Source: an uncultured virus (IMG/VR IMGVR_UViG_3300028586_000786)
Lineage: Duplodnaviria > Heunggongvirae > Uroviricota > Caudoviricetes
IMG/VR virus record: IMGVR_UViG_3300028586_000786
DNA: 64,000 nt
Strand: one strand, 5' to 3'
Shown: positions 1-64,000 of the stretch, piece after piece
How the letters are laid out: every line of letters starts with the position of its first letter
Numbering within the stretch: the first letter of the stretch is position 1
Made by a program: the position numbers and the translations under genes
Notes under the pieces: generated by a model
Told to the model about the DNA's origin: nothing
Database searches by the model: none
The model's input: the letters and a program-made list of their open reading frames with translations, nothing else

Positions 1-363
1 TCAGCTGAAGTTGAAATCAAAGAACAGGTGACCTTCAGCATCGCGGTATCGGGTGCCGGGCAAATGCGTGACGCCTGGCTCGACCTGAGGCGCGTTATGG
101 TACTCGCGGCGACGGGTATCCTTTCGGACCTCGTCGCGCCAGCGCACAGCCATTGCCAGAAAGTCTTCGACGTTCACGACTTTGTCGTATTCGTCCAGCA
201 GCACGGCGTCCGGTTGGCGCAGCCGCGCGGCCCAATCTGCGAACGAGAACAGGCGCTGCTCCGGGTGAGCCTGGAAGCGGAACATGCAGCCGGCGAATAG
301 CCCTACATGAGGGTAGTCATTCGAGGACACATTTGGGGTTTTCAGGTAGTAATTGGTACTCAT
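1..363 (-). CDS. hypothetical protein (120 aa)
   Basis: ORF with AAGGA SD and TCGCTACAC motif 28 nt upstream (392-400). Confidence 0.7.
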   Translation of the reverse strand: MSTNYYLKTPNVSSNDYPHVGLFAGCMFRFQAHPEQRLFSFADWAARLRQPDAVLLDEYDKVVNVEDFLAMAVRWRDEVRKDTRRREYHNAPQVEPGVTHLPGTRYRDAEGHLFFDFNFS

Positions 364-391
364 GAGGATATCCTTTTGTTGGGCCTGAAGC

Positions 392-400
392 GTGTAGCGA
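392..400 (-). promoter_or_regulatory. representative copy of the recurrent upstream motif TCGCTAYAC-N5-AGG
   Basis: More than 30 copies at about 25-40 nt from start codons; see findings. Confidence 0.8.
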
Positions 401-744
401 AAAGCGCTTTAGCCTCGACAAATTGTTGCCTAAAGCTTTACTCTATATGGCAACTAGCGTAAAATGTTGCAGATGGTAAATAGGTCAGTTGTCAGAAAAT
501 TTCTCCTTTTTTTCTGACAGCTGTGGGATGCACCACCTTCGACGCGAGCGATGATACATGCTACCGAATCGGGAACTGCAGAACACGTACAACACGAAGA
601 ATCCAATGCCGCTTCAGGCCCGACCCACTTTGGGCGAACTGCTGCGGATGGGCTTTCCGCTGTGGGCCCAGGTTGTAGCTTTTACTGCATTGGCCCTTTG
701 GGCTAGCCGCCAAATCTAACTAAAATTCGACTTTCACCGTCCAG

Positions 745-1323
745 ATGAACCTCCCTCCTGCTTCCACCAAATGGCTGTGCCCGATACCTCTGCAGCTTGT
801 CCGGACCGCCGAAAGTGAGTCTTTTCGCGAGCACGGCGCGGGCGTGACCGGCTTGCCGGTGGCGCCGCATCCAGGAGGCTTTGGCGTCGTACGAGCCAAC
901 CATGTTCATGAAGGTGTGGACCTTTACTGCGCAACAGGCACCCCTGTTTTCGCAGTGGAGGCGGGGACCGTTGTGGCCGTTCTGCCGTTTACCGGTCCCA
1001 AGGCAAATTTGCCCCATTGGCTTGACACGGACGTCGTGTTGGTTGAAGGAGCTTCGGGCGTCGTCGCCTATGGTGAGATTGAACCTCATGTACGGGTTGG
1101 CGAGGTGGTGGCGGCCGGCGCGCCGCTCGGCGAGGTAATTCGCGTGCTGCGCAATGACAAGGGCCGCCCGATGTCGATGCTCCACCTGGAACTGTATGAA
1201 GCTGGCACGCGCGATGTTGTCGCGAAGTGGGAGTTGGGTGCCCCGCAGCCGGTGCAGTTGCGGGACCCAACTTGCTTCCTCGAGGGGGTGGCTCTTCCGC
1301 GCGAAGCCGCAGAAGAGATGTAG
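745..1323 (+). CDS. M23 family peptidase-like protein
   Basis: HEGVDL (HxxxD), GTPVFAVEAGTV, V.VGE.V.AG..LG and LHLE motifs typical of M23; the first His of HxH is replaced by Met. Confidence 0.75.
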   Translation: MNLPPASTKWLCPIPLQLVRTAESESFREHGAGVTGLPVAPHPGGFGVVRANHVHEGVDLYCATGTPVFAVEAGTVVAVLPFTGPKANLPHWLDTDVVLVEGASGVVAYGEIEPHVRVGEVVAAGAPLGEVIRVLRNDKGRPMSMLHLELYEAGTRDVVAKWELGAPQPVQLRDPTCFLEGVALPREAAEEM

Positions 1324-1401
1324 TCGCCTCAAAGTAATCGAGGGGGCCGACTCTGGTTTCTATACGCAGTTCAGGTATGGACCATTTGGGGAGATGAGAC
1401 A

Positions 1402-1740
1402 ATGCAGACGACGAATAAAGTGGCAGTGGGTACGGGTAAGCGGGCCAGGAAGGCCACGCGCATTGCGTTGCGCAAGGGCGCAAAGGTGTTGAGCAAGCAT
1501 GGCTTGTTGTTGGGAGCGCTCGCTTTGAGTGCGGTGTTCGCAGTGGTGTTGCCTCTTCCGCAGGCGTTGGTGCTGTCGGGCGGGGTAATGGCAAGCGCGT
1601 TCTACATCCAGGTGCGCACCGATGCCAACCGCCGGCAGTCCGTACAGGAAGCATGCGACTGGCATCTTGCTGAGTCGCACATGTTCCTCGATGGTCAACC
1701 GTTTTATGTCGGTGCAGCCGAACAGGCAGAAGCCGCATAG
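1402..1740 (+). CDS. hypothetical membrane protein
   Basis: Hydrophobic stretch; TTTCTATAC motif at 1357-1365. Confidence 0.6.
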   Translation: MQTTNKVAVGTGKRARKATRIALRKGAKVLSKHGLLLGALALSAVFAVVLPLPQALVLSGGVMASAFYIQVRTDANRRQSVQEACDWHLAESHMFLDGQPFYVGAAEQAEAA

Positions 1741-1794
1741 TGAAGTCAATGTAATTGCACGCATTCCAGAGCCGGCACCGCCGGCTCTTTTCTG

Positions 1795-2154
1795 TTACAC
1801 GTCAATCATTCTCGGATTTTTGCCTCGCCTTGAGAGAGCCTCCCGCAGAGCGCCTCCTGCCTGGCCGAGACGGGGCAAGGCCCCTATGGCAAAAATTGGA
1901 ACGGAGAGTAGAGTCGCGGCAATCCAGTGTACTCCTAGACCTGCGTAGGCACCCCAAAATGCAAGGCTTACCCAAGTAAGCATCAGTGCCGCGGGAGGTA
2001 TGTTTAGCAAAAATATGCCGACCAGTAGGGCTGCGATGGGGCCAAGAAACTGCGCCAGGCCTAAATAAGCTAAGGCTCCTGACGATAGCAGCGCGGTTGC
2101 GAGAACTGCAGTAATTCCGAGAAGCTTCAACTTCTCCCAGTGATGACGCTTCAT
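1795..2154 (-). CDS. hypothetical multi-TM membrane protein
   Basis: Three to four hydrophobic segments; GGAG SD. Confidence 0.6.
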   Translation of the reverse strand: MKRHHWEKLKLLGITAVLATALLSSGALAYLGLAQFLGPIAALLVGIFLLNIPPAALMLTWVSLAFWGAYAGLGVHWIAATLLSVPIFAIGALPRLGQAGGALREALSRRGKNPRMIDV

Positions 2155-2423
2155 GCGGTGCTCCGTTACTTTCTGTGTGGTTGAAAGCCTGGCCAGAGGT
2201 GGGGCGGCTGTGCTGGGTCGTTAAGGGCGGGTCCTGGCGGTGCCAACCGACTGGGTGCCGATAGTTCTGGCTCCGTCGGACGGTGGCGGGGCCACCGGCA
2301 GCAGTGTGGATTTTCCCTGTATAGGCCCGGGGTTTAGTCCTGCCCGTACCCCGTTAGACCCTGCTGGCGCTCGCAGCTAAAGAATTTTCGCTACACGCGA
2401 GATACTTTCCTGTGAGAGCTCTG

Positions 2424-2777
2424 ATGCGCGTGTTCGTGTACTTCAATCTGCATAAAAAGGTCTGGTCCGTGCGCGCGCTCGAAGGTGTCGACTGCGGCCG
2501 CGTTATCCAGCACGCCACCGAACTGTGCCTGGCTGACTGCGTATTCAAGGTGTCCGAAGCAGGGCGCCAGCGCGTGATACGAGAGCGCTGTAAGAATGTC
2601 CACGCCGGCGTTGTTGGCACTTTGGTTGCTGCCGCGCCTGCGGACCTCAACCTCTCCCGTCGGGTCACCTACGACCCTTACCGCTTCGCCAGTTTCGTCG
2701 ACGCCGAAGACCACTCGCCGCTCACGGAAGCAACTTGGGCGGTATTCACCCCGCGCGCGGTGCACATCCCCGCTTGA
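2424..2777 (+). CDS. phage-type hypothetical protein
   Basis: VYFNLHKK.WS...GRVI.H...KNVHAGV pattern resembles conserved phage proteins; ATG 27 nt after TCGCTACAC (2388-2396). Confidence 0.7.
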   Translation: MRVFVYFNLHKKVWSVRALEGVDCGRVIQHATELCLADCVFKVSEAGRQRVIRERCKNVHAGVVGTLVAAAPADLNLSRRVTYDPYRFASFVDAEDHSPLTEATWAVFTPRAVHIPA

Positions 2778-2857
2778 GCAGGGCAATCGCGCTGCGCCAA
2801 CAATAAAAAACGGACACCTGGGAAGGCGTCCGTTTTGTTGAAAACATCTATTTTTGC

Positions 2858-3532
2858 TTACTTTTTTCGCGTGGCACGTGCTTTGCGGCCGGCTTTGCTG
2901 CGCACCAGGTTGCGTGCCTTGATGTGGGCGCGGTTGCGGACTTTGCTGCCGGCGCGAGTTCCGGTCTTGCTGCGAGCCTTCACGGGTGCTTTGAGGGGTG
3001 CCTGGGTATCGTCCGGCGCGCCTGTAGGGATATAGGCGGTCGCCGGCAAGTGGCTGCGATAGAAGAACACCCAAAGCGGGTAGCCATTGCTGGGATTGCA
3101 ATGCTCTTCAACGCGGACGAGCTCGAGTTCCGGATTGCCGTAGAAGGCCCGCAGGAATGCCTCGATTTTTGCCGGACTACGGTTGGCGAAGGAATCGCCG
3201 CCCTTGTCGTTGCCGCCTGCGAAGTGCTCTTGGCACAGTCGGCGGAACAGGCTGTAGTCGTGCTGCCAGAGGCGGTCGGAGTACACGGCGCCAGCGTCGG
3301 CCGGGGTGGTATCGAACTTCTTCCATTGCAGCATCGGGTCGTAGCTGTACGGGTGCGTGTACTTGGTGCGCGGGCCCAGGTGGAAGCCGACGACTTCGAT
3401 AGGGTTACCTCGCTTGTCACGCGGGCCCTTTCGTGGGTCGAACATGTACGGGTTGAAGTCGCCGTTCTTATCCATGATGCCGTAGTTGCCGTTTTTGTCC
3501 ATGAAGCCGCGCTGCTGGGAGTCGTAACGCAT
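2858..3532 (-). CDS. hypothetical protein with basic C-terminal tail
   Basis: ORF; GAAGGA SD; CTATAC-N5-AGGACAAC upstream. Confidence 0.7.
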   Translation of the reverse strand: MRYDSQQRGFMDKNGNYGIMDKNGDFNPYMFDPRKGPRDKRGNPIEVVGFHLGPRTKYTHPYSYDPMLQWKKFDTTPADAGAVYSDRLWQHDYSLFRRLCQEHFAGGNDKGGDSFANRSPAKIEAFLRAFYGNPELELVRVEEHCNPSNGYPLWVFFYRSHLPATAYIPTGAPDDTQAPLKAPVKARSKTGTRAGSKVRNRAHIKARNLVRSKAGRKARATRKK

Positions 3533-3632
3533 AGTGAGTTCCTTCAAGTAGTTGTCCTGTAGGGTATAGCTACTACGGCCGCGCGGAGTCGCTATACGGA
3601 AAAGGCAAATTTTTCAATCAGAGGACAATCGC

Positions 3633-4169
3633 ATGGCGACCAAGAAGCAAACGCAACAAACCCCAGATGCCCCTCGCGTAATCGGCACTGTACCCAAGAA
3701 GGTCTCGCTTCAAATCCTGGCACTGGCGAAGCTGATGCACGAGTATCAGGCAAGCATAGACTATATGGGAGAAGCTGCCGGCGTGCTGCCAGCAGGCGCC
3801 GAAGAGCTTCGTGAACAGCTCGAGCAGCTGCGTGGCGCCACGAACGCTGCTCGACTGAAGGTGCGGATTGAGCTCATTACCCTGGCGTGGGATGCGCTGG
3901 AAAAGCAGTCCGGCATCCGCAGGGGGCAGACTGTCATTCTGCAATATCGCGACCTGGGCGTGCTCGACCTGGACTGTCCGCAATTCGTCGTCAGGGAAGA
4001 GCAGCTCTATGTCAGCGGCCTGACCGTATCGGGCCCAACGCCGGAGGACTTCCGCTTCTGTCTCGAGGGCTTCCGCTTGCTGAAGAACGGCAAGCCAGGC
4101 AAGACCGAGGTCAACGTGGAAGTCCGCTCCGGCCTGAAAGTGACGCTGCTAGCTGACAGCGACGCGTAA
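3633..4169 (+). CDS. hypothetical protein
   Basis: ORF; GAGGA SD; TCGCTATAC at 3589-3597; terminator follows. Confidence 0.75.
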   Translation: MATKKQTQQTPDAPRVIGTVPKKVSLQILALAKLMHEYQASIDYMGEAAGVLPAGAEELREQLEQLRGATNAARLKVRIELITLAWDALEKQSGIRRGQTVILQYRDLGVLDLDCPQFVVREEQLYVSGLTVSGPTPEDFRFCLEGFRLLKNGKPGKTEVNVEVRSGLKVTLLADSDA

Positions 4170-4185
4170 CCTGTTTCACCAATTC

Positions 4186-4223
4186 AAAAGCCGCCGAACC
4201 TCATGGGTTGGGCGGCTTTTTCT
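4186..4223. terminator. intrinsic terminator, probably bidirectional
   Basis: AAAAGCCGCC...GGCGGCTTTTT between convergent genes. Confidence 0.75.
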
Positions 4224-4240
4224 TGGTTAAGGCGTGAAGG

Positions 4241-4450
4241 CTAGAACCAGTTCGTTCCTCGGTACGGGGTCTGCGAAGCAGACCAGTGTGCCAGTGCGAT
4301 GCAGGCGCAGCTGGCGACGGCTTTGGCAAAGGCCATGTCCAGGCTGAACAGGGTGTGCAGCACGTGCCCAATACTTGAACCCAAGAGCACCCCGCAGAGC
4401 ATCAGCCATATGTGCCGCACGTGCCACTCCAGTTTGCTATTGCATGGCAT
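4241..4450 (-). CDS. small membrane protein
   Basis: 69-aa hydrophobic ORF at the end of a minus-strand operon. Confidence 0.45.
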   Translation of the reverse strand: MPCNSKLEWHVRHIWLMLCGVLLGSSIGHVLHTLFSLDMAFAKAVASCACIALAHWSASQTPYRGTNWF

Positions 4451-4461
4451 TCTCGCGCCTC

Positions 4462-4704
4462 CTAGTCAGGCAAATACCGGGACAGCAGGAACGAGCCGGC
4501 CGGCGTGTTAGCCATTCCGGACTCAAGAAGCCCATAGAGCCGAGCTTCTGAAGCGGAGACTGCCGGGTCGGTTCGACCGGCCGAGGCTACATGCGCCAGG
4601 TGCTGACGTTCCCTTTCCGCCACCACGGGCGAATCAGTCAACTGGCCGGCAACCTGTAGAAGTCGCGCTTCGATACGCGCGACGCGCTGTTGGTCCGTAT
4701 TCAT
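4462..4704 (-). CDS. hypothetical protein (80 aa)
   Basis: ATG overlaps the stop of the upstream gene (translational coupling). Confidence 0.55.
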   Translation of the reverse strand: MNTDQQRVARIEARLLQVAGQLTDSPVVAERERQHLAHVASAGRTDPAVSASEARLYGLLESGMANTPAGSFLLSRYLPD

Positions 4705-5888
4705 CACGCAAGCAGCCGCGCCGACATCGAATAGGTCAACGCTTGAGGAGGAGTCCACTTGCCGCCATCCTTGTTCATGCCCACTTCGGCCTGACGCGAG
4801 GCGACGACGTAGTGATGCGCATCGTAGTCTGCTTGAGGGAAGTTCGGATGCTGCGATTGCATGACGGACAGCAGGCCACGAGTCCACTGTTTGAGGGTGG
4901 CCTGGATGTAGACGGCATCGCCGTACTGAGGCTTATCGGCAGGGGCGGCCAGGACGTTCTCCGCCTTACGGCGGAACGACACGCTGGTGCGCATCGTGTG
5001 GCCCTGCGCCCAGCCGAACGTGACCGTATGGCCGGCGTCGAATTCCTTCTGCAGCTGTGCGAACTCAGCGGAAGCGGCGAATGCGGCCATTGCTTCTGCA
5101 GCGTCGAAGTAGCGGGTCACTAGGCGGCCGTCGATTTCGCTATCGGCTTGGCGCGACAGGATACCGGCGGCTTTTGCGCCGGACGATGAGGTCCAGGCGT
5201 ACACCACGCATGCGTTGCCGTCTTTTTTGCTTACAGCCAGTTCTTTGTACGCGACGCCGGCGTAGGTTTCGTCCGCGTCCTCAGCCTCGCGCTGTGCGTT
5301 TTCGATGCCGCGCAAGCGGCGGCGGTTCGTGGCTTCGTCGAATTTGGAGACCAGGTTGAATTCGTCGCCCAAGGACGCTTCCAGTTCCATGGCCAGCAGG
5401 TCCCAGTCCAGGTCACTGGTCATTTCGGTCTTGCTGCGGGCCTCCAGCTGGGCTTCGGTCACCAGCACCAACACGGCGCCTTTTTGGCGCAGCAGGGTGT
5501 ACCCGTCGAGCAGCTCGAGTGCGGGGTATTCTTTGCTGGAGAGCAGGTAAAAGCCACTGGACGAATACAGTGGCAGGCCGTCTTCCACCTTCTGGGTCTT
5601 GGTGGCTTTGCCGTTGCCGTCTTTTTCGAACACCGGCGAAACCCCGTCGGCCGCAACAGCATACACCTTGCCGCCCATCAGCTTGTTGAAGTCCATGCCG
5701 CCTTTGCCCGGGCGCTGAGCCACCATTACAGCGGTGCCATCGGTCAGGAAGCCGCGGACGCGGTTCATTTGGTGCTGGTTTGCAGCTTCCTGGGCTTCCA
5801 GGCCTTTATTGGCCTTTTCACCTCGGACGACCATGCTTTTCACGGTCATTTCATACGATTTTTGCGGAGTCATTGAGAACACCTTCAA
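4704..5888 (-). CDS. hypothetical protein (about 390 aa)
   Basis: Long ORF with strong GC3 bias; start may be 5873; TCGCTACAC at 5964-5972. Confidence 0.8.
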   Translation of the reverse strand: MKVFSMTPQKSYEMTVKSMVVRGEKANKGLEAQEAANQHQMNRVRGFLTDGTAVMVAQRPGKGGMDFNKLMGGKVYAVAADGVSPVFEKDGNGKATKTQKVEDGLPLYSSSGFYLLSSKEYPALELLDGYTLLRQKGAVLVLVTEAQLEARSKTEMTSDLDWDLLAMELEASLGDEFNLVSKFDEATNRRRLRGIENAQREAEDADETYAGVAYKELAVSKKDGNACVVYAWTSSSGAKAAGILSRQADSEIDGRLVTRYFDAAEAMAAFAASAEFAQLQKEFDAGHTVTFGWAQGHTMRTSVSFRRKAENVLAAPADKPQYGDAVYIQATLKQWTRGLLSVMQSQHPNFPQADYDAHHYVVASRQAEVGMNKDGGKWTPPQALTYSMSARLLA

Positions 5889-6139
5889 GTAGCCCTCTCA
5901 GGCTTTTAGCGGGAGAGCCGGTTAATGGAAGTCGGTGCCTAAAGGGATGCGGGCACGCTTAAGGTGTAGCGAATCCCTTTAAATAAAAGAATACGCTAAA
6001 GAGCTAAAATCCACAACTCTTATCGAAGGAAAGGTCTGTTCATCACACGATGGACGCGATATGAGCGTATTGCTGAACCTTAAAAGAAAAAGCCCCACTT
6101 CAAATTAACTAGAAGCGGGGCGGGCGGGCAAATCCGGGC

Positions 6140-6637
6140 TCAGCCGGGGGAGGGTTCGGCTGCCATACGCAGGGGCCGAAGCGACGTGATGCGATATTTG
6201 CGCAGCTCGTCCAGAACTACGAAGGCTGGAACTCCCGTCTTCTCCATGAAGAAGCAGGCTTCGTTGACCAGGTTCGGTAGCTCGGCAATGAGACGTTCTG
6301 GCACTTCGCCGTCGACAGGATAGGCTTCATCGTCGAGTGCGCGGCCACTGCGCTTGCTGTAGGCCAGCGGAATTCGGGCAAGCTGGGAGTCGCGTCGTTG
6401 AGGCAGTACCAGGGTGACTTGCGTCTCCAGGTAGCAGTTCGCGCCCTCGGTAATGTGCATCTCGATGCGCGGAGCCGGCAATACGTCTTCGGCGGCGGGT
6501 ACGTACTGGTGACGCATCCAGTCGATACCAAAATCCAACTGACGACGAAGCGCGTCGTTTTCCTCTTCCAGCTCCTGCATCTCGCGGTCCTTCACGTCGA
6601 GCAATTCCTGGAGCCGAGCTACCGTTGCAGTATCCAT
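6140..6637 (-). CDS. hypothetical protein, N-terminal coiled coil
   Basis: ORF with AAGGA SD. Confidence 0.7.
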   Translation of the reverse strand: MDTATVARLQELLDVKDREMQELEEENDALRRQLDFGIDWMRHQYVPAAEDVLPAPRIEMHITEGANCYLETQVTLVLPQRRDSQLARIPLAYSKRSGRALDDEAYPVDGEVPERLIAELPNLVNEACFFMEKTGVPAFVVLDELRKYRITSLRPLRMAAEPSPG

Positions 6638-6738
6638 TTATCAATCCTTTGTCTCGCGGCAGAGCGCCTTTAAAAAAACAGCCCGCTGACCCGAATATTC
6701 GGTGCGGGCTGTCCTGGTGAGCCTAGGCCCAGTGAGAT

Positions 6739-8631
6739 TTACGCTGGCATCGGCACGGCGCCGGTCGGGATTTCACCGGTAACTTCCGGGGTGGACGCGG
6801 GCTTTACCTGCGACTTGCTGCGCTTTGGAGGACGCACGGTGCGGCCGGCCATCACGTCGCTAATCTGGTCCGCGTCGATGGTTTCCCACTCGAGCAGAGC
6901 GCCGGCCATAGCGTGCATCTTGTCTTCGTTGGCGGCCAAGAGCTCCTCAACGCGCTTGTACTGAGCCACCAGCACGCTGCGGATTTCGTGGTCAACTTCA
7001 CGCAGGGTCTCCGGCGAGACGAACTGGCCGGCCGTCGGGTCAGTTTCGTTCGAAGCCAGGACCATAGGGCCCAGGACTTCCGAGTAGCCCCAGCGGGTCA
7101 CCATGTTGCGGGCAATTTGCGTTGCACGCTCATAGTCGTTCGACGCGCCAGTCGTAGCCTGGCCCATGAAGAGCACCTCGGCGACGCGGCCACCGTACAT
7201 GACGGCAATCGTGTTCTCCAGGCGTTCCTTGTCGGTGCTGTAGCGGTCGCCTTCTGGCAGCTGCAGCGTGACACCCAGGGCGCGGCCACGTGGGATGATG
7301 GTGACCATGTGAACCGGGTCCGTCTTGTCCAGCAGTTCGGCGACAATGGCGTGGCCAGCTTCGTGGTACGCAGTGTTGCGGCGCTCCTCTTCAGGCATGA
7401 CCATCGACTTGCGTTCGACGCCCAGGATGGACTTTTCCTTGGCATCTTCGAAGTCGTTCATCTGCACGTGGCGGCTGCTGCGGCGGGCTGCGAACAGCGC
7501 CGCTTCATTGACCAGGTTCCCCAGGTCGGCGCCCGACATACCCGCGGTGCCACGAGCCAGCACCGAGATGTTCACGTCTTGGCCGGCAGGGATTTTGCGC
7601 ATGTGCACCGCCAGGATTTCTTCACGGCCGCGGACGTCCGGCAGCGAAACATACACCTGGCGGTCGAAGCGGCCCGGACGCATCAGTGCCGAGTCCAGAA
7701 CGTCTGGACGGTTCGTCGCTGCGATGACGATGACACCCGATTCCTTCTCGAAGCCATCCATTTCGACCAGCAGGGCGTTCAGGGTCTGTTCACGCTCGTC
7801 ATTGCCACCGCCATGGCCCTGGCCGCGCTGACGACCGACTGCGTCGATTTCGTCGATGAAGATGATGGCTGGGCCCTTGGCCTTGGCTTTCTCGAACAGG
7901 TCACGAACGCGGGAGGCGCCGACACCGACGAACATCTCGACGAAGTCTGAGCCAGCGATGGAGAAGAATGGCACTTTGGCTTCACCGGCGATGGCCTTGG
8001 CCAACAGGGTTTTACCCGTGCCTGGCGGACCTGCGAGCATGACGCCCTTAGGGATGCGGCCGCCCAGTTTCTGGAACTTGGCCGGATTGCGCAGAAACTC
8101 GACCAGCTCGCGCACTTCGTCTTTTGCTTCATCGCAGCCTGCGATGTCCGCAAAGGTCACGTCTTCAGTCGACGGCGCCTTTTCTTTGGCCTTCGTCTTG
8201 CCGAAGCCTGCCTGCGGGTTGCCTTTGGCGCCGCTCTGGCGCTTCATCATGAAAATCCACAGGCCAGCGAGCAGCACGATGGGGCCGAAGGCCAGGAGCA
8301 TCTGCCAGGCAGCGCCACTGTCGGCAGCTGTGCTGACTTTTGGGCCTGCCACATCGACGCGTGCTTTCACCAGTTCAGGCACGAACGTCGGGTCGGGAAC
8401 TGGGTTGACGCGGACCGTCTTGCCGTCTTTGTACATACCGATAGTGCCCTCAGGGGACACCGTCGCCTTGAAGACCTTGCCGGCTTGCGCGTCAGTCAGG
8501 AAGGCCGAGTGCGAAATCGTTGCAGTTGGTTTTGCCGGAGCTGCATCCTCCAGGAACGAAAAGGCCAGTGCGGCGCAGATGCCTGCTCCAGCAATGATTC
8601 CCATGATAGTTTTTTTGTTCATCAGGCGCAC
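6739..8631 (-). CDS. ftsH: ATP-dependent zinc metalloprotease FtsH
   Basis: Two N-terminal TM segments, Walker A GPPGTGKT, Walker [24 protein letters not shown] zinc motif. Confidence 0.97.
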
Positions 8632-8674
8632 AGTAGTTTCCTCGTCGCGTTCATAATGTTAGGTACGTGAATCA

Positions 8675-8703
8675 ATTATACAGCAGCAGATGTAGAGGTG
8701 CAA
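8675..8703 (-). promoter_or_regulatory. sigma70-type promoter of ftsH
   Basis: TTGCAC-N17-TATAAT on the minus strand. Confidence 0.7.
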
Positions 8704-8806
8704 GCAAATGATGTCTTTATTAAAAGTGTCTTGTGTGAAGGGATGCAACAGTAGGCCTCCTCAAAAGAAAGTGGCCCCGAAGGGCCACTTTTAGAAGTGA
8801 GCGGAT

Positions 8807-9043
8807 TTACGATGTGAGTTTGTCTGCGTCGTCCAGCACTGGCTTAATAGCCAGGGTAAGGGCGATGCCTGCAAACGACACGCTAACTAGCACCATTTCA
8901 GCAGGAGCGAGCTTGCCATCAAGGTTCAGCGTGATGATGGTGAAAAGCGCCAAAAAACCATTGACGCCCATTGCCATAGGCAGTTCTCTGCCGAGGGCTT
9001 TCCAAAAGGGGTGCGGCGTAGTGCGGAGTCGGACAAGGGTCAT
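8807..9043 (-). CDS. small 2-TM membrane protein
   Basis: GAGGA SD; hydrophobic segments; terminator at about 8767-8793. Confidence 0.6.
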   Translation of the reverse strand: MTLVRLRTTPHPFWKALGRELPMAMGVNGFLALFTIITLNLDGKLAPAEMVLVSVSFAGIALTLAIKPVLDDADKLTS

Positions 9044-9280
9044 TACAGGAGTCCTCTGAAGTTACGGGCGAGGGAGTGGGGTGCAACAATGCTACTGTAA
9101 CATGAACTGAAATGAGTTGGAAGAAATATATCGCGCTCGGCAATACGGGTAAGTTGTTGTAATTGAAAGATAATATGGGATATAGAGGCGGCGTCTTTTA
9201 GCGCACTAGCAGCACAATCAGCTGCTAGCAGACGGACGATTTTCTGTGGCTACACGAGGTTTACCTTCCTGGAGAATCTC

Positions 9281-9601
9281 ATGGCTGTATGCGTAGACCT
9301 GATTATGACTCTGTTGCAGGAGCTGGAACAAACGGACCCCCTCGATTTTGGTGATATGGGCGTTTCGGAAGAGTCGGCACGCCGGGTAGTTGCACTGTCA
9401 CTTGCAAAGTTCAGCGAGGACCTTGCTGCCGGCGGTATTCCTCCTGAGCTACGAGAGCATCTGGCCTTGGCCACGGCCGCGCGCGTAGTACTCGACAACC
9501 TGGTCCTCAACTATCGGCTGCTCGTGGCTTCCGGCACACCGGATACAAGTGCCGACGAGCTTCTGGCCAATATCGCCGCGCGATTCAACCGGCCAACCTG
9601 A
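9281..9601 (+). CDS. hypothetical protein
   Basis: GGAG SD; TGGCTACAC 25 nt upstream. Confidence 0.7.
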   Translation: MAVCVDLIMTLLQELEQTDPLDFGDMGVSEESARRVVALSLAKFSEDLAAGGIPPELREHLALATAARVVLDNLVLNYRLLVASGTPDTSADELLANIAARFNRPT

Positions 9602-9763
9602 ATATTGATGACTGAGGGCGGAGAGGGCTGCAGATGCAGCCCTTTTTGCTTTAGAGCCGTCACAGATAAGTTAGCGCGGCTACACGCCACTGTTCTCACA
9701 CGCGCCTTCATCCCGTGTCGCTACACATTGAAGGTCACCCCAATATAGAAAAGGATTGTAATT

Positions 9764-10348
9764 ATGGCAAAGTTGTTCTTTCGACACTCGGCGATGAACG
9801 CCGGCAAGAGTACGGCCCTGCTGCAGGTCGCACACAACTACAACGAGCAAGGGCAGCAAGCCCTGGTATTCACGGCGGCGGTCGACGACCGTTACGGCGT
9901 TGGCAAGGTAACTTCGCGACTTGGCGTGTCGCGTGAGGTCCCGGTGTATCGCACCGATTCGGATTTCAACGATTTGCTGAGTACGGCAACCGGCCCAGTC
10001 GCATGCGTGCTCATCGACGAAGCGCAATTCCTGAGCGACGCCCAGGTCCGTCAGCTGCATCGCATCGCACACCTGAAGAACGTTCCGGTCATCTGCTTCG
10101 GTCTGCGTACGGACTTCAAGGGCAACGCTTTCCCTGGCTCGGCAGCACTGTTGGCACTGGCTGACGACCTGGAAGAGCTCAAGACGATTTGCAAGTGCGG
10201 TCGCAAGGCCTCGATGAACATGCGTGTCGATGAAGCCGGCCGTAAGGTGGTCGATGGCGCCCAGGTGGAAATTGGCGGCAACAGCCGTTACCGCTCGGTC
10301 TGCCCGCGCTGCTTCTATGCCCTGGACGTCGCCGCAGCCGCAGCCTGA
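9764..10348 (+). CDS. tdk: thymidine kinase
   Basis: AMNAGKST P-loop, IDEAQF, GLRTDF, C.CG...C..C zinc lasso. Confidence 0.96.
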   Translation: MAKLFFRHSAMNAGKSTALLQVAHNYNEQGQQALVFTAAVDDRYGVGKVTSRLGVSREVPVYRTDSDFNDLLSTATGPVACVLIDEAQFLSDAQVRQLHRIAHLKNVPVICFGLRTDFKGNAFPGSAALLALADDLEELKTICKCGRKASMNMRVDEAGRKVVDGAQVEIGGNSRYRSVCPRCFYALDVAAAAA

Positions 10349-10370
10349 CACCTGCCCTGAGGCCATAGCC

Positions 10371-10706
10371 ATGCTGACGCTTACCAATGAGAAGTGCCGT
10401 GCTAACGCGCAAGAGGCACACCCGAAAGCACCTTTCCAGCCAGGAGAGGTGTACCTGGTCCGCTACATGACGACGCCAACGATGGTCACCATCCTTGCCC
10501 GAAAGGGCGATATGGTCACCACCTGGAACGCTACGGAGACGGTCGAGCAGTTCAACGCTCGCGTAATCTGTCTGATGGGCCGCCGGCCGCGTCTGCTGGG
10601 AGTATTCCTCCCGTGGGTGAAGCTGCAGCCTGAGCGTGTAATCCGCCACGACCTGCCCGATGGCGTTGGCACAAGCCACGCCTTTTGGCGCACGGGTTCT
10701 ACCTGA
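10371..10706 (+). CDS. hypothetical protein
   Basis: GAGG SD, directly downstream of tdk. Confidence 0.55.
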   Translation: MLTLTNEKCRANAQEAHPKAPFQPGEVYLVRYMTTPTMVTILARKGDMVTTWNATETVEQFNARVICLMGRRPRLLGVFLPWVKLQPERVIRHDLPDGVGTSHAFWRTGST

Positions 10707-10726
10707 TATCAATTTCGAGGACAAAT

Positions 10727-10963
10727 ATGCATACGACTTCTTTCCGACCGGCGCCAGGCGTTCGTGTTGGCGAAATGGCCCGGGACTCCGGCGGCAAGCG
10801 CTACGCTCTGCAGGTGATGGAATCGGCAGCCGGGTTTTACCTGGGCACGCGTGACGAAGATGGCTGTCCCTACTCGCGCGAGTCGCTCGAGTACTGGCCT
10901 GACCGTACCCAAGCTGAGGCTGCCATGACCTCCGGTGAGTGGACGCAGCGCGACGAACCGTAA
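10727..10963 (+). CDS. hypothetical protein (S.AGFYLG...PYSRES.EYW type)
   Basis: GAGGA SD; terminator at about 10984-11012. Confidence 0.65.
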   Translation: MHTTSFRPAPGVRVGEMARDSGGKRYALQVMESAAGFYLGTRDEDGCPYSRESLEYWPDRTQAEAAMTSGEWTQRDEP

Positions 10964-11028
10964 TCCAAAAGATGTTTTTCACGAGCCGACTTCTTCACGA
11001 AGTCGGCTTTTTCATTGAATATTTCTCG

Positions 11029-11134
11029 CGCAGCAGAAGGGTGAATTTCGCGGTGAGGCTAACATTCCCGTACGCAGCAGAAGGGTGAAGTTGCCGTTGG
11101 TAGGGGTAACTGAACCACGCAGCACAAGGGTGAA
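11029..11134 (+). repeat. three 17-bp direct repeats CGCAGCA(G/C)AAGGGTGAA
   Basis: Copies at 11029-11045, 11073-11089 and 11118-11134 (period 44 and 45 bp). Confidence 0.9.
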
Positions 11135-11272
11135 CTTGCGCCAGCAAGCCATGTTGCGCCTGGCTTTCGTTGTCGGCCGCGGTTCCCTGCCGAGCAGATT
11201 CACGAGTTACGGTCACTAACAAGACGGCTCAAAGAAAAGCCGCTCTCAGGGTGAGAGCGGCTTTGAAATCAA

Positions 11273-12004
11273 TCAGGCACAGCAGGCTTCTTCAGGCAAA
11301 GCCGGGCAGATGTACGTTGAGGCGAACTTCACCAGAATGTCGTAGAGGCCTTCACGATAGCCCTCGGTGGCTGCTTGACGCCCGATTGCGGTGATGCGGC
11401 TATCCAAGCGCTCGAAGAGCGGCTGGTAGACCTTTTGGTAGGCGGCATCGCCTGCCGCGCGAACTTCCTGCTGACGTTCGTAACGAGCGTCCTCGCTAGC
11501 GTAGATAGACGGCTTAGCGATGGAGGCATCTGCTTTCAGATACGCCGCTTGGAAGGCGGCGCTGGCGGCTTTCTCGAAACGGCGAATGCGTCGGGCGTTG
11601 CCGTGGCTGAGGCGGCGATGCGTTACTGCGGCTTTGAACATCCTGCTCGAGAGGTTCGCCTGGGTCGCCCTCATCAGCGCAGGCAAGCTGGTCGACGTTA
11701 CCCGCATCATGAACGTGCCGACCGGGTTGACCAGACGGTTCAGCTGCAGGTTCACGAAGATGGTTTCTGCATCGCTTGCAACGACGATGAAGTCCTCAAC
11801 TTTGGAGCCATACGTCGGGTCCAATGCCACGTGGTCCAGGAGCTGAATGGACAGCTTGGCCAGTGTTTCCGGGTCCGAGCCAATCGCATCGAGCTGCTCG
11901 ATGAAGGCGGGGCTGCTGAGATAGTTGAGATGCGTTCCTTCGAGGTACGTCCGGTTGCGGAAGTGAGTGGCCAGCTGGCGCAGTTCGCGCAGGTCGTTTT
12001 TCAT
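11273..12004 (-). CDS. hypothetical protein
   Basis: AGGAG SD; TCGCTATAC-N5-AGGAC at 12039-12047; own terminator. Confidence 0.75.
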   Translation of the reverse strand: MKNDLRELRQLATHFRNRTYLEGTHLNYLSSPAFIEQLDAIGSDPETLAKLSIQLLDHVALDPTYGSKVEDFIVVASDAETIFVNLQLNRLVNPVGTFMMRVTSTSLPALMRATQANLSSRMFKAAVTHRRLSHGNARRIRRFEKAASAAFQAAYLKADASIAKPSIYASEDARYERQQEVRAAGDAAYQKVYQPLFERLDSRITAIGRQAATEGYREGLYDILVKFASTYICPALPEEACCA

Positions 12005-12155
12005 GAGTTCTCCTGGTAATAGATGGGGGTCCTAAGCTGTATAGCGAGAGACCGTCCCGGCGTCTACATTTAGAGGGAAGTCCTCCACGATGCGCGAGGG
12101 GAAGCTGCCAATCCGTGACGCATGGAGGTGGGTGCATAGCGGAGGGGAGGGGGAT

Positions 12156-12172
12156 TTCACCCTTGTGCTGCG
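12156..12172 (-). repeat. inverted copy of the 17-bp repeat
   Basis: TTCACCCTTGTGCTGCG is the reverse complement of CGCAGCACAAGGGTGAA. Confidence 0.85.
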
Positions 12173-12362
12173 TAACCTCAACGCGCCGCCGGCGTCATCG
12201 ACATTAAGTGCGTGAGAAACCCCGGAACGGCGACGTGCGTACGGAACAGCTTGCGACGCTTTTCAGGCTGCAGTGCCCGGGCAGATAGCCGTTCATGGCC
12301 TGAGTGGTCAGCCTTGGCATCGCAGATATATATGAAAACTGCCTCTTGACGGGGCAGGTGGT

Positions 12363-13568
12363 TTAATTGCAGCTCCGGAATCGGCCGGCACCGGACCATT
12401 CGTCGCCCTCGGGCTTCGGATACTCATGGCACTGGCGCGCGGACCAGATGTCGACCTTGTGGCAGAACGCGGCCAATTCGTTCATGATGCGGGCGCTACT
12501 TGAGTACGCGTCACCTTCTCCCTCGACATACGTGAGGGCATTGGCTTGCGCAGGCGTCAGCTTCAATCCGTACTCGGCCAGCTTCCTCTCGCGAAAAGCT
12601 TTGAAGTGAGCCTTGGTGTCAAAGCCTTCGCCATTGGTGAGGGTCCCGTCAGCGCGCGCCAGGATACGCCAAGGTTTCTCCAGGTCGTGCAGGAAGAACA
12701 CGAGAAGCGCGTCAGACAGCGCGAAGGGCATTGGCCGGCCCAATGCCGTATCGAAGGCATACAGGTGCCGCGCATAGTTCATGCCGTCGACGACATGGTC
12801 AATGTAGCCTCCCGGCCAGGCCTGGTGATTGTGTCGTGAGCCTGGGGCCTGTTCGAAGCGCTCGCGGTGGTCAGTGACAATGCGTTGGCATACTGTCCGT
12901 GCCGGGTTATCAACAAGGGCCAGAAGGGCCTCAAGCGGGAGGTAGTCCAGCTTCAGCAGTACTGCTCGAGGAGACGTGTCCGGCGGAATCGGCCCGAACT
13001 GCTGCTCGCGGGACAAGACCATCGCACGGAATTGTTTGGGCACTGCCGCGAGCTGCGCATCCACTTCCTGGCGAGCCGCTTCCCAGGCCGCATCCAGCAC
13101 CGCACGGTCTCCGAACGCCAAAGGAGGTAGCCCCTCAGCATTACGTTGCTCTCGTGCGCGCAGCATCCGAACACTGAACTCGCTGTCGACTGCCTTTGCG
13201 CGAACCAATTGCGTCAGCCACTCCGGAACTAGGGCAGGGCGCGGCACGCCAGGTTGACCACTACCTTGCGCCTCCCACAGGGCCCCCGTCGTGACAGCAC
13301 TGTGCGCAGCGTGACCGATGCTCTGGAACATGTCGATGCGAGGATTGTGGTACGGCTCGGATTCACCGTATGTCGAAGGAATATATTTGTGAAGATGCCG
13401 GGTAGTGTCTTCTCGCCATTCGTAAACTGCAACACCGTGTTTGCCGGCGCCGTTATCAGCCAGCTCTTCAGCAAGTTTGCAGGCGCGTTGAAGGTCCAGC
13501 GTTGCCGCGGCTTCATTGACTTGTTCGTTGGTGTAGCCCCAACGATAGGAAACGACGGTGTAGAGCAT
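12363..13568 (-). CDS. protein with C-terminal HD phosphohydrolase domain
   Basis: APGS.HNHQAWPGGY.DH and FFLHDLEK motifs; unknown N-terminal half; TGCTATAAT extended -10 at 13598-13606. Confidence 0.7.
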   Translation of the reverse strand: MLYTVVSYRWGYTNEQVNEAAATLDLQRACKLAEELADNGAGKHGVAVYEWREDTTRHLHKYIPSTYGESEPYHNPRIDMFQSIGHAAHSAVTTGALWEAQGSGQPGVPRPALVPEWLTQLVRAKAVDSEFSVRMLRAREQRNAEGLPPLAFGDRAVLDAAWEAARQEVDAQLAAVPKQFRAMVLSREQQFGPIPPDTSPRAVLLKLDYLPLEALLALVDNPARTVCQRIVTDHRERFEQAPGSRHNHQAWPGGYIDHVVDGMNYARHLYAFDTALGRPMPFALSDALLVFFLHDLEKPWRILARADGTLTNGEGFDTKAHFKAFRERKLAEYGLKLTPAQANALTYVEGEGDAYSSSARIMNELAAFCHKVDIWSARQCHEYPKPEGDEWSGAGRFRSCN

Positions 13569-13729
13569 GTGTAGGCTTTTCAGGATTGGTAACTTTCATT
13601 ATAGCAATATTCGAACTGACATACCAGTGCTAGCCTTCAACGCGCTAGAGCCAACAGTTGGCCTAAAGCAATAAAACCGGTCGCTTTACCTTTTACCGCG
13701 TGGTTTTCACGCTTTCATAAAGGTGATTC

Positions 13730-14560
13730 ATGTCCCGTAAAGTCCTGCTTCTCGCACTGGCCGCCGCTATGGTCGCTCCCCTGGCTCAAGCCCACGATTC
13801 CCTGGCCACTGTGAACTCGAGCGTGCGATTGTTCGCCGGCGCTCATCACCTCGACTACACCGAATACGACCCCGGCACCGCCACCAAGGACGGCATCCTG
13901 GACACCGAAAAGGGCGCGCAGCAGCTGCTTGGCGCCAATGTGAGCTGGCAGTTCGTCTCGGGTCCGCTAAAGAACGTCTTCGTCCAGGTGGATGCGCGTC
14001 ATGCCCATGGCAAGACCAAATACGATGGCTACCTGCAGTCCCAATCGACGCCGGAGCTGATTCCGTACACCTTCGACAACGTCAAGGCGGTCACTACCGA
14101 AACTGCAGTCAAACTCGGCTACGCCTTCAGCGTCGACCAGGGCCGCGGCCAGCTGACCCCTTACGTCGCGCATGGCACCTATCGCTGGCAGCGTAACTCG
14201 TCGGCCTCGCCGTACGGCTACCGCGAAGACTACCGTCACAACTACGTTGCCTTCGGCACCAAATGGCAGTACCAATTCGCGCCGAAGTGGACCTTCGAGC
14301 TGGACGGCGCCGTTGGGCGTACGCGCAAGGCCGGCCTGGATATTCCGGACTGGGGCCTGAACTTCGACCTGGGCTCGTCCGAAATCGCCACGCTGAACCT
14401 GGCTTTGACCCAGAAGCTGACCGACCGCATCGACGTGCGCTACGCGCTGGAAGGCAGCCGCTTCGGCTACGGCAAGTCCATCGTCAAGAGCGGCTTCATG
14501 GAGCCCGAGTCGGATTCGAACACCGCCAACCTGACCGTCGGCCTGGGCTATCGCTTCTGA
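13730..14560 (+). CDS. outer-membrane beta-barrel protein
   Basis: Signal peptide (AQA), alternating beta-strands, C-terminal GLGYRF BAM signal. Confidence 0.8.
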   Translation: MSRKVLLLALAAAMVAPLAQAHDSLATVNSSVRLFAGAHHLDYTEYDPGTATKDGILDTEKGAQQLLGANVSWQFVSGPLKNVFVQVDARHAHGKTKYDGYLQSQSTPELIPYTFDNVKAVTTETAVKLGYAFSVDQGRGQLTPYVAHGTYRWQRNSSASPYGYREDYRHNYVAFGTKWQYQFAPKWTFELDGAVGRTRKAGLDIPDWGLNFDLGSSEIATLNLALTQKLTDRIDVRYALEGSRFGYGKSIVKSGFMEPESDSNTANLTVGLGYRF

Positions 14561-14669
14561 GCGCGTCGTAGCCCTGTGAAGTAGTAGCAGCGCCGGCCCC
14601 TAAAGCCGGCGTTGTGGTTTGTGCGTCCTAGCGACCTATACTGGGGAGGACAACTCTTGAAAGACTTCC

Positions 14670-15125
14670 ATGTACGACGCAAACCGTGACGTTTTGACCT
14701 CAAAGGAACGCCCTAATCACCACGCCATTGGCCGCTACTATCGGGCCTGGGATGGCCAGGTGTACTACTGCGACAGTTACGACCCTCGTGTCGACTATTA
14801 CATGACCAACGTGCTCGACGCGTCGCATCGCAAAGACGTATCGCCTCGTGCGCTCGGCCGTACGTTCCACGAAATCGGCACGCAGGACCGTCCCCGGGTC
14901 CCGTGGGCCATTCGCGACTACAGCAACTTTGCTGTCGATACGACCGTCTCGCCTGATGAGATGGAGCCAAAAGAACTCGATTATGCCGACTGCTTTGGCC
15001 TGCCTGAGCGCGTCGCGCTGTTCTACAACAAGTTCGAGGCCGAACGCTTTATCCGCATCGTCAAGGAGGCCGCTGAACAGCGTCAAGCTGAACTTGCTTC
15101 TAAAAGCGCAACCTCTGCGCAGTAA
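14670..15125 (+). CDS. hypothetical protein
   Basis: CTATAC-N5-AGGACAAC upstream; terminator follows. Confidence 0.7.
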   Translation: MYDANRDVLTSKERPNHHAIGRYYRAWDGQVYYCDSYDPRVDYYMTNVLDASHRKDVSPRALGRTFHEIGTQDRPRVPWAIRDYSNFAVDTTVSPDEMEPKELDYADCFGLPERVALFYNKFEAERFIRIVKEAAEQRQAELASKSATSAQ

Positions 15126-15280
15126 TTCCCAGGACGGCTTTTGCCGTCCTTTTTCTGTGCCTGAGAACCACGCTAAAAACAAGTTTCAGTGGATTGCAGA
15201 CGTTACAGGTGCTATAATAGTGCCCACTTTATTTATTGCGCAGACGACATTTTCCCGCTGCGCATTGCAAGGAGACATTT

Positions 15281-15472
15281 ATGAGTCGTATTACCAATGA
15301 CCTGGCGCGCTACCGCCGTCGTGTCCTACTCGCTGCCGCACCCCAGCGCGAGGTTCCCGCTCCTACTGCTGAAGCGGTTGCGCAATTCGCGGCCCGATTG
15401 GAGGGAGTCGACCCTCGAGGTTACGTCGACTTTTCGCCGGCGCCGGCAAAGGGTGACGCGCGCGCGAAGTGA
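15281..15472 (+). CDS. small hypothetical protein
   Basis: AAGGAG SD; TGCTATAAT extended -10 at about 15210-15218. Confidence 0.55.
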   Translation: MSRITNDLARYRRRVLLAAAPQREVPAPTAEAVAQFAARLEGVDPRGYVDFSPAPAKGDARAK

Positions 15473-15498
15473 CACCAGCCAAACGTACTATGCAAGAA

Positions 15499-15522
15499 AA
15501 AAGCAGCCCGAGGGCTGCTTTT
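15499..15522. terminator. terminator AAAAGCAGCCCGAGGGCTGCTTTT (copy 1)
   Basis: Hairpin with A and T tracts; identical to 16611-16634. Confidence 0.85.
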
Positions 15523-15536
15523 CTATTCTGTCAGCC

Positions 15537-16544
15537 TTAGGCTGCTTCCTGATAGCGATGTTCTTGTAGGAGACATCTTGCGGAATCGGCCGCCAAGTAT
15601 AGTTGCGCCGGCGAGGCAAACGCGGGAGCGTCTGATTCACTGCTAAATGGATTTTCTATAATAGCCCTTTCAGCCTCTGTCAGCAATTCTGCCAGGGCAG
15701 GGTAGGGGGCGCAAGCATACCGGTACGTGTCTCCTTCGAGAGCATAATAGAGCAAGGCATTCTGCTCAATGATACTTGCAAAAGCGAGGTCCGCCGTTAC
15801 GTACAATGCCAACCCGCCCAGAGGTAGTTGATGATGGATGTTAAGGAGTCGTACATAGTACGTAACGTCGCGCGCGGCATTGCGAGCCTTCCGGTCCTTC
15901 GTTTCAGCACTGTCGTCTCGAGTATATTTTAGAACTTTTAGGGCTTGCTGTTCCTTTGCGAACAATCCGATAGCCAGATTCGCGCTTATACCCGGTCGAA
16001 TTTGTCGCAAGTCGCACCACTCAAACAGTTCCAGCACGTTACGGCTAAGGTCCTTCCTGTCTGGGTAGACTTCTGCCAATGATAGGGCTTTGAGCAATGT
16101 CGCATAAGATGGAAGAAAAATCTCTTCCCAAGCTGCCGAGACATAGAGATAGTGCATCGGGGAGGCAATGGGGCCTGTCGGAATTTTCACTCGCTCGTTC
16201 TTGAAGAGCGCTTTCCCTTCATAAAAGTCATCAAGCCATTCGGTGAATTTTTCCTGTGATGTGACGAGTTCATCCCCTAACAGGCCGCGCTCCATTGCCG
16301 CAAACGAAGCGTCCACCCTTAGTTGTCGACGGTGTACGCAGTGCAGTAATTCGACCAGTTCAGCTGAGTAGGAATAGGCACCTGCGTTTTTTCGATGAGC
16401 TTGCAAATAGGCGAAGACATTCGCATCTAGCAATAAGACAGATAGCCCTCCTGCTGGGGCATCGGCGAGAGAGCTTGCCCCTTTAAGCGAGAGGAACTGA
16501 AGCGTTCGCGGTGTTGGTGCAGTTGATTGGTTTTTCTTTGACAT
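15537..16544 (-). CDS. PIN-domain-like protein, lower GC
   Basis: LLLDANVF near the N-terminus, later RD and TAD acidic motifs; visibly AT-richer than neighbours. Confidence 0.55.
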   Translation of the reverse strand: MSKKNQSTAPTPRTLQFLSLKGASSLADAPAGGLSVLLLDANVFAYLQAHRKNAGAYSYSAELVELLHCVHRRQLRVDASFAAMERGLLGDELVTSQEKFTEWLDDFYEGKALFKNERVKIPTGPIASPMHYLYVSAAWEEIFLPSYATLLKALSLAEVYPDRKDLSRNVLELFEWCDLRQIRPGISANLAIGLFAKEQQALKVLKYTRDDSAETKDRKARNAARDVTYYVRLLNIHHQLPLGGLALYVTADLAFASIIEQNALLYYALEGDTYRYACAPYPALAELLTEAERAIIENPFSSESDAPAFASPAQLYLAADSARCLLQEHRYQEAA

Positions 16545-16610
16545 AACAGGCCGTTTTGTTCACGGACTGTCTAATCAGCGAGGTTTATCTCCCAGTGACG
16601 TCTATAAAGG

Positions 16611-16634
16611 AAAAGCAGCCCGAGGGCTGCTTTT
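16611..16634. terminator. terminator AAAAGCAGCCCGAGGGCTGCTTTT (copy 2)
   Basis: Identical to 15499-15522. Confidence 0.85.
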
Positions 16635-16649
16635 TGAATTTCAGGAAGG

Positions 16650-17348
16650 CTAGATTGATTTTCTGGTGCGGTCCCAGGTGGGCAACGCACGCTTCACGAT
16701 GACGCCACGGGGAGCGGACAGGTTGTGAGGCGCATAGGTGTCTTGCCACCAAACGCCGTCGAGTTCTGTTTCATCCTCGACAAAGAACGTGGCGGTGATG
16801 TCGAGGGCATGGCACGTAGCGGTATCGAAGCCCAAGCGCTGGTTCATTGATGCGGTGGGGCAGGCTATCATGTGCATCGTGATTGCCGGTGCGGCACCTT
16901 CGTCTTCTTCGGTCCAGTCCGGAATTTCCGTACGGGCTTCCTCTTCGGTGTCGAAGTAACAGAAGCACGTATCTTCCGTCTCGCTGTCGTAGTAGCTCAT
17001 CTTCCACTGTTCGTGCAGCTCGAGGTAGCCCTTGGCGACGCCCCAGTCTTGCAGTGCTTGACGCTGCCGTGGGGTCAGCTTGTGAAAAGCCATGAAGCGA
17101 TTCGCCGGTTTGCGGAACTCCCAGGTGTCACCGCTCAGATGAGCAATGCCTGACCAGTCTTCCGGGCATTGTGAAATGCTCAGGCCGTTGCCCTCGTGGC
17201 TTGCGCCCCTACAGCCCTTATGCGTTACGTCTAGGGTGCCTACGTGCCAGAGCCGCTTGAAGCGCACGGTCGGCACAAGGTACGAGGCGAGAAACGCGAG
17301 GCGGGGCGGAGTGGCTTGTCCGCAGGCGATTACTAGGGTTGTTTGCAT
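16650..17348 (-). CDS. hypothetical protein
   Basis: TCGCTACAC-GCTTC-AGGACAAC 27 nt upstream; GAAGGA SD. Confidence 0.75.
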   Translation of the reverse strand: MQTTLVIACGQATPPRLAFLASYLVPTVRFKRLWHVGTLDVTHKGCRGASHEGNGLSISQCPEDWSGIAHLSGDTWEFRKPANRFMAFHKLTPRQRQALQDWGVAKGYLELHEQWKMSYYDSETEDTCFCYFDTEEEARTEIPDWTEEDEGAAPAITMHMIACPTASMNQRLGFDTATCHALDITATFFVEDETELDGVWWQDTYAPHNLSAPRGVIVKRALPTWDRTRKSI

Positions 17349-17509
17349 TGTGTTCCTTCAGGGTTGTCCTGAAGCGTGTAGCGAAGCGCCAAACGGCCTA
17401 TTCGGCCAGCGCTCAACGCTCAGCCGGATGCTAACCGGTTAGGCGGGAGCTTCCTGTTCTGCGCCAAGGAAAACCCGCCGGCGTGAAGCCGGCGGGTTTG
17501 GTATCAAGC

Positions 17510-20500
17510 TTACGGTGTCGTACCCGTCAGCGTGATTGGTCGAGGCATCTCAGTCCCGTTGTTGCTGGTTGGGGTGAGCGTGACATTCGCAGGCCCGGCA
17601 GTAGTTGGGGTGTATCGCACAGAGATAACTATATGGTTGCCCAGGCCTGCCGCAGCATCCCATGCATTACATGGCGAGGATGACGCTCCGTTGGCCGCAA
17701 TGGCGCCGCCGCCGCCTTCGCACCAGTAGTAGGAGGCATTGGAATTGCTTGCGTAGACAGCGGAAATCCGGAACTGGCTAACATCTCCTGTTAAGGTGAA
17801 GCCTGCCGACATCCGTCCCTTCGTGCCTTCGTTACGCAAATAGAACAACTTCTCCACTGCCGAGCCTACAGGTGTGGCGGCGTATGTCTGGTTTGCGGCC
17901 GTAAGGGGAGTGGTTGCCCAGGCATTGCTGGACCATGCCCCTTTTGAGTCGAACACGGTAGTTCCGCTCAGGGTGAGTGGCGCCGACGGCAAGACCGTTC
18001 CATTGTCCGTCGTAGGGGTCAGCACCACGATTGCCGTCCCAACTGTGGTCGGTTTGTATCGCACTGACACCGCCACCCATGAATACGGATTGTTCGACGG
18101 GTCAGTGGCTTTGCATGGAGAGCTAGACAGCTTGTCAGCCGATACCACACCTCCTTCAGTGCAAGTCCAGGTGTTGCCTGTAGCGGTTGCGATATAGCTT
18201 TGTACGATTTCAAATTGGCTTGTATCTCCCGAGAGCTTGAAGCCCACCGATTGAGCGCCATGAGTACCCGAGTTTCGTACATAGAAGACCTTGTCGACCC
18301 CAGTGGCGTCACGGCCGTGCGTGCCGAAGTTCAAGTCCGCCTGCGAAGGCTGAGTAGTCGTGTTCAGTATCGTCCATTCAGCGGCAGGATTAAGCTCTCC
18401 GTTTCCGGTTAAGGTAATCGAACCCGGCACTGTTACGCTGTTACCCGAAGAAGGCTTCAAGCTAACCTGGAAGGCACCCTTTTTAGTAGGCGCGAATCGA
18501 ATGCGGACGGCGATGTGGGTGTACGGGTTTGTCGATGGGTCGGTCGACGCACAAGGCGTAGTTGCTGTCTTGCTTGCATTGACGTCACCACCGGATACGC
18601 AATACCACGTGCCGCCACCACTGGTCCCGATATAAGCTTGGTCGATTGTGAACTGTCCCACATCACCGGTCAGCTCGAAGCTCACTAGCTGCGAGCCAAA
18701 CTGACCAGTATTCCTGATGTAGTAGGTCTTTTCAACCACAGCTCCCGGGCTATGGGTGCCAAAGGCCAGGTCTGTCGACTGGAATGCCTCAGTTGCCGCC
18801 AATGAACGGGACCACACACCTGCCGCGTCCATGAGGACTTCTGCGCGCAGCGTGAGTTCGGAGACTTTCTGAACGCCGTTATGCTCAAAACGTAGGGTAG
18901 CCGTTTTCGACCCTTTCAAGCCTGGCGTGAATTTCACACCTACTCGAAGGGTGCGGCCTGGGCCCGCGGTGGTGCATGCTTCAGTCGACCCTGTGGCGTC
19001 AAATCCGCAAAGAGCCGTGGCAAGGTCATAGCCGGCCTGATGGTCCAGAGGGTAGATATCCGTGACCGTAAAGCCGCTGTCGCCGGAGATACGAATTGAG
19101 CTGGTCGCGATTGTGGCTTGGTTCGTGTTGTCGCGCAGGTAGTAGTATTTGATGGCAGCCGCAGGCCCGCCGGGCGCATGCGAGCCGAAATCAGTAGCCG
19201 GTGCGATGTTTTCGGTTCGTGCGCCGCTAAGGCTGTAGGTTGCCTGAACTGAGCGCGTGCTCAAAGGCAGAGTCGCCTTGGCACCTTGCTTGCTGGTTGC
19301 GACCAACGTAGCCGCATACTCGCCGACAGCCGCCGTCCGTGCGGTAACAGTAATGGTGCACGTGCCGAGGGAAACCCCCGCGGTGCAGGTGCCGCCGGTG
19401 ACGGTGAAGTTAGCGCCCTCTACCGAAACTGTATCCAGGGTATCCTGGAAACGGCCCGTATTGAGGATGGTGAACGAGCGGGACACGTTCGCGCCTGGCG
19501 ACACCGGGCCGAAGTTTCCGTCCGTGCCAGTGTAGAAGCTGAGGGCGGGCGTTGGTGCGCTGCCCGTCAGCGGCGCCACTGCAGGGGAGTTTGCCAGCCG
19601 GCCTGTTGCTGCAACGGAGGCTTCGACTAGGGCACCTGGAGCTGTTGGAGCATACTTCAACCCTACTCGGCACGAACCGCTAGCCGCAAGAGTTGTGCCG
19701 CAGTTATTGAACTCCAGGGAAAGGCCCACACCGGAAAGTGCGACGACCATGTCCTTAGCCGCGACAGTGCCTACGTTGACGAGGGTGAAGTATCGGGTTG
19801 CTGAGGACCCCACCATTACGTCACCGAAATCAAACGACGAGTCTGGGTACCACTTCGCTTCTGCGCCGATGGCCTTACCTGTCAGGTCAAAGTAGAACTT
19901 GCCGCTGTCGCTCAGCAGCGCAATGCCTCCTGTGCGGGCACCAAGGGCAGACGGGGTGAAGAGCAACGAAATAGTGCATGCGGCGCCAGGCGCTAGCACC
20001 TTGGCGCAGTCGTTTGATTGGTTGAAGTCGGTCATTCCCGCTACAAGCGAGAGGCCCTCAATCGTCAGCGGGCCATCCCCGCGGTTACGGAAGGTGACAT
20101 TTCGAACCGCGCTCGAGCTACCAACCTCTGTGTTCAAAAAGTTAATGGAGTAGTGTACGAAGCCGTCACTGACGGGAGGCGTGCTGGGGCCCGAGCCACC
20201 ATCTCCACTTCCGCCAGCGCTTCCGCCATCTTCAATGATGGCTTTAGGTTCGGTGGCCTGGCCGCTAAGGTAAGCAGTGACAGTCCCCAAGGAGCTCACA
20301 GCCGACCAAGCACCGTTGCTACCTTTGGTAGATGTTGGGGTCCACTGAACAACTACGGTGCAACTGGCGCCTGGGGTCAGCGAAGTGCCACAGTTGTTAG
20401 ACTGCCCGAATTCGGACTGTCCCGCGGACAGGCCTGCGCCGCCGATAGTTACAGTTTCAGACGTTGGGTTTGATAGCTTTAACGTGACCAGCTCTGACGT

Positions 20501-22642
20501 CTTTCCGACGTTCAGCGTAGGGAATGCCACTGAACTAGGTGACAAGTTCAAGGCGGGACGCGGGAGGCCCAGGCCTTCGAGGGCGACGCGAGCGACTGGG
20601 AGGTTGCCCGATGCAACGCCGAGCTCGCCGAAATAGGCGCCCTCGGTAGCGGCTACGTAGCGCACCACGATACGGCAAGCGGCGCCGGCGGCCAAAGATG
20701 TCCCGCAGTTATTCGACTGGGCGAACTGGTCAGGACCACGAGAAATGCCGATGCCTGAGATGGTAAGAGGCTTCGTGCCCGTGTTCGACAGTGTTACGAC
20801 CTGGTCAGGCGCCGTTAGGGAGACGGGTGTTTCGGGGAACTTTATGATTGAAGGGGTTGCGGTTGCTCGAACGGCAGTGCCCACAATTTCAATGGTCGAG
20901 TTCCCACCGTTTGCGGAAGTGATTTGGAAACTGGTCTTGAACGGGCCGTCGGCGGCCGGTGCATAGCGTACCGATAGCGCACAACCAGTTTCGGCCTGCA
21001 GGGAAGACGTGCAAGTACCGAAGTCGACCGTAAGGCGGTTGTCTGAGTTCACCACCGCCAGGCCGGTAAGCGGCACATTTCCGGGGTTGCCCATGCTGAC
21101 GGTTTGTGTGGAGCTCGTGCCAGGCAACGCGACGGCGCCGAAGTCCACCGTCAGTGGCCGCACTACCAGCTGTGCTTTCTGACCCGTACCGGACAAGGGC
21201 AGGACTGCTTCACCATTCTGTGCCGTCATGACGACACGAGCGCCCAGAGCCTCAGCTTTGGTCGGCTTGAAGGATACTGAGACGGTGCAGCTAGCTTCCG
21301 GTGCCAGTTGCGTGCCGCAGTCGTTCGTCTGGGTGAAGGCTTCGGGGGCAAACTCTACCGCGACTTTTCCGATAGCTGCTGCGACCGCGCCCTTGTTCGT
21401 TACTACCGCTTGTAGTGAGCGAGATTGGCCAACGGCGACCTTACCGAATGACAGGTCCACTGGTGCGAACACCAGGAGCGGGTTAAGTTTTGGGTCGGAT
21501 GTTCCGGTGACATAGCCTTGCGCGATTAGGCCGGTGCGGGAATTATCCTGCGCGCGCGCAATCAGCTCGAACGCCGGTTGTGTTCCGGCCTTCATGGCAT
21601 TGAATGTTACGAATACGTCGCACGAAGACCCCTGCTGCAGCAAGTCTGGGCACGAGCTCGATACTGCGAAATCTGTCGTGGAGGCGAATTTCTCCAGAAC
21701 CGCTGGCGCAGTTCCTTTGTTGGACAGCACGGCCTTAAGTGTTTCCGACGTGCCGGCGCTCAAGTGGCTGAATTCGAGATTCGTAGTGTTGAACGAAAGG
21801 GCGGGCGTTAATTCCGGGTTGCTTTTGACCGTTCCGTAAAACGTAAGGAGGGCGTACTCTTCAGTCCCGGGGGACCGAAGCACCAGGGTCTTGTAGTGTG
21901 TCTTAGGCACATAAGTCTGAAGCGTGGCAGACACCGTACAGGATGCGCCTTGCTCAAGAGGTTCCGGGCAATCCGACGACACCGTAAAGTCTGACCCAGA
22001 CTCAATCCCCTGGATGCTCGCAGGAGCAGTTCCAATGTTGGTGATTCGCGCAGCCCCAGGGGTAGATTGCTCCCCCGGGTTCAGATTCCCGACATAAACC
22101 ATGTCCGGCATTAACGCGAGGCGCGGCGCTTTGAGGTCAGGTGGGTTTTCGACGGCAGCGAGCTGCAGCTGAGCTGGCTCTTCGGCGCCTGGGGCCCTTG
22201 CCACGAGTTGGAACGTTGAGCCGGCCACTGCGGCTGCTGTGGGTATCGCCGTGACTTGGCAGTAACCGCCGGCCGGCAGGCGCGCGGGGCAGTCCGACGA
22301 CACGGTGAAGGCTTCCGACGAGTCAAGGCCAACCAGGGCCGCAGGAGCTGCGCCTGAGTTGGTCAGAAGGGTCGACTGGGATTGGCGGGCGCCCCCTGTG
22401 ATATTGAATCGTAGGGCTTGCGCTGCAAATGCGAGCGAGGGAGCGCCTTCCTCCTCGGGAGTCGCGCCCGGGTCAACGTCGCCTAAGCCAGTGCCAGGCG
22501 CAGGCGTGACGGGTGGCTTAGGCCGAGATTGCCCGTGCAGTGGAATCTGGTACTGGATAGTGGCTGCCATCACAGGCTGAAGGCCTGTCAGCGCCATCAA
22601 GGCGAGGCTTATCGCTTTTTTGAACGAGGCTAAATTTTTCAT
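17510..22642 (-). CDS. large secreted Ig-like repeat protein (choice-of-anchor D/ASH-type), putative adhesin
   Basis: Signal peptide; about 13 repeats of about 105 aa with F....G......L.N.G and paired Cys (CG..LA.G.SC.V). Confidence 0.85.
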   Translation of the reverse strand: MKNLASFKKAISLALMALTGLQPVMAATIQYQIPLHGQSRPKPPVTPAPGTGLGDVDPGATPEEEGAPSLAFAAQALRFNITGGARQSQSTLLTNSGAAPAALVGLDSSEAFTVSSDCPARLPAGGYCQVTAIPTAAAVAGSTFQLVARAPGAEEPAQLQLAAVENPPDLKAPRLALMPDMVYVGNLNPGEQSTPGAARITNIGTAPASIQGIESGSDFTVSSDCPEPLEQGASCTVSATLQTYVPKTHYKTLVLRSPGTEEYALLTFYGTVKSNPELTPALSFNTTNLEFSHLSAGTSETLKAVLSNKGTAPAVLEKFASTTDFAVSSSCPDLLQQGSSCDVFVTFNAMKAGTQPAFELIARAQDNSRTGLIAQGYVTGTSDPKLNPLLVFAPVDLSFGKVAVGQSRSLQAVVTNKGAVAAAIGKVAVEFAPEAFTQTNDCGTQLAPEASCTVSVSFKPTKAEALGARVVMTAQNGEAVLPLSGTGQKAQLVVRPLTVDFGAVALPGTSSTQTVSMGNPGNVPLTGLAVVNSDNRLTVDFGTCTSSLQAETGCALSVRYAPAADGPFKTSFQITSANGGNSTIEIVGTAVRATATPSIIKFPETPVSLTAPDQVVTLSNTGTKPLTISGIGISRGPDQFAQSNNCGTSLAAGAACRIVVRYVAATEGAYFGELGVASGNLPVARVALEGLGLPRPALNLSPSSVAFPTLNVGKTSELVTLKLSNPTSETVTIGGAGLSAGQSEFGQSNNCGTSLTPGASCTVVVQWTPTSTKGSNGAWSAVSSLGTVTAYLSGQATEPKAIIEDGGSAGGSGDGGSGPSTPPVSDGFVHYSINFLNTEVGSSSAVRNVTFRNRGDGPLTIEGLSLVAGMTDFNQSNDCAKVLAPGAACTISLLFTPSALGARTGGIALLSDSGKFYFDLTGKAIGAEAKWYPDSSFDFGDVMVGSSATRYFTLVNVGTVAAKDMVVALSGVGLSLEFNNCGTTLAASGSCRVGLKYAPTAPGALVEASVAATGRLANSPAVAPLTGSAPTPALSFYTGTDGNFGPVSPGANVSRSFTILNTGRFQDTLDTVSVEGANFTVTGGTCTAGVSLGTCTITVTARTAAVGEYAATLVATSKQGAKATLPLSTRSVQATYSLSGARTENIAPATDFGSHAPGGPAAAIKYYYLRDNTNQATIATSSIRISGDSGFTVTDIYPLDHQAGYDLATALCGFDATGSTEACTTAGPGRTLRVGVKFTPGLKGSKTATLRFEHNGVQKVSELTLRAEVLMDAAGVWSRSLAATEAFQSTDLAFGTHSPGAVVEKTYYIRNTGQFGSQLVSFELTGDVGQFTIDQAYIGTSGGGTWYCVSGGDVNASKTATTPCASTDPSTNPYTHIAVRIRFAPTKKGAFQVSLKPSSGNSVTVPGSITLTGNGELNPAAEWTILNTTTQPSQADLNFGTHGRDATGVDKVFYVRNSGTHGAQSVGFKLSGDTSQFEIVQSYIATATGNTWTCTEGGVVSADKLSSSPCKATDPSNNPYSWVAVSVRYKPTTVGTAIVVLTPTTDNGTVLPSAPLTLSGTTVFDSKGAWSSNAWATTPLTAANQTYAATPVGSAVEKLFYLRNEGTKGRMSAGFTLTGDVSQFRISAVYASNSNASYYWCEGGGGAIAANGASSSPCNAWDAAAGLGNHIVISVRYTPTTAGPANVTLTPTSNNGTEMPRPITLTGTTP

Positions 22643-22686
22643 TACTGGTCAATTATTGAGGTGTACGAGGTATAGCCCCGAAGCCC

Positions 22687-22710
22687 TGTTTGCTAATTTA
22701 TTAGCAAACA
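22687..22710. promoter_or_regulatory. 11-bp palindrome, putative operator
   Basis: TGTTTGCTAAT-TT-ATTAGCAAACA next to the adhesin promoter motif (22670-22678). Confidence 0.5.
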
Positions 22711-22757
22711 AGGGAGCCGAGTAGGGTGGCGTGGCACGGTGCGCCGTCAAGTGAGGC

Positions 22758-22961
22758 CTAACGTGCAGGGTTTTTGAACGCGTGCAATGCCTCAGGGCTC
22801 AGCGCTGGAGCTTGTGAGTCGCCTTCCGGTTTTGGGGGAGGGGACACCTGGAGGGGCGCTGTAGGTGAGGCTACCGATGGCGCTACGACTGGCTCAGACT
22901 GGGGGGAGCATGCAGAAAGAAGGAGCAGTAGGCTCCCGGCGAGCAGGGCAATCTTGGCCAT
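22758..22961 (-). CDS. small Pro-rich lipoprotein
   Basis: Lipobox LSAC; TCGCTATAC 28 nt upstream. Confidence 0.7.
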   Translation of the reverse strand: MAKIALLAGSLLLLLSACSPQSEPVVAPSVASPTAPLQVSPPPKPEGDSQAPALSPEALHAFKNPAR

Positions 22962-23130
22962 TGGGACCTCGGGTATAGGGGACAGAGTGGTATAGCGAAA
23001 AACTTTATATACCCAGGGCCAGTGGGATGGCCTAACATCCCTAGGCTTGTGGTTCGTGGTGCCACGAACCAGCCTATGCGGCCGGACTGGTTCTACGGCC
23101 GAGCTAGCGAAGATTGCACTTCAAAACAGC

Positions 23131-23661
23131 CTACTCGGCTGAAGGCGGGGGCGAGGCGCTAGGCGCCGGCGCGGTATTTCGAAACGGCCTGCACGGCCGA
23201 CTACCTATCGCTTGCATGAGAATTTCTGCCGTCAGCCCTCGGTCGGCTGATTTCAGGCAGGCGGCAGAGCCAGCGCACGCACCACAGGAGACGCAGCTTC
23301 GCTTTAACTCAGGCAAGGTGTTCTGGTCCGTGCTGCTGCGCCGAGAGCAGGTTGCATCCATTGCCGCCTCGAAGGCCACGTAGCCCATCTGTAGCAGGGC
23401 CGCGCCGATGAGTTCTGCCTTGGCCATCGCTTCGGGTACATAGGCATTGCCTTCAAAATCACGGCAGTTCGCCAGGTAGCCAACAGCCCAGGCAGCGAAG
23501 GCTGATTCGTGAACGCTACTTGCGAAAATGACTTGTCCCGCGCCGGCAGGCCTGTCACCGTGCCACTCGCCAATGCTTCCTCTGCCGTCGAGGATAGTGC
23601 CCCGGACGAGAGGGGCGCCATCGGGGTCTTTTGCAACTTGGCGGATTTGGAGTTGGTACAT
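23131..23661 (-). CDS. hypothetical protein with Cys-rich segment
   Basis: ORF with AGGA SD; CxxCxxCxxxxxC near the C-terminus. Confidence 0.6.
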   Translation of the reverse strand: MYQLQIRQVAKDPDGAPLVRGTILDGRGSIGEWHGDRPAGAGQVIFASSVHESAFAAWAVGYLANCRDFEGNAYVPEAMAKAELIGAALLQMGYVAFEAAMDATCSRRSSTDQNTLPELKRSCVSCGACAGSAACLKSADRGLTAEILMQAIGSRPCRPFRNTAPAPSASPPPSAE

Positions 23662-23746
23662 GGTGCGTCCTGGCGGATAAGTTTGGAGGGCGACTCAGCT
23701 AAGCTGACCGAAAACTCCCTGTTGGGAAGGCCGGCCAGTTGGCCGC

Positions 23747-24067
23747 TTAGGGGGAGGCGTGGACTACGACACCTGCTTGTTGGAGTGCGGACCACACTTG
23801 ACCGGCGCTCCGAGGCGAGGCAAGCGTAGCCACGGCCCCAGCCTTGTCTCGAGCGTAAATGGTCATCTGCTGCACTGTGTTGTAGGCCGTTTGGATGAAC
23901 CAGATGCGGTCGAACGATTCGGGATGGTTCAGCACATTCGTCAGAAGCGCGGCCTCCAGCTTCCGTTGCTTGACCGCGGCATACACCACCATCACGATAA
24001 TGCACATTGTTGTCAGCATGAAGCCGGTCGCTAGAGAAGGGATGACAAATTGCGGAAGGTCGGACAT
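23747..24067 (-). CDS. hypothetical membrane-anchored protein
   Basis: GGAG SD; N-terminal TM. Confidence 0.55.
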   Translation of the reverse strand: MSDLPQFVIPSLATGFMLTTMCIIVMVVYAAVKQRKLEAALLTNVLNHPESFDRIWFIQTAYNTVQQMTIYARDKAGAVATLASPRSAGQVWSALQQAGVVVHASP

Positions 24068-24132
24068 ACGAATCTCCAAACATTACAGATAGATTATTTT
24101 ACCATTGCCGCGCGGAAAGTCCAGCGACGTTT

Positions 24133-24432
24133 TTAGTGGGGCTTGAGTTCAGATAACAGAAAAGCATCAGGTGAGCCGAGCTCCTTGACCTTTTCCTGGA
24201 TAAATTCGTAGACACTGTCGCGGAAGCCAGTGTCCGAGCAGCCCCATTGCGTTGCGAGACTAAGCAGGTGGCTTGGCAGGCGCCGTGCGATTTGCTCCAG
24301 GACGTCACGGGACAGGATGGGGGCGTCTTCGCCTGAGTCGTCATACAGCGCGCAGTAGCAGGCGTCGTGCAGCGAGTTCCAGTCGTGCTCTTCCATCAAG
24401 CCACGAATCATATCGAAGGTAAGGGATTTCAT
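24133..24432 (-). CDS. hypothetical protein
   Basis: GCCCTACAC 30 nt upstream. Confidence 0.55.
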   Translation of the reverse strand: MKSLTFDMIRGLMEEHDWNSLHDACYCALYDDSGEDAPILSRDVLEQIARRLPSHLLSLATQWGCSDTGFRDSVYEFIQEKVKELGSPDAFLLSELKPH

Positions 24433-24570
24433 GCGTGCTAGTTTGGTCATTGCGATGGGGCTGTGTAGGGCATTCGCTTTAGCCTGCCAGATGCCTTGCG
24501 TCGACTTGTCGGTTTCTACACTGGGTAGAAGTCGCACTCCGCGACATTGATAACCCAAATGAGGTCACAA

Positions 24571-25275
24571 ATGAAAAAAGTTCTGTTGGTAGCAATGATG
24601 GTCACCCTGGCTGGCTGCGCGGTAACGCGTGAAGGCGTTCGTGTTGGCGGCGCACCTGGTGCGTCGGAAAGCGGTATCGAGAAAGCACGCGAGCAAGCAG
24701 TGCAGAATGCTCGCACCGGCGCCGTGAAGGCTGCCGTATCGGAAGCTCTGACGCCGGACCAGAAGGTCGGCATCATCGTGGTCGGCGAAGCCGGTCCACT
24801 GCGTAAGCTGGACGTCTCGGCCCGCCGCGAGTTCTACAAGAACTACGTGAAGATGTCGGAAATGTGGCATCCAGGCACCCCTGCGTCGATGAACGAAGAG
24901 GCATTCGTCGCGATGGTCGGCGGCTGGTCGACCATGGAAACCTTCAGCATCCCTGGCGTAATGAAGCAGACGCTGCCGGCGATGGTTCGCGCAAGCGACA
25001 CCGAAACCATCGGCTTCGCATCGACCATGGGCTCGTTCCTGACAGGCGCCACCGGCGACCTGGTCGCAGCCGAGTCGAACGCTGATGGCGCTCTGGTCAT
25101 CACTACGGTGCTGTGCAAGGACAAGTCTTCGGACTACCGCGCATGCGCCAAGCAATACGCCAAGGGTCGTTATGACCTGACCGGCGGCCGTGAGCTGGAC
25201 CGTAACGCGAAGGCCAAGGAAAACGGTGTTCGCATCGACGTGAAGACGTACAAGGTCCTCTCGACCGGAGGCTAA
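24571..25275 (+). CDS. lipoprotein
   Basis: MKK...LAGC lipobox; terminator follows. Confidence 0.8.
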   Translation: MKKVLLVAMMVTLAGCAVTREGVRVGGAPGASESGIEKAREQAVQNARTGAVKAAVSEALTPDQKVGIIVVGEAGPLRKLDVSARREFYKNYVKMSEMWHPGTPASMNEEAFVAMVGGWSTMETFSIPGVMKQTLPAMVRASDTETIGFASTMGSFLTGATGDLVAAESNADGALVITTVLCKDKSSDYRACAKQYAKGRYDLTGGRELDRNAKAKENGVRIDVKTYKVLSTGG

Positions 25276-25398
25276 TCGGCATCACCTTCAATCGAAAGCC
25301 TCGCCCCTTCCCCGGGTGAGGCTTTTCATATCCGGAAGCCGGCGAACCCGATAAGCGCACATTTCTACACGAGGTAAGGACCTCACAAGGAGAATGAT

Positions 25399-26361
25399 TT
25401 GAATCGAATGAATACCCTGCTCCAGGGGCTGCAGGGCTCGATGGAGAAGGCGCTGGGGGCAATCCGCGAGGAGGCTCAGCGCATGGACCAGGCGGCGGCT
25501 TCAGCCACCGGCGGTAAGGTTGAGCCAATCAAGATGTGCACTGTGCCTGCTAATGTTTCGTATCACATCGTGGCGTTCGCGCCTAGCACGATGTATGGCA
25601 AGCCTCACTGGACGACATGTGCTAAGGCGGCGCGCGATGCCCTCGAGAAGGCTCGTGCTGACGTCGAAGCGCAGCATGCTGTCAATCTTCCCCTGCTGGA
25701 AAATAACAAGCAGGTAGTGGCCCAGGTCAAGCTCATCATGGGCAACCTAGGCGTGCCTGAAGTGACTACTCGTACGGGGTTTGCCACTGCCCGCGCACGC
25801 AAGATGACCACTACCCGAACGCGCGCCGGCTACATCGACGACCTGGATGCTGTCTGCAAGACCGCCGACTTGTACGACGAGTGCATGCGCAAGCTAGGAG
25901 AGCTTGAGGCGCGCATTAAGCGCTACGAGACGGAAGAAGCGGAGAAAGAGCGCGCGGCGGACCGCGTGCGAGAACAGGAGAAGGTCGCCCGCGGGCAGCT
26001 CACCTTGCTTGGCGCCCTCGGGCTCAAGTATGGCTGCGACCCCGAGTACGATGACGTCGTCTCGGTGATGGCCAATCGCGACAAGTATTTCGGCCTGGCC
26101 TACTGGCTCTATCGAAACCGAAACAACTGGCCTGATGGCCCAGACCGCGCTCAGCGGGGGCTCGACGGCTTCGATGTCGTAACGGAGGAGGACCGCCTGG
26201 TCGCAAACGACCTGCAGGCGCGCATCGACACATGGAGTGGAGACGGCCGAGTCTTCCGCGATTCGCCTTACGGCTACGACTACTTGTTCGCAAAAGCCGA
26301 CCAGGACATCATGCATGACTACGGCCGGCTGCAAGAGGTCGGACTCGTCCCTGAGGACTGA
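25399..26361 (+). CDS. hypothetical coiled-coil protein
   Basis: Long ORF; TTTCTACAC 28 nt upstream; AAGGAG SD. Confidence 0.75.
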   Translation: MNRMNTLLQGLQGSMEKALGAIREEAQRMDQAAASATGGKVEPIKMCTVPANVSYHIVAFAPSTMYGKPHWTTCAKAARDALEKARADVEAQHAVNLPLLENNKQVVAQVKLIMGNLGVPEVTTRTGFATARARKMTTTRTRAGYIDDLDAVCKTADLYDECMRKLGELEARIKRYETEEAEKERAADRVREQEKVARGQLTLLGALGLKYGCDPEYDDVVSVMANRDKYFGLAYWLYRNRNNWPDGPDRAQRGLDGFDVVTEEDRLVANDLQARIDTWSGDGRVFRDSPYGYDYLFAKADQDIMHDYGRLQEVGLVPED

Positions 26362-26489
26362 CCTCCCCAGTTCGCCTCGCCAGCAGCATTTTCACGACCT
26401 CCGCGAACCGGAGGTCTTTTTTCGGCTGAACACGTGCCGTGCCGGCCGACGGGAGCTATACATCGTAGGACAACATTTAAGGACTCATC

Positions 26490-26771
26490 ATGAACTCGAG
26501 CACCAACCAGTTTTGCGGCACTTTCCGTGTTGCGCCTGTCGACAAGCCAGACTACATCCGGATTGGCAAGAACGGCATGATGGTGAAATGTCGCACTGAA
26601 GGCGTGAGCGGAAACGCACGAGCTCGCCGTCGGCAAGTTCGCCAATGGAGGCGCCAAGGTCTGCGCGTTACCCCGAGCAGCCGCCCATGGGAAGAGTGTG
26701 TTGTCGAGGATAGCTCCATCCAAGCTACTTCGAAGCAATACGTTCGGCTCTTTCGGCGCCAGACGCTTTAG
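26490..26771 (+). CDS. small basic hypothetical protein
   Basis: CTATAC-N5-AGGACAAC 28 nt upstream; terminator follows. Confidence 0.7.
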   Translation: MNSSTNQFCGTFRVAPVDKPDYIRIGKNGMMVKCRTEGVSGNARARRRQVRQWRRQGLRVTPSSRPWEECVVEDSSIQATSKQYVRLFRRQTL

Positions 26772-26889
26772 CTCTGTAATTCCAAGCCACCCTCGCGGTG
26801 GCTTTTTCTTTGCCTGCGGACGTGTCTATGTAAGGAAATGGCCACCGCGAAGGGTGGCCAGCAGGAGGTCTTGCACAGAACTTGCGTTC

Positions 26890-27330
26890 TCAGTACAGTG
26901 GTAGATGCCCGGTGAATTCTTCGAGGCGACTCTTCTCGTGCGGCCCGATGGCCAGCACCGTGCGCGTCACTACGCTCCCGAATTCAGTTAGGCCCTGGTC
27001 TTCGACCAGGTGGCACCGCATCCCGGCTGCTTTTACCTTATCGTGCAGCTCCACCAGCTCCGCATCGCTCGTTACATAGACGCTGACTTTCTTGTAGTTC
27101 CCCATGAACCAGGCGTAAGCATCCTCGTCCAGAGGAATGACCATTTCGCGGCTGCCTGGCTCGCCGCGGATAACCACACCTGGCTGGTGGGTGAATGCGC
27201 ACAGCGCGCCGTGCGCCGATTGGGCCCCGATTTTACCCTTCCGCATTTTGAGGTCGTGGCGCACCACCAGCATCTGGCGGTAGTCAGGCTCGGCTGATGC
27301 CGCTTCGGTTTTTTCAATCAAGTCAGACAT
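26890..27330 (-). CDS. pth2: peptidyl-tRNA hydrolase, PTH2 type
   Basis: VVR.DLKM.KGK..AQ.AH, KKV, D.G.TE, TVLAIGP and TG.L.LY signature motifs. Confidence 0.92.
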   Translation of the reverse strand: MSDLIEKTEAASAEPDYRQMLVVRHDLKMRKGKIGAQSAHGALCAFTHQPGVVIRGEPGSREMVIPLDEDAYAWFMGNYKKVSVYVTSDAELVELHDKVKAAGMRCHLVEDQGLTEFGSVVTRTVLAIGPHEKSRLEEFTGHLPLY

Positions 27331-27504
27331 AATGTTCTTTCAGGGTCGCTCGGCGACCGTAAGGGTTCGGTCACGTGTAGGCACGAATGCCCATCTCTAA
27401 AAGAGATATTTTACCTTACTGAAAAGGAAAAAGCCACCGGGAGGGTGGCTTTGAATGAACGCGGTAGACCAGAGCCCAGCGCGAGGATACTTTTATGGAC
27501 CTGG

Positions 27505-27891
27505 TTAAGCGGGAGTCGCGGCCGCCGCAGGCTTGCGAGGAACGCGCATTTCGAAAGACGTTTCAGTGAAGCCTTGCTCGCGATATAGCGCCAGCATTGC
27601 GTCGATTTCAACCTGGGCGGTTGCCCGCTCAGCTTCCGGAATGTCCTTCAGGCCGGTGCGCAGGTCCAGGAACAGTTGGGCGCCAGCGGTGAAGGCCGCA
27701 TCTGCCGTAACCTCGGTGGGTAAGGTGCCTGTGAGGGCAATCGCCGTTGCGTGTCGGGAAAGGCAGTACTCGTATGCGCCGCGAGCAATCTTCCCGCTCA
27801 TCCACTCCGCGTACGCTGCCGAGAGATTCGCATTCAATACCGGCATCAGCGCGGTGACATGGGCCTGCAGCTTGGTGAGGTTCTCTTGCAT
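27505..27891 (-). CDS. hypothetical protein
   Basis: AAGGA SD. Confidence 0.65.
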   Translation of the reverse strand: MQENLTKLQAHVTALMPVLNANLSAAYAEWMSGKIARGAYEYCLSRHATAIALTGTLPTEVTADAAFTAGAQLFLDLRTGLKDIPEAERATAQVEIDAMLALYREQGFTETSFEMRVPRKPAAAATPA

Positions 27892-27939
27892 GATTTCCTT
27901 TGAGGCTACGGCTGTCGTAGACTGGTTTGGGCGTCGCAC

Positions 27940-28308
27940 TTACTTCATCGACTTGATGTAGACATACAGGTAGGTATCGCTACCGTCACGGCTACTCATG
28001 AGGAGCCGGAATCCTACGTAGCGCGCTTTTGGGTAATGCTGCGAGATGAACTGCTCCGGGGTCAGGTACTTTCCCTCCTCGCAGCGAACCTTGTCTTTTC
28101 CATCTGCGCACACTGCAAATTCTCCCGTATCCTTGAACCTGATGTGGTTGTCGAAGACAATGGCCGAGGACGCCACTGACGGGGTGATGATGCCCACCGC
28201 ATGGGCCGCGTCGTTTTCGGTAACGCCGTTTGATGGCGATGCTGCAATCGACAACGAACTCAGGGTAGTGAGAGCTAGGCAGGCGAAGTACTTGGTGAAA
28301 CGGTGCAT
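27940..28308 (-). CDS. secreted hypothetical protein
   Basis: Signal peptide; AAGGA SD. Confidence 0.7.
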   Translation of the reverse strand: MHRFTKYFACLALTTLSSLSIAASPSNGVTENDAAHAVGIITPSVASSAIVFDNHIRFKDTGEFAVCADGKDKVRCEEGKYLTPEQFISQHYPKARYVGFRLLMSSRDGSDTYLYVYIKSMK

Positions 28309-28349
28309 GGATTTCCTTAGGTAAGTGGGTGAATGGCAGGCGTGCGAGC

Positions 28350-28754
28350 TTACTGCCAAATGCGGGCGTGTTCGCGGACAGATTCGGAGCCGTCACTATC
28401 TGAAAAGACGTACCATTTCACGTCGTCAGGGATGCTGACGATTTTGAGCTCACGCTTGGTGTTGCGCGGCGTGAGCGCGGCGGAGCCTTCAGCACGGAAT
28501 TTCTCCAGGAGCCATTGGCAGGTACGAGCTTCTTGGTCGAGGGTCAGGAAATATACGAGCTCGCCTTTGACGACCGAGTTGGCGAAAAGTTCTTCGTCAT
28601 CTTCGTGGGCGGGAGGTGTCAGGCCCGGGACGGCGAATTCGCTCAGGGGCAGAGGTTCGCCAAACAGTTCGGGGTGCTTCTCAAAGAGCTGTTCGAGCAC
28701 CGAGCGGCGAAGCTGCAGGCCGGCCACGTAGGGGGCGATGAGGATGTCAATCAT
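28350..28754 (-). CDS. hypothetical protein
   Basis: TGGCTACAC 28 nt upstream; AAGGA SD. Confidence 0.7.
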   Translation of the reverse strand: MIDILIAPYVAGLQLRRSVLEQLFEKHPELFGEPLPLSEFAVPGLTPPAHEDDEELFANSVVKGELVYFLTLDQEARTCQWLLEKFRAEGSAALTPRNTKRELKIVSIPDDVKWYVFSDSDGSESVREHARIWQ

Positions 28755-28826
28755 GGATGTCCTTTGGTAGGGGGTCTACCGAGTGTAGCCACCTCCTGGA
28801 GCAGCTGCACGCTCTAGGCGGCCAGG

Positions 28827-29369
28827 CTACCTGGATACTGCTTTCAAAGGCTCGATGCACTGTCCATGCCGCCACCACGACACTTGCTCCCATGGCGCCG
28901 CATGCACTACGACCGAGCCGTCAGAGGTTCCGTGGGCCTGGCACGACTTCGTAATGCCGAGCATGAATTCTTCGGGCTGTGTGCCGCCTACGATATCAGT
29001 CTGACGCACCACGAGGTCAGTGTCTGGGGCGAGATTCTCCGAATATTTGAAGCCCGGTACCGCGAGGAAGGGGCACACCTTCAACGCGTATTCTGCGCAT
29101 TCCAGATGGAGCGGCAAGTCAGTGAAGTATCGGTTCTCGTGCGTGAGCGGCCCGCCAATAAAGGCCAGATGTCGGCCCATAGGCTCACCGCACAGCGCAC
29201 AGGTCCTGTTCTTGTAGGCGCTCATCCATCTCTGTGCATCCGTAATCCGGAAATCCGGCTTACCGTTGTTGTCAATTAAGACCGTTGCGGGTATAGGGTA
29301 GCCGCGGGCATCTCGAGGGCGCGACGCAAGGCGCTGCGGAATTGGAACGTCTTTCCAGGATGAGTACAT
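28827..29369 (-). CDS. phage-type Cys/His-rich hypothetical protein
   Basis: RGYPIP, CALCG, PLH.ECA.YA...CPFL putative zinc ligands. Confidence 0.7.
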   Translation of the reverse strand: MYSSWKDVPIPQRLASRPRDARGYPIPATVLIDNNGKPDFRITDAQRWMSAYKNRTCALCGEPMGRHLAFIGGPLTHENRYFTDLPLHLECAEYALKVCPFLAVPGFKYSENLAPDTDLVVRQTDIVGGTQPEEFMLGITKSCQAHGTSDGSVVVHAAPWEQVSWWRHGQCIEPLKAVSR

Positions 29370-29378
29370 ACAGGACTT

Positions 29379-30002
29379 TCAGGCAGTGAGGACGGTCACT
29401 TCAATAGGAACTTTTGGCATTTCCGGATTGATAGCACAGACCTCCCTGTCGCCAAAGAGCCACTGCACTGAATCTGCGTATTGCTCACCGAAGAACCGGA
29501 AATTGGGAGGGCAGATGACGGGGTCGAACCCCCAGGCAATAAGCCGCGCGCCGTGCTCAATGGTGACTCGAACAACCCGCGTTAGAGCACGCCGCGGAAC
29601 GGTGCCGAGGTGCGCGCAGTTGCCAAGCCGGGCCAGGGAGTCGGCTGCCGAGAACTCGTGCGAGATTTCGCGGTAATAGGCGGCTTTCTCGACCAGTGTT
29701 AAATGAGCGACGGCAGGGTCTTTCAGGCACTGCGCCAGAGCGTCTTCGTCAGCAATAAGCTGGGAGTGGTCCAGCTTGGAGGTGTCAACCTCAACGACTA
29801 TCAAATCGCCTTCCATTTGCGCGTTGGCCGCAAAGTGGAGGGGGTAGGCCGTCGTGAGATACACCGCGTCAGGTCGAGACTCGGACGTGTGCTTCCAGTG
29901 ACTGATGCCGGTTTCGTTGCGAGGCCGTAGCCCCAAGTCCAGGATGTCGTCCAAGCGTTCAGCGCGGGTCCCGTGGTAGAGGAAGGGGGGAATCTTGTTC
30001 AT
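29379..30002 (-). CDS. putative ADP-ribosyltransferase-fold protein
   Basis: LYHGT...GL.P...VYLT...A...VVEVD pattern of H-Y-type ART/Tpt1-like proteins. Confidence 0.55.
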   Translation of the reverse strand: MNKIPPFLYHGTRAERLDDILDLGLRPRNETGISHWKHTSESRPDAVYLTTAYPLHFAANAQMEGDLIVVEVDTSKLDHSQLIADEDALAQCLKDPAVAHLTLVEKAAYYREISHEFSAADSLARLGNCAHLGTVPRRALTRVVRVTIEHGARLIAWGFDPVICPPNFRFFGEQYADSVQWLFGDREVCAINPEMPKVPIEVTVLTA

Positions 30003-30583
30003 GGGGTAGCCACGGCAGCTGCCGCTCGGAAGATATCGACAACCTTGCGAGCATGTTCTCGGGCCTCTTCGTCCGACATCATGTCGCGCATCACCTCGGA
30101 GGGCACCTTGGCCGGCTGCATCTTATAGCCGACATGCAGAAGGCCCAAGGGACGCTGAGCACTGCCCCAGCGGAAGCCATCTTTGGTTGTTACTGGGCGG
30201 GAGAAAAACGACGGTTCGAAGAAATGTGCTTCGGGAGGAATGTCCAATGGCGTCTTGGCGTAGTGGAGCTGGCCGAGGGTTGGGTCGTACAGCGCTTGTC
30301 CGACAGCCACGGCAAAGTGTACCGGAGCCTTTCCGTCGATTTTATGGGGGTCGTGGAGCCACCCAATATGCACGTATCGGGGTGCGCCTTCCATGCGGGC
30401 AATAAGCTCGACGCGACGCATTTCGACGTAGAGGTTCGGATAGAGGCGTGCGAGAGCCTTCGCCGCGATTTTTGCCGACTGATGGCACTTTGTTCGCCAC
30501 ATCTCGCCGACGGCCTGACGCATGTACTGGTCCAGAGCGTTGTCAAATCTATCAACTGTGGCGCTTGCAATACTGGCGGGCAT
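29999..30583 (-). CDS. hypothetical protein
   Basis: Coupled (ATGA) to the downstream gene; C...H...DPT may be a transglutaminase-like triad. Confidence 0.6.
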   Translation of the reverse strand: MPASIASATVDRFDNALDQYMRQAVGEMWRTKCHQSAKIAAKALARLYPNLYVEMRRVELIARMEGAPRYVHIGWLHDPHKIDGKAPVHFAVAVGQALYDPTLGQLHYAKTPLDIPPEAHFFEPSFFSRPVTTKDGFRWGSAQRPLGLLHVGYKMQPAKVPSEVMRDMMSDEEAREHARKVVDIFRAAAAVATP

Positions 30584-30755
30584 GGGGTCTTGGTTAGGCG
30601 AGAATGGGAGCGTCCATTATACCGCGCAAGGCTTTCAGTGTAAATAAAGCAATGAACTGTTTTTAGTGCACTCTTTTAGTCGTCGGCATGCTTTGCCTTT
30701 CTAAAAGAAAAGCCACCCGGGAGGGCGGCTTTTGAATGAAGGAACTACAGAAGAA

Positions 30756-31490
30756 TTACTTTTGCTGCCGTTTGAGCTTACGCTCGACTTTGGCTGCAAG
30801 TTCGGCGAACACGTCGTCGAAGTCACCGTCCTCAATCACGTCGCGGACATAGTTCTCGAGCTCGTCCCATACTGCCCGGCGAGCTTCACGGCTGACTTCG
30901 ACGCCGTCACGCGAAACCCGGAGGACTTCAGTCGTACGTGCGCGCCGGTTGTCATCCGAGCAGTCCGGCTCATCGCGGGAAACCTCGATGCGGTACTTGT
31001 AGGTCTCATCGTGCCAGGTGGCGCCGGCCGAGAAGTCGGTTGCACCATCATCATCGAAAACCGGCTCCGACAGGTTGACCACGGCATTGCTATCGCCCAG
31101 GTAGAAGTCAGCTGAGCCACGGTAGTTTCCTTCGTCCAGCTCAAAGCCGTGCGGATATTGCGCATGGCCGGCGGTGCGAAGCAGCTGCTGGGCTTCCTCG
31201 GCGCTGTGTGCCCGCACACGGATACGGGCCGATAGCGTCTGGTCAACCGTGACCAGGCTTTCGTACAGGTTGCCATCTTCTGGACCGACAATGGCGGCCA
31301 GAGCTGTTGCTTGGGCATTGCGGTGGGCCTGGGCTGCATCGAAACTTGCAGACAGGGTTGGCCAATCGCGCACGCCCATTACCTGGGCAACGACTTGCAG
31401 CGCAGCCTGGTGTCCGACGTTGAGGCCAAGGCCCTTCAGTGCGGCTTTGAGAATGCGAGCCTGCTCTTGTGGTTGCGGTACGTTTTTCAT
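30756..31490 (-). CDS. paralogue A: shared N-terminal helical domain (resembles Pfam Glyoxalase_8) plus acidic C-terminus
   Basis: QARILKAALKGLGLNVGHQAALQVVAQVMGVRDW; CAAGGA SD. Confidence 0.75.
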   Translation of the reverse strand: MKNVPQPQEQARILKAALKGLGLNVGHQAALQVVAQVMGVRDWPTLSASFDAAQAHRNAQATALAAIVGPEDGNLYESLVTVDQTLSARIRVRAHSAEEAQQLLRTAGHAQYPHGFELDEGNYRGSADFYLGDSNAVVNLSEPVFDDDGATDFSAGATWHDETYKYRIEVSRDEPDCSDDNRRARTTEVLRVSRDGVEVSREARRAVWDELENYVRDVIEDGDFDDVFAELAAKVERKLKRQQK

Positions 31491-31667
31491 ATTCAGATGT
31501 CCTTGTGAACGCTCGAAGGCGCCAAATTTGGTTGCTAGGGTCTCGTCGCTGCCTGCCACGCCTTCGAAGTCGAAAGGATGGGAGATTGTCCTTCTGGGTA
31601 ATACATGCGTGCACCGTGCCTGTTTCCAGGCGACGAGGGTGTTCGAGGTGCATAAGCCCCGTGCTAC
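31491..31667 (-). ncRNA. candidate structured leader RNA A
   Basis: GCCTG-GAAA-CAGGC-ACGG; CCCATC; 9-bp stem (31513-21/31559-67) enclosing 37 nt. Confidence 0.55.
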
Positions 31668-31730
31668 GTGTAGCAACGCCAGAATAGCGCAGCTCTACAC
31701 TACGCTCCTACAACTGTTTGAGGGATTCGA

Positions 31731-31988
31731 ATGTATCTCTGCAAAGTGCAAGTCAACGATACGACCTGGTACGGCGCTGCCTGTGCGTCGGATGCGGAGG
31801 CCGTGAGGGTGCTCGGGCAGTATCCCGACGTCTGCTACCTTGGAAAGCTCGGCCGGCGGCCGGAAATGGCTCCGCTCTGGGATGCGCCTGGCGTTCGGTT
31901 CATCCTCGACACGAGCGCGGATTCCCCACAATGGACTCAGGACCTGGCAGCGTTGCCTGAGCAGGGCGAACAGGTTGTGGGGTGCTAG
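31731..31988 (+). CDS. hypothetical protein
   Basis: GCTCTACAC 30 nt upstream; overlaps the start of the ARH gene. Confidence 0.55.
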   Translation: MYLCKVQVNDTTWYGAACASDAEAVRVLGQYPDVCYLGKLGRRPEMAPLWDAPGVRFILDTSADSPQWTQDLAALPEQGEQVVGC

Positions 31989-32857
31989 GGGCTATCGCCG
32001 GCGACATCATTGGTTCTCGCTGGGAGGGAGGCTCCTGCGATGACTTGCCGCTGCCGCTCATTACCCCGGAGTCGTGCTTCACCGACGACACGGTCTGCAC
32101 GATTGCCATCGCGGCATCGTTCTTGAACGATGTTCCGTTCGACGAGTCTCTGCGCGCATGGGTTCCGCGGTACCCGAACCGGGGCTACGGCGGAAGCTTC
32201 TACACCTGGGCTCACGCCCACGCCGCGCCGCCCTACAACAGCTTTGCCAACGGTGGCGCCATGCGCGTGAGCCCGGCCGCGTTGTTCGCGCAATCGGCGT
32301 CGGAGGCCATGGAGCTGGCAGCGCAGACTGCAGCGGTTACTCATAACCACGCGGAGGGATTGACGGGCGCCCGGGCTATCGCCGTCGCAATCTGGTATGC
32401 GCGAAACGGCGTGTCGCCTGCCGTTATCCGCAGCCGGGTTGAAGCGATGTTCGGGTACGACCTGCAAGCTTCGGTTTCGGACCGCGCGCTTACCTTCGGC
32501 TTTTCAACCCTGGCGCGGGAAACTGTCCCTGACGCGTTGGTCTCTGCCTTGGAAGCAACCTCCTTTGAGGGGGCGATTCGAAACGCAATCAGGATAGGCG
32601 GAGACTCGGACACCGTAGCCTGTATGGCCGGCGGTATTGCGGAGGCGCTGTTCGGCATTCCGGGCTATCTGGTCGACGATTTGCGGGGAGAGCTTCCGGC
32701 AGAGATGTGGGAAGTGCTCGAGGGGACGTACAAGAAAGCTGGATGCGCTTTCCCTTTGACAGGGGCATGCACTCCTGCGCACACCCCAGCGGAAAAGGGC
32801 GAACCGCCAGCATCGCTTACCGTCTTCGAAAGGCTGCGCAACTGGCTCTGGCTGTAG
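31982..32857 (+). CDS. ADP-ribosylglycohydrolase (ARH/DraG family)
   Basis: GAIAGDIIG, TDDT, NGGAMRVSP, THNH and GGDSDT motifs. Confidence 0.92.
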   Translation: MLGAIAGDIIGSRWEGGSCDDLPLPLITPESCFTDDTVCTIAIAASFLNDVPFDESLRAWVPRYPNRGYGGSFYTWAHAHAAPPYNSFANGGAMRVSPAALFAQSASEAMELAAQTAAVTHNHAEGLTGARAIAVAIWYARNGVSPAVIRSRVEAMFGYDLQASVSDRALTFGFSTLARETVPDALVSALEATSFEGAIRNAIRIGGDSDTVACMAGGIAEALFGIPGYLVDDLRGELPAEMWEVLEGTYKKAGCAFPLTGACTPAHTPAEKGEPPASLTVFERLRNWLWL

Positions 32858-32892
32858 GACGGCGGCGTTTAGGGTAGTGCGCAGTTTCGGGA

Positions 32893-33417
32893 CTACTTGG
32901 TGCCCGGAGCCGTGACATCCGCGTTCAGAACTCGCCCAACCAGCTCGCCGAACGTCCCTTCGAAGAGTTGAGCAAATTCCCTGCGCGCTATCATCGTCGA
33001 CTGGGCTTTGTGAGCATTCAGGGCAGCCTGCTTGTCGGCTCCTACGGGCGTATCTGCGTCAAACAAGAACCGCGACGTATCGCCATAGACGTCCAGGCCT
33101 GTATCGAGGCAGTCGTTCAGGACTTTGTTCTGCTGGTTCAGCAGATACTTTACGAATCCAGTGGACTCCGGAATGAGCTTTGGTCCACCAAACGCTTTCA
33201 TAGCCGCCTGCAGTCCCTGGGCAATGTGCAGCGGACGGAGTACCGCTACGTGAGACACCGGGTCCGTCCCCCGCTGGCGTAAATTCCACGATATTGCAGA
33301 GCACTCGCCCTTGCTTTGGGCAGCCCGAGCATCGACGGCCTTGCGCAGCGCGCGGTGGGCCGCCAACAGGGGGCCTCGCAAGGAGGCGTCGGAATTGAGG
33401 GCGTACAGGTCAGGCAT
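32893..33417 (-). CDS. hypothetical protein
   Basis: GGAG SD; GAACTACAC 25 nt upstream. Confidence 0.65.
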   Translation of the reverse strand: MPDLYALNSDASLRGPLLAAHRALRKAVDARAAQSKGECSAISWNLRQRGTDPVSHVAVLRPLHIAQGLQAAMKAFGGPKLIPESTGFVKYLLNQQNKVLNDCLDTGLDVYGDTSRFLFDADTPVGADKQAALNAHKAQSTMIARREFAQLFEGTFGELVGRVLNADVTAPGTK

Positions 33418-33461
33418 GCTGTTCTCCGCGGTTTGCAGCTTCGTGTAGTTCCGCGCATTTA

Positions 33462-33523
33462 GCCAAGCCGTAATCCGCAATCGGTCAGGCGGCTACCTGA
33501 CCGATTGCGGATTACGGCTTGGC
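33462..33523. repeat. perfect 28-bp inverted repeat with 6-nt loop
   Basis: GCCAAGCCGTAATCCGCAATCGGTCAGG-CGGCTA-CCTGACCGATTGCGGATTACGGCTTGGC. Confidence 0.9.
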
Positions 33524-33718
33524 GACGTGGCGCAGCATTTCCTTGCCTACTTTCCCGGCCGCGATTTCACGCAGAGCCATCACGGTAGGCTTGCCTTTGC
33601 CTTCAACCTTGGCGGTATGGCCTTTAATCAGCTGGCGCGCACGGTAGGTAGCGGCCAACGTCAGCTCGAACCGGTTAGGCATCTCTTTCAAGCAATCTTC
33701 AACAGTAATGCGGGCCAT
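33512..33718 (-). CDS. rpoZ: RNA polymerase omega subunit
   Basis: [10 protein letters not shown]...NRFEL.L.A..RARQL...[12 protein letters not shown]. Confidence 0.95.
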
Positions 33719-33941
33719 GAGGCCTCCATGGAAATGGGGTGGGGGAGCAGTTTAGCGTACTTGCTTGCGGGAGAAAAGTCGCGTCACTAAAAGTGTTGGC
33801 TAGGATATGAAGCGGTGTGTACGTGACGTATAGGGGCAAGGTTTAGCCACTCTGTGGGGGTTCTGCTCGGTACGGCACTGTCCAGAAAAACGCCCTGCAG
33901 GTCCGGAGACGGGCAGGGCGGTTGAATCGTGATGCGGTAGC

Positions 33942-34400
33942 TTATTCGCGCAGTGCCGAGTGCAACTCGACAGGGGACCAGTCGTTGAAGAAGTACTCTG
34001 CCTGGGACTCGGGGTCGTTCGCCTTCTGCACGGTGTAGACCGTACTCGCCGCGGCGCCCGTGGACAAATACGCGGTGAATGCGGGGTCGTCCAGGTAGTA
34101 GCAGGCGCATGCGGCCAGGTAGTTCCGTTCAGCGGACTGCAGCTCGCGAATATGCGGGGCCATGCCGAGAACTTGGCCAATGTCCCCGTTCTTCAGGCAG
34201 TCCTCGACGACACGGGCGCTTGGATGGGGTAGGTAGACCTTGTCCGCGTGGCGTACGGCGTCCAGGTTCGCTCGCATTGCGCCCATGAGGAACACCATGG
34301 GTGCGGGCAGGGCGACGTGGGCTGGAGCTGAAGTGTTACTGCCGCCGGCGGCGAAAGGATTCAGGCCTTTTGGAAGGTCGAGTTGTTGGTTTGCGTTCAT
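33942..34400 (-). CDS. hypothetical protein
   Basis: AAGGA SD; TCGCTACAC at 34439-34447. Confidence 0.7.
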   Translation of the reverse strand: MNANQQLDLPKGLNPFAAGGSNTSAPAHVALPAPMVFLMGAMRANLDAVRHADKVYLPHPSARVVEDCLKNGDIGQVLGMAPHIRELQSAERNYLAACACYYLDDPAFTAYLSTGAAASTVYTVQKANDPESQAEYFFNDWSPVELHSALRE

Positions 34401-34545
34401 GGCTTCCTTTCGATGAGGTGTTGAGATGTCCTAGTCTAGTGTAGCGATTTGACATTGACGTTGCCGTTGCCGTTGCCCGGGCATGGCCGGCAAAGAAAAA
34501 CCCCGCGCTTGGGAAAGCCACGGGGTTGGTCAATCAGGGTAGCGC

Positions 34546-35037
34546 TTAGTCGCGCAGGCTAAAGAGGTCTTGTTCAAGTCGCCACTTCGCGGTCATCCGC
34601 GCCACCAGGCTGGCAGCGCCGGCGAGAGCTATGCAGGCAACTGGCTGGAGGGGATAGAGCCTTGAGGCAGCCAGGCCGTTCACCGCTAGCGAGGCAACAG
34701 CGCCCAGACAAAGCGTCCAGGGAAGCATCGTATGGAGGCAAGCTCGGGCACCCCCATCGTAAAGGATGTGCGGCCCATGCATTGCCAGCGTAACGAGGCT
34801 GACCAGCGCCATCACCGTAACTGCCACCGCTGGGGAGGAGTGCAGGCTTGCCAACACGAACGCAATCCCCGACAGCAGAGCAGGCACTCGCATGAGCCGG
34901 CCTGCACGAACAAGGCTGATATGGTGGTAACGACATGCGACCATTTGGCGGAAAACTTCCCGCTCAGCCGCCCACGTAAGAACCAGGAAGGTGAAGGTGG
35001 CAAACAGCGCCAGGAGCGGGGCATAAGTGTCGAACAT
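34546..35037 (-). CDS. multi-TM membrane protein
   Basis: Hydrophobic segments; TCGCTATAC-N5-AGGCCAAC 29 nt upstream. Confidence 0.7.
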   Translation of the reverse strand: MFDTYAPLLALFATFTFLVLTWAAEREVFRQMVACRYHHISLVRAGRLMRVPALLSGIAFVLASLHSSPAVAVTVMALVSLVTLAMHGPHILYDGGARACLHTMLPWTLCLGAVASLAVNGLAASRLYPLQPVACIALAGAASLVARMTAKWRLEQDLFSLRD

Positions 35038-35148
35038 AGGGTCCTTGAGGGTAGTTGGCCTTCCAGGTATAGCGAACTGGCGCGGGCGCCGTCTAAAGGG
35101 CGGTCGCTAGACTTAGATTCCCCTCATACTCTAAAGGATGCTTCCAAG

Positions 35149-35454
35149 ATGCACAATGCTACCGTCGAAACCTTCGAACAAGAAGTCCTGAACTCCGACA
35201 TTCCCGTGCTGGTTGATTTCTGGGCCGAGTGGTGCGGACCCTGCCGCATGATGACCCCGGTGCTCGAGCAGTTCGCTGCAAAATATGATGGGCGTGTGCG
35301 CGTCGTGAAGGTCGATGCGGACACCCAGCGTAGCCTCGCGGTAACGTATGGCGTGCGGGGTTTGCCGACACTGATGGTCTTTGTCAAGGGCCAGGTGAAA
35401 GCGACCCGCACCGGTGCTACCAATCTCGCCGGCGTCGAAACCCTGATTGCGTAA
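35149..35454 (+). CDS. trxA: thioredoxin
   Basis: VLVDFWAEWCGPC active site; cis-Pro GLPT. Confidence 0.93.
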   Translation: MHNATVETFEQEVLNSDIPVLVDFWAEWCGPCRMMTPVLEQFAAKYDGRVRVVKVDADTQRSLAVTYGVRGLPTLMVFVKGQVKATRTGATNLAGVETLIA

Positions 35455-35520
35455 CCCGGAATCGAGTGCTGCCCAAAAGAAAACCCCGCTTGAGCGGGGT
35501 TTTTTGTGGCTATCGGCTGG

Positions 35521-36114
35521 TTACTTCCAGGGTCGCTTTGTCTCCGCCTCGTAGGCGGCGATGACCTCGCGCATGCCCTTGAGCTGCTTTGCTGACAGAT
35601 TGCGGTCGTTGTAATACTGCTTGCCTTCGTAGCGCACGGTGACGCTTTTTGCTTCTGCCATCGCGCGAACGGCTGCGATGTCGCTGGCGCCGGTCACCGG
35701 CACATCGGACCACTCCCAGATGCCCCCGCTGCCGTTATCGCGTTCCCAGCCCGAAAAGCCGCTTTCTTGTGGGAAGTCGATGCGGGTCTTGTCGGCCTTG
35801 GCGAACGCTTTGGTGATGAAGAGCCAGTCGTCGGACGCGTACTGCACCGCCAGGCGCAGCGGAGTAATGGTGCCGCTATCGAACTTGCCGAAATACAGGT
35901 ACATGCCGTTCGTATTCCGGTACTTTGGTGCCGACGTGCTTTGGTACCAGGCGACGCCACCCATCTTGTCGTACTTGCGGCTTAGGGCTTTGAGAGGGTC
36001 GGCCGCCGGCTTGGCTTTAGCCACCGCAGGGGACGCGACTGCGGCAGCGTGCGCCATCGGATTGGAAAGGAATGTGGCAAGGACGACAGACAGCATTGCG
36101 AACGTGGACTTCAT
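35521..36114 (-). CDS. secreted hypothetical protein
   Basis: Signal peptide (AHA); GGAG SD. Confidence 0.7.
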   Translation of the reverse strand: MKSTFAMLSVVLATFLSNPMAHAAAVASPAVAKAKPAADPLKALSRKYDKMGGVAWYQSTSAPKYRNTNGMYLYFGKFDSGTITPLRLAVQYASDDWLFITKAFAKADKTRIDFPQESGFSGWERDNGSGGIWEWSDVPVTGASDIAAVRAMAEAKSVTVRYEGKQYYNDRNLSAKQLKGMREVIAAYEAETKRPWK

Positions 36115-36306
36115 AGACTCTCCCTGGTTATTGACGACTGCCCGCTTTTTATCGCAGGGGCATACCAATAGATTACCAAATGTATATCATTCCTGTAAAG
36201 AAATTGTTGCTATCAGTGCTATTGCGCTACAGTGGACGGATGCTAAAAGAAAAGCCGCTCGAGAGCGGCTTTTGGTTGAATGAAAGGGTTGAGCTTGAAG
36301 GGGAGC

Positions 36307-37974
36307 TTACGCAGCTTCTCGCGGCTCTACCTTGCACCAGATGGTTGGAGCCTTCGGCTTGTTGCGTGCCTCGGCGATGTGCCCAGGAAGCGCGAACGAG
36401 TCAGTACGGGCCACGGCCCACCAACGTTCGAACACTGGGTAGCGGTAGACGCCGTTGAGCAGGTCTCCCGGTTCCACGGTATCGAGCACTTCCGACAAAG
36501 GTTGCACGTCGAACGCCGAAATACGACGCATGATGTGGTGCGGTGCTAGCTGTTCCGGATGCGTCAGGCCGGCGGCCTGCACAAGTTCAGCCAGAGCATG
36601 CATCGTGTTGCGATGGAAGTTGAACACGCGTTCTGCTTTATCGGGTACGACAAGAGCCTTCTGGCGGTCTTGGTCCTGGGTTGCCACCCCGGTAGGACAG
36701 CGGTCGGTATTACACTTCTGCGCTTGGATGCAGCCGACAGCGAACATGAAGCCGCGGGCGGAATTGACCCAATCTGCGCCAATTGCCATAATGCGTGCGA
36801 TGTCGAACGCAGTGATGAGCTTTCCCGACGCGCCCAGGCGAACCTTGTCGCGTAGGCCAAGGCCCTTGAGCATGTTATGCACCAGCAAAAGTCCTTCCTG
36901 CAGCGGGGTGCCGACATGGTCGACGAACTCCACTGGCGCCGCGCCGGTGCCGCCTTCTGCGCCATCGACCACTATGAAGTCAAACGTCCAGCCCAAATCG
37001 TACATGGCCTTGCCAATTCCGAACACTTCCCACGGATGGCCGACGCACAGCTTGATTCCGACAGGCTTGCCGCCTGACCGGTCGCTCAGAAGCATACCGA
37101 ACTTGACCAGGGACTCTGGCGAATCGAAAGCCGAATGCGACGAGGGAGAAATGCAGTCCTGGCCCATGGGAACGCCGCGGGTGGCGGCGATTTCCGGAGT
37201 GATTTTCGCAGCCGGCAGTACGCCGCCATGACCGGGCTTAGCTCCTTGCGAGAGCTTAATCTCAATCATCTTCACTTGTGGGTCCTGTGCCCGAACGGAA
37301 AACGCTTCAGGGTCGAAGGTTCCGTCCGGATTGCGGCAGCCGAAATAGCCTGAGCCGATTTCCCAGATGAGGTCGCCGCCGTGTTCGCGGTGATACTGTG
37401 AAATGGAGCCCTCGCCGGTGTCATGAGCGAATCCACCTTTCTTTGCTCCCAGGTTCAGGGCTCGGATAGCGTTTGCCGACAGAGCGCCGAAACTCATCGC
37501 CGACACGTTCATTACGGACAGCGAGTAGGGTTTGGCGCGGCCTGCGCCGACGACTACGCGAAAATCGCTGCTGGCCAGTTTGGTTGGTGCCATTGAGTGG
37601 CTGACCCATTCGTGGCCGGTAGCATCAACATCCCGCTCGGTGCCGAAAGCTCGGGAGTCAATGTCGTTCTTTGCGCGTTGGTAGACGACATTACGCTGCG
37701 CACGCGAAAAAGGAGTTTCTTCCGTTTCGCTCTCAACGAAGTACTGCCGGAACTCCGGTCGGATGAACTCGAATATGAAGCGGAAGTGGCCGAGCAGCGG
37801 GTAGTTGCGCAAAATGCTGTGACGGGTTTGCACCGCGTCGCGCACGCCTACGACACACAAGGCAACAGCCACGACTGACCAGAGCCAGCTAATGCTGCCG
37901 GCCGCTGCCAGAATGACGGTTGTGGAAAGGACAATAAGGGCGGCGTACAAGCCGACCCAGCGACGAACTAGCAT
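36307..37974 (-). CDS. FMN-binding glutamate synthase family protein (stand-alone, membrane-anchored)
   Basis: SAMSFGALS, TGEG, EIKLSQGAKPGHGG, DGAEGGTGAAP, GCIQAQKC...CPTGVATQD 3Fe-4S motif. Confidence 0.92.
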   Translation of the reverse strand: MLVRRWVGLYAALIVLSTTVILAAAGSISWLWSVVAVALCVVGVRDAVQTRHSILRNYPLLGHFRFIFEFIRPEFRQYFVESETEETPFSRAQRNVVYQRAKNDIDSRAFGTERDVDATGHEWVSHSMAPTKLASSDFRVVVGAGRAKPYSLSVMNVSAMSFGALSANAIRALNLGAKKGGFAHDTGEGSISQYHREHGGDLIWEIGSGYFGCRNPDGTFDPEAFSVRAQDPQVKMIEIKLSQGAKPGHGGVLPAAKITPEIAATRGVPMGQDCISPSSHSAFDSPESLVKFGMLLSDRSGGKPVGIKLCVGHPWEVFGIGKAMYDLGWTFDFIVVDGAEGGTGAAPVEFVDHVGTPLQEGLLLVHNMLKGLGLRDKVRLGASGKLITAFDIARIMAIGADWVNSARGFMFAVGCIQAQKCNTDRCPTGVATQDQDRQKALVVPDKAERVFNFHRNTMHALAELVQAAGLTHPEQLAPHHIMRRISAFDVQPLSEVLDTVEPGDLLNGVYRYPVFERWWAVARTDSFALPGHIAEARNKPKAPTIWCKVEPREAA

Positions 37975-38410
37975 AGTATCTCCTGAAATTCAGAGGGGCA
38001 GAGGCCCTTTTCAATATTGTACAGTGGAAACTACCAACTGTATATGTGGTGGGAATGTCCTGCAGGGTATAGGACCGGAGCGCAGCGCCACCCGGCTGCA
38101 GAAAGCAAAAGCCCTCGAGCGTATCGAGGGCTTACTTGGTGCGGCGCGGTTGCCGCTAATTCGTTACTTACTTGCGGGCCAGCAGAGCCGAAGCGACTAA
38201 GAATAGGGCAGAGCAGCCCAGGATTGCGATGGCGATGATGTTCATGAACATGGTTTTCTCGTTGTGGTTGATAATGAATAGTGTAGGAACACGTGTTTTC
38301 ATATTCACGATGATGATAACTGGTAACATCGTTCTGAATATGACTTTGAGGCAACACACCCCGTTGGACGAAAAAAGAGCCCCAGCGGGGCTCTTTGAAT
38401 TGCTCGAAGG

Positions 38411-39181
38411 TCACTCTGGCCTATTGCGAAGCTGCGCAATGGTTAGCGCCGGCACCAGCCTGCTTTCCAGATATGGCTGCAGTGCTTCTCGTTTCTGCGC
38501 ACGAGTTGCTTCTGGCGGAAGTGCCAGCTCGGCAGGGATGTCCTTCATGAAATAGTCGACCAGCACATGCGCACGCTGGTGGAGCGTAGACAGATGTGGC
38601 ACCAGAAGCTCGTCCGTCATCTCGTGGTACGCGTCGATAGGGCGCACCAGGTTCAGCGTGAACCCAACTTGCGAAGGCGGCATGCGGCCGGGGAAGATTC
38701 GAGCCCACATGCGCTTACGGGCAGTCCATTCACGTCTTGGGAGCTCGTCCGGACCGTCTGAGTTATCCCAGTATGAGAAATCGCGCCAGAACGGCTGACT
38801 GGTCCAGGCCTTGTACAACTCCGGGTGTTCGATAAACGTCGTCGCCAGGAGCCGTGCCGGCACGGACTTTGTCGCAGCCACTGGGAACAGTACGACATCT
38901 GAAGCAAAGTCCGCCATGGGGTCGCGCCTGCGGGTACGCTCAACCTCGTCCTGCCTGTCCATCAGCGTTGTCGCAGCCTCGCCAATGAAACTCATCGGCT
39001 TTTCCGTTTCGAGGCCGAGGTGGTGCAGGTCGAAGTTGTGTGTCGCGCAGTTCACTACAAAGCTGCGAGCAGCGTGTCGCGCCACTTCAATCATGGCCGG
39101 CCGAATGCGTTGAGCGTGCTTCAAAAACGATTCGAGGGTGTGGCCGACAATCTCGCAACCGCCATAGATTTGGATGGTCAT
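38411..39181 (-). CDS. hypothetical protein
   Basis: AAGGA SD; TTTCTATAC 28 nt upstream. Confidence 0.7.
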   Translation of the reverse strand: MTIQIYGGCEIVGHTLESFLKHAQRIRPAMIEVARHAARSFVVNCATHNFDLHHLGLETEKPMSFIGEAATTLMDRQDEVERTRRRDPMADFASDVVLFPVAATKSVPARLLATTFIEHPELYKAWTSQPFWRDFSYWDNSDGPDELPRREWTARKRMWARIFPGRMPPSQVGFTLNLVRPIDAYHEMTDELLVPHLSTLHQRAHVLVDYFMKDIPAELALPPEATRAQKREALQPYLESRLVPALTIAQLRNRPE

Positions 39182-39297
39182 ACGGTCCTTTAGGTAGGGG
39201 TTCTCTGGCGTATAGAAAGCGGAACCTATACGGGTTCGCGGTACCCATTGGAGCTTGGCCACACTTCCCGAGGCCAATCCACTTACAAGGACATTTC

Positions 39298-39843
39298 ATG
39301 CAAGACGAATCGTTACTGCCGGTCCTGGACGCTCGCGCCGCCAAAGCGTTGATGCGCCATATCTACGATACCGAGACGCTGGACGTTGCCGTGTTTGTCG
39401 ACCAAGGTTGGGGTAATCTTCCCATCCAAATTTCGATTATCAAAGACGGGAATGGGCAAGGTCCTGTCGCGTTCATTACCCCGGCGGCCTACGAAGAGCT
39501 TCTTCGCGCTCAGGTCATCGACACGAACAACTTGCGGACCTTCAAGAGCCGCAAGAACCACCAGTACGTCGGCCACGGTTGGTTGAAGACGTGCAGGGTG
39601 TCCATGCAGGGGGCGTCTATGGAATACCCTCTCTTGTCCGCGGCTCAAAAGGCCACAGTCAAGCGTGCGGTACAGCGATTTGCCAAGAAGGGTACTGCGC
39701 GCCACTGGCGAGCCCGGGTCGATGGTTGCGTGGTGTACTACGAAGCGGATTACCCTGCGACGGGGTTGACCATCGAGTTCGGTTCTTATGGCGGACGCTT
39801 CGTTGGTGGCATCTACAAACTCGGCGAGCCTCGGCCGGAATAA
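39298..39843 (+). CDS. hypothetical protein
   Basis: AAGGA SD. Confidence 0.65.
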   Translation: MQDESLLPVLDARAAKALMRHIYDTETLDVAVFVDQGWGNLPIQISIIKDGNGQGPVAFITPAAYEELLRAQVIDTNNLRTFKSRKNHQYVGHGWLKTCRVSMQGASMEYPLLSAAQKATVKRAVQRFAKKGTARHWRARVDGCVVYYEADYPATGLTIEFGSYGGRFVGGIYKLGEPRPE

Positions 39844-39981
39844 GCACTGATTCCTCCAGCGGCATCTTTAGCGCCTGCTGTGCTCTCTTCTCCTACGCCT
39901 GCCTGCTTGAGCGACGCACGCACGAAAAAAGCGCCTGCGCGGGAGAACCCGGCAGGCGCATGAATACAGCTGAAAATTACG

Positions 39982-41460
39982 TTAGTCGTCCGAACCGCGA
40001 CCGTGGATTTGCACTTCCCCTGTGTCGAGGTTGAGCGTCACCAGTTCGCCTTCCTTGAACTTGGTCATGGCTTCGTCGACGACAACCAGGCGGGCGCCCA
40101 GTTCACGCGAGACGATGGCCAGGTGAGCCAGCTTGCCACCAACCTGAGCAATCACGGCGCCAGTATCGTTTTTGCAAGCAGACATCAGCGCCAGCTCGTA
40201 GTCCGGTCCTGCGTGTGATACGACCGCGATGGAGCCGGCCAGCACTGCTTCGCCTGCCTTCGGGAACACGACGGGGCCTGTTACCTTTCCGCTGCCGGCG
40301 AGCTTCAGACACTTTTCGCCCTCGACGGCCTGCCACTGGTACGCCAGTTTCCATGCCGCCTTGTTGAGCGGATGCTCGTGGTCGTATGCGGCACGGAACG
40401 GCAAGCCAGAGCTCACCCACCAGTCCGTATGCATCGGATTGTCGCTGCCCATCTTCAGGCCGCTTGGGCAAACCACTTTCCATTCCGGAAGCACACCAAC
40501 TTTGGAGCGGCCGTACTGCTGTGCCCAGATTTGGAATGGGGCACGTGCAACCCGATAGACTTCTGGAGCATCGTCACGGTAGCGCTCGACAGGAATTTCC
40601 AGGAAGCCGCCGACCTTTTCGGCCTGCAGTTCCACCCGGTACTTCCACACCATCGCGTAGACCGCGTCTTCAAACACCGTTTCGTTCGAGCGCCACGGAT
40701 TCTCTTCAGGCCGGGGATTATTGTCGAACTCCGCGCGCATTTTGATGGTTTTCGCCAGCATCTGTTGGTCAATTGCAGGCATCAGTTCGTCCACATCCGT
40801 GAGCGCGCCCATGAGGGCCGCTTCCAGGTAGAAGTCGAGCGATGCCGGCGCAACGGCCAGGTACGTGTGGGAAATTTCCTTCAGATTTCCCTTACGGTGC
40901 TTGCGATAGTGCTTCATCGCCAGCGCTGGGTCGGTGAACGTCGGCATCCAGAAAGCAGGGCCTTGGACGCGCTTCATCAAGACAGGAGCACCGCCGGTAT
41001 CGAAGCACGCGATGTCGTCAAACGGCATGTCCATGTAGATGCGAGCACGCTCCTGACGAAACATCTCGACAGAGCACCAGTCTTCCTGGTCGCGCAGCCG
41101 GGTGATAACTTGCTTTTCGTCCTCGCGCGAAAAACTGGTGATTTCCGCATACGGCTGGTAGAACTCACCACCTCGCTCAAGGATGCCGGCCTGCTGCCAG
41201 TGAGCGGTATTCCAGTAGCGCTTGAACTTGGCGCATTCCGGGTCTTGCTCGGCCAGGCACATGCCCCCTTCGGTGTCTACGATGGTCAGCTTGCCCGAAA
41301 GGATGCCGACCGCATCGTCGAGTTTCATGGGCGGTACCATGACTTCGGTAAGCAGTCGCACTGCGCCGCGCCAGTCCCGCGAAAGAACTTTATCGCGGGC
41401 CAAGTCGACGATTACCTCTGCTTCAACGCTGAAATGCAATGTCTTTTCAATGGTTTCCAT
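39982..41460 (-). CDS. unknown domain fused to PEP-utilising mobile (phosphohistidine swivel) domain, paralogue 1
   Basis: C-terminal G.VTG.V...GAVI...GGKLAHLAIVSRELG...G..V.L....G.V. Confidence 0.8.
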   Translation of the reverse strand: METIEKTLHFSVEAEVIVDLARDKVLSRDWRGAVRLLTEVMVPPMKLDDAVGILSGKLTIVDTEGGMCLAEQDPECAKFKRYWNTAHWQQAGILERGGEFYQPYAEITSFSREDEKQVITRLRDQEDWCSVEMFRQERARIYMDMPFDDIACFDTGGAPVLMKRVQGPAFWMPTFTDPALAMKHYRKHRKGNLKEISHTYLAVAPASLDFYLEAALMGALTDVDELMPAIDQQMLAKTIKMRAEFDNNPRPEENPWRSNETVFEDAVYAMVWKYRVELQAEKVGGFLEIPVERYRDDAPEVYRVARAPFQIWAQQYGRSKVGVLPEWKVVCPSGLKMGSDNPMHTDWWVSSGLPFRAAYDHEHPLNKAAWKLAYQWQAVEGEKCLKLAGSGKVTGPVVFPKAGEAVLAGSIAVVSHAGPDYELALMSACKNDTGAVIAQVGGKLAHLAIVSRELGARLVVVDEAMTKFKEGELVTLNLDTGEVQIHGRGSDD

Positions 41461-41624
41461 GATTCTCCTGATAATAAGGTTGTTTTCCTTCTTCGTATAG
41501 CGCCAGCGGTGGTGCGGGAGGAGACCGTCCGGAGTCAGAAGCAGGAAAACGCATGGGGCAAGAGCGGTCGCCAAGAAGAAGGCGTCTCTACACTGGCCAA
41601 GACCATTTCAATAGGAACAAGGCC

Positions 41625-41990
41625 ATGAACGTCCTCCTCATCAAAAAAGTATTTTGCATCGTCACCCCTGAAATGCTTGCCAGCCTGCGGAGCCAAAGCA
41701 CTCGGAGCCAATTAAGCGCCCGCGTCTGGCGAGAAATCCGCATCTCGGCCACCCCTGAGAAAATCAAGGTGGCACTCAGTAACGTTGATGAAGAAGCGGC
41801 AACGAGCGGCTACTGCAACGCGCGAGAAGCATGCCGGGACTTTGAACTCCTGTGGCCGGACCTGGGGGATACCGACGGCCTCGAGAAGCGGCTGGAATTC
41901 GAACCGATGATTGTGGCCCGGGGTGTGCTGGAGGTGCTCCAGCATCTCAAAAACGTATCAGTCCAAGCGCAGGAGAGCTTGGCGATTTGA
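41625..41990 (+). CDS. hypothetical protein
   Basis: TCTCTACAC 31 nt upstream. Confidence 0.6.
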   Translation: MNVLLIKKVFCIVTPEMLASLRSQSTRSQLSARVWREIRISATPEKIKVALSNVDEEAATSGYCNAREACRDFELLWPDLGDTDGLEKRLEFEPMIVARGVLEVLQHLKNVSVQAQESLAI

Positions 41991-42400
41991 CTCCCCCGTA
42001 CAGCACAAAGCTGCCCAACTGAGTGCATCAATTCACAACGCCCCTTCGCGGGCGTTTTTCTTTTGCACAAATGAAAGCCCATGCTTAGATAGCACGGGCT
42101 GTGTCTTCTTGCTGCCCTGGGTGGGGCAACTGCCGTTCCGCGAGGGCTTAGCGGCTTTGGCTAACGGATTCAGCCCTCGTTGGCCGGCATGCCACGCAAG
42201 TCAAAACCCCAGCCCACAGCGGTCGACCCGAACCGCGCCCTCAGGACAGTAGCAAAGAGAAGGGATGTTCCGGTCACGGTCAAAAAAACTACTTCGGCAA
42301 AACTCATTGTTATTCTCCAGTTGCATCGTTTAATAAAGTCTCCGCAGCTCAATTGACGGCAGAGGGTAGGTTTCTGCCCGCACGCCGGCGGGGAAGGGGT

Positions 42401-43084
42401 TCAAACACGTTGGCCCCGCGAAGCTATGCGGTAGAGTCGTGCAATAGCGCCATCGCAGGCGGTGAAATTCCGGGCATACTCCGCCGGTGAATCGAATGCT
42501 GCATGCTCTACCATGACGGTCGCTGCCTCATCCATTGCTGCATTCAGCAGTTCGTCGACATCGGAGCCATTGAGGGCTGTTGGCGCAATACGGGCAATCT
42601 TCGGCTCTAGTTTTAAGGTGACGCGCGAGGCCAGCGTCTGTAGCGCACGTCGATAGATTGCAATGTGCTCGAGCTCGTGCTCCAACACATGCTCTCTGGC
42701 ACACGGACTGCGATTAAGTTCCTTGGCCACGTACACGGTCGTGTTGGTAAAGCCCACAGTGATATTCAGCGTCGCGCATCCCTGGGCGTCCCAACTCATC
42801 TTGTTCACGGCCGAAGTAGAGGCCTCAGTGTTTCCAACGCTGCCTTCATCTTTGGCCGAGCGCGACCGGGATTTTTTCCCCAGCTCATCCATCGCAGCGA
42901 AGCTGCGAGAGAAGTTCTTGGTAACCACCAAAGGGAAGGTAGACACTTTGACCTTCAGAGGGCAATTAGCTAGAGGAAGGGCCTCAGCTTGAGCGTTCTG
43001 AACGGGGAGTAGTGATATGGCTGCGATTGCAATGGCGCAAAGGACAGCAGCGTCTAATCCAGTCGCGAGATTTCGAACGGTCAT
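42401..43084 (-). CDS. secreted putative zinc metalloprotease (HExxH; DUF922-like)
   Basis: Signal peptide; VLEHELEH. Confidence 0.6.
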   Translation of the reverse strand: MTVRNLATGLDAAVLCAIAIAAISLLPVQNAQAEALPLANCPLKVKVSTFPLVVTKNFSRSFAAMDELGKKSRSRSAKDEGSVGNTEASTSAVNKMSWDAQGCATLNITVGFTNTTVYVAKELNRSPCAREHVLEHELEHIAIYRRALQTLASRVTLKLEPKIARIAPTALNGSDVDELLNAAMDEAATVMVEHAAFDSPAEYARNFTACDGAIARLYRIASRGQRV

Positions 43085-43265
43085 AGGGGTGCCTCGCGGC
43101 GTCAGGGCAGTGAATTGTGTGTAGCGTTATCTTTTATATTGCACTGCAGCATTCACATTGGACCGATTTTTACTTGCGATTTTGAATACATTCTAGTAGA
43201 CTGTACAAAGCTGACTGTATAGTTCGCCTACCTGATAAGCCGCGCTTCACCAAAAAGAGGGACCC

Positions 43266-44015
43266 ATGAAATCCACTGCCGACTTGACCGCTGAACTGAC
43301 CGTCTGCCGCAGCACTCACGCCGGCGCCACACGGCTGGCCGCTCGGGTATGGACGCACATCGAACGCCTGCAGGCCAGCCGCATCTGGTTGCCACGCGAA
43401 CGGGCGCTCAGCCACCTGGCTCATGCCATCTATTTCAACTCGGGCTACGACGCCTTTGAGCGCTTCGAGTCAGATGAAGAGCTGAAGGAAGACATGACTC
43501 CGGACGTCGACAAGGCCTGGCCAATGCGCGAGATGGTCGCTGGCGTCGAGAACTACGTGCTGCGCCCGTTCTTCGCTAAGCAGGCTGACTACCTTCATGA
43601 CGTTGGTCTGAGCTCAATCGGTGGTTGCTCCCCGGACGAGCTGGCAGCTTTGAAGGTGGCGCCGCGCCCTCGGCCGGCATGTGAAGCCATCACTGGCGTG
43701 TCCGACGACGAACTGGCCGCCTTGGTAGCGATGCATCGTGCTTCGACGCTGAAAATCGTCAACACCCTGCGTCACTTGGACTCCGCACTGAGCTACCCGA
43801 ACTGGGCGCTGGGCCGCCTGGACCGCTTGCGTGCCCAGCTGCCTGTCGTCGTGGAAGAGGGCGTAGAGAAGCTGCTGGCGGACCTGGCTGAAATGGTCGT
43901 CTTGCCCGGCCTGGAAAAGCCTATGAAGGGCTTTAGCTCTGACTGGGAGAAGAAGTACAAGGTGTACGCGCTGGAGTACGACTCGGAACTGGCCGTGTAC
44001 TTGCGAGACTGCTGA
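43266..44015 (+). CDS. hypothetical protein
   Basis: GAGG SD; terminator follows. Confidence 0.7.
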   Translation: MKSTADLTAELTVCRSTHAGATRLAARVWTHIERLQASRIWLPRERALSHLAHAIYFNSGYDAFERFESDEELKEDMTPDVDKAWPMREMVAGVENYVLRPFFAKQADYLHDVGLSSIGGCSPDELAALKVAPRPRPACEAITGVSDDELAALVAMHRASTLKIVNTLRHLDSALSYPNWALGRLDRLRAQLPVVVEEGVEKLLADLAEMVVLPGLEKPMKGFSSDWEKKYKVYALEYDSELAVYLRDC

Positions 44016-44122
44016 AGTTCGCAGCATCCCCTTTAGAGCCCGCGCAATGCGGGCTTTTTCTTTGGCATAAAAAAGCCGCACCCTGAACGGATGCGGCTTT
44101 TTGAATTGAAACGGGGGATTGT

Positions 44123-45280
44123 TTATGCGGCTGCCAACACGATAAACGAGCCGAACTTTTCCATCAGGAGGGCGGCGCCGTAAAGAGTGCCACCCAGCAC
44201 TGCGGAGCCTATCACTACGCCTCCGGAGTAGCCGAGGCGGGCAATCCATTCCAGAACGAAAAGGATGAAGAAGCAGGTCACGATGCTGCCAATGACCTTC
44301 AGGTCCCAGAAGAAGTAGCCCGTCATGGCGCCGGCAAAAACCAGGATAAACAACGCGGCCATGAAGGGGCGGGAGCCCTTCAGGAACGCCCACGGCGATG
44401 AGCCGACCAGCAATCCGACGCACAAAGCGACGGTGCAGTAGTACTCGATACCCGAGTCAAACACGTGTGCTGCGACAGGATACGTGCCCGACACCTTCAG
44501 GAACGTGTATGTGCCCAGTGCTGCCAGGTGCCCAAAGACCACTGCCGATAAGCCCTTGTCTGCAAAATGCAGGAACAGCGTGCCGGTCGAGTAATACAGT
44601 CCGAAGGTCAACACGCCTGAGAAGCTCACAGCCGTGAAAAAGCCGAGGATTTGCGAGTCATGGTGAACTGCGAGCAGACCAAAATAGACCATTGCCACGA
44701 AACTGGCCATGGACGATGCGGGGATGCCAATATTGAAGAAATCCCGCAGCGCCTTTCCTAACTTGGGGTGGGATGCCAAGACCCAGCCGGCCAGGATGAT
44801 GTTCGCAAATGCTGCGAGCAGGGCGACGTAGCTTGACTGCGATACCCAGAATGCCTGCGGTACGATTGTTGCATAGCCAGAAACGACAAGCAGGGGAACC
44901 TGGTACACCAGGACCGGCACCCTGACCAGCAAGTGCCAGACTCCTCGTACGATGTTTCGAACAGTTCCACCAAACGCTACCAGGAGCAGCAGGATACCCA
45001 CAACCTTGGCGAAGTTCAGCCAGTTAATGTAGCGGTCCCAAATGGAGTCTGCGGGCTCGGCCGAGGCCGAGTTGGCGACACCTCGCGCTTGTAGCTGCTT
45101 GACGTCGACGTACTTCACTGCAGCTTCGCTTGCGAGCTTTTTGCTCAGGAAGCCATCGGCCTCCAGTTTATGCAGTAGGTCCAGTTGGACCTGTGCTTCC
45201 GTGCGAGGGGCTTCTGCAAGCGCCGCGCCTGAGAACAGAGCCAGGTACAACGAAAATATCAATCCCAACAATCGGTGCAT
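44123..45280 (-). CDS. polytopic membrane protein (about 10-12 TM)
   Basis: Signal-like N-terminus and many hydrophobic helices. Confidence 0.75.
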   Translation of the reverse strand: MHRLLGLIFSLYLALFSGAALAEAPRTEAQVQLDLLHKLEADGFLSKKLASEAAVKYVDVKQLQARGVANSASAEPADSIWDRYINWLNFAKVVGILLLLVAFGGTVRNIVRGVWHLLVRVPVLVYQVPLLVVSGYATIVPQAFWVSQSSYVALLAAFANIILAGWVLASHPKLGKALRDFFNIGIPASSMASFVAMVYFGLLAVHHDSQILGFFTAVSFSGVLTFGLYYSTGTLFLHFADKGLSAVVFGHLAALGTYTFLKVSGTYPVAAHVFDSGIEYYCTVALCVGLLVGSSPWAFLKGSRPFMAALFILVFAGAMTGYFFWDLKVIGSIVTCFFILFVLEWIARLGYSGGVVIGSAVLGGTLYGAALLMEKFGSFIVLAAA

Positions 45281-45430
45281 TCAATTTCCTCTATTTTGGT
45301 TAGTAACTCGTTTTCACGTAGTCAGGTGAACAGGTTGTGTCCTCTGAGGTATAGCAAGCGCATGTCCAAGAGCCTAGCTAGAGCGAGCTCGCATCAGTTC
45401 ATGCCGGGAGCAGCGTTGCCGGCGCTATAC

Positions 45431-45607
45431 TTAGCCAAGGCTGCAGCAGCCTCCCGCCTGCGTCGCGTCCGCGATACGGCAAACAGCTGAACTTTTAGGA
45501 CCATTTCATTCCATCCCTCCCTTTTTGGGACAAGGGCAATGGAGCAAGGCAGGCAGTTCCCCTGGCAGCAATGCCAAAAGCCCTTGTCAATCCAAGGACA
45601 GGACACC
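45431..45607 (+). ncRNA. candidate structured leader RNA B
   Basis: GTCGC-GTCC-GCGAT-ACGG; TCCATC; stem GACAAGGGC (45529-37)/GCCCTTGTC (45580-88) enclosing 42 nt. Confidence 0.55.
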
Positions 45608-46291
45608 ATGAAAAACAGCAGTATTGAACTCAAATCGCAAGACGAACAGACCGCCAAAGCAGTAGCCGGCACCATCGGCCGCTTCCTGACGGACAAGGGC
45701 ATCACGCTGCCCCGCACCCAAGTTCTCGACCTGGTGGGAGTTCTCACTGGGCACGCGGACTGGCGCAGTCTGAATGCACATCTCGAGGCCGAGGCAGTCA
45801 AGCGCCGCGGAACGCCTCAGCAGATTTCGCGCGAGGACTTCATCAAGCGATTCAAGCCGATGAAGAACCCGTTCGACAAGCATGCAGAGTTCGACGGCTT
45901 TGGCTTCGGCCTCCGCAGCCAAGAAGGTGAGTATGTTGAACGTGTCCGTGCTTCGGACCCGTCCCGCATCTGGACGGTTGTTGACGGTGATACGTCGCAG
46001 TGGCTCACTTCAGGCTACCACTACGTCAATCGCCAGTTCTACGTCATTGCCCACGTTCCGCTGAAAGACGGCGAGGATTTCGAGGTGCCCTATGGCCACG
46101 ACCTGGGCGACAAGCTCTACAAGGTCTCGGTCTACGATGACCCAGGCGCCGAAGTCTACTCTGATGAGGTCTACGCTACTGACGCGCGCGATGCACGTGA
46201 GCAGCTCCAAGGCGACATCGAGGCCGAAACCGAAGAGATGCGCGAGGCAGGTGAAGTCTTCTACGTGTATGTCGAAGAGGTCAAGTCATAA
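45608..46291 (+). CDS. paralogue B: shared N-terminal helical domain plus distinct C-terminus
   Basis: AKAVAGTIGRFLTDKGITLPRTQVLDLVGVLTGHADWRSL. Confidence 0.75.
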   Translation: MKNSSIELKSQDEQTAKAVAGTIGRFLTDKGITLPRTQVLDLVGVLTGHADWRSLNAHLEAEAVKRRGTPQQISREDFIKRFKPMKNPFDKHAEFDGFGFGLRSQEGEYVERVRASDPSRIWTVVDGDTSQWLTSGYHYVNRQFYVIAHVPLKDGEDFEVPYGHDLGDKLYKVSVYDDPGAEVYSDEVYATDARDAREQLQGDIEAETEEMREAGEVFYVYVEEVKS

Positions 46292-46432
46292 TTTGACGTT
46301 CTGATTTCCAAGCGCCCCGTCTCCGGGGCGCTTTTCTTTGGACTGCAGCGCCGCAACAGCAGCCTATTATTGCTTTACAGAAAGCCGATTCTAAAATATA
46401 CTGGCTGTAATGATTATCAACCGGAATTGACT

Positions 46433-47110
46433 ATGAGCTCCCTGGAGAAAGAAAAGCAACCCCCAAGCTGGGCTGACCGGCACTTCGGTAAAGCATTGTT
46501 GGGCGTTTTAACACTCTTTATTGCGGGTTGTTTTCACTTGCTTTGGACGTCTGATGTCGAGGATGCACTCTTGAAGGGCCTCGAGGACAAAAGCAGCCTT
46601 GCGTTCCAGGTTAACGCGGTTCAGTGTGAGGACCCTAAGGATGGGCAGGTCTCATGCATTGCTAAGTATCTAGCCAATACCCCTCTTGAGCGCGGCTTAC
46701 CCGTCTATGTCGATGCTGTCCAGTGCGACTCACCTGAGAATGGCCTGGTCGCGTGCGAAGTTACTTACGTCAAAGATACGACTTTGTCTCCCGTTCAGGT
46801 CAAAGTCGAGGTGGCTAAGGCGCCGTTTCCTGGTGATTTCAATATCTACCATCAGGGAGAGCGCCGAACACTGCGTACGTCTTTTGAAGGTCACGAGATG
46901 GGCATTCAAAGCGGGGTGGCGGCTCTACAGGCTTCGATAACTGCGGTCACGACTGCGGCCAATTCGTCACTAGGCCCCAAATTGCAGGAGGGGTTGAACG
47001 CGCTGTCCTATTCCTTGGGTGAGGAAGTGTCCGCGCCACCGCAGCGTATCGACGTGCCGCCTGAAGCCGCAAGGGCCGCTTTAGCTGTTATGCAGAGAGC
47101 TGTCGAGTGA
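46433..47110 (+). CDS. membrane-anchored protein, tandem paralogue 1
   Basis: TM; internally duplicated V.AVQC..P..G.V.C unit; PFP..F...H. Confidence 0.65.
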   Translation: MSSLEKEKQPPSWADRHFGKALLGVLTLFIAGCFHLLWTSDVEDALLKGLEDKSSLAFQVNAVQCEDPKDGQVSCIAKYLANTPLERGLPVYVDAVQCDSPENGLVACEVTYVKDTTLSPVQVKVEVAKAPFPGDFNIYHQGERRTLRTSFEGHEMGIQSGVAALQASITAVTTAANSSLGPKLQEGLNALSYSLGEEVSAPPQRIDVPPEAARAALAVMQRAVE

Positions 47111-47598
47111 GGGTTCGCCGACGAATAGCCAGAGGGTTTCTGTTCGGAGTAGCCGTTACCCTGACGGCATGTTCTTTTGGCCCCGATGTTGAGAACGCGC
47201 TGGAGGATACCCTCGAGCAGCATTACGCCGTGGGCATCCCGCTTGTAGCGCGGACGGTCACGTGCAGGCATCCGCTCCCTGACCAGAGCCGGCACTGCAA
47301 AGTGGCGTTCGCTGACGAGATAGGGATACCTGCCGTCGACGTCGTACTCCCCGCAGGCACCAAGCTGTTTCCGGCCGCCTTCGTTTTTGAGCACAGGCGA
47401 CGGCCAGTACTGAAGGAACAGTTCAGCTACTCCGTGGACCTCGAAACAAATTTTGATGGTTTGAGTTTGTCTCATGACGAGGCGGTTCGAGCCCTGGCGG
47501 CAACCCTCGAGCAGGCCTACGCCGCAGGGATGGCGAAAGCAGGCGATGCGTACCAAAAACGCCTGGTCGAGTTGGCGAATCTTCAGTCGTACGACTAA
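47107..47598 (+). CDS. lipoprotein, tandem paralogue 2
   Basis: LTAC lipobox; C-x10-C, FP..F..H, T.FDG. Confidence 0.65.
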   Translation: MRVRRRIARGFLFGVAVTLTACSFGPDVENALEDTLEQHYAVGIPLVARTVTCRHPLPDQSRHCKVAFADEIGIPAVDVVLPAGTKLFPAAFVFEHRRRPVLKEQFSYSVDLETNFDGLSLSHDEAVRALAATLEQAYAAGMAKAGDAYQKRLVELANLQSYD

Positions 47599-47617
47599 TC
47601 TTCAACAGGAGCTACCT

Positions 47618-48127
47618 ATGAAAACCAAAGAACTCTTGACCCTGGCTACCTCATTCGTAATAGCACTGTTGGTAATGGTATTTAGCTGTTTCGTTCCCCC
47701 TTCGGCCACCCAAGTCGAGCGCACCATCGGCCATTGGCTTTCGGACTTCGGGCGCGCGCAAGTCCCGCTTTTGGTTCACCTGGTCGCCTGCGACAAGCCG
47801 GCCGCAGGGCAAAAACAGCATTGCCATGTTCTGTTTGCGGCCGATTCGAAGCTGCCGTCCGTGGATGTCGACATTGCCGTCCCGACCCCGCCATTCCCTG
47901 AGGCTTTTTACTTCAAGCACGAGTTCGCCCGTGCCTATGGAGCGGACAATCCCCACTACACCGTGACTGTGAAGACGCGCTTTGACGGCCGGGCTATGTC
48001 TGCGGAGGCGGCGGGAAAGGCAGTCGCAGCGACTCTGGTTGCGGCACATCGAGCGGCTGTGGCCCACTTGGGAGACGCGTACGCTAAAGGCGAATCCGAG
48101 AGGGCAAATGTTCTGTCGTATCGTTGA
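47618..48127 (+). CDS. membrane-anchored protein, tandem paralogue 3
   Basis: TM; C-x10-C, PFP..F..H, TRFDG, GDAY...E.AN..SY shared with paralogue 2. Confidence 0.7.
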   Translation: MKTKELLTLATSFVIALLVMVFSCFVPPSATQVERTIGHWLSDFGRAQVPLLVHLVACDKPAAGQKQHCHVLFAADSKLPSVDVDIAVPTPPFPEAFYFKHEFARAYGADNPHYTVTVKTRFDGRAMSAEAAGKAVAATLVAAHRAAVAHLGDAYAKGESERANVLSYR

Positions 48128-48186
48128 ATAGCCGGGGCACCATGGCTATACGCAGTTCTAGGCCAACTGACAACTCCAAGGACCCC

Positions 48187-48873
48187 ATGACCGACATCTC
48201 CAAGCTTACCGCCCGCATTACCGCATTCCTCGCCCAAGGCAAAACTCCTTCGGACGGTGGCTTCGCGGCCGTGACCACCGACGAGCTCGAAGAGCTCAAT
48301 GGCATCATCGGCGACTTGATTGCAGCCAAATACGCTGTTGACCCCGACGGCGACCTGCCGGTCGAGTTCCAACTGACCGACCGCACCCGGTACGAGCGTC
48401 CGTTCAACGTCGTCATCCCGTACTCGCACAAGCCGTATGCGAACTACAGCGAGCAGGAACTGAACCTGTTCATTGCCGACCGGTACCAGACCCTGGCCAA
48501 TTACGGCGCCGAGCGGGCCTCCCGTCATTTGCGCATCGCAATGACCGAGCTGCGTGATGCCGCGCAAGCGAATCGTCCGTTGTCGTTTGCCGGCGTCCCG
48601 TATATCGTTGCACTTCCCAAGGGATTGACTCTCGAGCGCATCAAGGAAACGCTCGACAAGGTCGTACTCGATGCAATGCAGGCCTCGCCGTGCCCAGCTG
48701 AGTTCCGTATTCGTCACGAGTGGGCCGACGCCTGCGCCGCGACGGGGAAGCAGCTCCTGGGCATCAACGTTGCTGCCCGCACCTGCAGCGTCTCGCCTGA
48801 GGGAGTGAAGCTCTACTTCGACATCCCAGCGCTTGACACTTCGGTGAAGGTCGTGGTGCCGGTGACACCGTAA
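48187..48873 (+). CDS. hypothetical protein
   Basis: TGGCTATAC upstream; AAGGA SD. Confidence 0.7.
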   Translation: MTDISKLTARITAFLAQGKTPSDGGFAAVTTDELEELNGIIGDLIAAKYAVDPDGDLPVEFQLTDRTRYERPFNVVIPYSHKPYANYSEQELNLFIADRYQTLANYGAERASRHLRIAMTELRDAAQANRPLSFAGVPYIVALPKGLTLERIKETLDKVVLDAMQASPCPAEFRIRHEWADACAATGKQLLGINVAARTCSVSPEGVKLYFDIPALDTSVKVVVPVTP

Positions 48874-49002
48874 CAATTTCTCTTCTTGGTTCAGCAAGCG
48901 CCTCGATTCTTCGGAACCGGGGCGTTTTCCTTTACGGGCGCTTGAGGGCGGTATCGCTATACAGGAGCTTAGGACATCTGAACCACAACGAAGGACGACT
49001 AC

Positions 49003-49704
49003 ATGAGCAAATACGAATGGGAGCGCGGAACCCTCAAAATTCCGACGAAAGCATGGAAACCCCTGCGCGACGGCCTGGCACACGCGTTCAACACGCAGCA
49101 AGTCAAGCTGTTCGAGTTGGCGCTCCGCTTCCACGAAGCACTGACGAACCAGAAAAAGCTGGCAAAACGCGGCACTTTCAAGCTGGACGAAGCCTGGTCG
49201 GCGATGATGCATCGCAGCCCGTCCCCTTGGCCTTCTGCGCTGGACGGCCATCAGGAGCGGGAACTGGTTGACCGTGCCCTCTTCGGCGTACGCACAGGCG
49301 CACGCACCAAGCTGCTGCTTCCAAAGAAGAAGGACTTCCCGCTGGCCATATCGACCAAAACGCTCCACTACCAGGCCGATGACGGCGATATCTCGCTCGA
49401 CCCTGCCAAGCATGAAGTGCGCTGGAACGTCAGCGAGAACAATCATGCGGTGGAATCCGCCCGTGACTCGTATATGGGAAGGGCGTTCTTCAAGTTGCTC
49501 GGCCAAATCGAGTGGACGCGCGGCTCGGGCGGCACGTTTGTCGGAAACGACGAAAATAATCGCGACAGTGACTGTGAAGACGGTGGTGGCAACTATGTCA
49601 CCGAACGCTTCGCGATGAAGACCGCGGCCGAGAAAGCTGAAGAAGCTCGCAGCCGCCATCGACCCTTCGGTGGCTACTCGGGCATGGGTTACCGCTACCG
49701 ATAA
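49003..49704 (+). CDS. hypothetical protein
   Basis: TCGCTATAC at 48954-48962; terminator follows. Confidence 0.75.
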   Translation: MSKYEWERGTLKIPTKAWKPLRDGLAHAFNTQQVKLFELALRFHEALTNQKKLAKRGTFKLDEAWSAMMHRSPSPWPSALDGHQERELVDRALFGVRTGARTKLLLPKKKDFPLAISTKTLHYQADDGDISLDPAKHEVRWNVSENNHAVESARDSYMGRAFFKLLGQIEWTRGSGGTFVGNDENNRDSDCEDGGGNYVTERFAMKTAAEKAEEARSRHRPFGGYSGMGYRYR

Positions 49705-49869
49705 TTCGGAACACCTGCATCAATTCCAGCCACCGCTTATGCGGTGGCTTTTTCCGTTTGTTGCTTGCTTTTACTAAAAGAGTTATCCGTCTTTACGAGG
49801 TGTTGTCATTCATGTAAAATGTGTCAACAGCTCATAGACGAGCTTTCCCTTGTTGAGTAAAAGGCCATC

Positions 49870-50256
49870 ATGACATTCCACGTTTTCAGCGAACGCTATC
49901 CTCCGGTCAATCGCAAGCCTACGGGCCTTCAGATGCTGGAAATACAGATGGTTGACCGCGTTGGTGCAGTGAACCTGGACCCCAATCGCGCGGCCGAGCT
50001 GGGCTACCTCAAAGCAATTCCGGTGCGTCATCCAGCGTTTCGCAGCGTCCTATCGGGGCGCCCGGGCTACCTCTACCGTACCTATGACGGCATCGAGGTA
50101 GCGTTGGCGGAAGACGAGATGGTTCGCCTGTTGCGCCATGCCCTGCGTCCGGCGGAGGTGCTATCGCTGCACCGGCAGTTCGGCGCCTTCTTCGAGACGC
50201 ATGCGGACTTCTACGACGAGAACACCGGCGTAGCCGTCCAACCGATGAACGACTGA
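49870..50256 (+). CDS. hypothetical protein
   Basis: AAGG SD. Confidence 0.6.
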   Translation: MTFHVFSERYPPVNRKPTGLQMLEIQMVDRVGAVNLDPNRAAELGYLKAIPVRHPAFRSVLSGRPGYLYRTYDGIEVALAEDEMVRLLRHALRPAEVLSLHRQFGAFFETHADFYDENTGVAVQPMND

Positions 50257-50338
50257 TAGGGCTCGCCGGCTCGTCAAAAGAAAAAGCCACTACGCGCAAG
50301 GCGAAGTGGCTTTTAAGGAATCAACTTGGACGGGTGTA

Positions 50339-51121
50339 TCAGTCCATGAGGGCGCGCAACAGTCGTGCGTGCTCTTCAAACGGCATTGCAGTCCACTGCG
50401 CGGGTGTCAACTCGCGAGCAGCCATGACCTGCGTACAGGCATCGCGCCATGCGTGGCCGACTGCGTCGTCCTCGGAGGCGAACCAGGTTTCCGATTCGTC
50501 CGAGGGCGCAAGCCAGCGCCAGGTGTCGCCGGCTCGTTCAGGGTCCTGTTCGAACTCGTAGCCGAGGCTGTCGAGCACGTCTCGCCACTGCGACAGCTTG
50601 GGAGCAGGGTGCTGCTTGTTCATCTCGATGAAGCGCTGCAGCCAGCTCCAGCGCTCTGCCAAACTGCAGCCATCGAAGTCCTCGCAGCCCTGCTGATGTG
50701 CCCAGTCACTGACGTCGTCAATGTCCAGGTTCAGCTGCTCGCAGAGAGCTTCCTCTGCGTCAGACTGCAGGGCCCAGGTCGATGCGATGCTTTCGTGGTC
50801 GGCGCCGTCAGCGTACACGTCCACTGAGATGCCTTCATCGGTCAGGTTCGGATGAACCTTGTAGGGGCCGATGGCAATCCAGCAGTCCTGGCCAGGCTGC
50901 ACCGTAACGTGCGACTCAGATGGCGAGCCTGACGTATCCGGAGCGGTTGCTTGCTTGTCCAGGGCGGCCCGGCAGGCGTGTGCGTTCCGGAAGCCTTGCG
51001 AGGCCGCGAGGAGCTCCTCCATCAGGTCGACAACTACGTCGTTGCCGGACTTGGTGGTGAGGCCCAGGGCCTGGGCGCGGGTCAGCATACGCGCCGCAGC
51101 GCTACGAAATTCCTTGTTCAT
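50339..51121 (-). CDS. paralogue C: divergent shared N-terminal domain plus acidic C-terminus
   Basis: FRSAAARMLTRAQALG...MEELLAASQGFRNAHACRAAL; CAAGGA SD. Confidence 0.65.
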   Translation of the reverse strand: MNKEFRSAAARMLTRAQALGLTTKSGNDVVVDLMEELLAASQGFRNAHACRAALDKQATAPDTSGSPSESHVTVQPGQDCWIAIGPYKVHPNLTDEGISVDVYADGADHESIASTWALQSDAEEALCEQLNLDIDDVSDWAHQQGCEDFDGCSLAERWSWLQRFIEMNKQHPAPKLSQWRDVLDSLGYEFEQDPERAGDTWRWLAPSDESETWFASEDDAVGHAWRDACTQVMAARELTPAQWTAMPFEEHARLLRALMD

Positions 51122-51294
51122 ATCGGTTTCCTTGAGAAGTGGCGGAGCCACACATAGTTGGGGTTCGCATTGCAACAAAAGGCTCCACCGAATCGGTGGG
51201 AAACAAATTGTGGATGACGGCAAATGCCGTATTGCCTCCGTACCCGTGAGGGCGCGAACCAGAGACGTGCAGAGCTTAACGCATGCTGCTTGAT
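51122..51294 (-). ncRNA. candidate structured leader RNA C
   Basis: GCCC-TCAC-GGGT-ACGG; CCCACC; stem 51141-49/51181-89 enclosing 31 nt. Confidence 0.5.
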
Positions 51295-51361
51295 GTGTAG
51301 GTACTAACTAAATTTAAAAGTACGGACTACACCTAATCCTTCGACTCATCCAGAATCACCA

Positions 51362-51613
51362 ATGACGACGTTGCCCTCTCTGCATCGTGCATATGCGGTC
51401 CCTTCGCATCAACGCATTTCCGATTTGTCGCCGGTCCAGAACCTGGCCGAAATATCCGCTAGTCATGTCCGACATGCCGAAGGGCTCCTCGACTCAAAGC
51501 TCGCTGAACGCGCCCAAGAAGCGGCAGCGAACATGGAGGCGGCGGTCTATTCAAGTTTGGGGAAGGTGAGCAGGCCCCCCTCGCTTGGCAGCCTCCTTCG
51601 AGCAGTAGCCTAG
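51362..51613 (+). CDS. small hypothetical protein
   Basis: GGACTACAC 29 nt upstream. Confidence 0.5.
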   Translation: MTTLPSLHRAYAVPSHQRISDLSPVQNLAEISASHVRHAEGLLDSKLAERAQEAAANMEAAVYSSLGKVSRPPSLGSLLRAVA

Positions 51614-51675
51614 CGCTGCGCTGCCACGGATTCCCGGTTCCTAGACTACTCTTTCTCCTACGAGGACATCTCATC

Positions 51676-51885
51676 ATGAAAAACGCAAACTCCCTGTTCC
51701 CGCACGCTACCGAAGCCCGCTCCGCTCTCAACATGTTCAGCACCATGGCAACCCCGTTGCCGGCGCCGCGCATTTGGGACATGCTTCGCTCCCGTGCAGT
51801 CCGCGCCACCCCAGCGCGCCTGGACTTTGCCGACGGCAGCGCCCTGGTGTTCGATAATCCCGCCGCACCCATCCTCGCCGCCTGA
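51676..51885 (+). CDS. small hypothetical protein
   Basis: GAGGA SD. Confidence 0.55.
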   Translation: MKNANSLFPHATEARSALNMFSTMATPLPAPRIWDMLRSRAVRATPARLDFADGSALVFDNPAAPILAA

Positions 51886-51998
51886 CCAGTGACACCGCTC
51901 TTGCGGTGCGCTAAATTCGTTCCCTAAGCGCCGCCGCCCGCGGCGCTTTTCCTTTGGGCGCGAGCTATACCAACCAGGCAACCATGAAAGGAAAAGCC

Positions 51999-52409
51999 AT
52001 GACAGATACCGAGGGCACTTCGCCTAACACCGCTACAACGTCGAACGCACCAACCTGGCCGGCGCCTGTAACCACGTTTGACGCCAGCACCGAAAAAGGG
52101 TTTGAAGTTCGCTCGCAGTGCGGCCGAGTGTGGTTCGTTCCGCACGACGCAGTTATTGCCGACTACGCGGCGTACCTGGAGCAAGAGGACAAGCTCTCCA
52201 AAGAGGACGCCCTGGCCCAAGCGCGTCAGGACGAGGGCACCGCGCAGATGTGGTTCACCCAGCAGTTCAACTGGAGCGACATCGACCGCCACGGCCGACT
52301 TGTTCGCGAGGCGAGTGCGGAAGACCTCGAGCGCGCGCTGAAGTTCATGCGCACGTCAGGGCAATCGGCGCCCTCCGACGATTTCGAAGAACACAACATG
52401 CCTGCGTAA
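51999..52409 (+). CDS. hypothetical protein
   Basis: CTATAC-N5-AGGCAAC 28 nt upstream. Confidence 0.7.
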   Translation: MTDTEGTSPNTATTSNAPTWPAPVTTFDASTEKGFEVRSQCGRVWFVPHDAVIADYAAYLEQEDKLSKEDALAQARQDEGTAQMWFTQQFNWSDIDRHGRLVREASAEDLERALKFMRTSGQSAPSDDFEEHNMPA

Positions 52410-52502
52410 GCACGTGATTCCCCACGCCCTGATTCTTCAGGGCGTTTTTCTTTGGGAATCGCTATACAGAGCTTGAGACCAATTTACCTGTGAGGACTAT
52501 TG

Positions 52503-52997
52503 ATGACAGAGCGTGAAGAGTTTGTCAGGCAGATGGAGGCGCTATTTGGCACCGAAGAAGCATTGGGCGTCTGGTTCCGGCTCGATAACGGAACGCGGTT
52601 GACGCTTGAAGAGTACAACGCTCAGGCGGCTGCCGGCGACATGCCAGCCGCTTCGTCGTATCTGAGGACCGGCGGCTCGGCAGTTTGCTGTACCGACTAC
52701 GCCAGCCTCATCTACTGGGCGCTGCCTTCGCGCGTGCAGATTGTGGGCTTCGTCAACGAGGCCAATCCGACGTCGCGTATCGCTCGCGAGCGCATCCACC
52801 CTGGCGGGCACGACTTTGCGCTCATTGATGGGCGATACATTGTCGACCCATGGCCGCGGTTTGTGCCCATGGTCTTTGACCAGATGGTGTTCGACCTGGA
52901 GCATGAGGCCGACGCTGCGCTGGCGCTGGACATCTACGGGCCGCGCGCGTACTGGAAGCCCAATCCTGTTGCGGAAGAGTTCGCCAGTCAGCTATAG
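52503..52997 (+). CDS. hypothetical protein, possible Cys-His-Asp (transglutaminase-like) triad
   Basis: CCTDYA...GHDF...IVDPW; TCGCTATAC at 52459-52467. Confidence 0.65.
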   Translation: MTEREEFVRQMEALFGTEEALGVWFRLDNGTRLTLEEYNAQAAAGDMPAASSYLRTGGSAVCCTDYASLIYWALPSRVQIVGFVNEANPTSRIARERIHPGGHDFALIDGRYIVDPWPRFVPMVFDQMVFDLEHEADAALALDIYGPRAYWKPNPVAEEFASQL

Positions 52998-53127
52998 GCC
53001 ATTTTCGCAAGAATATCTTTTCAAGCCGCCCCTCCCGGGCGGCTTTTCTATGCGCCCAACAAGACCCACGAAATGAAAAGACCGCCCCGAGTCTTGTGAC
53101 AGAGGGCGGCTTGGTTGAATCAGGCGG

Positions 53128-53562
53128 TCAGCGGGTGTACGCCAGGGGATGCGGTGGCTCGATGCCGTAATTGCGCTCGTAGTCTGCTTTCGCATCGGAC
53201 GTTACGTCTTCGTCGGCCGAGAGGTGTTCGTTCCGGCCGCGGTAGTCGTTAATCCAGGAGTGGCGAGCGTCGTCCGACAACGAGTCCCAGCTTGGGAAGG
53301 GGACCTCGACTCCCAGCGCGACGCGCATCTTGCGCTCGGCCAACGGGTCGTCAGTTAATCGCAGCCGGATGGCAGTGAGCTGTTTGATGACGTCGTCGAT
53401 GTCGCCGCGCGCATTCGCCAAATTGAAGTCTGGGTTGCCGTCGTTGACCGCATCTATCCAGTTCGACGTCAGCGTGTTCATGGCCGCGCGGGTGGCGTAG
53501 CCGGAGAGGTCCTGTGCGATGTCCGTTGTGACGGTCTGGATATCGCGAATAGCGTCTTTCAT
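53128..53562 (-). CDS. hypothetical protein
   Basis: AAGGA SD; TCGCTACAC at 53601-53609. Confidence 0.7.
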   Translation of the reverse strand: MKDAIRDIQTVTTDIAQDLSGYATRAAMNTLTSNWIDAVNDGNPDFNLANARGDIDDVIKQLTAIRLRLTDDPLAERKMRVALGVEVPFPSWDSLSDDARHSWINDYRGRNEHLSADEDVTSDAKADYERNYGIEPPHPLAYTR

Positions 53563-53690
53563 GAGTGTCCTTTGAGAAGGGGTGCCAGGGGATACCTGCA
53601 GTGTAGCGAAGGGTAGTGTCCGTACCTCCTGCCGCCCGGCCCTGAACAGCGATTCGCTATACTGAAAAGGACAATTACTTCGAAGGCTAT

Positions 53691-53942
53691 ATGACCATCG
53701 CACAAATCAAGGCCGCCATGCTGGCGCGCATCTACGAACTGCCACTCCCGTTCTCAGTAACGAAAATCCTGGAGAATCAGGAGTACGGTTTCACGGCACT
53801 TCAGACGGGCGAGCTGGTTCGCAATCCAAACGCCCAGTATGGTCCAACGGACTACCGCGAGATTTTCCGTCTCGAGGACCTGGAGCTTTGGGAGCTCGCG
53901 ATTCTGCTTGAGGCTCAGGAAGCCGCTGTCGCACTTTCGTAA
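53691..53942 (+). CDS. small hypothetical protein
   Basis: TCGCTATAC-N5-AGGACAAT 28 nt upstream. Confidence 0.7.
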   Translation: MTIAQIKAAMLARIYELPLPFSVTKILENQEYGFTALQTGELVRNPNAQYGPTDYREIFRLEDLELWELAILLEAQEAAVALS

Positions 53943-54070
53943 AGACATGTTCTTCTTCAAAGCCAGCATTTGCTGGCTTTTTCTTTTACGTGTGCCACAG
54001 GCAAGCGCTCCGAACGGATAAGTACGAGCGTCTATACATCCCGACCCTTAATTCGCTCGGGACCTTATCC

Positions 54071-54961
54071 ATGGATGCACCTCGCAACTCTTCGCCCGGC
54101 CCTCAGGCCGACAAAACCGGCGCGCGTCGGTTCAACGACCACATGGTGCTCGACACCCAGGGCATCGCAATGCTCGACACCTGGTTCCAGCAGACCTACG
54201 ACGTCGACACCCAGCCGGCTACCCAGGTGGTGCAGTTGAAAGGCATCGACCTGTGCGTAAAACTACGCAATCGCCGCGGCATGCGCTTCGTCGGCGTTGA
54301 CCTGAAGGCGGACAATAACGTCAGCGGAAATATCAGCCTCGAGCTTATCTCGCAGGACCGCCCGAACTCGCGCCACTCCGAGCCAGTCGTGGGCTGGACG
54401 GGAAAGCAGATGCCACTGGTTGCCCAGCTCTTCGTTCGGACCGGCGAGATGGTGGTCATTGATATGACCATGTTCTATCCCTGGCTGTTCGCGCAGCTCA
54501 AAGACATTGTTGAAGGGCGCGCGCAAGGGTTCGCGATGACCGGGGCCTGGCTGAGCGCTACGCCGAACCCGACGTACCAGAGCCATAACATCATCGTGTC
54601 TATTGCGACCTTGCTCGACGAAGCGCCTGGCTGTATGTATCTGCGCGCCGGCGACGTCCTGTCCGCGGACCAGTTTGCCTCGCTGCGCCCAGCAGCGGGC
54701 TTTGAGCCGTTGCTGCTTCCGAAGCGGCCTTACGATGCAAAGACTGCCGCTGAGGCCCTGGAGGAGCGATTGGCGGCCCTCGGAGGGTATGACGTGAAGC
54801 CGCAGCTGACCGCAGAAGAAAAAGAGCGCCTGCTGCGATTCCTTGAGCCGCGGGTCAAGTACAGCCGGAAGAACGAAGAAATTCGTAAAAAAGGCCTGGC
54901 CCTCCAAGCGAGCCGGCCGCGTTTGACGCTGCCTGAAGACGCTGCGCCTACTTCGGCGTGA
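54071..54961 (+). CDS. putative PD-(D/E)XK nuclease-fold protein
   Basis: Q.KGID...VDLKAD...GNISLE pattern. Confidence 0.55.
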   Translation: MDAPRNSSPGPQADKTGARRFNDHMVLDTQGIAMLDTWFQQTYDVDTQPATQVVQLKGIDLCVKLRNRRGMRFVGVDLKADNNVSGNISLELISQDRPNSRHSEPVVGWTGKQMPLVAQLFVRTGEMVVIDMTMFYPWLFAQLKDIVEGRAQGFAMTGAWLSATPNPTYQSHNIIVSIATLLDEAPGCMYLRAGDVLSADQFASLRPAAGFEPLLLPKRPYDAKTAAEALEERLAALGGYDVKPQLTAEEKERLLRFLEPRVKYSRKNEEIRKKGLALQASRPRLTLPEDAAPTSA

Positions 54962-54975
54962 ACCGAGAGTCGTCA

Positions 54976-55284
54976 ATGAGCACTTTCGTATATGAGCCGC
55001 TCGGTCGACTCGCTAAGGCCGTTGCCAAAACCGGTGTCCTGCCGGTCCGCGCAGTTGCAGCCGTGGCCGCATTGCTCTTACCGCTAGGCGTTCACGCACC
55101 AGCGGACGCTGCCGGCGCCGCGCGATTTGAGGTGAGCTTCGTCATTCGGGCCGAGTGTACTGTCAAAGCTACTGAAGCAAGGGTTCCCACTGTCGAGTGC
55201 AATGGCACAAGTCCCTATCGGATTTCGCCTACGATGACCCCAGGCGCAGGGTTCCGAAGCGCTGGCTGGACCATCACATTTTAA
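54976..55284 (+). CDS. small secreted protein, Csu/spore-coat-U pilin-like
   Basis: Signal peptide then F.VS..I..EC.V and terminal I.F. Confidence 0.45.
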   Translation: MSTFVYEPLGRLAKAVAKTGVLPVRAVAAVAALLLPLGVHAPADAAGAARFEVSFVIRAECTVKATEARVPTVECNGTSPYRISPTMTPGAGFRSAGWTITF

Positions 55285-55290
55285 GTCCAC

Positions 55291-55878
55291 TTATCGAAGT
55301 GCGGTGCTTGGCACTTGCGACGCGAGCGACTGCACAATCGTCCGGGTGTTCGCGCTCGCCAGCGCCAGCGCCTCCGGCGTGCCTGTCAATGGCGTCCATC
55401 GCCCGTTGTCCAGCACCTCGACCGTGAGAGAGCCTAGCGTCTCCAGGTCGAGGGGAACCTGGTCCAAACAGCCCCACCATTGATTTGGCTGCGCCCCTAC
55501 TGACAGCCCCGCCATTACCATCTGATGCACGTCCTTTGAGTCGATACCTGCAACCAAGGGTAGTCGCGACCAGGGCAGCAGCTTGATGTCTGCTGGACTG
55601 AGCGAGTCTAGGCGCTTTGTGTTCAAGCAGAAGCGATAGCACCCCACGATTTCGTGAAGTTTTTCCAGCGGCGGCCGGCCGTAGGTCTTCCCGCGGTCCA
55701 GGCTGATGAGCTTCGTGGCCGTAGGTTCCCAATGCGGGTTGGTGGACCACCACAGAATGGGTTTTTCTCGGGCATTGACGGCTTTGCCGAAACCGAAAGG
55801 CTTCAGGTATCCGCTATCCGAAATCAGGCCAATCTTTGGGCCGACGGTATAGTGGTACAAGAGGTCTGGAATCTTCAT
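55291..55878 (-). CDS. putative ADP-ribosyltransferase-fold protein
   Basis: LYHYT...I..SG.LKP...LWWSTN. Confidence 0.45.
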   Translation of the reverse strand: MKIPDLLYHYTVGPKIGLISDSGYLKPFGFGKAVNAREKPILWWSTNPHWEPTATKLISLDRGKTYGRPPLEKLHEIVGCYRFCLNTKRLDSLSPADIKLLPWSRLPLVAGIDSKDVHQMVMAGLSVGAQPNQWWGCLDQVPLDLETLGSLTVEVLDNGRWTPLTGTPEALALASANTRTIVQSLASQVPSTALR

Positions 55879-56002
55879 GCGGAGCCTGTAAAACCTAAGG
55901 AGGCTAACACTTTGCCATAGACTTGGCCTAAAGGGAAGGCCAGGGTTAGGGCCCACAAGCAATTACCTACACAGAAGAGGTCAAATTCTAAAAGGAGCAT
56001 CC

Positions 56003-56896
56003 ATGTCATCCGTTACCCCTGAAAATCGTCCCGAAGTTCGTATTCATGACGCAACCGTTAACATCTGGTGCGAAGACCCGTTTTCCGAGCAAGTCAAGAG
56101 CATCTTCAAGGCCGTGAAGGCCTTGCTCAATCGTCGCGGCTTCTCCCTCGGCCCGGACCCTGTTGTCCATCATCGAATCCTCGTGAAGACGCATCGTGCT
56201 GGCAAGGCGGGGGACCTCGAGGTGGCAGCGAGTTTGTCTGGTCGGCACATCGAAGTCCAGTTCTTCCAGAACGTCCACCAGGTGCAAAATCCGAATGGCG
56301 GCAGGTACGACTTCGATAAGCTCGCGCGCATGCCTTTCCTTTTGCGTAAGCGCGCGCAGCTGGAAATGAACAAGGTACGGGAGCTGTTGGTCAGCAAGTT
56401 TGGCGCCTCGGTGACGAAAGGTGACGTTCCGTTGCCTCACCCAAACCGGTCGACGGCTGTCGAGTTCATCGAGGCTCGCAACCGTGGCAGTGGGCACTTC
56501 AAGGCTGAGTTGGGCCATGCAGACTGGTACGCTGACTACAACCGTCAAACCGGCGACCGCCAGCTGCTTACGCATGGCACGCCCGTGTACTTCCGCGACC
56601 GTAAAGGCCGCTGGGCTTGCGGCGTTGCGTACTACAACCTGAACAACATGTGGTGGGTTGCAGTCGGTAAGTATGAGGTACGCAATCTGTGCTCGACGGA
56701 CCTTTTCGTCAGGCCGCCTCTCAATGTTCGCCTGAAGGCCAATCTGGCGCTGAGCATCAAAAGGGTTGCGACTCTCATCAAAGAAGCAGTAGCGGCGGAG
56801 GATTTCCTGCGCGCCCAGCAGCTCAAACTCGTGCGTGACCGTCTGCAAGCTCAAGAGGCCGCGGCGGTGGCGGCGCCTGAGCTGGCCGAGGCATAG
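56003..56896 (+). CDS. phage/plasmid-type hypothetical protein with C-terminal UVR-like helix
   Basis: AAGGAG SD; AV..EDF.RA..LK; CTACAC-N5-AGG upstream. Confidence 0.7.
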   Translation: MSSVTPENRPEVRIHDATVNIWCEDPFSEQVKSIFKAVKALLNRRGFSLGPDPVVHHRILVKTHRAGKAGDLEVAASLSGRHIEVQFFQNVHQVQNPNGGRYDFDKLARMPFLLRKRAQLEMNKVRELLVSKFGASVTKGDVPLPHPNRSTAVEFIEARNRGSGHFKAELGHADWYADYNRQTGDRQLLTHGTPVYFRDRKGRWACGVAYYNLNNMWWVAVGKYEVRNLCSTDLFVRPPLNVRLKANLALSIKRVATLIKEAVAAEDFLRAQQLKLVRDRLQAQEAAAVAAPELAEA

Positions 56897-56943
56897 CCGT
56901 TTTCAACAAGCCTGGGACTTCGTTCCCAGGCTTTTCTTCGTGC

Positions 56944-57468
56944 TCACCAAGTTCTGAACTGAGTCATTACTTCGGTCTCGCGCGCGGCTTCCGCTTCCAG
57001 GGCCGCAATCGCTTCTTCCCAAGTGCAGGCAACAAACTCTTTATGGGTCTGTCGCCCCTCTTTTAACCGCAATGCACGGCGCACGGCCACCTCGACGGCA
57101 AAGCGGTCCGCAACCTGCCTGCACGCAACTGGAACGAAATACCCAACGACGCCGGCCGAGTCGAGCGATTTGATGCGCTCGGCTACCGCTCCGCGCGTCT
57201 GGCCAATCTTGTACAGATTCGCGTGCACTGGGTTGGTAACGACATATACCGTGCCTTCGGTCCTGGAGAAGTGCTCCTTCAAACACATCCAGGCAAAGTC
57301 TTGCCAGTCGTCGGCGAGGGGGTGGTCGTCAAACGTGGAGATGAGGTTGGTGTGGCCCCGGCGGGCCAGCTCGCACAGGTAGGTGCCGAGTCGAACAGCC
57401 TGCCCGTTTTGAAAAAGGTTCCAAAGCGCTTTACGGGAGGTCGGGTGCAATACGGGAAGAGGGGGCAT
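56944..57468 (-). CDS. GIY-YIG (T5orf172-type) domain protein
   Basis: GTVYVV.N...YKIGQT...ERI..L...E...KEF. Confidence 0.75.
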   Translation of the reverse strand: MPPLPVLHPTSRKALWNLFQNGQAVRLGTYLCELARRGHTNLISTFDDHPLADDWQDFAWMCLKEHFSRTEGTVYVVTNPVHANLYKIGQTRGAVAERIKSLDSAGVVGYFVPVACRQVADRFAVEVAVRRALRLKEGRQTHKEFVACTWEEAIAALEAEAARETEVMTQFRTW

Positions 57469-57618
57469 CGACCGTATAGCAGGTGGGGTTTATGCTCACG
57501 AGGCATGTTTGCTGGCGCGCAACACATTTCAGGCATCCTCTAGCTTTAGCGTGATTGCGCTTGGGCAATTAAAGGAATTCAGTTACGCTGTTCTTTACCT
57601 TGATTGAAGAGAGCGTTC

Positions 57619-57960
57619 ATGTCAAAAGCTGAAAGGCTAGCTGCCCTCAAAGCTGATATCGCACAGAGCCGCACTGCAGGGGAACTCGGCCATCCTGAGA
57701 TATGCAGTGTTATCGCGAATATTCGTAAAACAATGGCAGCTCACGGATTGACGCCGGCGCACCTCGGCTTCGACCTGACGCCGCAGCCTCGAAGGCAGCC
57801 TGTGCCCTCGCGCCGAGTAGGTGCGGGAGTGGTGCGATTTCAAGACCCAGCGTCGGGTAAAACATGGACTGGGTTTGGGAAGCCACCGGCATGGATTGCC
57901 GGCGCCGATAATCGGGAAATGTTTCGCATCAAGGACGGCACAGCCGGAGTTAGGGCTTGA
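57619..57960 (+). CDS. hns: H-NS family nucleoid-associated protein
   Basis: F.DP.SGKTWTGFGKPPAWI C-terminal motif. Confidence 0.85.
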   Translation: MSKAERLAALKADIAQSRTAGELGHPEICSVIANIRKTMAAHGLTPAHLGFDLTPQPRRQPVPSRRVGAGVVRFQDPASGKTWTGFGKPPAWIAGADNREMFRIKDGTAGVRA

Positions 57961-58038
57961 GCTTAGGGATACTGGGTTCGCTACACCGTATAGGCCCGGT
58001 GTCTCAGCCGAATTTCCCCACTCTTTCAGGAACTACCA

Positions 58039-58266
58039 ATGAGCCTTGCTCTCGCCCGACAAATTCCTTCTGGCGCCGAAGTTACCGTGACCCTTACCAG
58101 CGGTAAATCCTTCAGCGGCCGCGAAGCTTCGTCACCCGCTCAGCGCGACGACGAGCTGTTACAGCTCGAGAAATACCTGACCATCTCCGGCGCCAATGGC
58201 GACAAGCAGCTGTTCATCGCCAACTACAAGGATATCGCCAGCATCGAGATGAAAGCAATCCGCTAA
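58039..58266 (+). CDS. small protein, possible Sm/LSm-like fold
   Basis: G..VTVTL.SG..F.G...LLQL...IASI; TCGCTACAC at 57978-57986. Confidence 0.5.
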   Translation: MSLALARQIPSGAEVTVTLTSGKSFSGREASSPAQRDDELLQLEKYLTISGANGDKQLFIANYKDIASIEMKAIR

Positions 58267-58340
58267 ATCGACGCGCCTTCAATCAAAAGCCACCGGAGAC
58301 TGACGTCTTGCGGTGGCTTTTTTATGTGAAAACGGCTGTC

Positions 58341-59333
58341 TTAGCTTCCGGTCCACCAGCGGTACCCTGCAGGGATGCATGTTTTTCCAGACTGAGCGAA
58401 GAACGCAGTGATGGTAGTTGCCGAGTCAAAAGTACGGAACCCGACAACAGGCCGAACGGCTCCAGCGGAGGCCCATTTCACCGTTGTGACGACGGTGCAG
58501 GAGGTGACGTCATAAATCGTCATTGTGCGGGCGCCGATGTCGGCTGCGAAGCCATATCGTGCTGTCGAGGAGCTTTGAAGAGTTGCCCGCCCGGAAGGCG
58601 TAACGCCCGCGCTTCCGCTTCCGAAGACATTGCGGTCCCGGTACATCAGGTCCACGTAGTAGCCTCCGCCGCCAGGTAGATAGGTGCTCAGGGCCCCTTT
58701 TCCTGTCGACTGCATTTCCCAGTACCATGTTCCGCTGGTCTTGCTGTTAGCAAAGGGAACGTCCGCAGTCTTGCCGCCAGGCGTTGAAACCGTCGTTGCG
58801 TTATTGCTGTACGTCACCGAGGGAATCCCCAACTGGAACGTTCCTGGCGTGGTGGCCGTGGCACCTGCAAAGGTAGCGGTCAGAGGGGAGGCCCCTCCGC
58901 CCAGCGCGATTGACAAGCTAGCGTTCGAAGAAGACTCCGCCTGGTTGTTACGGTACGAAACGGTGAACGTGCAGCTCGCATTGGGCAGCAAGTTAGCGGC
59001 GCATGACTCGTTGGCGGTAGTGAAGGGGGTGCTTATTGAGCCGAACGAGAGGGTGGCCGGTGACGTTCCCGTGTTCGATAGCGTGAAAGCCTTCGTCACC
59101 GACTGGCCCGCAGCGACCGTACCAAAATCCCACACATTTGGAGACAAGCTTACTTGTGGGGGCACCGGGGCCGGAGCGGGCGCAGGCTTTTCCGGCGCGA
59201 CAGGAGCGGGGCCGCTGGCGCTTGCCGCTTTAATGCCTTGTGCATGCACGCGCATCTCGTACGGGGTGCTGGCCTGAGCCGTCATTACTGAGGTCAGCAG
59301 TAGGGCTGACAGAATCGTATTGCATTTTTTCAT
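58341..59333 (-). CDS. secreted protein with one choice-of-anchor-D Ig repeat and a SPRY-like domain
   Basis: Signal peptide; WDFG.V......F.L.NTG; KTSGTWYWE...YGFA.D. Confidence 0.75.
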   Translation of the reverse strand: MKKCNTILSALLLTSVMTAQASTPYEMRVHAQGIKAASASGPAPVAPEKPAPAPAPVPPQVSLSPNVWDFGTVAAGQSVTKAFTLSNTGTSPATLSFGSISTPFTTANESCAANLLPNASCTFTVSYRNNQAESSSNASLSIALGGGASPLTATFAGATATTPGTFQLGIPSVTYSNNATTVSTPGGKTADVPFANSKTSGTWYWEMQSTGKGALSTYLPGGGGYYVDLMYRDRNVFGSGSAGVTPSGRATLQSSSTARYGFAADIGARTMTIYDVTSCTVVTTVKWASAGAVRPVVGFRTFDSATTITAFFAQSGKTCIPAGYRWWTGS

Positions 59334-59441
59334 TAAATTGTCCGGCGAAGGTGAATCGGTATCTGGGTATAGCGACATACGCGGAGGCGTCGGTCACGAG
59401 AAGTGCGCACCCACCGACGCCAAAGACGCCGGACTATACGC

Positions 59442-60338
59442 CTATGCCCCGTAGCGAGTCATTTCTTCCACGAAGGCTGCGGCGCAGCGCGAAGTCACCT
59501 CGACGTTGTACCCGCCCTCCAGGCACGCGACCACTCGATGGTTTACGCTCAGGATTTGCTGCGCCACCCAGGCGTAATCTTCATCGCCCAAGCCAATAGT
59601 GCCTAGCGGGTCTTCTCGATGGGCGTCGAAACCGGCTGACACCAGGATAAGCTCCGGCTCGAAGTTCTTCACTTCAGCGAGCATGGTGGTCCAGGCCGCT
59701 CGAAACTCCCTTGCGGAACTGCAGCGGGCCCGCAGGATGTTGTCTGGGCAGAACTCGCCAAGGGCCAGATAGGGGTAGCCCATCTGGTACGTTTCCGCGA
59801 ACAGCACATGGCCATTGCCCATGAAGGACAGGACGGTGCCGTCCCCCGAATGGGTGTCGATGTCCAGCACTGCAATACGGCTCACTCCCCGTGACAACGC
59901 ATGGCGTGCTGCGATGGCGACCTGATTGGTGAAACAGAAGCCGCCGGCCGACTCACTGTGAGCGTGGTGCCCTGCATAAGTCACGCAAAACGCGTTCGAC
60001 GCTTCCTCGTCCAACACCGAGTCGACCGCCTGGCAGGCGGCGCCGGCAGAGAGACCAATCATCCGCCAGGTGTGCCGGTTCAGGACCGTCTCGTTGTCGA
60101 TATAGTGGTGCTTTCCCTCTTCGCGAGGCGTGTAAGCGTGCAGCTGGCCGACGAACGCACTGGTGTGGTTCCGCTCGAGCTCTTCCTTGGTTGCAAGTCT
60201 GGCGTCGCAAAGGCGAATACCGGGCACCGTTGCCACACGCGCGTAGATGCGCTCGAGACGGTCCGAGGCCATAGCTTTGTGGTTGGCGGCCGCGTCATGC
60301 AGGAAAATGTCGGGGTGCGAATAGACGTGAGTGGTCAT
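59442..60338 (-). CDS. histone deacetylase family (zinc-dependent) deacylase
   Basis: GHHA, GFC..N, DIDTHSGDGT, SAGFDAH..DPLG, LEGGY. Confidence 0.92.
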   Translation of the reverse strand: MTTHVYSHPDIFLHDAAANHKAMASDRLERIYARVATVPGIRLCDARLATKEELERNHTSAFVGQLHAYTPREEGKHHYIDNETVLNRHTWRMIGLSAGAACQAVDSVLDEEASNAFCVTYAGHHAHSESAGGFCFTNQVAIAARHALSRGVSRIAVLDIDTHSGDGTVLSFMGNGHVLFAETYQMGYPYLALGEFCPDNILRARCSSAREFRAAWTTMLAEVKNFEPELILVSAGFDAHREDPLGTIGLGDEDYAWVAQQILSVNHRVVACLEGGYNVEVTSRCAAAFVEEMTRYGA

Positions 60339-60402
60339 CTAAGTCCAGAGTGAGGGGAAGAATCAATGTAGCCATCGGATTTATTGCCGTGGTGCCACAG
60401 CG

Positions 60403-60786
60403 TCAGATAGTATCCAAGTAGCAAGTGCGCGGGAGGCCCTCGTCGAAGAGCGCTTCGTCGAAATAGCTGACGACCACGTGTGGCAACTCCCTCTTTACGG
60501 CGCAAGCAATGGACAGGCCCTCACGGGCGAAGGCTGAGCGTGTGGCGGCATTGGCTTCGCCGGCGGGATTGCTGAGAATGTCACGCTCGAACCAGATAAT
60601 CCATGCAGTCAGGCGGGCGCGTAGCTCCACAGAAAGGCCAAACGCCTCAGGGTCGCACTCGCGCACGGGAACGTCACGCCAGGCGCCGCCAGCAGGTGTC
60701 CGGGGCGTCCAGAGGCCGTTCGAGGCGAACTCGGCCATTACACGCAGATGGAACGGGGCAGTGCCGGGGTGGGGGAGGGCGGTCAT
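60403..60786 (-). CDS. hypothetical protein
   Basis: LRVMAEF...LW...LS.EL...L..W pattern. Confidence 0.55.
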   Translation of the reverse strand: MTALPHPGTAPFHLRVMAEFASNGLWTPRTPAGGAWRDVPVRECDPEAFGLSVELRARLTAWIIWFERDILSNPAGEANAATRSAFAREGLSIACAVKRELPHVVVSYFDEALFDEGLPRTCYLDTI

Positions 60787-60986
60787 GAGTAGTCTTTCAG
60801 GAATAGCGGCAGCATCTGGACGAAGCCAGAGGGCGCGGCGCCGGCGGGATGCCAGTGCAATTCTTGAAGACAGCCCGACTGAGAGAGTGCGGGGGGGCAG
60901 GCGGTATATCGCATGTTGCTTATATGTGCGACTCGATGCCAAGAAAAAGCCGTGCGCGCAAGGATGCGGCACGGCTATGAAGGGTG

Positions 60987-62498
60987 TTACTGCGGGTCTT
61001 GACCTGACGTACCAAGTGCCCAGATAGTGACTCGGCCGGTAGCCGGATGCACCTTGACGGATTGGCCCGGGCTGAGCTTGGAGCAGGCTCCGTCCATGCG
61101 CATGATTGGCTTGTCCTGCTCGCGGCAGACCGTCACCAGGTGAGCGAGACGTCCGCCCGCTTCGCAAACAACTGCACCGGCCGCCATCGCCTGGAGTTCG
61201 AACTCAACACCTGCATGGGGCACCACGAGGATGCTGTTGCGGTCGATATTCTCGCTGTCGGCAAATACGACGGTTCCCGAAACTTCCGGGCCGCGCGCCA
61301 GCACCTGCACTTCGAAGTTGAGCAATGTGCGCTGTACTTCGAACATCATGTCCAGGATAGCCCGATACTCACGGCTGTCATGGCGATAGGTCTTGGCGTC
61401 GATGGCGAAGCCGCAACCGAGCCAGACGTCCGTATGGAACGGGTTGTCCTCAGCCGTCTTGAAGCTGTCCGGGCTGATTGCCTCGTATTGCGGCATCAGG
61501 GCATGGGCCGACGTCTGCGAGAGCGCGTAGCAGTACAACGCCCGCTTTGGTGCCCGCAGGGACAAGTACGTACCATCCTTCGGGTCGCGCCAGCGATAGT
61601 CCTGCCAGCCGTACTCGCTGTCGCCATCGGCAAACGCAGTGATGCGTTCACGCAGCGCCAGAGCTTCTGCTTGTTGGCGGGCGGCGAAGGCTTCCGATGC
61701 TGCATGTTCAGCAGCGAGCTTTGCTTCCAAGTCCTGCTGTTCTTCCGCAGAAAGGGAGGCTGTGGCCGCGACCGGCTCAGGCTTTGCTGCTTCGTCCGGA
61801 TGGATGAAGCCATAGCGCTGGGCATAGCCGCTGGTAGGCAGGTAGCTGCGCGCCGACTCATACGCCTTCTTGAAGCAGGTGTTGTCGTTTTCGCGCCAGA
61901 AGGGTGCTACCCCTTCGGCGACCTGGCGGAACAGAACGATTACGTCATTCTGCCGGGTGCGGCTCATCAAAATGGCTCGGTCGGTGCGCGGATTGTCGGC
62001 GTAGTGCATGGCACGCAGCTCCAGGGAGCGAGCTGGCAGAACAGTCGCGTATGCCGACTTCGCGTACACCGATTCCAATTCCGACGTCCATCGTTCACGC
62101 CTGACGAAGCAAGGCATTGCACTGTCCCGGTACTCCGGCAGTGCCAGTGCATGGTGGAAGTCGGCCTTGCCCAGTGTGTCAAGCACCAAGTAAGGCTCGT
62201 ACATCACTTTGCCGTCCCGGACGAACTGGCCCAGGCAATATTCGGCGGTGTATCGCTCCTGCAGCTGCTGCATGACGTCAGGGTCTTCCGCCACCATCAG
62301 GATGGTGTCGTTTTCGCCTGTCAGCTTGAAGCGGCCTTCGATGATGCCAATGGCTTGGTCGTAGCTCATGCCGACCAGGTTGTCGACCAGGTGGGCGAGG
62401 GCGCCTTTCCAGTCGCCATCACCCATGCGCTCGCGCGCTTGTTCGGTCAGGCTGGCACCGCGGATGGTAAAGGAAATCATGTGGCTTGTAACGGTCAT
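60987..62498 (-). CDS. unknown domain fused to PEP-utilising mobile domain, paralogue 2
   Basis: GAVVCEAGGRLAHLVTVCRE; full-length similarity to 39982-41460; TCGCTACAC-N5-AGGACAAC upstream. Confidence 0.8.
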   Translation of the reverse strand: MTVTSHMISFTIRGASLTEQARERMGDGDWKGALAHLVDNLVGMSYDQAIGIIEGRFKLTGENDTILMVAEDPDVMQQLQERYTAEYCLGQFVRDGKVMYEPYLVLDTLGKADFHHALALPEYRDSAMPCFVRRERWTSELESVYAKSAYATVLPARSLELRAMHYADNPRTDRAILMSRTRQNDVIVLFRQVAEGVAPFWRENDNTCFKKAYESARSYLPTSGYAQRYGFIHPDEAAKPEPVAATASLSAEEQQDLEAKLAAEHAASEAFAARQQAEALALRERITAFADGDSEYGWQDYRWRDPKDGTYLSLRAPKRALYCYALSQTSAHALMPQYEAISPDSFKTAEDNPFHTDVWLGCGFAIDAKTYRHDSREYRAILDMMFEVQRTLLNFEVQVLARGPEVSGTVVFADSENIDRNSILVVPHAGVEFELQAMAAGAVVCEAGGRLAHLVTVCREQDKPIMRMDGACSKLSPGQSVKVHPATGRVTIWALGTSGQDPQ

Positions 62499-62564
62499 GG
62501 GGGTGTCCTTGGAAAAAGTAGTTGTCCTCGTAGGTGTAGCGATTGCTCCGGCGAGTTGCTAGAC

Positions 62565-62768
62565 TAAGCCTAGGCCATAGAGACAGCCCACCGGTCGGGC
62601 CTTCGGGTACGGTAAATCCTCTGTGTATTTCCCCTGGTTTCGAATCTACCCATCTCAAAATGCTGGGACGTTTCAACCTAAGCCAATCCGACCACCTTTT
62701 AGACCCTCTGTCAGTTGAACCGTCCTGGCGAATGGAGAGCATTCGACATGACCAAGGAAACTATCACC
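62565..62768 (+). ncRNA. candidate structured leader RNA D
   Basis: GCC-TTCG-GGT-ACGG; CCCATC; about 15-bp stem (62662-77/62714-29) enclosing 36 nt. Confidence 0.55.
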
Positions 62769-63911
62769 ATGAACCAAAACGAAATCGAACTGAAGGCTAT
62801 CGCCAAGGCAGTCGGCGGCTCGCTCAAGCGAGCTGGCCACAGCGTTCCGCACAGCACCGTTTTGCATGCCGTGTCGGCCGCGCTCAACAAGCGTGACTGG
62901 CACAAGCTGAAGGCATCGCTCGAGGGGAAATCTGCAGCCCCGGCCACAAACCAGGATGCGAAGGCGCCCTCGACCGATATCTTCGGCATCGCGCGACAGC
63001 GCTACTCGGAGCGCACGCTCTTCGCACTTGCGCTGGCGCTCGCTTGCGGCTCCCCGGTTTCACCGGTGCCGGAGACGGACGAATTGGCCCTTGCTGCAGC
63101 GCGGGCGAACTTCCCTGCGGGGATTGACGGTGTGCTGTCCTGGAAGGGCTGGAATACGCCCGTGACGATGAACCCTCTTACGAGCGACATCGACGCAGGG
63201 GACTTCACACCTGAAACCGAGGCTGTTGGGCTCATGACGCTGAACCTGCCCGGCATCGAGCAACCGCTCAAGCTGGAAGTGGCGTTCAGCAAGAAGGAGA
63301 AAATCTGGTATCTCACGCAAGAGGGAGCGACTCAGGCGTATGCTCAGCTGCAAGTAGCTGTGCCGCTCACTGAGCTGTTCCCCCCGGTGATGCCGGGTGA
63401 GACCATCCGCGCCGAATTCTGGACGGACGACCGGGTTGTGGAGTGCGAGTTCGATGCACGGCCTTTCTTCATGCAGGCAACTGCGCATGAGATTGGTGGC
63501 ATTATCGGCTGCGGCTATCGGGGAGACTATCCTACCGATGCCATTGCTCAGTACGTCTCCGACAAGCACCTGGACGCGACGCTCGAGAGTGGTTTCGACT
63601 ACATCGGGCTGATGCAAAAAGCCGGTCGCGAGGATGCGCCAGGCTTCGAGTGCAGCGTGGACCAGGAAAGCATGCTCAACTGGCTCGACAAGTACCGCCA
63701 TGAGGAGCTTGCCATCGCCTTGTGCGAGAAGGTCGGCTACTTCCATGAGGAAGAGGAAGAGTTCATGGGTGGCGTCGAAGGCTACGCTTTCGTCCTGACC
63801 GGTGAAGAGTACCAACCAGGTGCGCCGCTGTATGGCTCTACCGGAGATGCTGCCATGGTGGCCTACCGGGAACTGAACCTGCTCGAGAAAGCGTTGAGCA
63901 ACGAGCTGTAA
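62769..63911 (+). CDS. paralogue D: shared N-terminal helical domain plus long distinct C-terminus
   Basis: LKAIAKAVGGSLKRAGHSVPHSTVLHAVSAALNKRDWHKL; CAAGGA SD. Confidence 0.8.
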   Translation: MNQNEIELKAIAKAVGGSLKRAGHSVPHSTVLHAVSAALNKRDWHKLKASLEGKSAAPATNQDAKAPSTDIFGIARQRYSERTLFALALALACGSPVSPVPETDELALAAARANFPAGIDGVLSWKGWNTPVTMNPLTSDIDAGDFTPETEAVGLMTLNLPGIEQPLKLEVAFSKKEKIWYLTQEGATQAYAQLQVAVPLTELFPPVMPGETIRAEFWTDDRVVECEFDARPFFMQATAHEIGGIIGCGYRGDYPTDAIAQYVSDKHLDATLESGFDYIGLMQKAGREDAPGFECSVDQESMLNWLDKYRHEELAIALCEKVGYFHEEEEEFMGGVEGYAFVLTGEEYQPGAPLYGSTGDAAMVAYRELNLLEKALSNEL

Positions 63912-64000
63912 TCGACTAAAGTTATTCACCAAAACCCGCCGGCCATCGGCTGCGCGGGGTGTTATCGAAAAGTGAGGGAATGTATGCAAGTAGGCACGAT

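Follow-up and report, generated by a model that had tools for sequence, protein, structure and literature searches.

The late promoters of phage T4 (TATAAATA) are a phage-private class without a -35 element and are read by gp55. On IncP-1 plasmids, operators for KorA and KorB recur in many backbone promoters; these are palindromes bound by repressors and are found in about a dozen promoters. Promoter-bearing single-gene cassettes are represented by phage morons and by the PeSL units of T4-like phages. The fuller consensus of promoters recognised by RpoS (sigmaS) is KCTAYRCTTAA. In the available text of PMC11784136 the RpoS -10 motif is given as CTATACT, and the box described below equals this motif minus its last T. 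Among plasmids, the available text of PMC7313664 describes the Variovorax tRNA-carrying megaplasmids pPBL-H6-1, pSRS16-1, pPBL-E5-1 and pWDL1-1; the words promoter, sigma and motif are absent from that text, and no description of the motif was found in print.

Genomic context of the window

The window, the whole 64-kb stretch of DNA analysed here, is a piece of a megaplasmid-type element, and its identity as a phage is rejected. It sits within a metagenomic contig of 453,991 bp that is kin of the Variovorax tRNA-carrying megaplasmids (pPBL-H6-1, 839 kb). Homologs on pPBL-H6-1 were identified for 20 of the 74 window proteins (tblastn, E<=1e-5; 25-65% identity), the relationship between the two being distant and without synteny; local gene order is common to pPBL-H6-1 and the relatives L006 and L022. 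No repB-parAB module, tra genes or tRNA array were identified within the 64 kb (0 tRNAs); as these modules may sit elsewhere on the contig, membership of the broad family is judged from gene content and the motif only. The uncultured relatives are contigs of 0.4-1.5 Mb. No family could be assigned to about three quarters of the genes, and the element family is one of giant, ORFan-rich megaplasmids of soil Burkholderiales in which most genes are unknown.

Consensus and placement of the motif

The consensus is T-N-GCTAYAC-N5-AGGACAAC, without a -35 element. The observation of the earlier note is confirmed, the motif being strongly intergenic and well above chance. The window contains 20 copies of CGCTAYAC; its dinucleotide shuffles have 2.79 on average (sd 1.80, max 9), and 0 of 100 shuffles reached 20. 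Unbiased 6-mer enrichment ranked CTACAC top (17 observed, 1.1 expected), and a matrix of two blocks, built from 55 plasmid sites, gave 20 window sites of at least 14 bits compared with 1.1 in shuffles. According to our own gene model, 28 of the 32 GCTAYAC copies are intergenic, intergenic DNA being 19% of the window, and 21 of the 32 have a same-strand gene start at most 60 nt downstream. With gene starts from our own codon-usage gene caller rather than curated annotation, 31 of the 74 predicted genes, about four in ten, have CTA.AC in the sense interval -60 to -15; the antisense count was 3, and that for intragenic control windows 0 of 54. The motif is asymmetric and always points at a gene at a promoter-like distance, with back-to-back copies in divergent gaps at 3564/3590 and 53601/53655. 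The boxes in the window are as follows.

379..400, minus strand: box TCGCTACAC-N5-AGGCCCAA, 28 nt before the ATG of ORF 1-363
2388..2409, plus strand: box TCGCTACAC, no AGG half, TAAAG upstream; before the L5-gp82-like gene 2412-2777
3551..3572, minus strand: box AGCTATAC-N5-AGGACAAC, before ORF 2858-3547; back to back with the 3589..3610 site
3589..3610, plus strand: box TCGCTATAC-N5-AGGCAAAT, before ORF 3633-4169
9247..9268, plus strand: box TGGCTACAC, before ORF 9281-9601
9718..9739, plus strand: box TCGCTACAC-N5-AGGTCACC, before thymidine kinase 9764-10348
12026..12047, minus strand: box TCGCTATAC-N5-AGGACCCC, before ORF 11273-12004
14633..14654, plus strand: box ACCTATAC-N5-AGGACAAC, before ORF 14670-15125
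17363..17384, minus strand: box TCGCTACAC-N5-AGGACAAC, before ORF 16650-17348
22657..22678, minus strand: box GGCTATAC, before the 1710-aa Ig-repeat protein 17510-22642
22977..22998, minus strand: box TCGCTATAC, TAAAG upstream, no AGG half; before a 67-aa ORF
25362..25383, plus strand: box TTCTACAC-N6-AGGACCTC, before ORF 25399-26361
26453..26474, plus strand: box AGCTATAC-N5-AGGACAAC, before ORF 26490-26771
27362..27383, minus strand: variant box GCCTACAC, before PTH2 gene 26890-27330
28770..28791, minus strand: box TGGCTACAC, before ORF 28350-28754
31692..31713, plus strand: box CTCTACAC, before ORF 31731-31988
33737..33759 (approximate), minus strand: variant box CGCTAAAC, about 31 nt before the omega (rpoZ) gene
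34426..34447, minus strand: box TCGCTACAC-N6-AGGACATC, before ORF 33942-34400
35054..35075, minus strand: box TCGCTATAC-N5-AGGCCAAC, before ORF 34546-35037
35104..35125, plus strand: variant box TCGCTAGAC, TAAAG upstream; before thioredoxin 35149-35454
39197..39218, minus strand: box TTCTATAC, before the ORF ending at 38411; ATG 28 nt downstream
41482..41503, minus strand: box GCGCTATAC-N5-AGGAAAAC, before PEP-utilizer-like gene 39982-41459; kept in orthologs
41585..41606, plus strand: box TCTCTACAC, before ORF 41625-41990
43106..43127, minus strand: box ACGCTACAC, before ORF 42401-43084
45336..45357, minus strand: box TTGCTATAC-N5-AGGACACA, upstream of ORF 44123-45280
48143..48164, plus strand: box TGGCTATAC, before ORF 48187-48873
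48954..48975, plus strand: box TCGCTATAC-N8-AGGACATC, before ORF 49003-49704
51962..51983, plus strand: box AGCTATAC-N5-AGGCAACC, ATG 13 nt after the core
52459..52480, plus strand: box TCGCTATAC, right after terminator 52424-52445, before ORF 52500-52997
53588..53609, minus strand: box TCGCTACAC, before ORF 53128-53562; back to back with the 53654..53675 site
53654..53675, plus strand: box TCGCTATAC-N5-AGGACAAT, before ORF 53691-53942
55964..55985, plus strand: box ACCTACAC-N5-AGGTCAAA, before ORF 56003-56896
57978..57999, plus strand: box TCGCTACAC-N5-AGGCCCGG, before ORF 58039-58266
59354..59375, minus strand: box TCGCTATAC, before an Ig-domain ORF; ATG 33 nt downstream
62521..62542, minus strand: box TCGCTACAC-N5-AGGACAAC, before PEP-utilizer-like paralog 60987-62498

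Each of the 28 positions listed in the earlier note has a sense CTAYAC core within 8 nt, and an ORF of at least 50 aa starts 13-40 nt past the core. The spacing proposed there, 25-40 nt with a mode of 27-28, fits 23 of the 28 (mode 28; 8 at 28 nt and 2 at 27 nt) and fails at 2388, 3564, 31692 and 51962, which lie at 13-17 nt under a first-start rule. The exact N5-AGGACAAC was recovered at all five sites named for it (3564, 14633, 17376, 26453 and 62534). TAAAG, reported upstream of several copies, is found 11-13 nt before the G at 4 of 32 GCTAYAC sites (0.28 expected), and AGGAC is missing at 3 of 4 TAAAG-type sites; the copy at 35104 is a CGCTAGAC variant, and the one listed at 24463 falls inside a predicted CDS and scores low.

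No column 5' of the T exceeds 0.35 bit, in agreement with the earlier observation that no -35 is evident, and neither the window nor the plasmid logo has an informative column upstream of -16 that could represent a TTGACA hexamer at 16-18 nt. A consensus promoter scan gave 9 sites, the expectation for 44-64 kb being 5.8 +/- 2.4, and the sigma54 signature (GG at -24, GC at -12) was not seen, there being no conserved GG 10 nt upstream of GC. In seed-defined sites the -12 T and -11 A are invariant by construction; with the AGG half as anchor instead, their frequencies are 0.57 and 0.64. When 47 plasmid upstream regions were aligned on AGG[AT]C[AC]A, C-T-A-N-A-C emerged at a fixed distance, with column frequencies of 0.57-0.64. 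G at -14, C at -13 and the TAYAC core are present in both logos. The likeness to the sigmaS extended -10 CTATACT with a variable -7, recognised previously, holds in that the GCTAYAC core matches and the -7 T is not kept: this position is G 0.63, C 0.23, A 0.13 and T 0.01 on the Variovorax plasmid, and is unselective in the window (T in 12 of 36 boxes). The pair AT at -8,-7 was observed 20 times on the plasmid (1.8 expected), and the box variants GCTATAAT and GCTAAAAT, of canonical type, were found in the same contexts. The distance from AGGACAAC to the box is fixed (N5, sometimes N4 or N6), while that to the start codon varies. AGG, earlier suggested as the start site, does sit at the expected start position, making it a predicted start.

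Distribution among related and host-like replicons

GCTAYAC-N5-AGG occurs 39 times on the 839-kb Variovorax megaplasmid, whereas three other large replicons of sister strains (1.59 Mb; two chromosome-like chromids and one plasmid, serving as proxies for the host chromosome) have 0, 0 and 1 copies, which argues for a replicon-private promoter class; the reversed-pattern control gave 0, 3, 2 and 2, in the same order. In intergenic upstream windows, CTA.AC was found in 174 of 647 on the megaplasmid (24 antisense); the chromid had it in 3 of its 198 such windows (1 antisense), and GCTAYAC in none of them. The earlier view of the motif as private is thus sustained at the level of the element family: it is abundant on the megaplasmid and essentially absent from the host-like replicons.

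The motif is spread over the whole Variovorax megaplasmid and stands upstream of genes in uncultured relatives, with GCTAYAC densities of 4-7 per 10 kb. Orthologs of the PEP-utilizer gene in the window, L001, L002, L003, L006 and the Variovorax plasmid have CTAYAC-N5/6-AGGACA in the same place, with diverged flanks. Two RNA genes of the Variovorax plasmid, one for tmRNA and one a cluster of 5 tRNAs, show a CTATAT-type box but lack AGGAC (n=2), so the second half may be an mRNA signal and not part of the promoter.

Terminators and gene units

Classical hairpin-plus-T terminators lie 3' of genes, including the following.

46310..46343, plus strand: intrinsic terminator, 10-bp stem and T tail, ending the unit 45539-46291
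49728..49759, plus strand: intrinsic terminator, ending the unit 49003-49704
53959..53990, plus strand: intrinsic terminator, ending the unit 53691-53942
56908..56943, plus strand: intrinsic terminator, ending the unit 56003-56896

A further terminator at 52424-52445 is followed by the box at 52460, placing a promoter box directly after the end of the upstream unit. Shine-Dalgarno cores lie 6-12 nt before start codons, and AGGA resembles them. Judged from the sequence, one gene would correspond to one unit made up of promoter, leader of about 20 nt, ORF and intrinsic terminator. L001, L002 and L003 are collinear and differ by whole gene units gained or lost, each with its own box. Of the 73 pairs of adjacent genes in the window, 31 involve a strand switch. 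When one indel was aligned base by base, similarity resumed upstream of the box, with the breakpoints in the spacer between units.

Search for polymerase and sigma genes

The earlier note had invoked a sigma factor or RNA polymerase encoded by the element; this has so far gained no support from searches that covered the 64-kb window of the 454-kb contig and the complete Variovorax megaplasmid. One RNAP gene was found in the window:

33512..33718, minus strand: homolog of the RNA polymerase omega subunit (RpoZ), 68 aa

Omega is not a specificity subunit. A copy 91% identical is carried by a relative contig of 1.12 Mb, and no omega gene is present on the complete Variovorax megaplasmid. A six-frame profile search of this megaplasmid, the one complete relative, recognised neither an RNAP nor a sigma factor: Sigma70 region 2 and ECF-type sigma were not found, region-4-like matches were limited to IS21 transposase and XRE-type HTH proteins, and beta and beta' (PF00562, PF00623) were absent, 14 of 14 controls being positive. 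The T7-type RNAP profile PF00940 had no match there, the control genomes being equally silent and thus no positive control. No plausible ORF with D[FY]DGD, the catalytic loop expected of an own multisubunit RNAP, was found. The Pfam scan covered 150 of the 669 mid-sized proteins of the Variovorax plasmid. The sole sigma-like match in the window, PhyR_sigma2, was below threshold (E=0.033) and has no PDB relative.

Interpretation and alternative explanations

T-N-GCTAYAC-N5-AGGACAAC is probably a family-private promoter class read by host RNA polymerase with a sigma70-family factor. The reader would be the bacterial multisubunit enzyme of the host, its sigma70-family factor binding GCTAYAC as a -35-independent extended -10 (G-14, C-13, T-12, A-11, A-9, C-8). 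Transcription would start at the purines of AGG, AGGACAAC would be the initially transcribed sequence and 5' end of a leader of about 20 nt running into the Shine-Dalgarno site, and an intrinsic terminator would close each gene to give one-gene transcription units. Enrichment, strand, spacing, intergenic bias and conservation before orthologous genes argue for a promoter; the hairpin-plus-T terminators, the lack of beta and beta' on the complete relative, which also gave no match to the T7-type profile, and the omega copy point to a host-type polymerase. Box variants of canonical type and the match to the RpoS -10 motif speak for a sigma70-family factor. That the sigma is the host's (RpoS-like or RpoD) is more likely than that it is element-encoded, but this is the weakest step. 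The G/C at -7 on the Variovorax plasmid and the unselective -7 in the window are atypical of group 1 and group 2 sigma factors, and ordinary host-sigma promoters would not be expected to retain +1 to +8 between elements with orthologs only about 43% identical. A host sigma would also be expected to read some host-like genes with the box, and the 0 of 198 chromid windows with GCTAYAC counts against this.

The same promoter might instead depend on an element-encoded specificity factor beyond profile recognition, either a minimal sigma like T4 gp55 or an RNAP-retargeting protein, possibly with its own omega. We regard this as possible though rather unlikely. The privacy of the motif, the missing -35 and unselected -7, the downstream half kept over deep divergence and the omega copies of the window's element and its 1.12-Mb relative are in its favour, and the genes without family leave room for such a factor; the negative sigma, beta and beta' searches on the complete megaplasmid, its lack of omega and the subthreshold PhyR_sigma2 match speak against it. 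More tentatively still, these plasmids of 0.4-1.5 Mb could carry a semi-orthogonal system in which an element-encoded sigma-like or retargeting protein, possibly with its own omega, steers the host core polymerase to the motif. If so, hundreds of plasmid genes would be switched on jointly and insulated from host regulation, a phage-like takeover in a plasmid.

A reading in which the -10-like box is the promoter but polymerase does not recognise AGGACAAC is unlikely; the word would then be an operator for a regulator acting plasmid-wide, or a signal at the mRNA 5' end, either an SD-like AGGA loading or parking ribosomes or one protecting the 5' end. The RNA genes with boxes but no AGGAC, the Shine-Dalgarno likeness of AGGA and the TAAAG-type sites lacking AGGAC would suit this reading. 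However, the RNA-gene evidence is n=2, the fixed distance to the box and variable distance to the start codon fit a start-site role at least equally, and AGGACAAC lacks the palindromic form typical of operators for dimeric repressors. Finally, a recombination site for inserting or exchanging single-gene cassettes, the alternative offered earlier, might account for the whole-unit differences and frequent strand switches, but is very improbable given that the breakpoints of the one indel examined lie outside the motif, that the motif is asymmetric and gene-pointing at promoter-like distance, and that no integrase was seen in the 64-kb window.

Significance

Giant plasmids full of unknown genes turn up in many bacteria, and one family of them appears to have a promoter 'dialect' of its own, which precedes about a quarter to 40% of the family's genes and is absent from neighbouring host-like replicons. 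Since cultured members exist (Variovorax sp. PBL-H6, SRS16, PBL-E5 and WDL1), the reader of the promoter is directly addressable. The motif could serve as a marker for spotting fragments of these elements in metagenomes, for fixing gene starts in ORFan-rich sequence and as a source of compact promoter parts for Burkholderiales.

Comparison with known promoter systems

The motif shares with RpoS extended -10 promoters the C-13, the G-14, TAYAC, a dispensable -35 and, by prediction here, a purine start a few bases downstream. It differs in that the -7 T is not kept (G/C on the Variovorax plasmid, no preference in the window), in lacking an A/T-rich discriminator, in its conserved +1 to +8 word AGGACAAC and in its restriction to one replicon family. 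Like T4 late promoters, it is a short -10-type box without a -35 that stands before many genes of one mobile element and is absent from host genes, whereas its sequence is another one, the complete relative yielded no sigma factor, gp55-like or otherwise, and its element is a plasmid with no sign of temporal classes.

As in the IncP-1 Kor regulons, one cis-element repeated in many promoters could coordinate expression of a whole replicon; unlike the Kor operators, the motif is asymmetric, stands before some 100-200 genes and itself resembles the core promoter. Morons and PeSL units resemble the units described here as promoter-gene-terminator units gained and lost among relatives, the differences being that the motif is not at the one breakpoint examined and that the carrier is a megaplasmid. 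The pPBL-H6-1-type megaplasmids differ from the window's element in rpoZ, present on the latter and lacking on the Variovorax plasmid. They resemble it in a GC content below that of the host, many hypothetical proteins and genes for translation and RNA repair (PMC7313664), and they carry the same promoter motif.

A box upstream of window genes

The motif T-N-GCTAYAC-N5-AGGACAAC, in which a -10-like half is followed by an AGG-type half, stands upstream of genes across the window. The 64-kb window has 20 copies of CGCTAYAC; 100 dinucleotide shuffles averaged 2.79 ± 1.80 copies, and none reached 20. An unbiased count of 6-mers upstream of window genes was headed by CTACAC, TCGCTA, GCTACA, GCTATA and CTATAC. 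Using a gene model based on self-trained codon usage (74 genes, 81% of the window), 28 of the 32 GCTAYAC copies were found to be intergenic and 21 of the 32 were aimed at a gene start at most 60 nt away. CTA.AC was present between -60 and -15 on the sense strand of 31 of the 74 genes, on the antisense strand of three, and in none of 54 intragenic controls. The copies are laid out as t-CGCTAYAC, five free bases, AGG(A/C)C(A/C)A(A/C), a Shine-Dalgarno-like AAGGA and ATG. All 28 positions listed for the core in the earlier note carry it in sense orientation, 13–40 nt upstream of ORFs that are 50 aa or longer (eight at 28 nt, two at 27 nt), and the five exact N5-AGGACAAC cases that it named were all correct. 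Its statement that a -35 was not evident also agrees with our alignment: no column upstream of the T was informative at the window sites, and the motif is thus considered to have no -35 element. Variant boxes of a wider -10 family, TGTATAAT, TGCTATAAT, GCTATAAT and GGTATAAT, stand before four window genes, including ftsH.

Relationship of the window to Variovorax megaplasmids

About three quarters of the window ORFs had no Pfam or PHROG family, PHROG matches were few, and the 64 kb contained no tRNA genes. The recognized ORFs encode an FtsH paralog, thymidine kinase, PTH2, an ADP-ribosylglycohydrolase, a GltS-type FMN domain, a histone-deacetylase-type enzyme, an H-NS-like protein, T5orf172 and a 1710-aa Ig-repeat protein. 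Shine-Dalgarno cores precede the start codons, indicating bacterial translation, and run metadata place the window in leaf-litter metagenomes. Searches of phage and plasmid collections with 17–23 kb of the window gave no blastn matches, an exact 40-mer of the window was missing from IMG/VR and GTDB genomes, and single-protein scans of IMG/VR and metagenomes detected no relative; alignment scans identified none in GTDB genomes and one marginal match in IMG/VR.

A protein search located the window's PEP-utilizer-like protein on a 453,991-bp contig; its relatives came from contigs as large as 1.2 Mb and from Variovorax isolates, in which the replicon measures 839 kb. By tblastn against PLSDB, a homolog with 43% identity was found on 'plasmid 2' of Variovorax sp. 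PBL-H6, SRS16 and PBL-E5, in a neighbourhood (RNA ligase, PEP-utilizer-like gene, outer-membrane barrel, A24 peptidase, glyoxalase-superfamily gene) that is mirrored by the metagenomic locus L006. These replicons are the 'tRNA-carrying megaplasmids' of Ozturk et al. (2020; PMC7313664), described there as about 800–840 kb in size, with a GC content of 62.5% (chromosome 67%), a novel repB-parAB module, tra genes, a full tRNA array and a type I-E CRISPR system. Twenty of the 74 window proteins matched the Variovorax plasmid at 25–65% identity, at positions scattered along it, and the window is thus a distant member of the same broad kind of element. A first reading of the window as a jumbo phage was dropped once this homology appeared.

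Further genes of the window and the cultured megaplasmid pPBL-H6-1 were as follows.

6739–8631, minus strand: full-length FtsH paralog, 60–64% identical to Burkholderiales FtsH and 70–85% to copies from further metagenome contigs; the gene is preceded by TGTATAAT, not by the private box.
17510–22642, minus strand (1710 aa), and 58341–59378, minus strand (345 aa): ASH/HYDIN/DUF1573 Ig-like repeats; giant proteins akin to the former occur at L006, at L018 and on the Variovorax plasmid.
39982–41459 and 60987–62498, both minus strand: paralogs with a C-terminal PEP-utilizer swivel domain, a family common to the megaplasmids and, at about 29% identity, phiCbK-like Caulobacter jumbo phages.
57604–57960, plus strand: small protein with an H-NS C-terminal DNA-binding domain, which could be a plasmid-borne 'stealth'-type silencer.
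NZ_LR594660.1, 414,963–415,312 and 763,008–774,751: tmRNA gene besides a 42-gene tRNA array; the gene stock of this megaplasmid also includes PARP+WGR, Rad52, thymidylate synthase, a CCA/polyA polymerase head domain, queuosine salvage and RNA repair.

The motif on the megaplasmid and in uncultured relatives

The complete megaplasmid contains 173 copies of GCTAYAC, of which 109 are intergenic (intergenic DNA being 17.5%) and 85 lie within 70 nt of a same-strand start, with a sharp mode of the distance at 25–34 nt; the reversed word gave 184 copies, 26 of them intergenic and eight near a same-strand start. The logo was that of the window, namely T, N, GCTAYAC, a preferred G, N4 and (C)AGGACAAC, with a blank -35 region, and anchoring on the downstream half alone recovered the upstream half at a fixed spacing. 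A two-block matrix built only from 55 plasmid sites found 20 window sites scoring at least 14 bits, against 1.1 in shuffles. A wider -10 family, [G/C]CTA-N-A followed mostly by C or G, was observed 311 times in upstream windows of the plasmid against 43.7 expected; canonical ...AAT endings (20 against 1.8 expected) were enriched about equally to other endings. In the window, TAAAG lies 11–13 nt upstream of four of the 32 sites (392, 2389, 5964 and 22990; also 35105), and these boxes have a T-run reaching the box and, in three of the four, no AGGAC half. On the plasmid TAAAG was upstream of two of the 173 sites, without enrichment of the subclass.

An alignment-based scan of metagenome contigs returned 20 related loci. 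GCTAYAC reached densities of 4–18 per 10 kb at L001, L002 (410-kb contig), L003 and L018 (1.46 Mb), L004, L006 (667 kb) and L015 (1.12 Mb), many copies being complete, with GCTAYAC-N5-AGGACAAC followed by a Shine-Dalgarno sequence and ATG. Upstream of the PEP-utilizer orthologs, CTAYAC-N5/6-AGGACA occupies the same place in the window, L001, L002, L003, L006 and the Variovorax plasmid, in fully diverged surroundings; L005 was left out of this comparison and L019 had no match. On the L015 contig (1,119,147 bp), genes of the element type (a DUF5710/HerA-like gene, a PEP-utilizer homolog and boxed ORFans) have type IV pilus genes (PilY1, PilW) on one side and PBP2-RodA on the other; the contig may be a chromosome into which an element has integrated, or else cell-envelope genes are part of the cargo of very large elements.

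Confinement to the element family

Chromids of sister strains served as proxies for the host chromosome. According to PMC7313664, pPBL-E5-2 and pSRS16-3 resemble the chromosome in GC content and codon usage and count as chromids; the strains they come from also bear the megaplasmid. GCTAYAC-N5-AGG was found 39 times on the megaplasmid, against none on pPBL-E5-2 (553 kb), none on pSRS16-3 (479 kb) and one on the plasmid pSRS16-2 (561 kb); the reversed pattern gave 0, 3, 2 and 2 in the same order. Over 400 kb of chromid, 13 of 53 GCTAYAC were intergenic, which is the background share, and none lay within 70 nt before a start. In truly intergenic upstream windows, CTA.AC occurred in 3 of 198 on the chromid (antisense, 1) vs 174 of 647 on the megaplasmid (antisense, 24), and the two-block matrix found eight chromid sites of at least 14 bits against 2.4 in shuffles. 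Scanning IMG/VR for the exact pattern yielded at least 120 single matches, with T at -2 in 12 of the 120 listed and the Shine-Dalgarno–ATG layout absent; these look like chance occurrences in coding sequence, in about the number that we estimate for chance. The motif is, we conclude with good confidence, private to the element family.

The 910-kb plasmid of Pseudomonas sp. FeN3W, whose homolog is only 27% identical, was rejected as a motif bearer (16 matches against 10 in the control, no enrichment). Its promoters pair TTGACA with TATAC-type -10 boxes; the C at -8 may thus be common to the wider superfamily, but not the -35-less layout. This plasmid, of 48% GC, has a similar gene style (locus L104; CP136011.1, 717,546–730,967), with an EF-Tu copy, RNase H, aminoacyl-tRNA hydrolase and a PEP-utilizer homolog.

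Probable promoter function and candidate readers

The box always faces a gene, stands back-to-back in divergent gaps and can directly follow a terminator; terminators directly end genes, and strand switches between neighbours are frequent (31 of 73 pairs in the window, 307 of 881 on the plasmid). On these grounds we regard it as the core promoter of one-gene units, and that it is a promoter is highly probable. Seven strong hairpin-plus-T terminators directly follow plus-strand genes at 44–57 kb of the window. The terminators have the following features.

44035–56943, plus strand: terminators with a common tail, TTTTCTTTGG, and often an AAGCGCC...GGCGCTT stem.

A host multisubunit polymerase would transcribe from the box, since the intrinsic terminators are classical and genes for beta, beta' and T7-type RNAP are lacking on the complete relative; for the T7-type enzyme, control genomes were equally silent in that profile search. 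On a sigma70-family register the box would read G-14, C-13, T-12, A-11, Y-10, A-9 and C-8. With the T placed at -12, AGG would fall at about -2 to +1; in an alternative register with A as +1, -1 would be mostly C and +2 would be G.

A host sigma factor is the likelier reader of the box, and an unrecognized element-encoded factor a possible but less likely one. No Sigma70 region 2 or ECF-type sigma was detected on the cultured megaplasmid, where region-4-like matches corresponded to an IS21 transposase and XRE-type proteins, and a Pfam scan of 150 of the 669 plasmid proteins revealed no transcription factor of note. A PhyR_sigma2 match in the window was discarded as a sigma candidate, being below threshold. 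Of the private regulon with an element-encoded reader proposed in the earlier note, privacy is borne out by the replicon counts, whereas the reader is not, as no recognizable sigma, beta or beta' gene was found on the complete relative. The window does encode a polymerase subunit.

33512–33718, minus strand: RNAP omega subunit (RpoZ), 68 aa; PF01192, E=1.5e-18; PDB omega chains down to 2.5e-14.

The product is a genuine omega subunit, 75–82% identical to RpoZ of Burkholderiaceae and Oxalobacteraceae and 91% to the copy on the 1,119,147-bp relative contig. A CGCTAAAC box precedes the gene, which does not adjoin gmk or spoT-like genes; 31 nt downstream lies a 195-aa ORFan with no matches in the protein atlas. 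The Variovorax plasmid has no omega gene.

The downstream half may be read differently. On the plasmid, CCTATAT and GCTATAT boxes stand upstream of the tmRNA gene and of a cluster of five tRNA genes (n=2), with no AGGAC. For this reason AGGACAAC may act as a signal in the mRNA leader and lie outside polymerase recognition; its spacing, fixed to the box and variable to the ATG, fits both this and recognition by the polymerase. We see no sign that the motif is a crossover site of moving gene cassettes, the recombination alternative raised earlier: gene units are seen to move, L001, L002 and L003 being collinear and differing by whole gene units, but in the sole indel aligned the sequences become similar again upstream of the box, leaving the motif outside the crossover.

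Comparison with known promoters

No description of the motif was found in the main text of openly accessible articles on megaplasmids and promoters, and motif words returned primers only. The words promoter, sigma and motif do not occur in the Variovorax megaplasmid paper (PMC7313664), and a term search of PMC12613071 and bioRxiv 10.1101/2025.09.30.679422 found no description of it. We class the motif as a replicon-private, -35-less promoter class on giant plasmids for which no earlier description was found. The likeness to sigmaS promoters with an unkept -7 T, pointed out in the earlier note, holds, the box being the RpoS-type -10 CTATACT (PMC11784136) without its last T. From ordinary host-sigma promoters it differs in the missing -7 T and in the conserved word at +1 to +8. 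Some phages also have a replicon-private, -35-less promoter class, whereas here it is found on giant plasmids.

What the first reader, a model, noticed from the sequence alone, without database searches (positions are those of the whole stretch)
30756..63911. Four paralogues with a shared N-terminal domain, each behind a conserved structured 173-204 nt leader with a variable loop: candidate new ncRNA-protein system
Seen: genes A (31490, -), B (45608, +), C (51121, -) and D (62769, +) share only a ~45-aa N-terminus (A..L...L...G......L..+A...G..DW..L; C is the most divergent) and have unrelated C-termini. Most genes here have the CTANAC motif about 25-40 nt from the ATG, but these four have it 177, 177, 173 and 204 nt away. 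The intervening DNA has the same order in all four. (i) A tetraloop hairpin followed by ACGG: A GCCTG-GAAA-CAGGC-ACGG, B GTCGC-GTCC-GCGAT-ACGG, C GCCC-TCAC-GGGT-ACGG, D GCC-TTCG-GGT-ACGG, with the CGG able to pair upstream. (ii) A YCCAYC box; A and D also share TGTATTWCCC and AATCT(A)CCCATC. (iii) A 9-15 bp stem of different sequence but conserved pairing, enclosing a 31-42 nt loop. (iv) A CAAGGA SD. Conserved pairing with changed sequence is the signature of a functional RNA. Recalled knowledge, unverified: the N-terminal domain resembles Pfam Glyoxalase_8, a poorly characterised small domain. Inference: the domain binds its cognate RNA, either as an autoregulatory leader or as an RNP in which the variable loop gives specificity to a swappable effector. 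Loops share mosaic words: GGCAGGCAG in A and B, GCAATGC in B and C, AGACCCT in A and D.
Basis: partly seen in the sequence, partly recalled or inferred. Interest (0 to 1): 0.92.

Follow-up and report, generated by a model that had tools for sequence, protein, structure and literature searches.

The report
Knotted RNA leader tied to protein domain
Four genes in this stretch each sit behind a long, folded and doubly knotted RNA leader that belongs to a widespread but uncatalogued family, which in many bacteria always precedes genes starting with the same small three-helix domain and probably gates their translation.

Summary
Genes A, B, C and D each lie 177, 177, 173 and 204 nt behind a CTAYAC promoter-like box, and the four leaders share one architecture. 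It holds an apical hairpin whose loop pairs with the six bases just 5' of the tetraloop hairpin. That hexamer differs in all four copies but stays complementary. A second pseudoknot joins the first hairpin's loop to the bases after the ACGG box, and the base of the long stem covers the Shine-Dalgarno sequence.

The same RNA lies upstream of PF20066 N-domain genes in Alphaproteobacteria, whatever C-terminal domain follows (VOC/glyoxalase, Lon-N, Clp_N, ClpX zinc finger, DUF3471). On 61 sequences, 87% of cells pair, against 69% when shuffled. A model built without window sequences finds B, D and C as its top three window hits. In 151 genomes, 15 of 15 strong hits precede an N-domain gene. Rfam 15 has no match and I found no paper.

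It most likely controls translation in cis. The trigger is unknown; autogenous binding by the N-domain is my best guess (about 40%). The guide-RNA RNP idea is not supported.

The parts
30756..31490 (-). Gene A (244 aa): N-terminal three-helix domain plus a C-terminal part of unknown fold
   Evidence: PF20066 N-part, 33 bits; 25 orthologues with the same start; AF2 pLDDT 80.7, no Foldseek match at E<=0.001
31491..31673 (-). Leader A with the CTACAC box (31668-31673). P1 31644-31661; P2 GAAA-tetraloop hairpin 31618-31631; ACGG box 31609-31617; anti-SD 31574-31578; long stem P3 31512-31569; SD 31500-31504
   Evidence: Six-sequence orthologue alignment: 91.9% paired, 11 pairs changed on both sides
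31632..31637 (-). Leader A, pseudoknot PK2 5' strand (CUCGUC)
   Evidence: 100% paired, with 3 of 6 pairs covarying among orthologues
31540..31551 (-). Leader A, apical loop of P3. PK2 3' strand GACGAG at 31542-31547
45608..46291 (+). Gene B (227 aa): N-domain plus unknown C-terminus
   Evidence: E 2.5e-6 with an independent profile
45425..45607 (+). Leader B with the CTATAC box (45425-45430). P1 45439-45451; P2 45462-45475; ACGG box 45476-45484; P3 45529-45588 with an extra small hairpin 45563-45576; SD 45594-45598
   Evidence: Model R1, built without window sequences, scores 31.5 bits, E 2.3e-8
45456..45461 (+). Leader B, PK2 5' strand (GCCUGC)
45545..45556 (+). Leader B, apical loop. PK2 3' strand GCAGGC at 45549-45554
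50339..51121 (-). Gene C (260 aa): the N-terminus aligns to the domain only weakly
   Evidence: no Pfam hit; E 1.2; hhalign P 0.0055 in the right register
51122..51300 (-). Leader C with the CTACAC box (51295-51300). P1 51269-51289; P2 51242-51253; ACGG box 51233-51241; anti-SD 51199-51203; P3 51141-51189; SD 51127-51133
   Evidence: R1 E 0.1, third-best window hit. With filters off it ranks sixth, E 0.086
51254..51260 (-). Leader C, PK2 5' strand (GGUUCGC)
51161..51172 (-). Leader C, apical loop with the family consensus. PK2 3' strand GCGAACC at 51162-51168
62769..63911 (+). Gene D (380 aa): N-domain plus unknown C-terminus. An in-frame ATG at 62748 is an alternative start
   Evidence: 20.5 bits; E 4.1e-5. 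The CAAGGA spacing shared with A-C favours 62769. R2 ended its alignment at 62750
62559..62768 (+). Leader D with the CTAGAC box (62559-62564). P1 62573-62588; P2 UUCG hairpin 62599-62608; ACGG box 62609-62617; anti-SD 62627-62632; P3 62662-62729; SD 62754-62760
   Evidence: R1 E 0.006 for the 5' half
62593..62598 (+). Leader D, PK2 5' strand (GGUCGG)
62683..62695 (+). Leader D, apical loop. PK2 3' strand CCGACC at 62688-62693

Best explanation
Each of the four genes is its own transcription unit. Its mRNA begins, a few bases after a CTAYAC promoter-like box, with a leader of about 175-205 nt.

Order of elements in the leader:
- hairpin P1;
- a 6-7 nt strand (PK2 5');
- a short tetraloop hairpin P2;
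- a conserved A-Y-G-G-N-R-A-A box, whose GG pairs with the CC just before PK2;
- a strand that pairs with the P1 loop (PK1);
- a linker;
- a long hairpin P3, whose base pairs a CCUUU-like strand with the Shine-Dalgarno sequence and whose 11-13 nt apical loop supplies the PK2 3' strand.

This double-pseudoknot leader belongs to a widespread, uncatalogued family. The family precedes genes whose products begin with the small three-helix N-terminal module of Pfam PF20066, whatever follows that module.

Shown: the fold, its covariation, its link to the domain, and the fact that the SD lies inside P3.

Inferred: the folded state blocks ribosome loading, so the leader sets or switches translation in cis (about 65%).

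Further inferred, and the least secure step (about 40%): the effector is the N-terminal domain itself. It would bind the leader of its own message as an autogenous operator. That would explain why RNA and domain travel together as a cassette in front of unrelated C-terminal domains, and why the domain sits at the extreme N-terminus.
For: Architecture and covariation:
- My parser finds PK2 + P2 + box + apical hairpin in 53 of 59 unique leaders, two of them in a doubtful register. All four window copies parse, each with a different complementary hexamer.
- Structure-blind MAFFT alignment of 36 non-window leaders: 84.7% of cells paired against 72.0% shuffled (0 of 500 shuffles reach it), and 31-45% when partners are slid. 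PK1 89.8% paired with 6 of 6 pairs covarying. PK2 99.1% with 4 of 6.
- 61 sequences aligned to a model that held no pseudoknots: 87.2% against 68.8%. PK1 85.6%, PK2 99.2%, CC/GG junction 98.4%, anti-SD:SD helix 84.0% with 7 of 7 pairs changed on both sides.
- A-type leaders (6 sequences): 91.9% paired, PK2 100%.
- G-U outnumbers A-C 124 to 49 in paired cells, so the sense strand folds as RNA.

Link to the domain:
- Model R1, built without window sequences, ranks B, D and C first in the window.
- Its strong hits in the fetched loci end at the ATG of N-domain genes.
- In 151 alphaproteobacterial genomes, 15 of 15 hits with E<=3.4e-10 lie upstream of an N-domain gene, 14 directly and 1 with a 125-nt gap. 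The 6 weak, short hits do not.
- C-terminal partners differ: Glyoxalase_8, Glyoxalase_7, LON_substr_bdg, Clp_N, zf-C4_ClpX, DUF3471, or none.
- In the best 150 of 3,739 representative clusters, the domain starts at residue 1-7 in about 130.

SD occlusion: the SD is paired in the MFE folds of A, C and D.

Not coding: 46 of 59 leaders have an in-frame stop within 150 nt of the ATG.
Against: - Nothing tests RNA-protein binding.
- The domain model (pLDDT 87.5) has no Foldseek match better than E 1.3 and no PDB sequence match better than E 0.3. By eye it is not strongly basic.
- In locus L048 the leader precedes a MatE transporter gene and the PF20066 gene comes second. That fits trans autoregulation or a small-molecule sensor better than strict cis, co-translational control.
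- No two-state switch is shown. The one alternative helix I could propose (box with P3 3' arm) is 68% paired, but no better than shuffles (463 of 500 reach it).
- Single-sequence folding energies are unremarkable (z -1.00, -1.93, -1.45, -0.47), and B's MFE fold does not pair the SD.
- The covariance models do not detect leader A, and they leave C at noise level. Membership of A and C therefore rests on the hand-parsed architecture and, for A, on orthologue covariation.
- PK1 in B, C and D is only 4 bp and untested.
Confidence: 0.45

Rival explanations
1. Orphan riboswitch. The double pseudoknot is an aptamer for a small molecule or ion. Ligand binding stabilises or opens P3 and so controls the SD. 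The N-domain proteins would all act on, or respond to, that ligand.
For: There are invariant unpaired nucleotides at junctions: the GG and AA of the box and the AA of the apical loop (invariant columns). The fold is compact and pseudoknotted with SD sequestration. The leader heads a MatE efflux gene in L048, and a MatE gene follows the PF20066 gene in L033. VOC/glyoxalase partners suggest detoxification.
Against: The link is to a 55-aa N-terminal module and not to a coherent set of enzymes or transporters. The partners include Lon-N, Clp_N and ClpX zinc-finger domains, and phage-like ORFan domains. Only 2 MatE cases were seen among the 34 loci whose neighbours were scanned (60 of the 95 neighbouring ORFs went to Pfam). 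No alternative helix has covariation support.
Confidence: 0.25
2. Effector-free element. The fold acts as an RNA thermometer, or as a fixed module that sets translation rate or mRNA stability, with no specific binding partner.
For: The SD lies in the basal helix of a long hairpin. Partners related to proteostasis (Lon-N, Clp_N, ClpX-ZBD) would suit heat or stress induction. A clpA/clpB-like gene converges on the PF20066 gene in 3 loci: L040, L047, L049.
Against: Two covarying pseudoknots and invariant junction bases are more than a melting hairpin needs. This reading does not explain the strict link to one protein domain. No ROSE or other thermometer family of Rfam matched.
Confidence: 0.17
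3. The leader is processed into a stable RNA that the N-domain binds, and a variable loop guides a swappable effector to nucleic-acid targets.
For: RNA and domain co-occur whatever the C-terminus. The four window copies carry different hexamers.
Against: The variable hexamer pairs within the leader and covaries with its partner (99.2% paired; 100% among A orthologues). The remaining loop sequence is not conserved among orthologues. No PADLOC defence family matched at E <= 0.001; the only row is a type IV Cas11 model for A at E 0.0052.
Confidence: 0.04
4. No function. The four leaders resemble each other only because the genes are paralogues that were duplicated together with their upstream DNA.
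For: Single-sequence folding z-scores are ordinary.
Against: There are compensatory changes in every helix across distant taxa. A model from Alphaproteobacteria finds the window copies. The primary sequence of the pairing strands differs in all four copies.
Confidence: 0.02

Closest known systems
Autogenous translational operators with pseudoknots: the E. coli rpsO (S15) mRNA leader and the phage T4 gene 32 leader (recalled, not computed)
   Same: A 5' leader with a pseudoknot next to or covering the ribosome-binding site. The RNA is always linked to the gene of one protein. Control is presumed to act at 30S loading.
   Different: Those operators belong to one protein with a known RNA or ssDNA target. 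Here the constant is a 55-aa N-terminal module fused to many unrelated domains, the fold is a double pseudoknot of about 150 nt, and binding is untested.
Pseudoknotted translational riboswitches such as ZTP (pfl motif), SAM-II and preQ1-II (resemblance recalled; no Rfam family matched)
   Same: A compact pseudoknotted fold, invariant junction nucleotides, and an SD inside or next to a helix of the fold.
   Different: There is no ligand candidate. The gene association is with a protein domain and not with a pathway. No covarying alternative helix was found.
ROSE and fourU RNA thermometers (recalled)
   Same: The SD is sequestered in a hairpin of the 5' UTR. They occur in Alphaproteobacteria and regulate stress-related genes.
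   Different: Thermometers are simple hairpins with few conserved bases. This RNA has two covarying pseudoknots, and Rfam's ROSE models did not match.
Pfam PF20066 Glyoxalase_8
   Same: Positions of about 5-60 of the profile are the three-helix module that A, D and (weakly) B carry.
   Different: The window proteins lack the VOC/glyoxalase part (profile positions of about 70-143). The module is a separate, mobile N-terminal domain.
Cluster #630,527 of the bioRxiv preprint 10.64898/2026.10.21.760802 (one passage seen)
   Same: A motif immediately upstream of genes annotated as glyoxalase, proposed there as a shared 5' leader.
   Different: That cluster also precedes flavin monooxygenase and NmrA-like genes, which I did not see here. 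Its sequence and supplements could not be read, so identity cannot be judged.

Membership tests
   All four window leaders: A CUCGUC/GACGAG, B GCCUGC/GCAGGC, C GGUUCGC/GCGAACC, D GGUCGG/CCGACC. In the family, 99.2% of cells pair.
   Present in A, B and D. In C it is met only if PK2 is read as 7 bp. The junction is 98.4% paired in the family and 100% among A orthologues.
   Family: 85.6-89.8% paired, with 6 of 6 pairs covarying. A-type: 90%. In B, C and D only 4-bp candidates were seen by eye, and there are no orthologues to test them.
   R1: B E 2.3e-8, D 0.006 (5' half), C 0.1, A not found. With filters off, three hits inside ORFs outrank C.
   A, B and D are significant with an independent profile; C is not (E 1.2). 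In the family, 15 of 15 strong hits in 151 genomes meet this.
   Seen in the MFE folds of A, C and D. It is absent from the MFE fold of B, although CCCUU/AAGG can pair. Family helix: 84.0% paired.
Pfam PF20066 Glyoxalase_8 (whole family) | A match over the gathering score across the 143-position profile, including the VOC part | tested here: not met
   Only profile positions about 8-60 match. A is over the cut-off; D and B are under it; C has none.
Any Rfam 15 family (4227 models, including riboswitches, ROSE and ribosomal leaders) | A cmscan match at the gathering score, or at E<=1, on the leader | tested here: not met
   Window: 0 matches. 13 loci: 7 matches, none on a leader. 15 loci: 0.
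Riboswitch | Direct binding of a metabolite or ion that changes the fold | not testable with these tools
   No ligand candidate. The alternative helix has no covariation.
Autogenous translational operator | The encoded protein binds its own leader and represses translation | not testable with these tools
   Only co-occurrence is shown. The domain fold has no informative match.
   The variable hexamer is paired within the leader and covaries with its partner.

The most novel reading that the evidence does not exclude
Leader and N-domain form a portable, self-limiting expression cassette. The three-helix domain is the first part of the protein to leave the ribosome. It binds the double-pseudoknot leader of its own message, possibly in cis during translation, and locks the SD into P3. 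Any C-terminal domain recombined behind the cassette would then inherit homeostatic, copy-specific control. Such domains include protease substrate-binding decoys, VOC proteins and ORFan effectors of phage-like elements. That would explain why one element can hold four cassettes whose knot sequences all differ.
Probability: 0.25. Interest if true: 0.85.

Novelty: new variant of a known kind. Interest (0 to 1): 0.72.

Why it matters
If the reading holds, this is a large RNA family missing from the catalogues. The partner domain has 3,739 representative clusters at 50% identity. It occurs on chromosomes, on megaplasmids of cultured Agrobacterium and Rhizobium strains, and in phage-like elements.

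Its association is with a protein module and not with a pathway, which is unusual for leaders. It points to a reusable RNA-protein control cassette, or to an orphan sensor whose signal is shared by stand-alone Lon-N, Clp_N and ClpX zinc-finger proteins and by VOC proteins, all of them uncharacterised.

The element is directly testable. Named, cultivable strains carry it, and the two pseudoknots offer clean compensatory-mutation experiments.

For this window in particular, it explains four odd long 5' leaders and corrects the picture of a 'variable loop'.

Tried and rejected
- Identity of the replicon. Megablast of 30000-52000 against plasmids and phages found nothing. No whole genome is held. 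tblastn of A against phages found nothing. The A family is absent from viral contigs and from the GTDB representative genomes. PHROGs hit 8 of 57 proteins, all but one of unknown function. Two proteins have distant relatives in phages, among them jumbo Caulobacter phages. Whether this is a phage, a plasmid or a chromosome stays open.
- Fold of A and of the N-domain. No Foldseek hit at E<=0.001 and no PDB sequence hit better than E 0.3. NCBIfam gave nothing for A-D. PADLOC gave only a weak Cas11 row for A (E 0.0052).
- Switching helix (box with the P3 3' arm): no covariation.
- uORF idea. The AUG inside the box is not conserved (it reads ACG, AAG, CUG or UUG in many rows).
- ssDNA-promoter idea. 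Rejected because the copies lie on both strands and G-U exceeds A-C on the sense strand.
- RNA evidence. Contigs of three metatranscriptome runs lie, without mismatch, inside B's coding part (45654-46163). No contig covers any leader, and contigs cannot show a 5' end, so this says nothing about the leader.
- Literature. No paper holds 'Glyoxalase_8' or 'PF20066', nor two of the four Pfam names of the partner domains. A search for double pseudoknot, leader and Alphaproteobacteria gave nothing relevant in its 10 listed titles. The search for glyoxalase with 'riboswitch candidate' gave one preprint, of which I read one passage; its supplements are closed.
- tblastn of a full-length Glyoxalase_8 protein against phages: no match.

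Full report
THE WINDOW. The window has 55-61% G+C in 2-kb windows. It is rich in ORFans: 12 of 66 long ORFs have a Pfam family at E<=0.001, and 8 of 57 have a PHROG, nearly all of unknown function. Its own contig is 454 kb, and relatives of gene A lie on contigs of up to 1.46 Mb. Nothing similar was found by megablast in plasmids or phages. The A family is absent from IMG/VR and from the GTDB species representatives. Two proteins have distant relatives in phages, some of them jumbo Caulobacter phages. I cannot say whether the replicon is a giant phage, a plasmid or a chromosome.

THE OBSERVATION. The four genes, their starts and the distances to the CTAYAC box are exactly as written: 177, 177, 173 and 204 nt. 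So are the tetraloop hairpins, the ACGG box, the long stems and the CAAGGA Shine-Dalgarno sequence.
- Domain by Pfam. Pfam places the N-termini of A (33.0 bits, cut-off 23.7), D (20.5) and B (12.4) on positions about 8-60 of the 143-position Glyoxalase_8 profile. C gets nothing.
- Domain by an independent profile. A profile of the domain made without window sequences or A orthologues finds A (5.9e-13), B (2.5e-6) and D (4.1e-5) among 941 ORFs, but not C (E 1.2). hhalign puts C in the right register only weakly. No fifth ORF carries the domain.
- Start of A. It is fixed by 25 orthologues of 45-66% identity. Four of 5 orthologous leaders have in-frame stops, so the open frame upstream of A is chance.
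- Promoter-like box. It is real as a positional signal but overstated. Of 87 crude ORFs, 35 have the box within 250 nt, and in 23 of these it lies 20-60 nt from a plausible start. Its overall count is not above chance.
- Transcription units. In the A and C intergenic regions, a second box on the other strand serves the divergent neighbour. Each of the four genes therefore looks like its own transcription unit, with the RNA fold starting 5-14 nt after the box.

WHAT THE LEADER IS. Loci fetched with the A family and with distant N-domain proteins showed the same order of elements upstream of genes from GC-rich Alphaproteobacteria.
- PK2. The bases immediately 5' of the tetraloop hairpin are complementary to part of the 'loop' of the long stem, and they change together. 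The pairs seen were CUCGC/GCGAG, CUUGC/GCAAG, GUCCGC/GCGGAC, CCUGC/GCAGG, CUCAC/GUGAG, GGUUGC/GCAACC and CCCGC/GCGGG.
- The 'loop'. It contains an inner hairpin with an 11-13 nt apical loop. Positions 5-10 of that loop are the 3' strand of this pseudoknot.
- PK1. The loop of the first hairpin pairs with the bases that follow the A-Y-G-G-N-R-A-A box.
- Junction. The GG of the box pairs with the CC in front of PK2.
- P3 base. A CCUUU-like strand pairs there with the SD.

COUNTS.
- My parser finds PK2 + P2 + box + apical hairpin in 53 of 59 unique leaders, two of them in a doubtful register. The six misses are L005, L006, L032, L039, L043 and L048.
- On a MAFFT alignment of 36 non-window leaders, 84.7% of cells pair against 72.0% in shuffles (0 of 500) and 31-45% when partners are slid. 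PK1 is 89.8% paired with all six pairs covarying. PK2 is 99.1% paired with four of six covarying.
- On 61 sequences aligned to model R1, which held neither pseudoknot nor the junction, 87.2% of cells pair against 68.8%. PK1 is 85.6% paired, PK2 99.2%, the junction 98.4% and the anti-SD:SD helix 84.0%.
- G-U pairs outnumber A-C 124 to 49, so the sense strand folds as RNA.
- Rfam 15 has no match in the window or in 28 loci.

THE WINDOW COPIES AS MEMBERS. All four have the PK2 complement, each with a different hexamer: A CUCGUC/GACGAG, B GCCUGC/GCAGGC, C GGUUCGC/GCGAACC, D GGUCGG/CCGACC.
- R1, built without any window sequence, ranks B (E 2.3e-8), D (0.006, 5' half) and C (0.1) as its three best window hits. 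It misses A.
- With filters off and a broader model, C stays at noise level behind three hits inside ORFs, and A is still missed.
- A's membership rests on its architecture and on six orthologous leaders: 91.9% paired, 11 pairs changed on both sides, PK2 100% paired with three pairs covarying.
- Single-sequence folding energies are ordinary (z -0.47 to -1.93). The MFE folds of A, C and D nevertheless pair the SD with the anti-SD strand.

THE LINK TO THE DOMAIN.
- PF20066 occurs in 42 of 401 sampled Pseudomonadota genomes.
- The proteins behind the leader carry, after the N-domain, Glyoxalase_8, Glyoxalase_7, LON_substr_bdg, Clp_N, zf-C4_ClpX, DUF3471 or nothing recognisable. The Atlas lists the same fusions, plus stand-alone 50-58-aa forms in viruses.
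- R1's strong hits in the loci end at the ATG of such genes. It also found extra copies, one of them ahead of another N-domain ORF in L003.
- In 151 alphaproteobacterial genomes, 15 of 15 hits with E<=3.4e-10 precede an N-domain gene. The six weak, short hits do not.
- There is one exception in kind. In L048 the leader precedes a MatE transporter gene and the PF20066 gene follows it. In L033 a MatE gene follows the PF20066 gene.
- The domain has 3,739 representative clusters at E<=0.001. In about 130 of the best 150 it sits at residues 1-7.
- Its model is a confident three-helix unit (pLDDT 87.5) with no informative structural or sequence match.

MECHANISM. Shown: a conserved double-pseudoknot 5' leader with the SD inside its basal helix, tied to one N-terminal protein module. 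Inferred: it controls translation in cis.
- Autogenous binding by the domain (about 40%). This best explains why RNA and module travel together in front of unrelated domains, and why the module is always N-terminal. It is untested.
- An orphan riboswitch (about 25%). It is favoured by the invariant junction bases and the MatE cases.
- An effector-free thermometer or rate-setting fold (about 17%).
- The guide-RNA RNP is not supported, because the variable hexamer is paired internally.

OTHER OBSERVATIONS. Contigs of three metatranscriptome runs match B's coding part exactly, but DNA can be present in such libraries. Cultured Agrobacterium and Rhizobium strains carry the element on plasmids, so it can be tested. 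Four earlier notes of this scan describe the same leader class in other genomes. They are unchecked AI notes, and I verified the fold and the linkage independently here.

Noticed in passing
window, e.g. 3592, 9250, 25365, 31695, 48957, 51965, 52462, 53657, 55967 (+) and the matching sites on the - strand: A CTAYAC box, often preceded by CG or TG, lies 25-52 nt before the start of 23 of 87 crude ORFs. Divergent gene pairs share back-to-back boxes (GTRTAG...CTAYAC). It looks like the -10-like element of this replicon's promoters.
   Followed up: partly
window 17513-22642 (-) and 58344-59378 (-): A 1710-aa protein with many HYDIN/ASH/DUF1573 Ig-like repeats, and a 345-aa relative. The large one also matches phrog_18474 at 1.5e-64.
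   Followed up: no
window 6742-8631 (-), 26893-27330 (-), 31982-32854 (+), 57604-57957 (+), 59445-60338 (-): Cellular-type genes stand among the ORFans: an FtsH-like protease, a PTH2 peptidyl-tRNA hydrolase, an ADP-ribosylglycohydrolase, an H-NS C-terminal domain protein and a histone-deacetylase-family protein.
   Followed up: no
L048:1-1932 and L033:1344-3389: The leader heads a MatE efflux gene followed by the PF20066 gene (L048). In L033 the order is leader, PF20066 gene, MatE. These are the only cases seen where the leader serves a gene without the N-domain.
   Followed up: partly
L040, L047, L049: A clpA/clpB-like AAA+ gene converges on the full-length Glyoxalase_8 gene in three loci. 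Together with the Lon-N, Clp_N and ClpX zinc-finger fusions, this hints at a link to AAA+ proteolysis.
   Followed up: no
P0030 (462 aa) and P0031-P0035, P0037, P0039: Some representatives hold two to four matched stretches of the N-domain profile in one protein. P0030 has four, the best-scoring at residues 180-239.
   Followed up: no
L013:1-118 (-) and 207-362 (+); L003:4564-4731 (-): Two leader copies face away from each other in one locus (L013). An A-orthologue contig holds a second leader in front of another N-domain ORF that seems to start with GTG.
   Followed up: partly
L033:1501-1938 (protein residues 8-61): The N-domain weakly matches the N-terminus of NCBIfam NF004629 (PRK05973, 'DNA helicase', profile 7-55 of 237; E 0.00096). 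The module may also be fused to a helicase-like family.
   Followed up: no
window 31350-51340: A DNA run labelled gut metagenome (X3) holds a relative across the whole 20 kb; 63 of its 64 laid contigs are 90-99% alike. Within leader A it differs at 31593, 31600 and 31631 (linker, and the first pair of P2).
   Followed up: partly
window 5261-5348 (-), 12889-12966 (-), 22243-22431 (+), 43308-43425 (+): Weak covariance-model hits (E 0.012-0.79) lie inside long ORFs. I take them as noise, but they set the noise level at which leader C scores.
   Followed up: no
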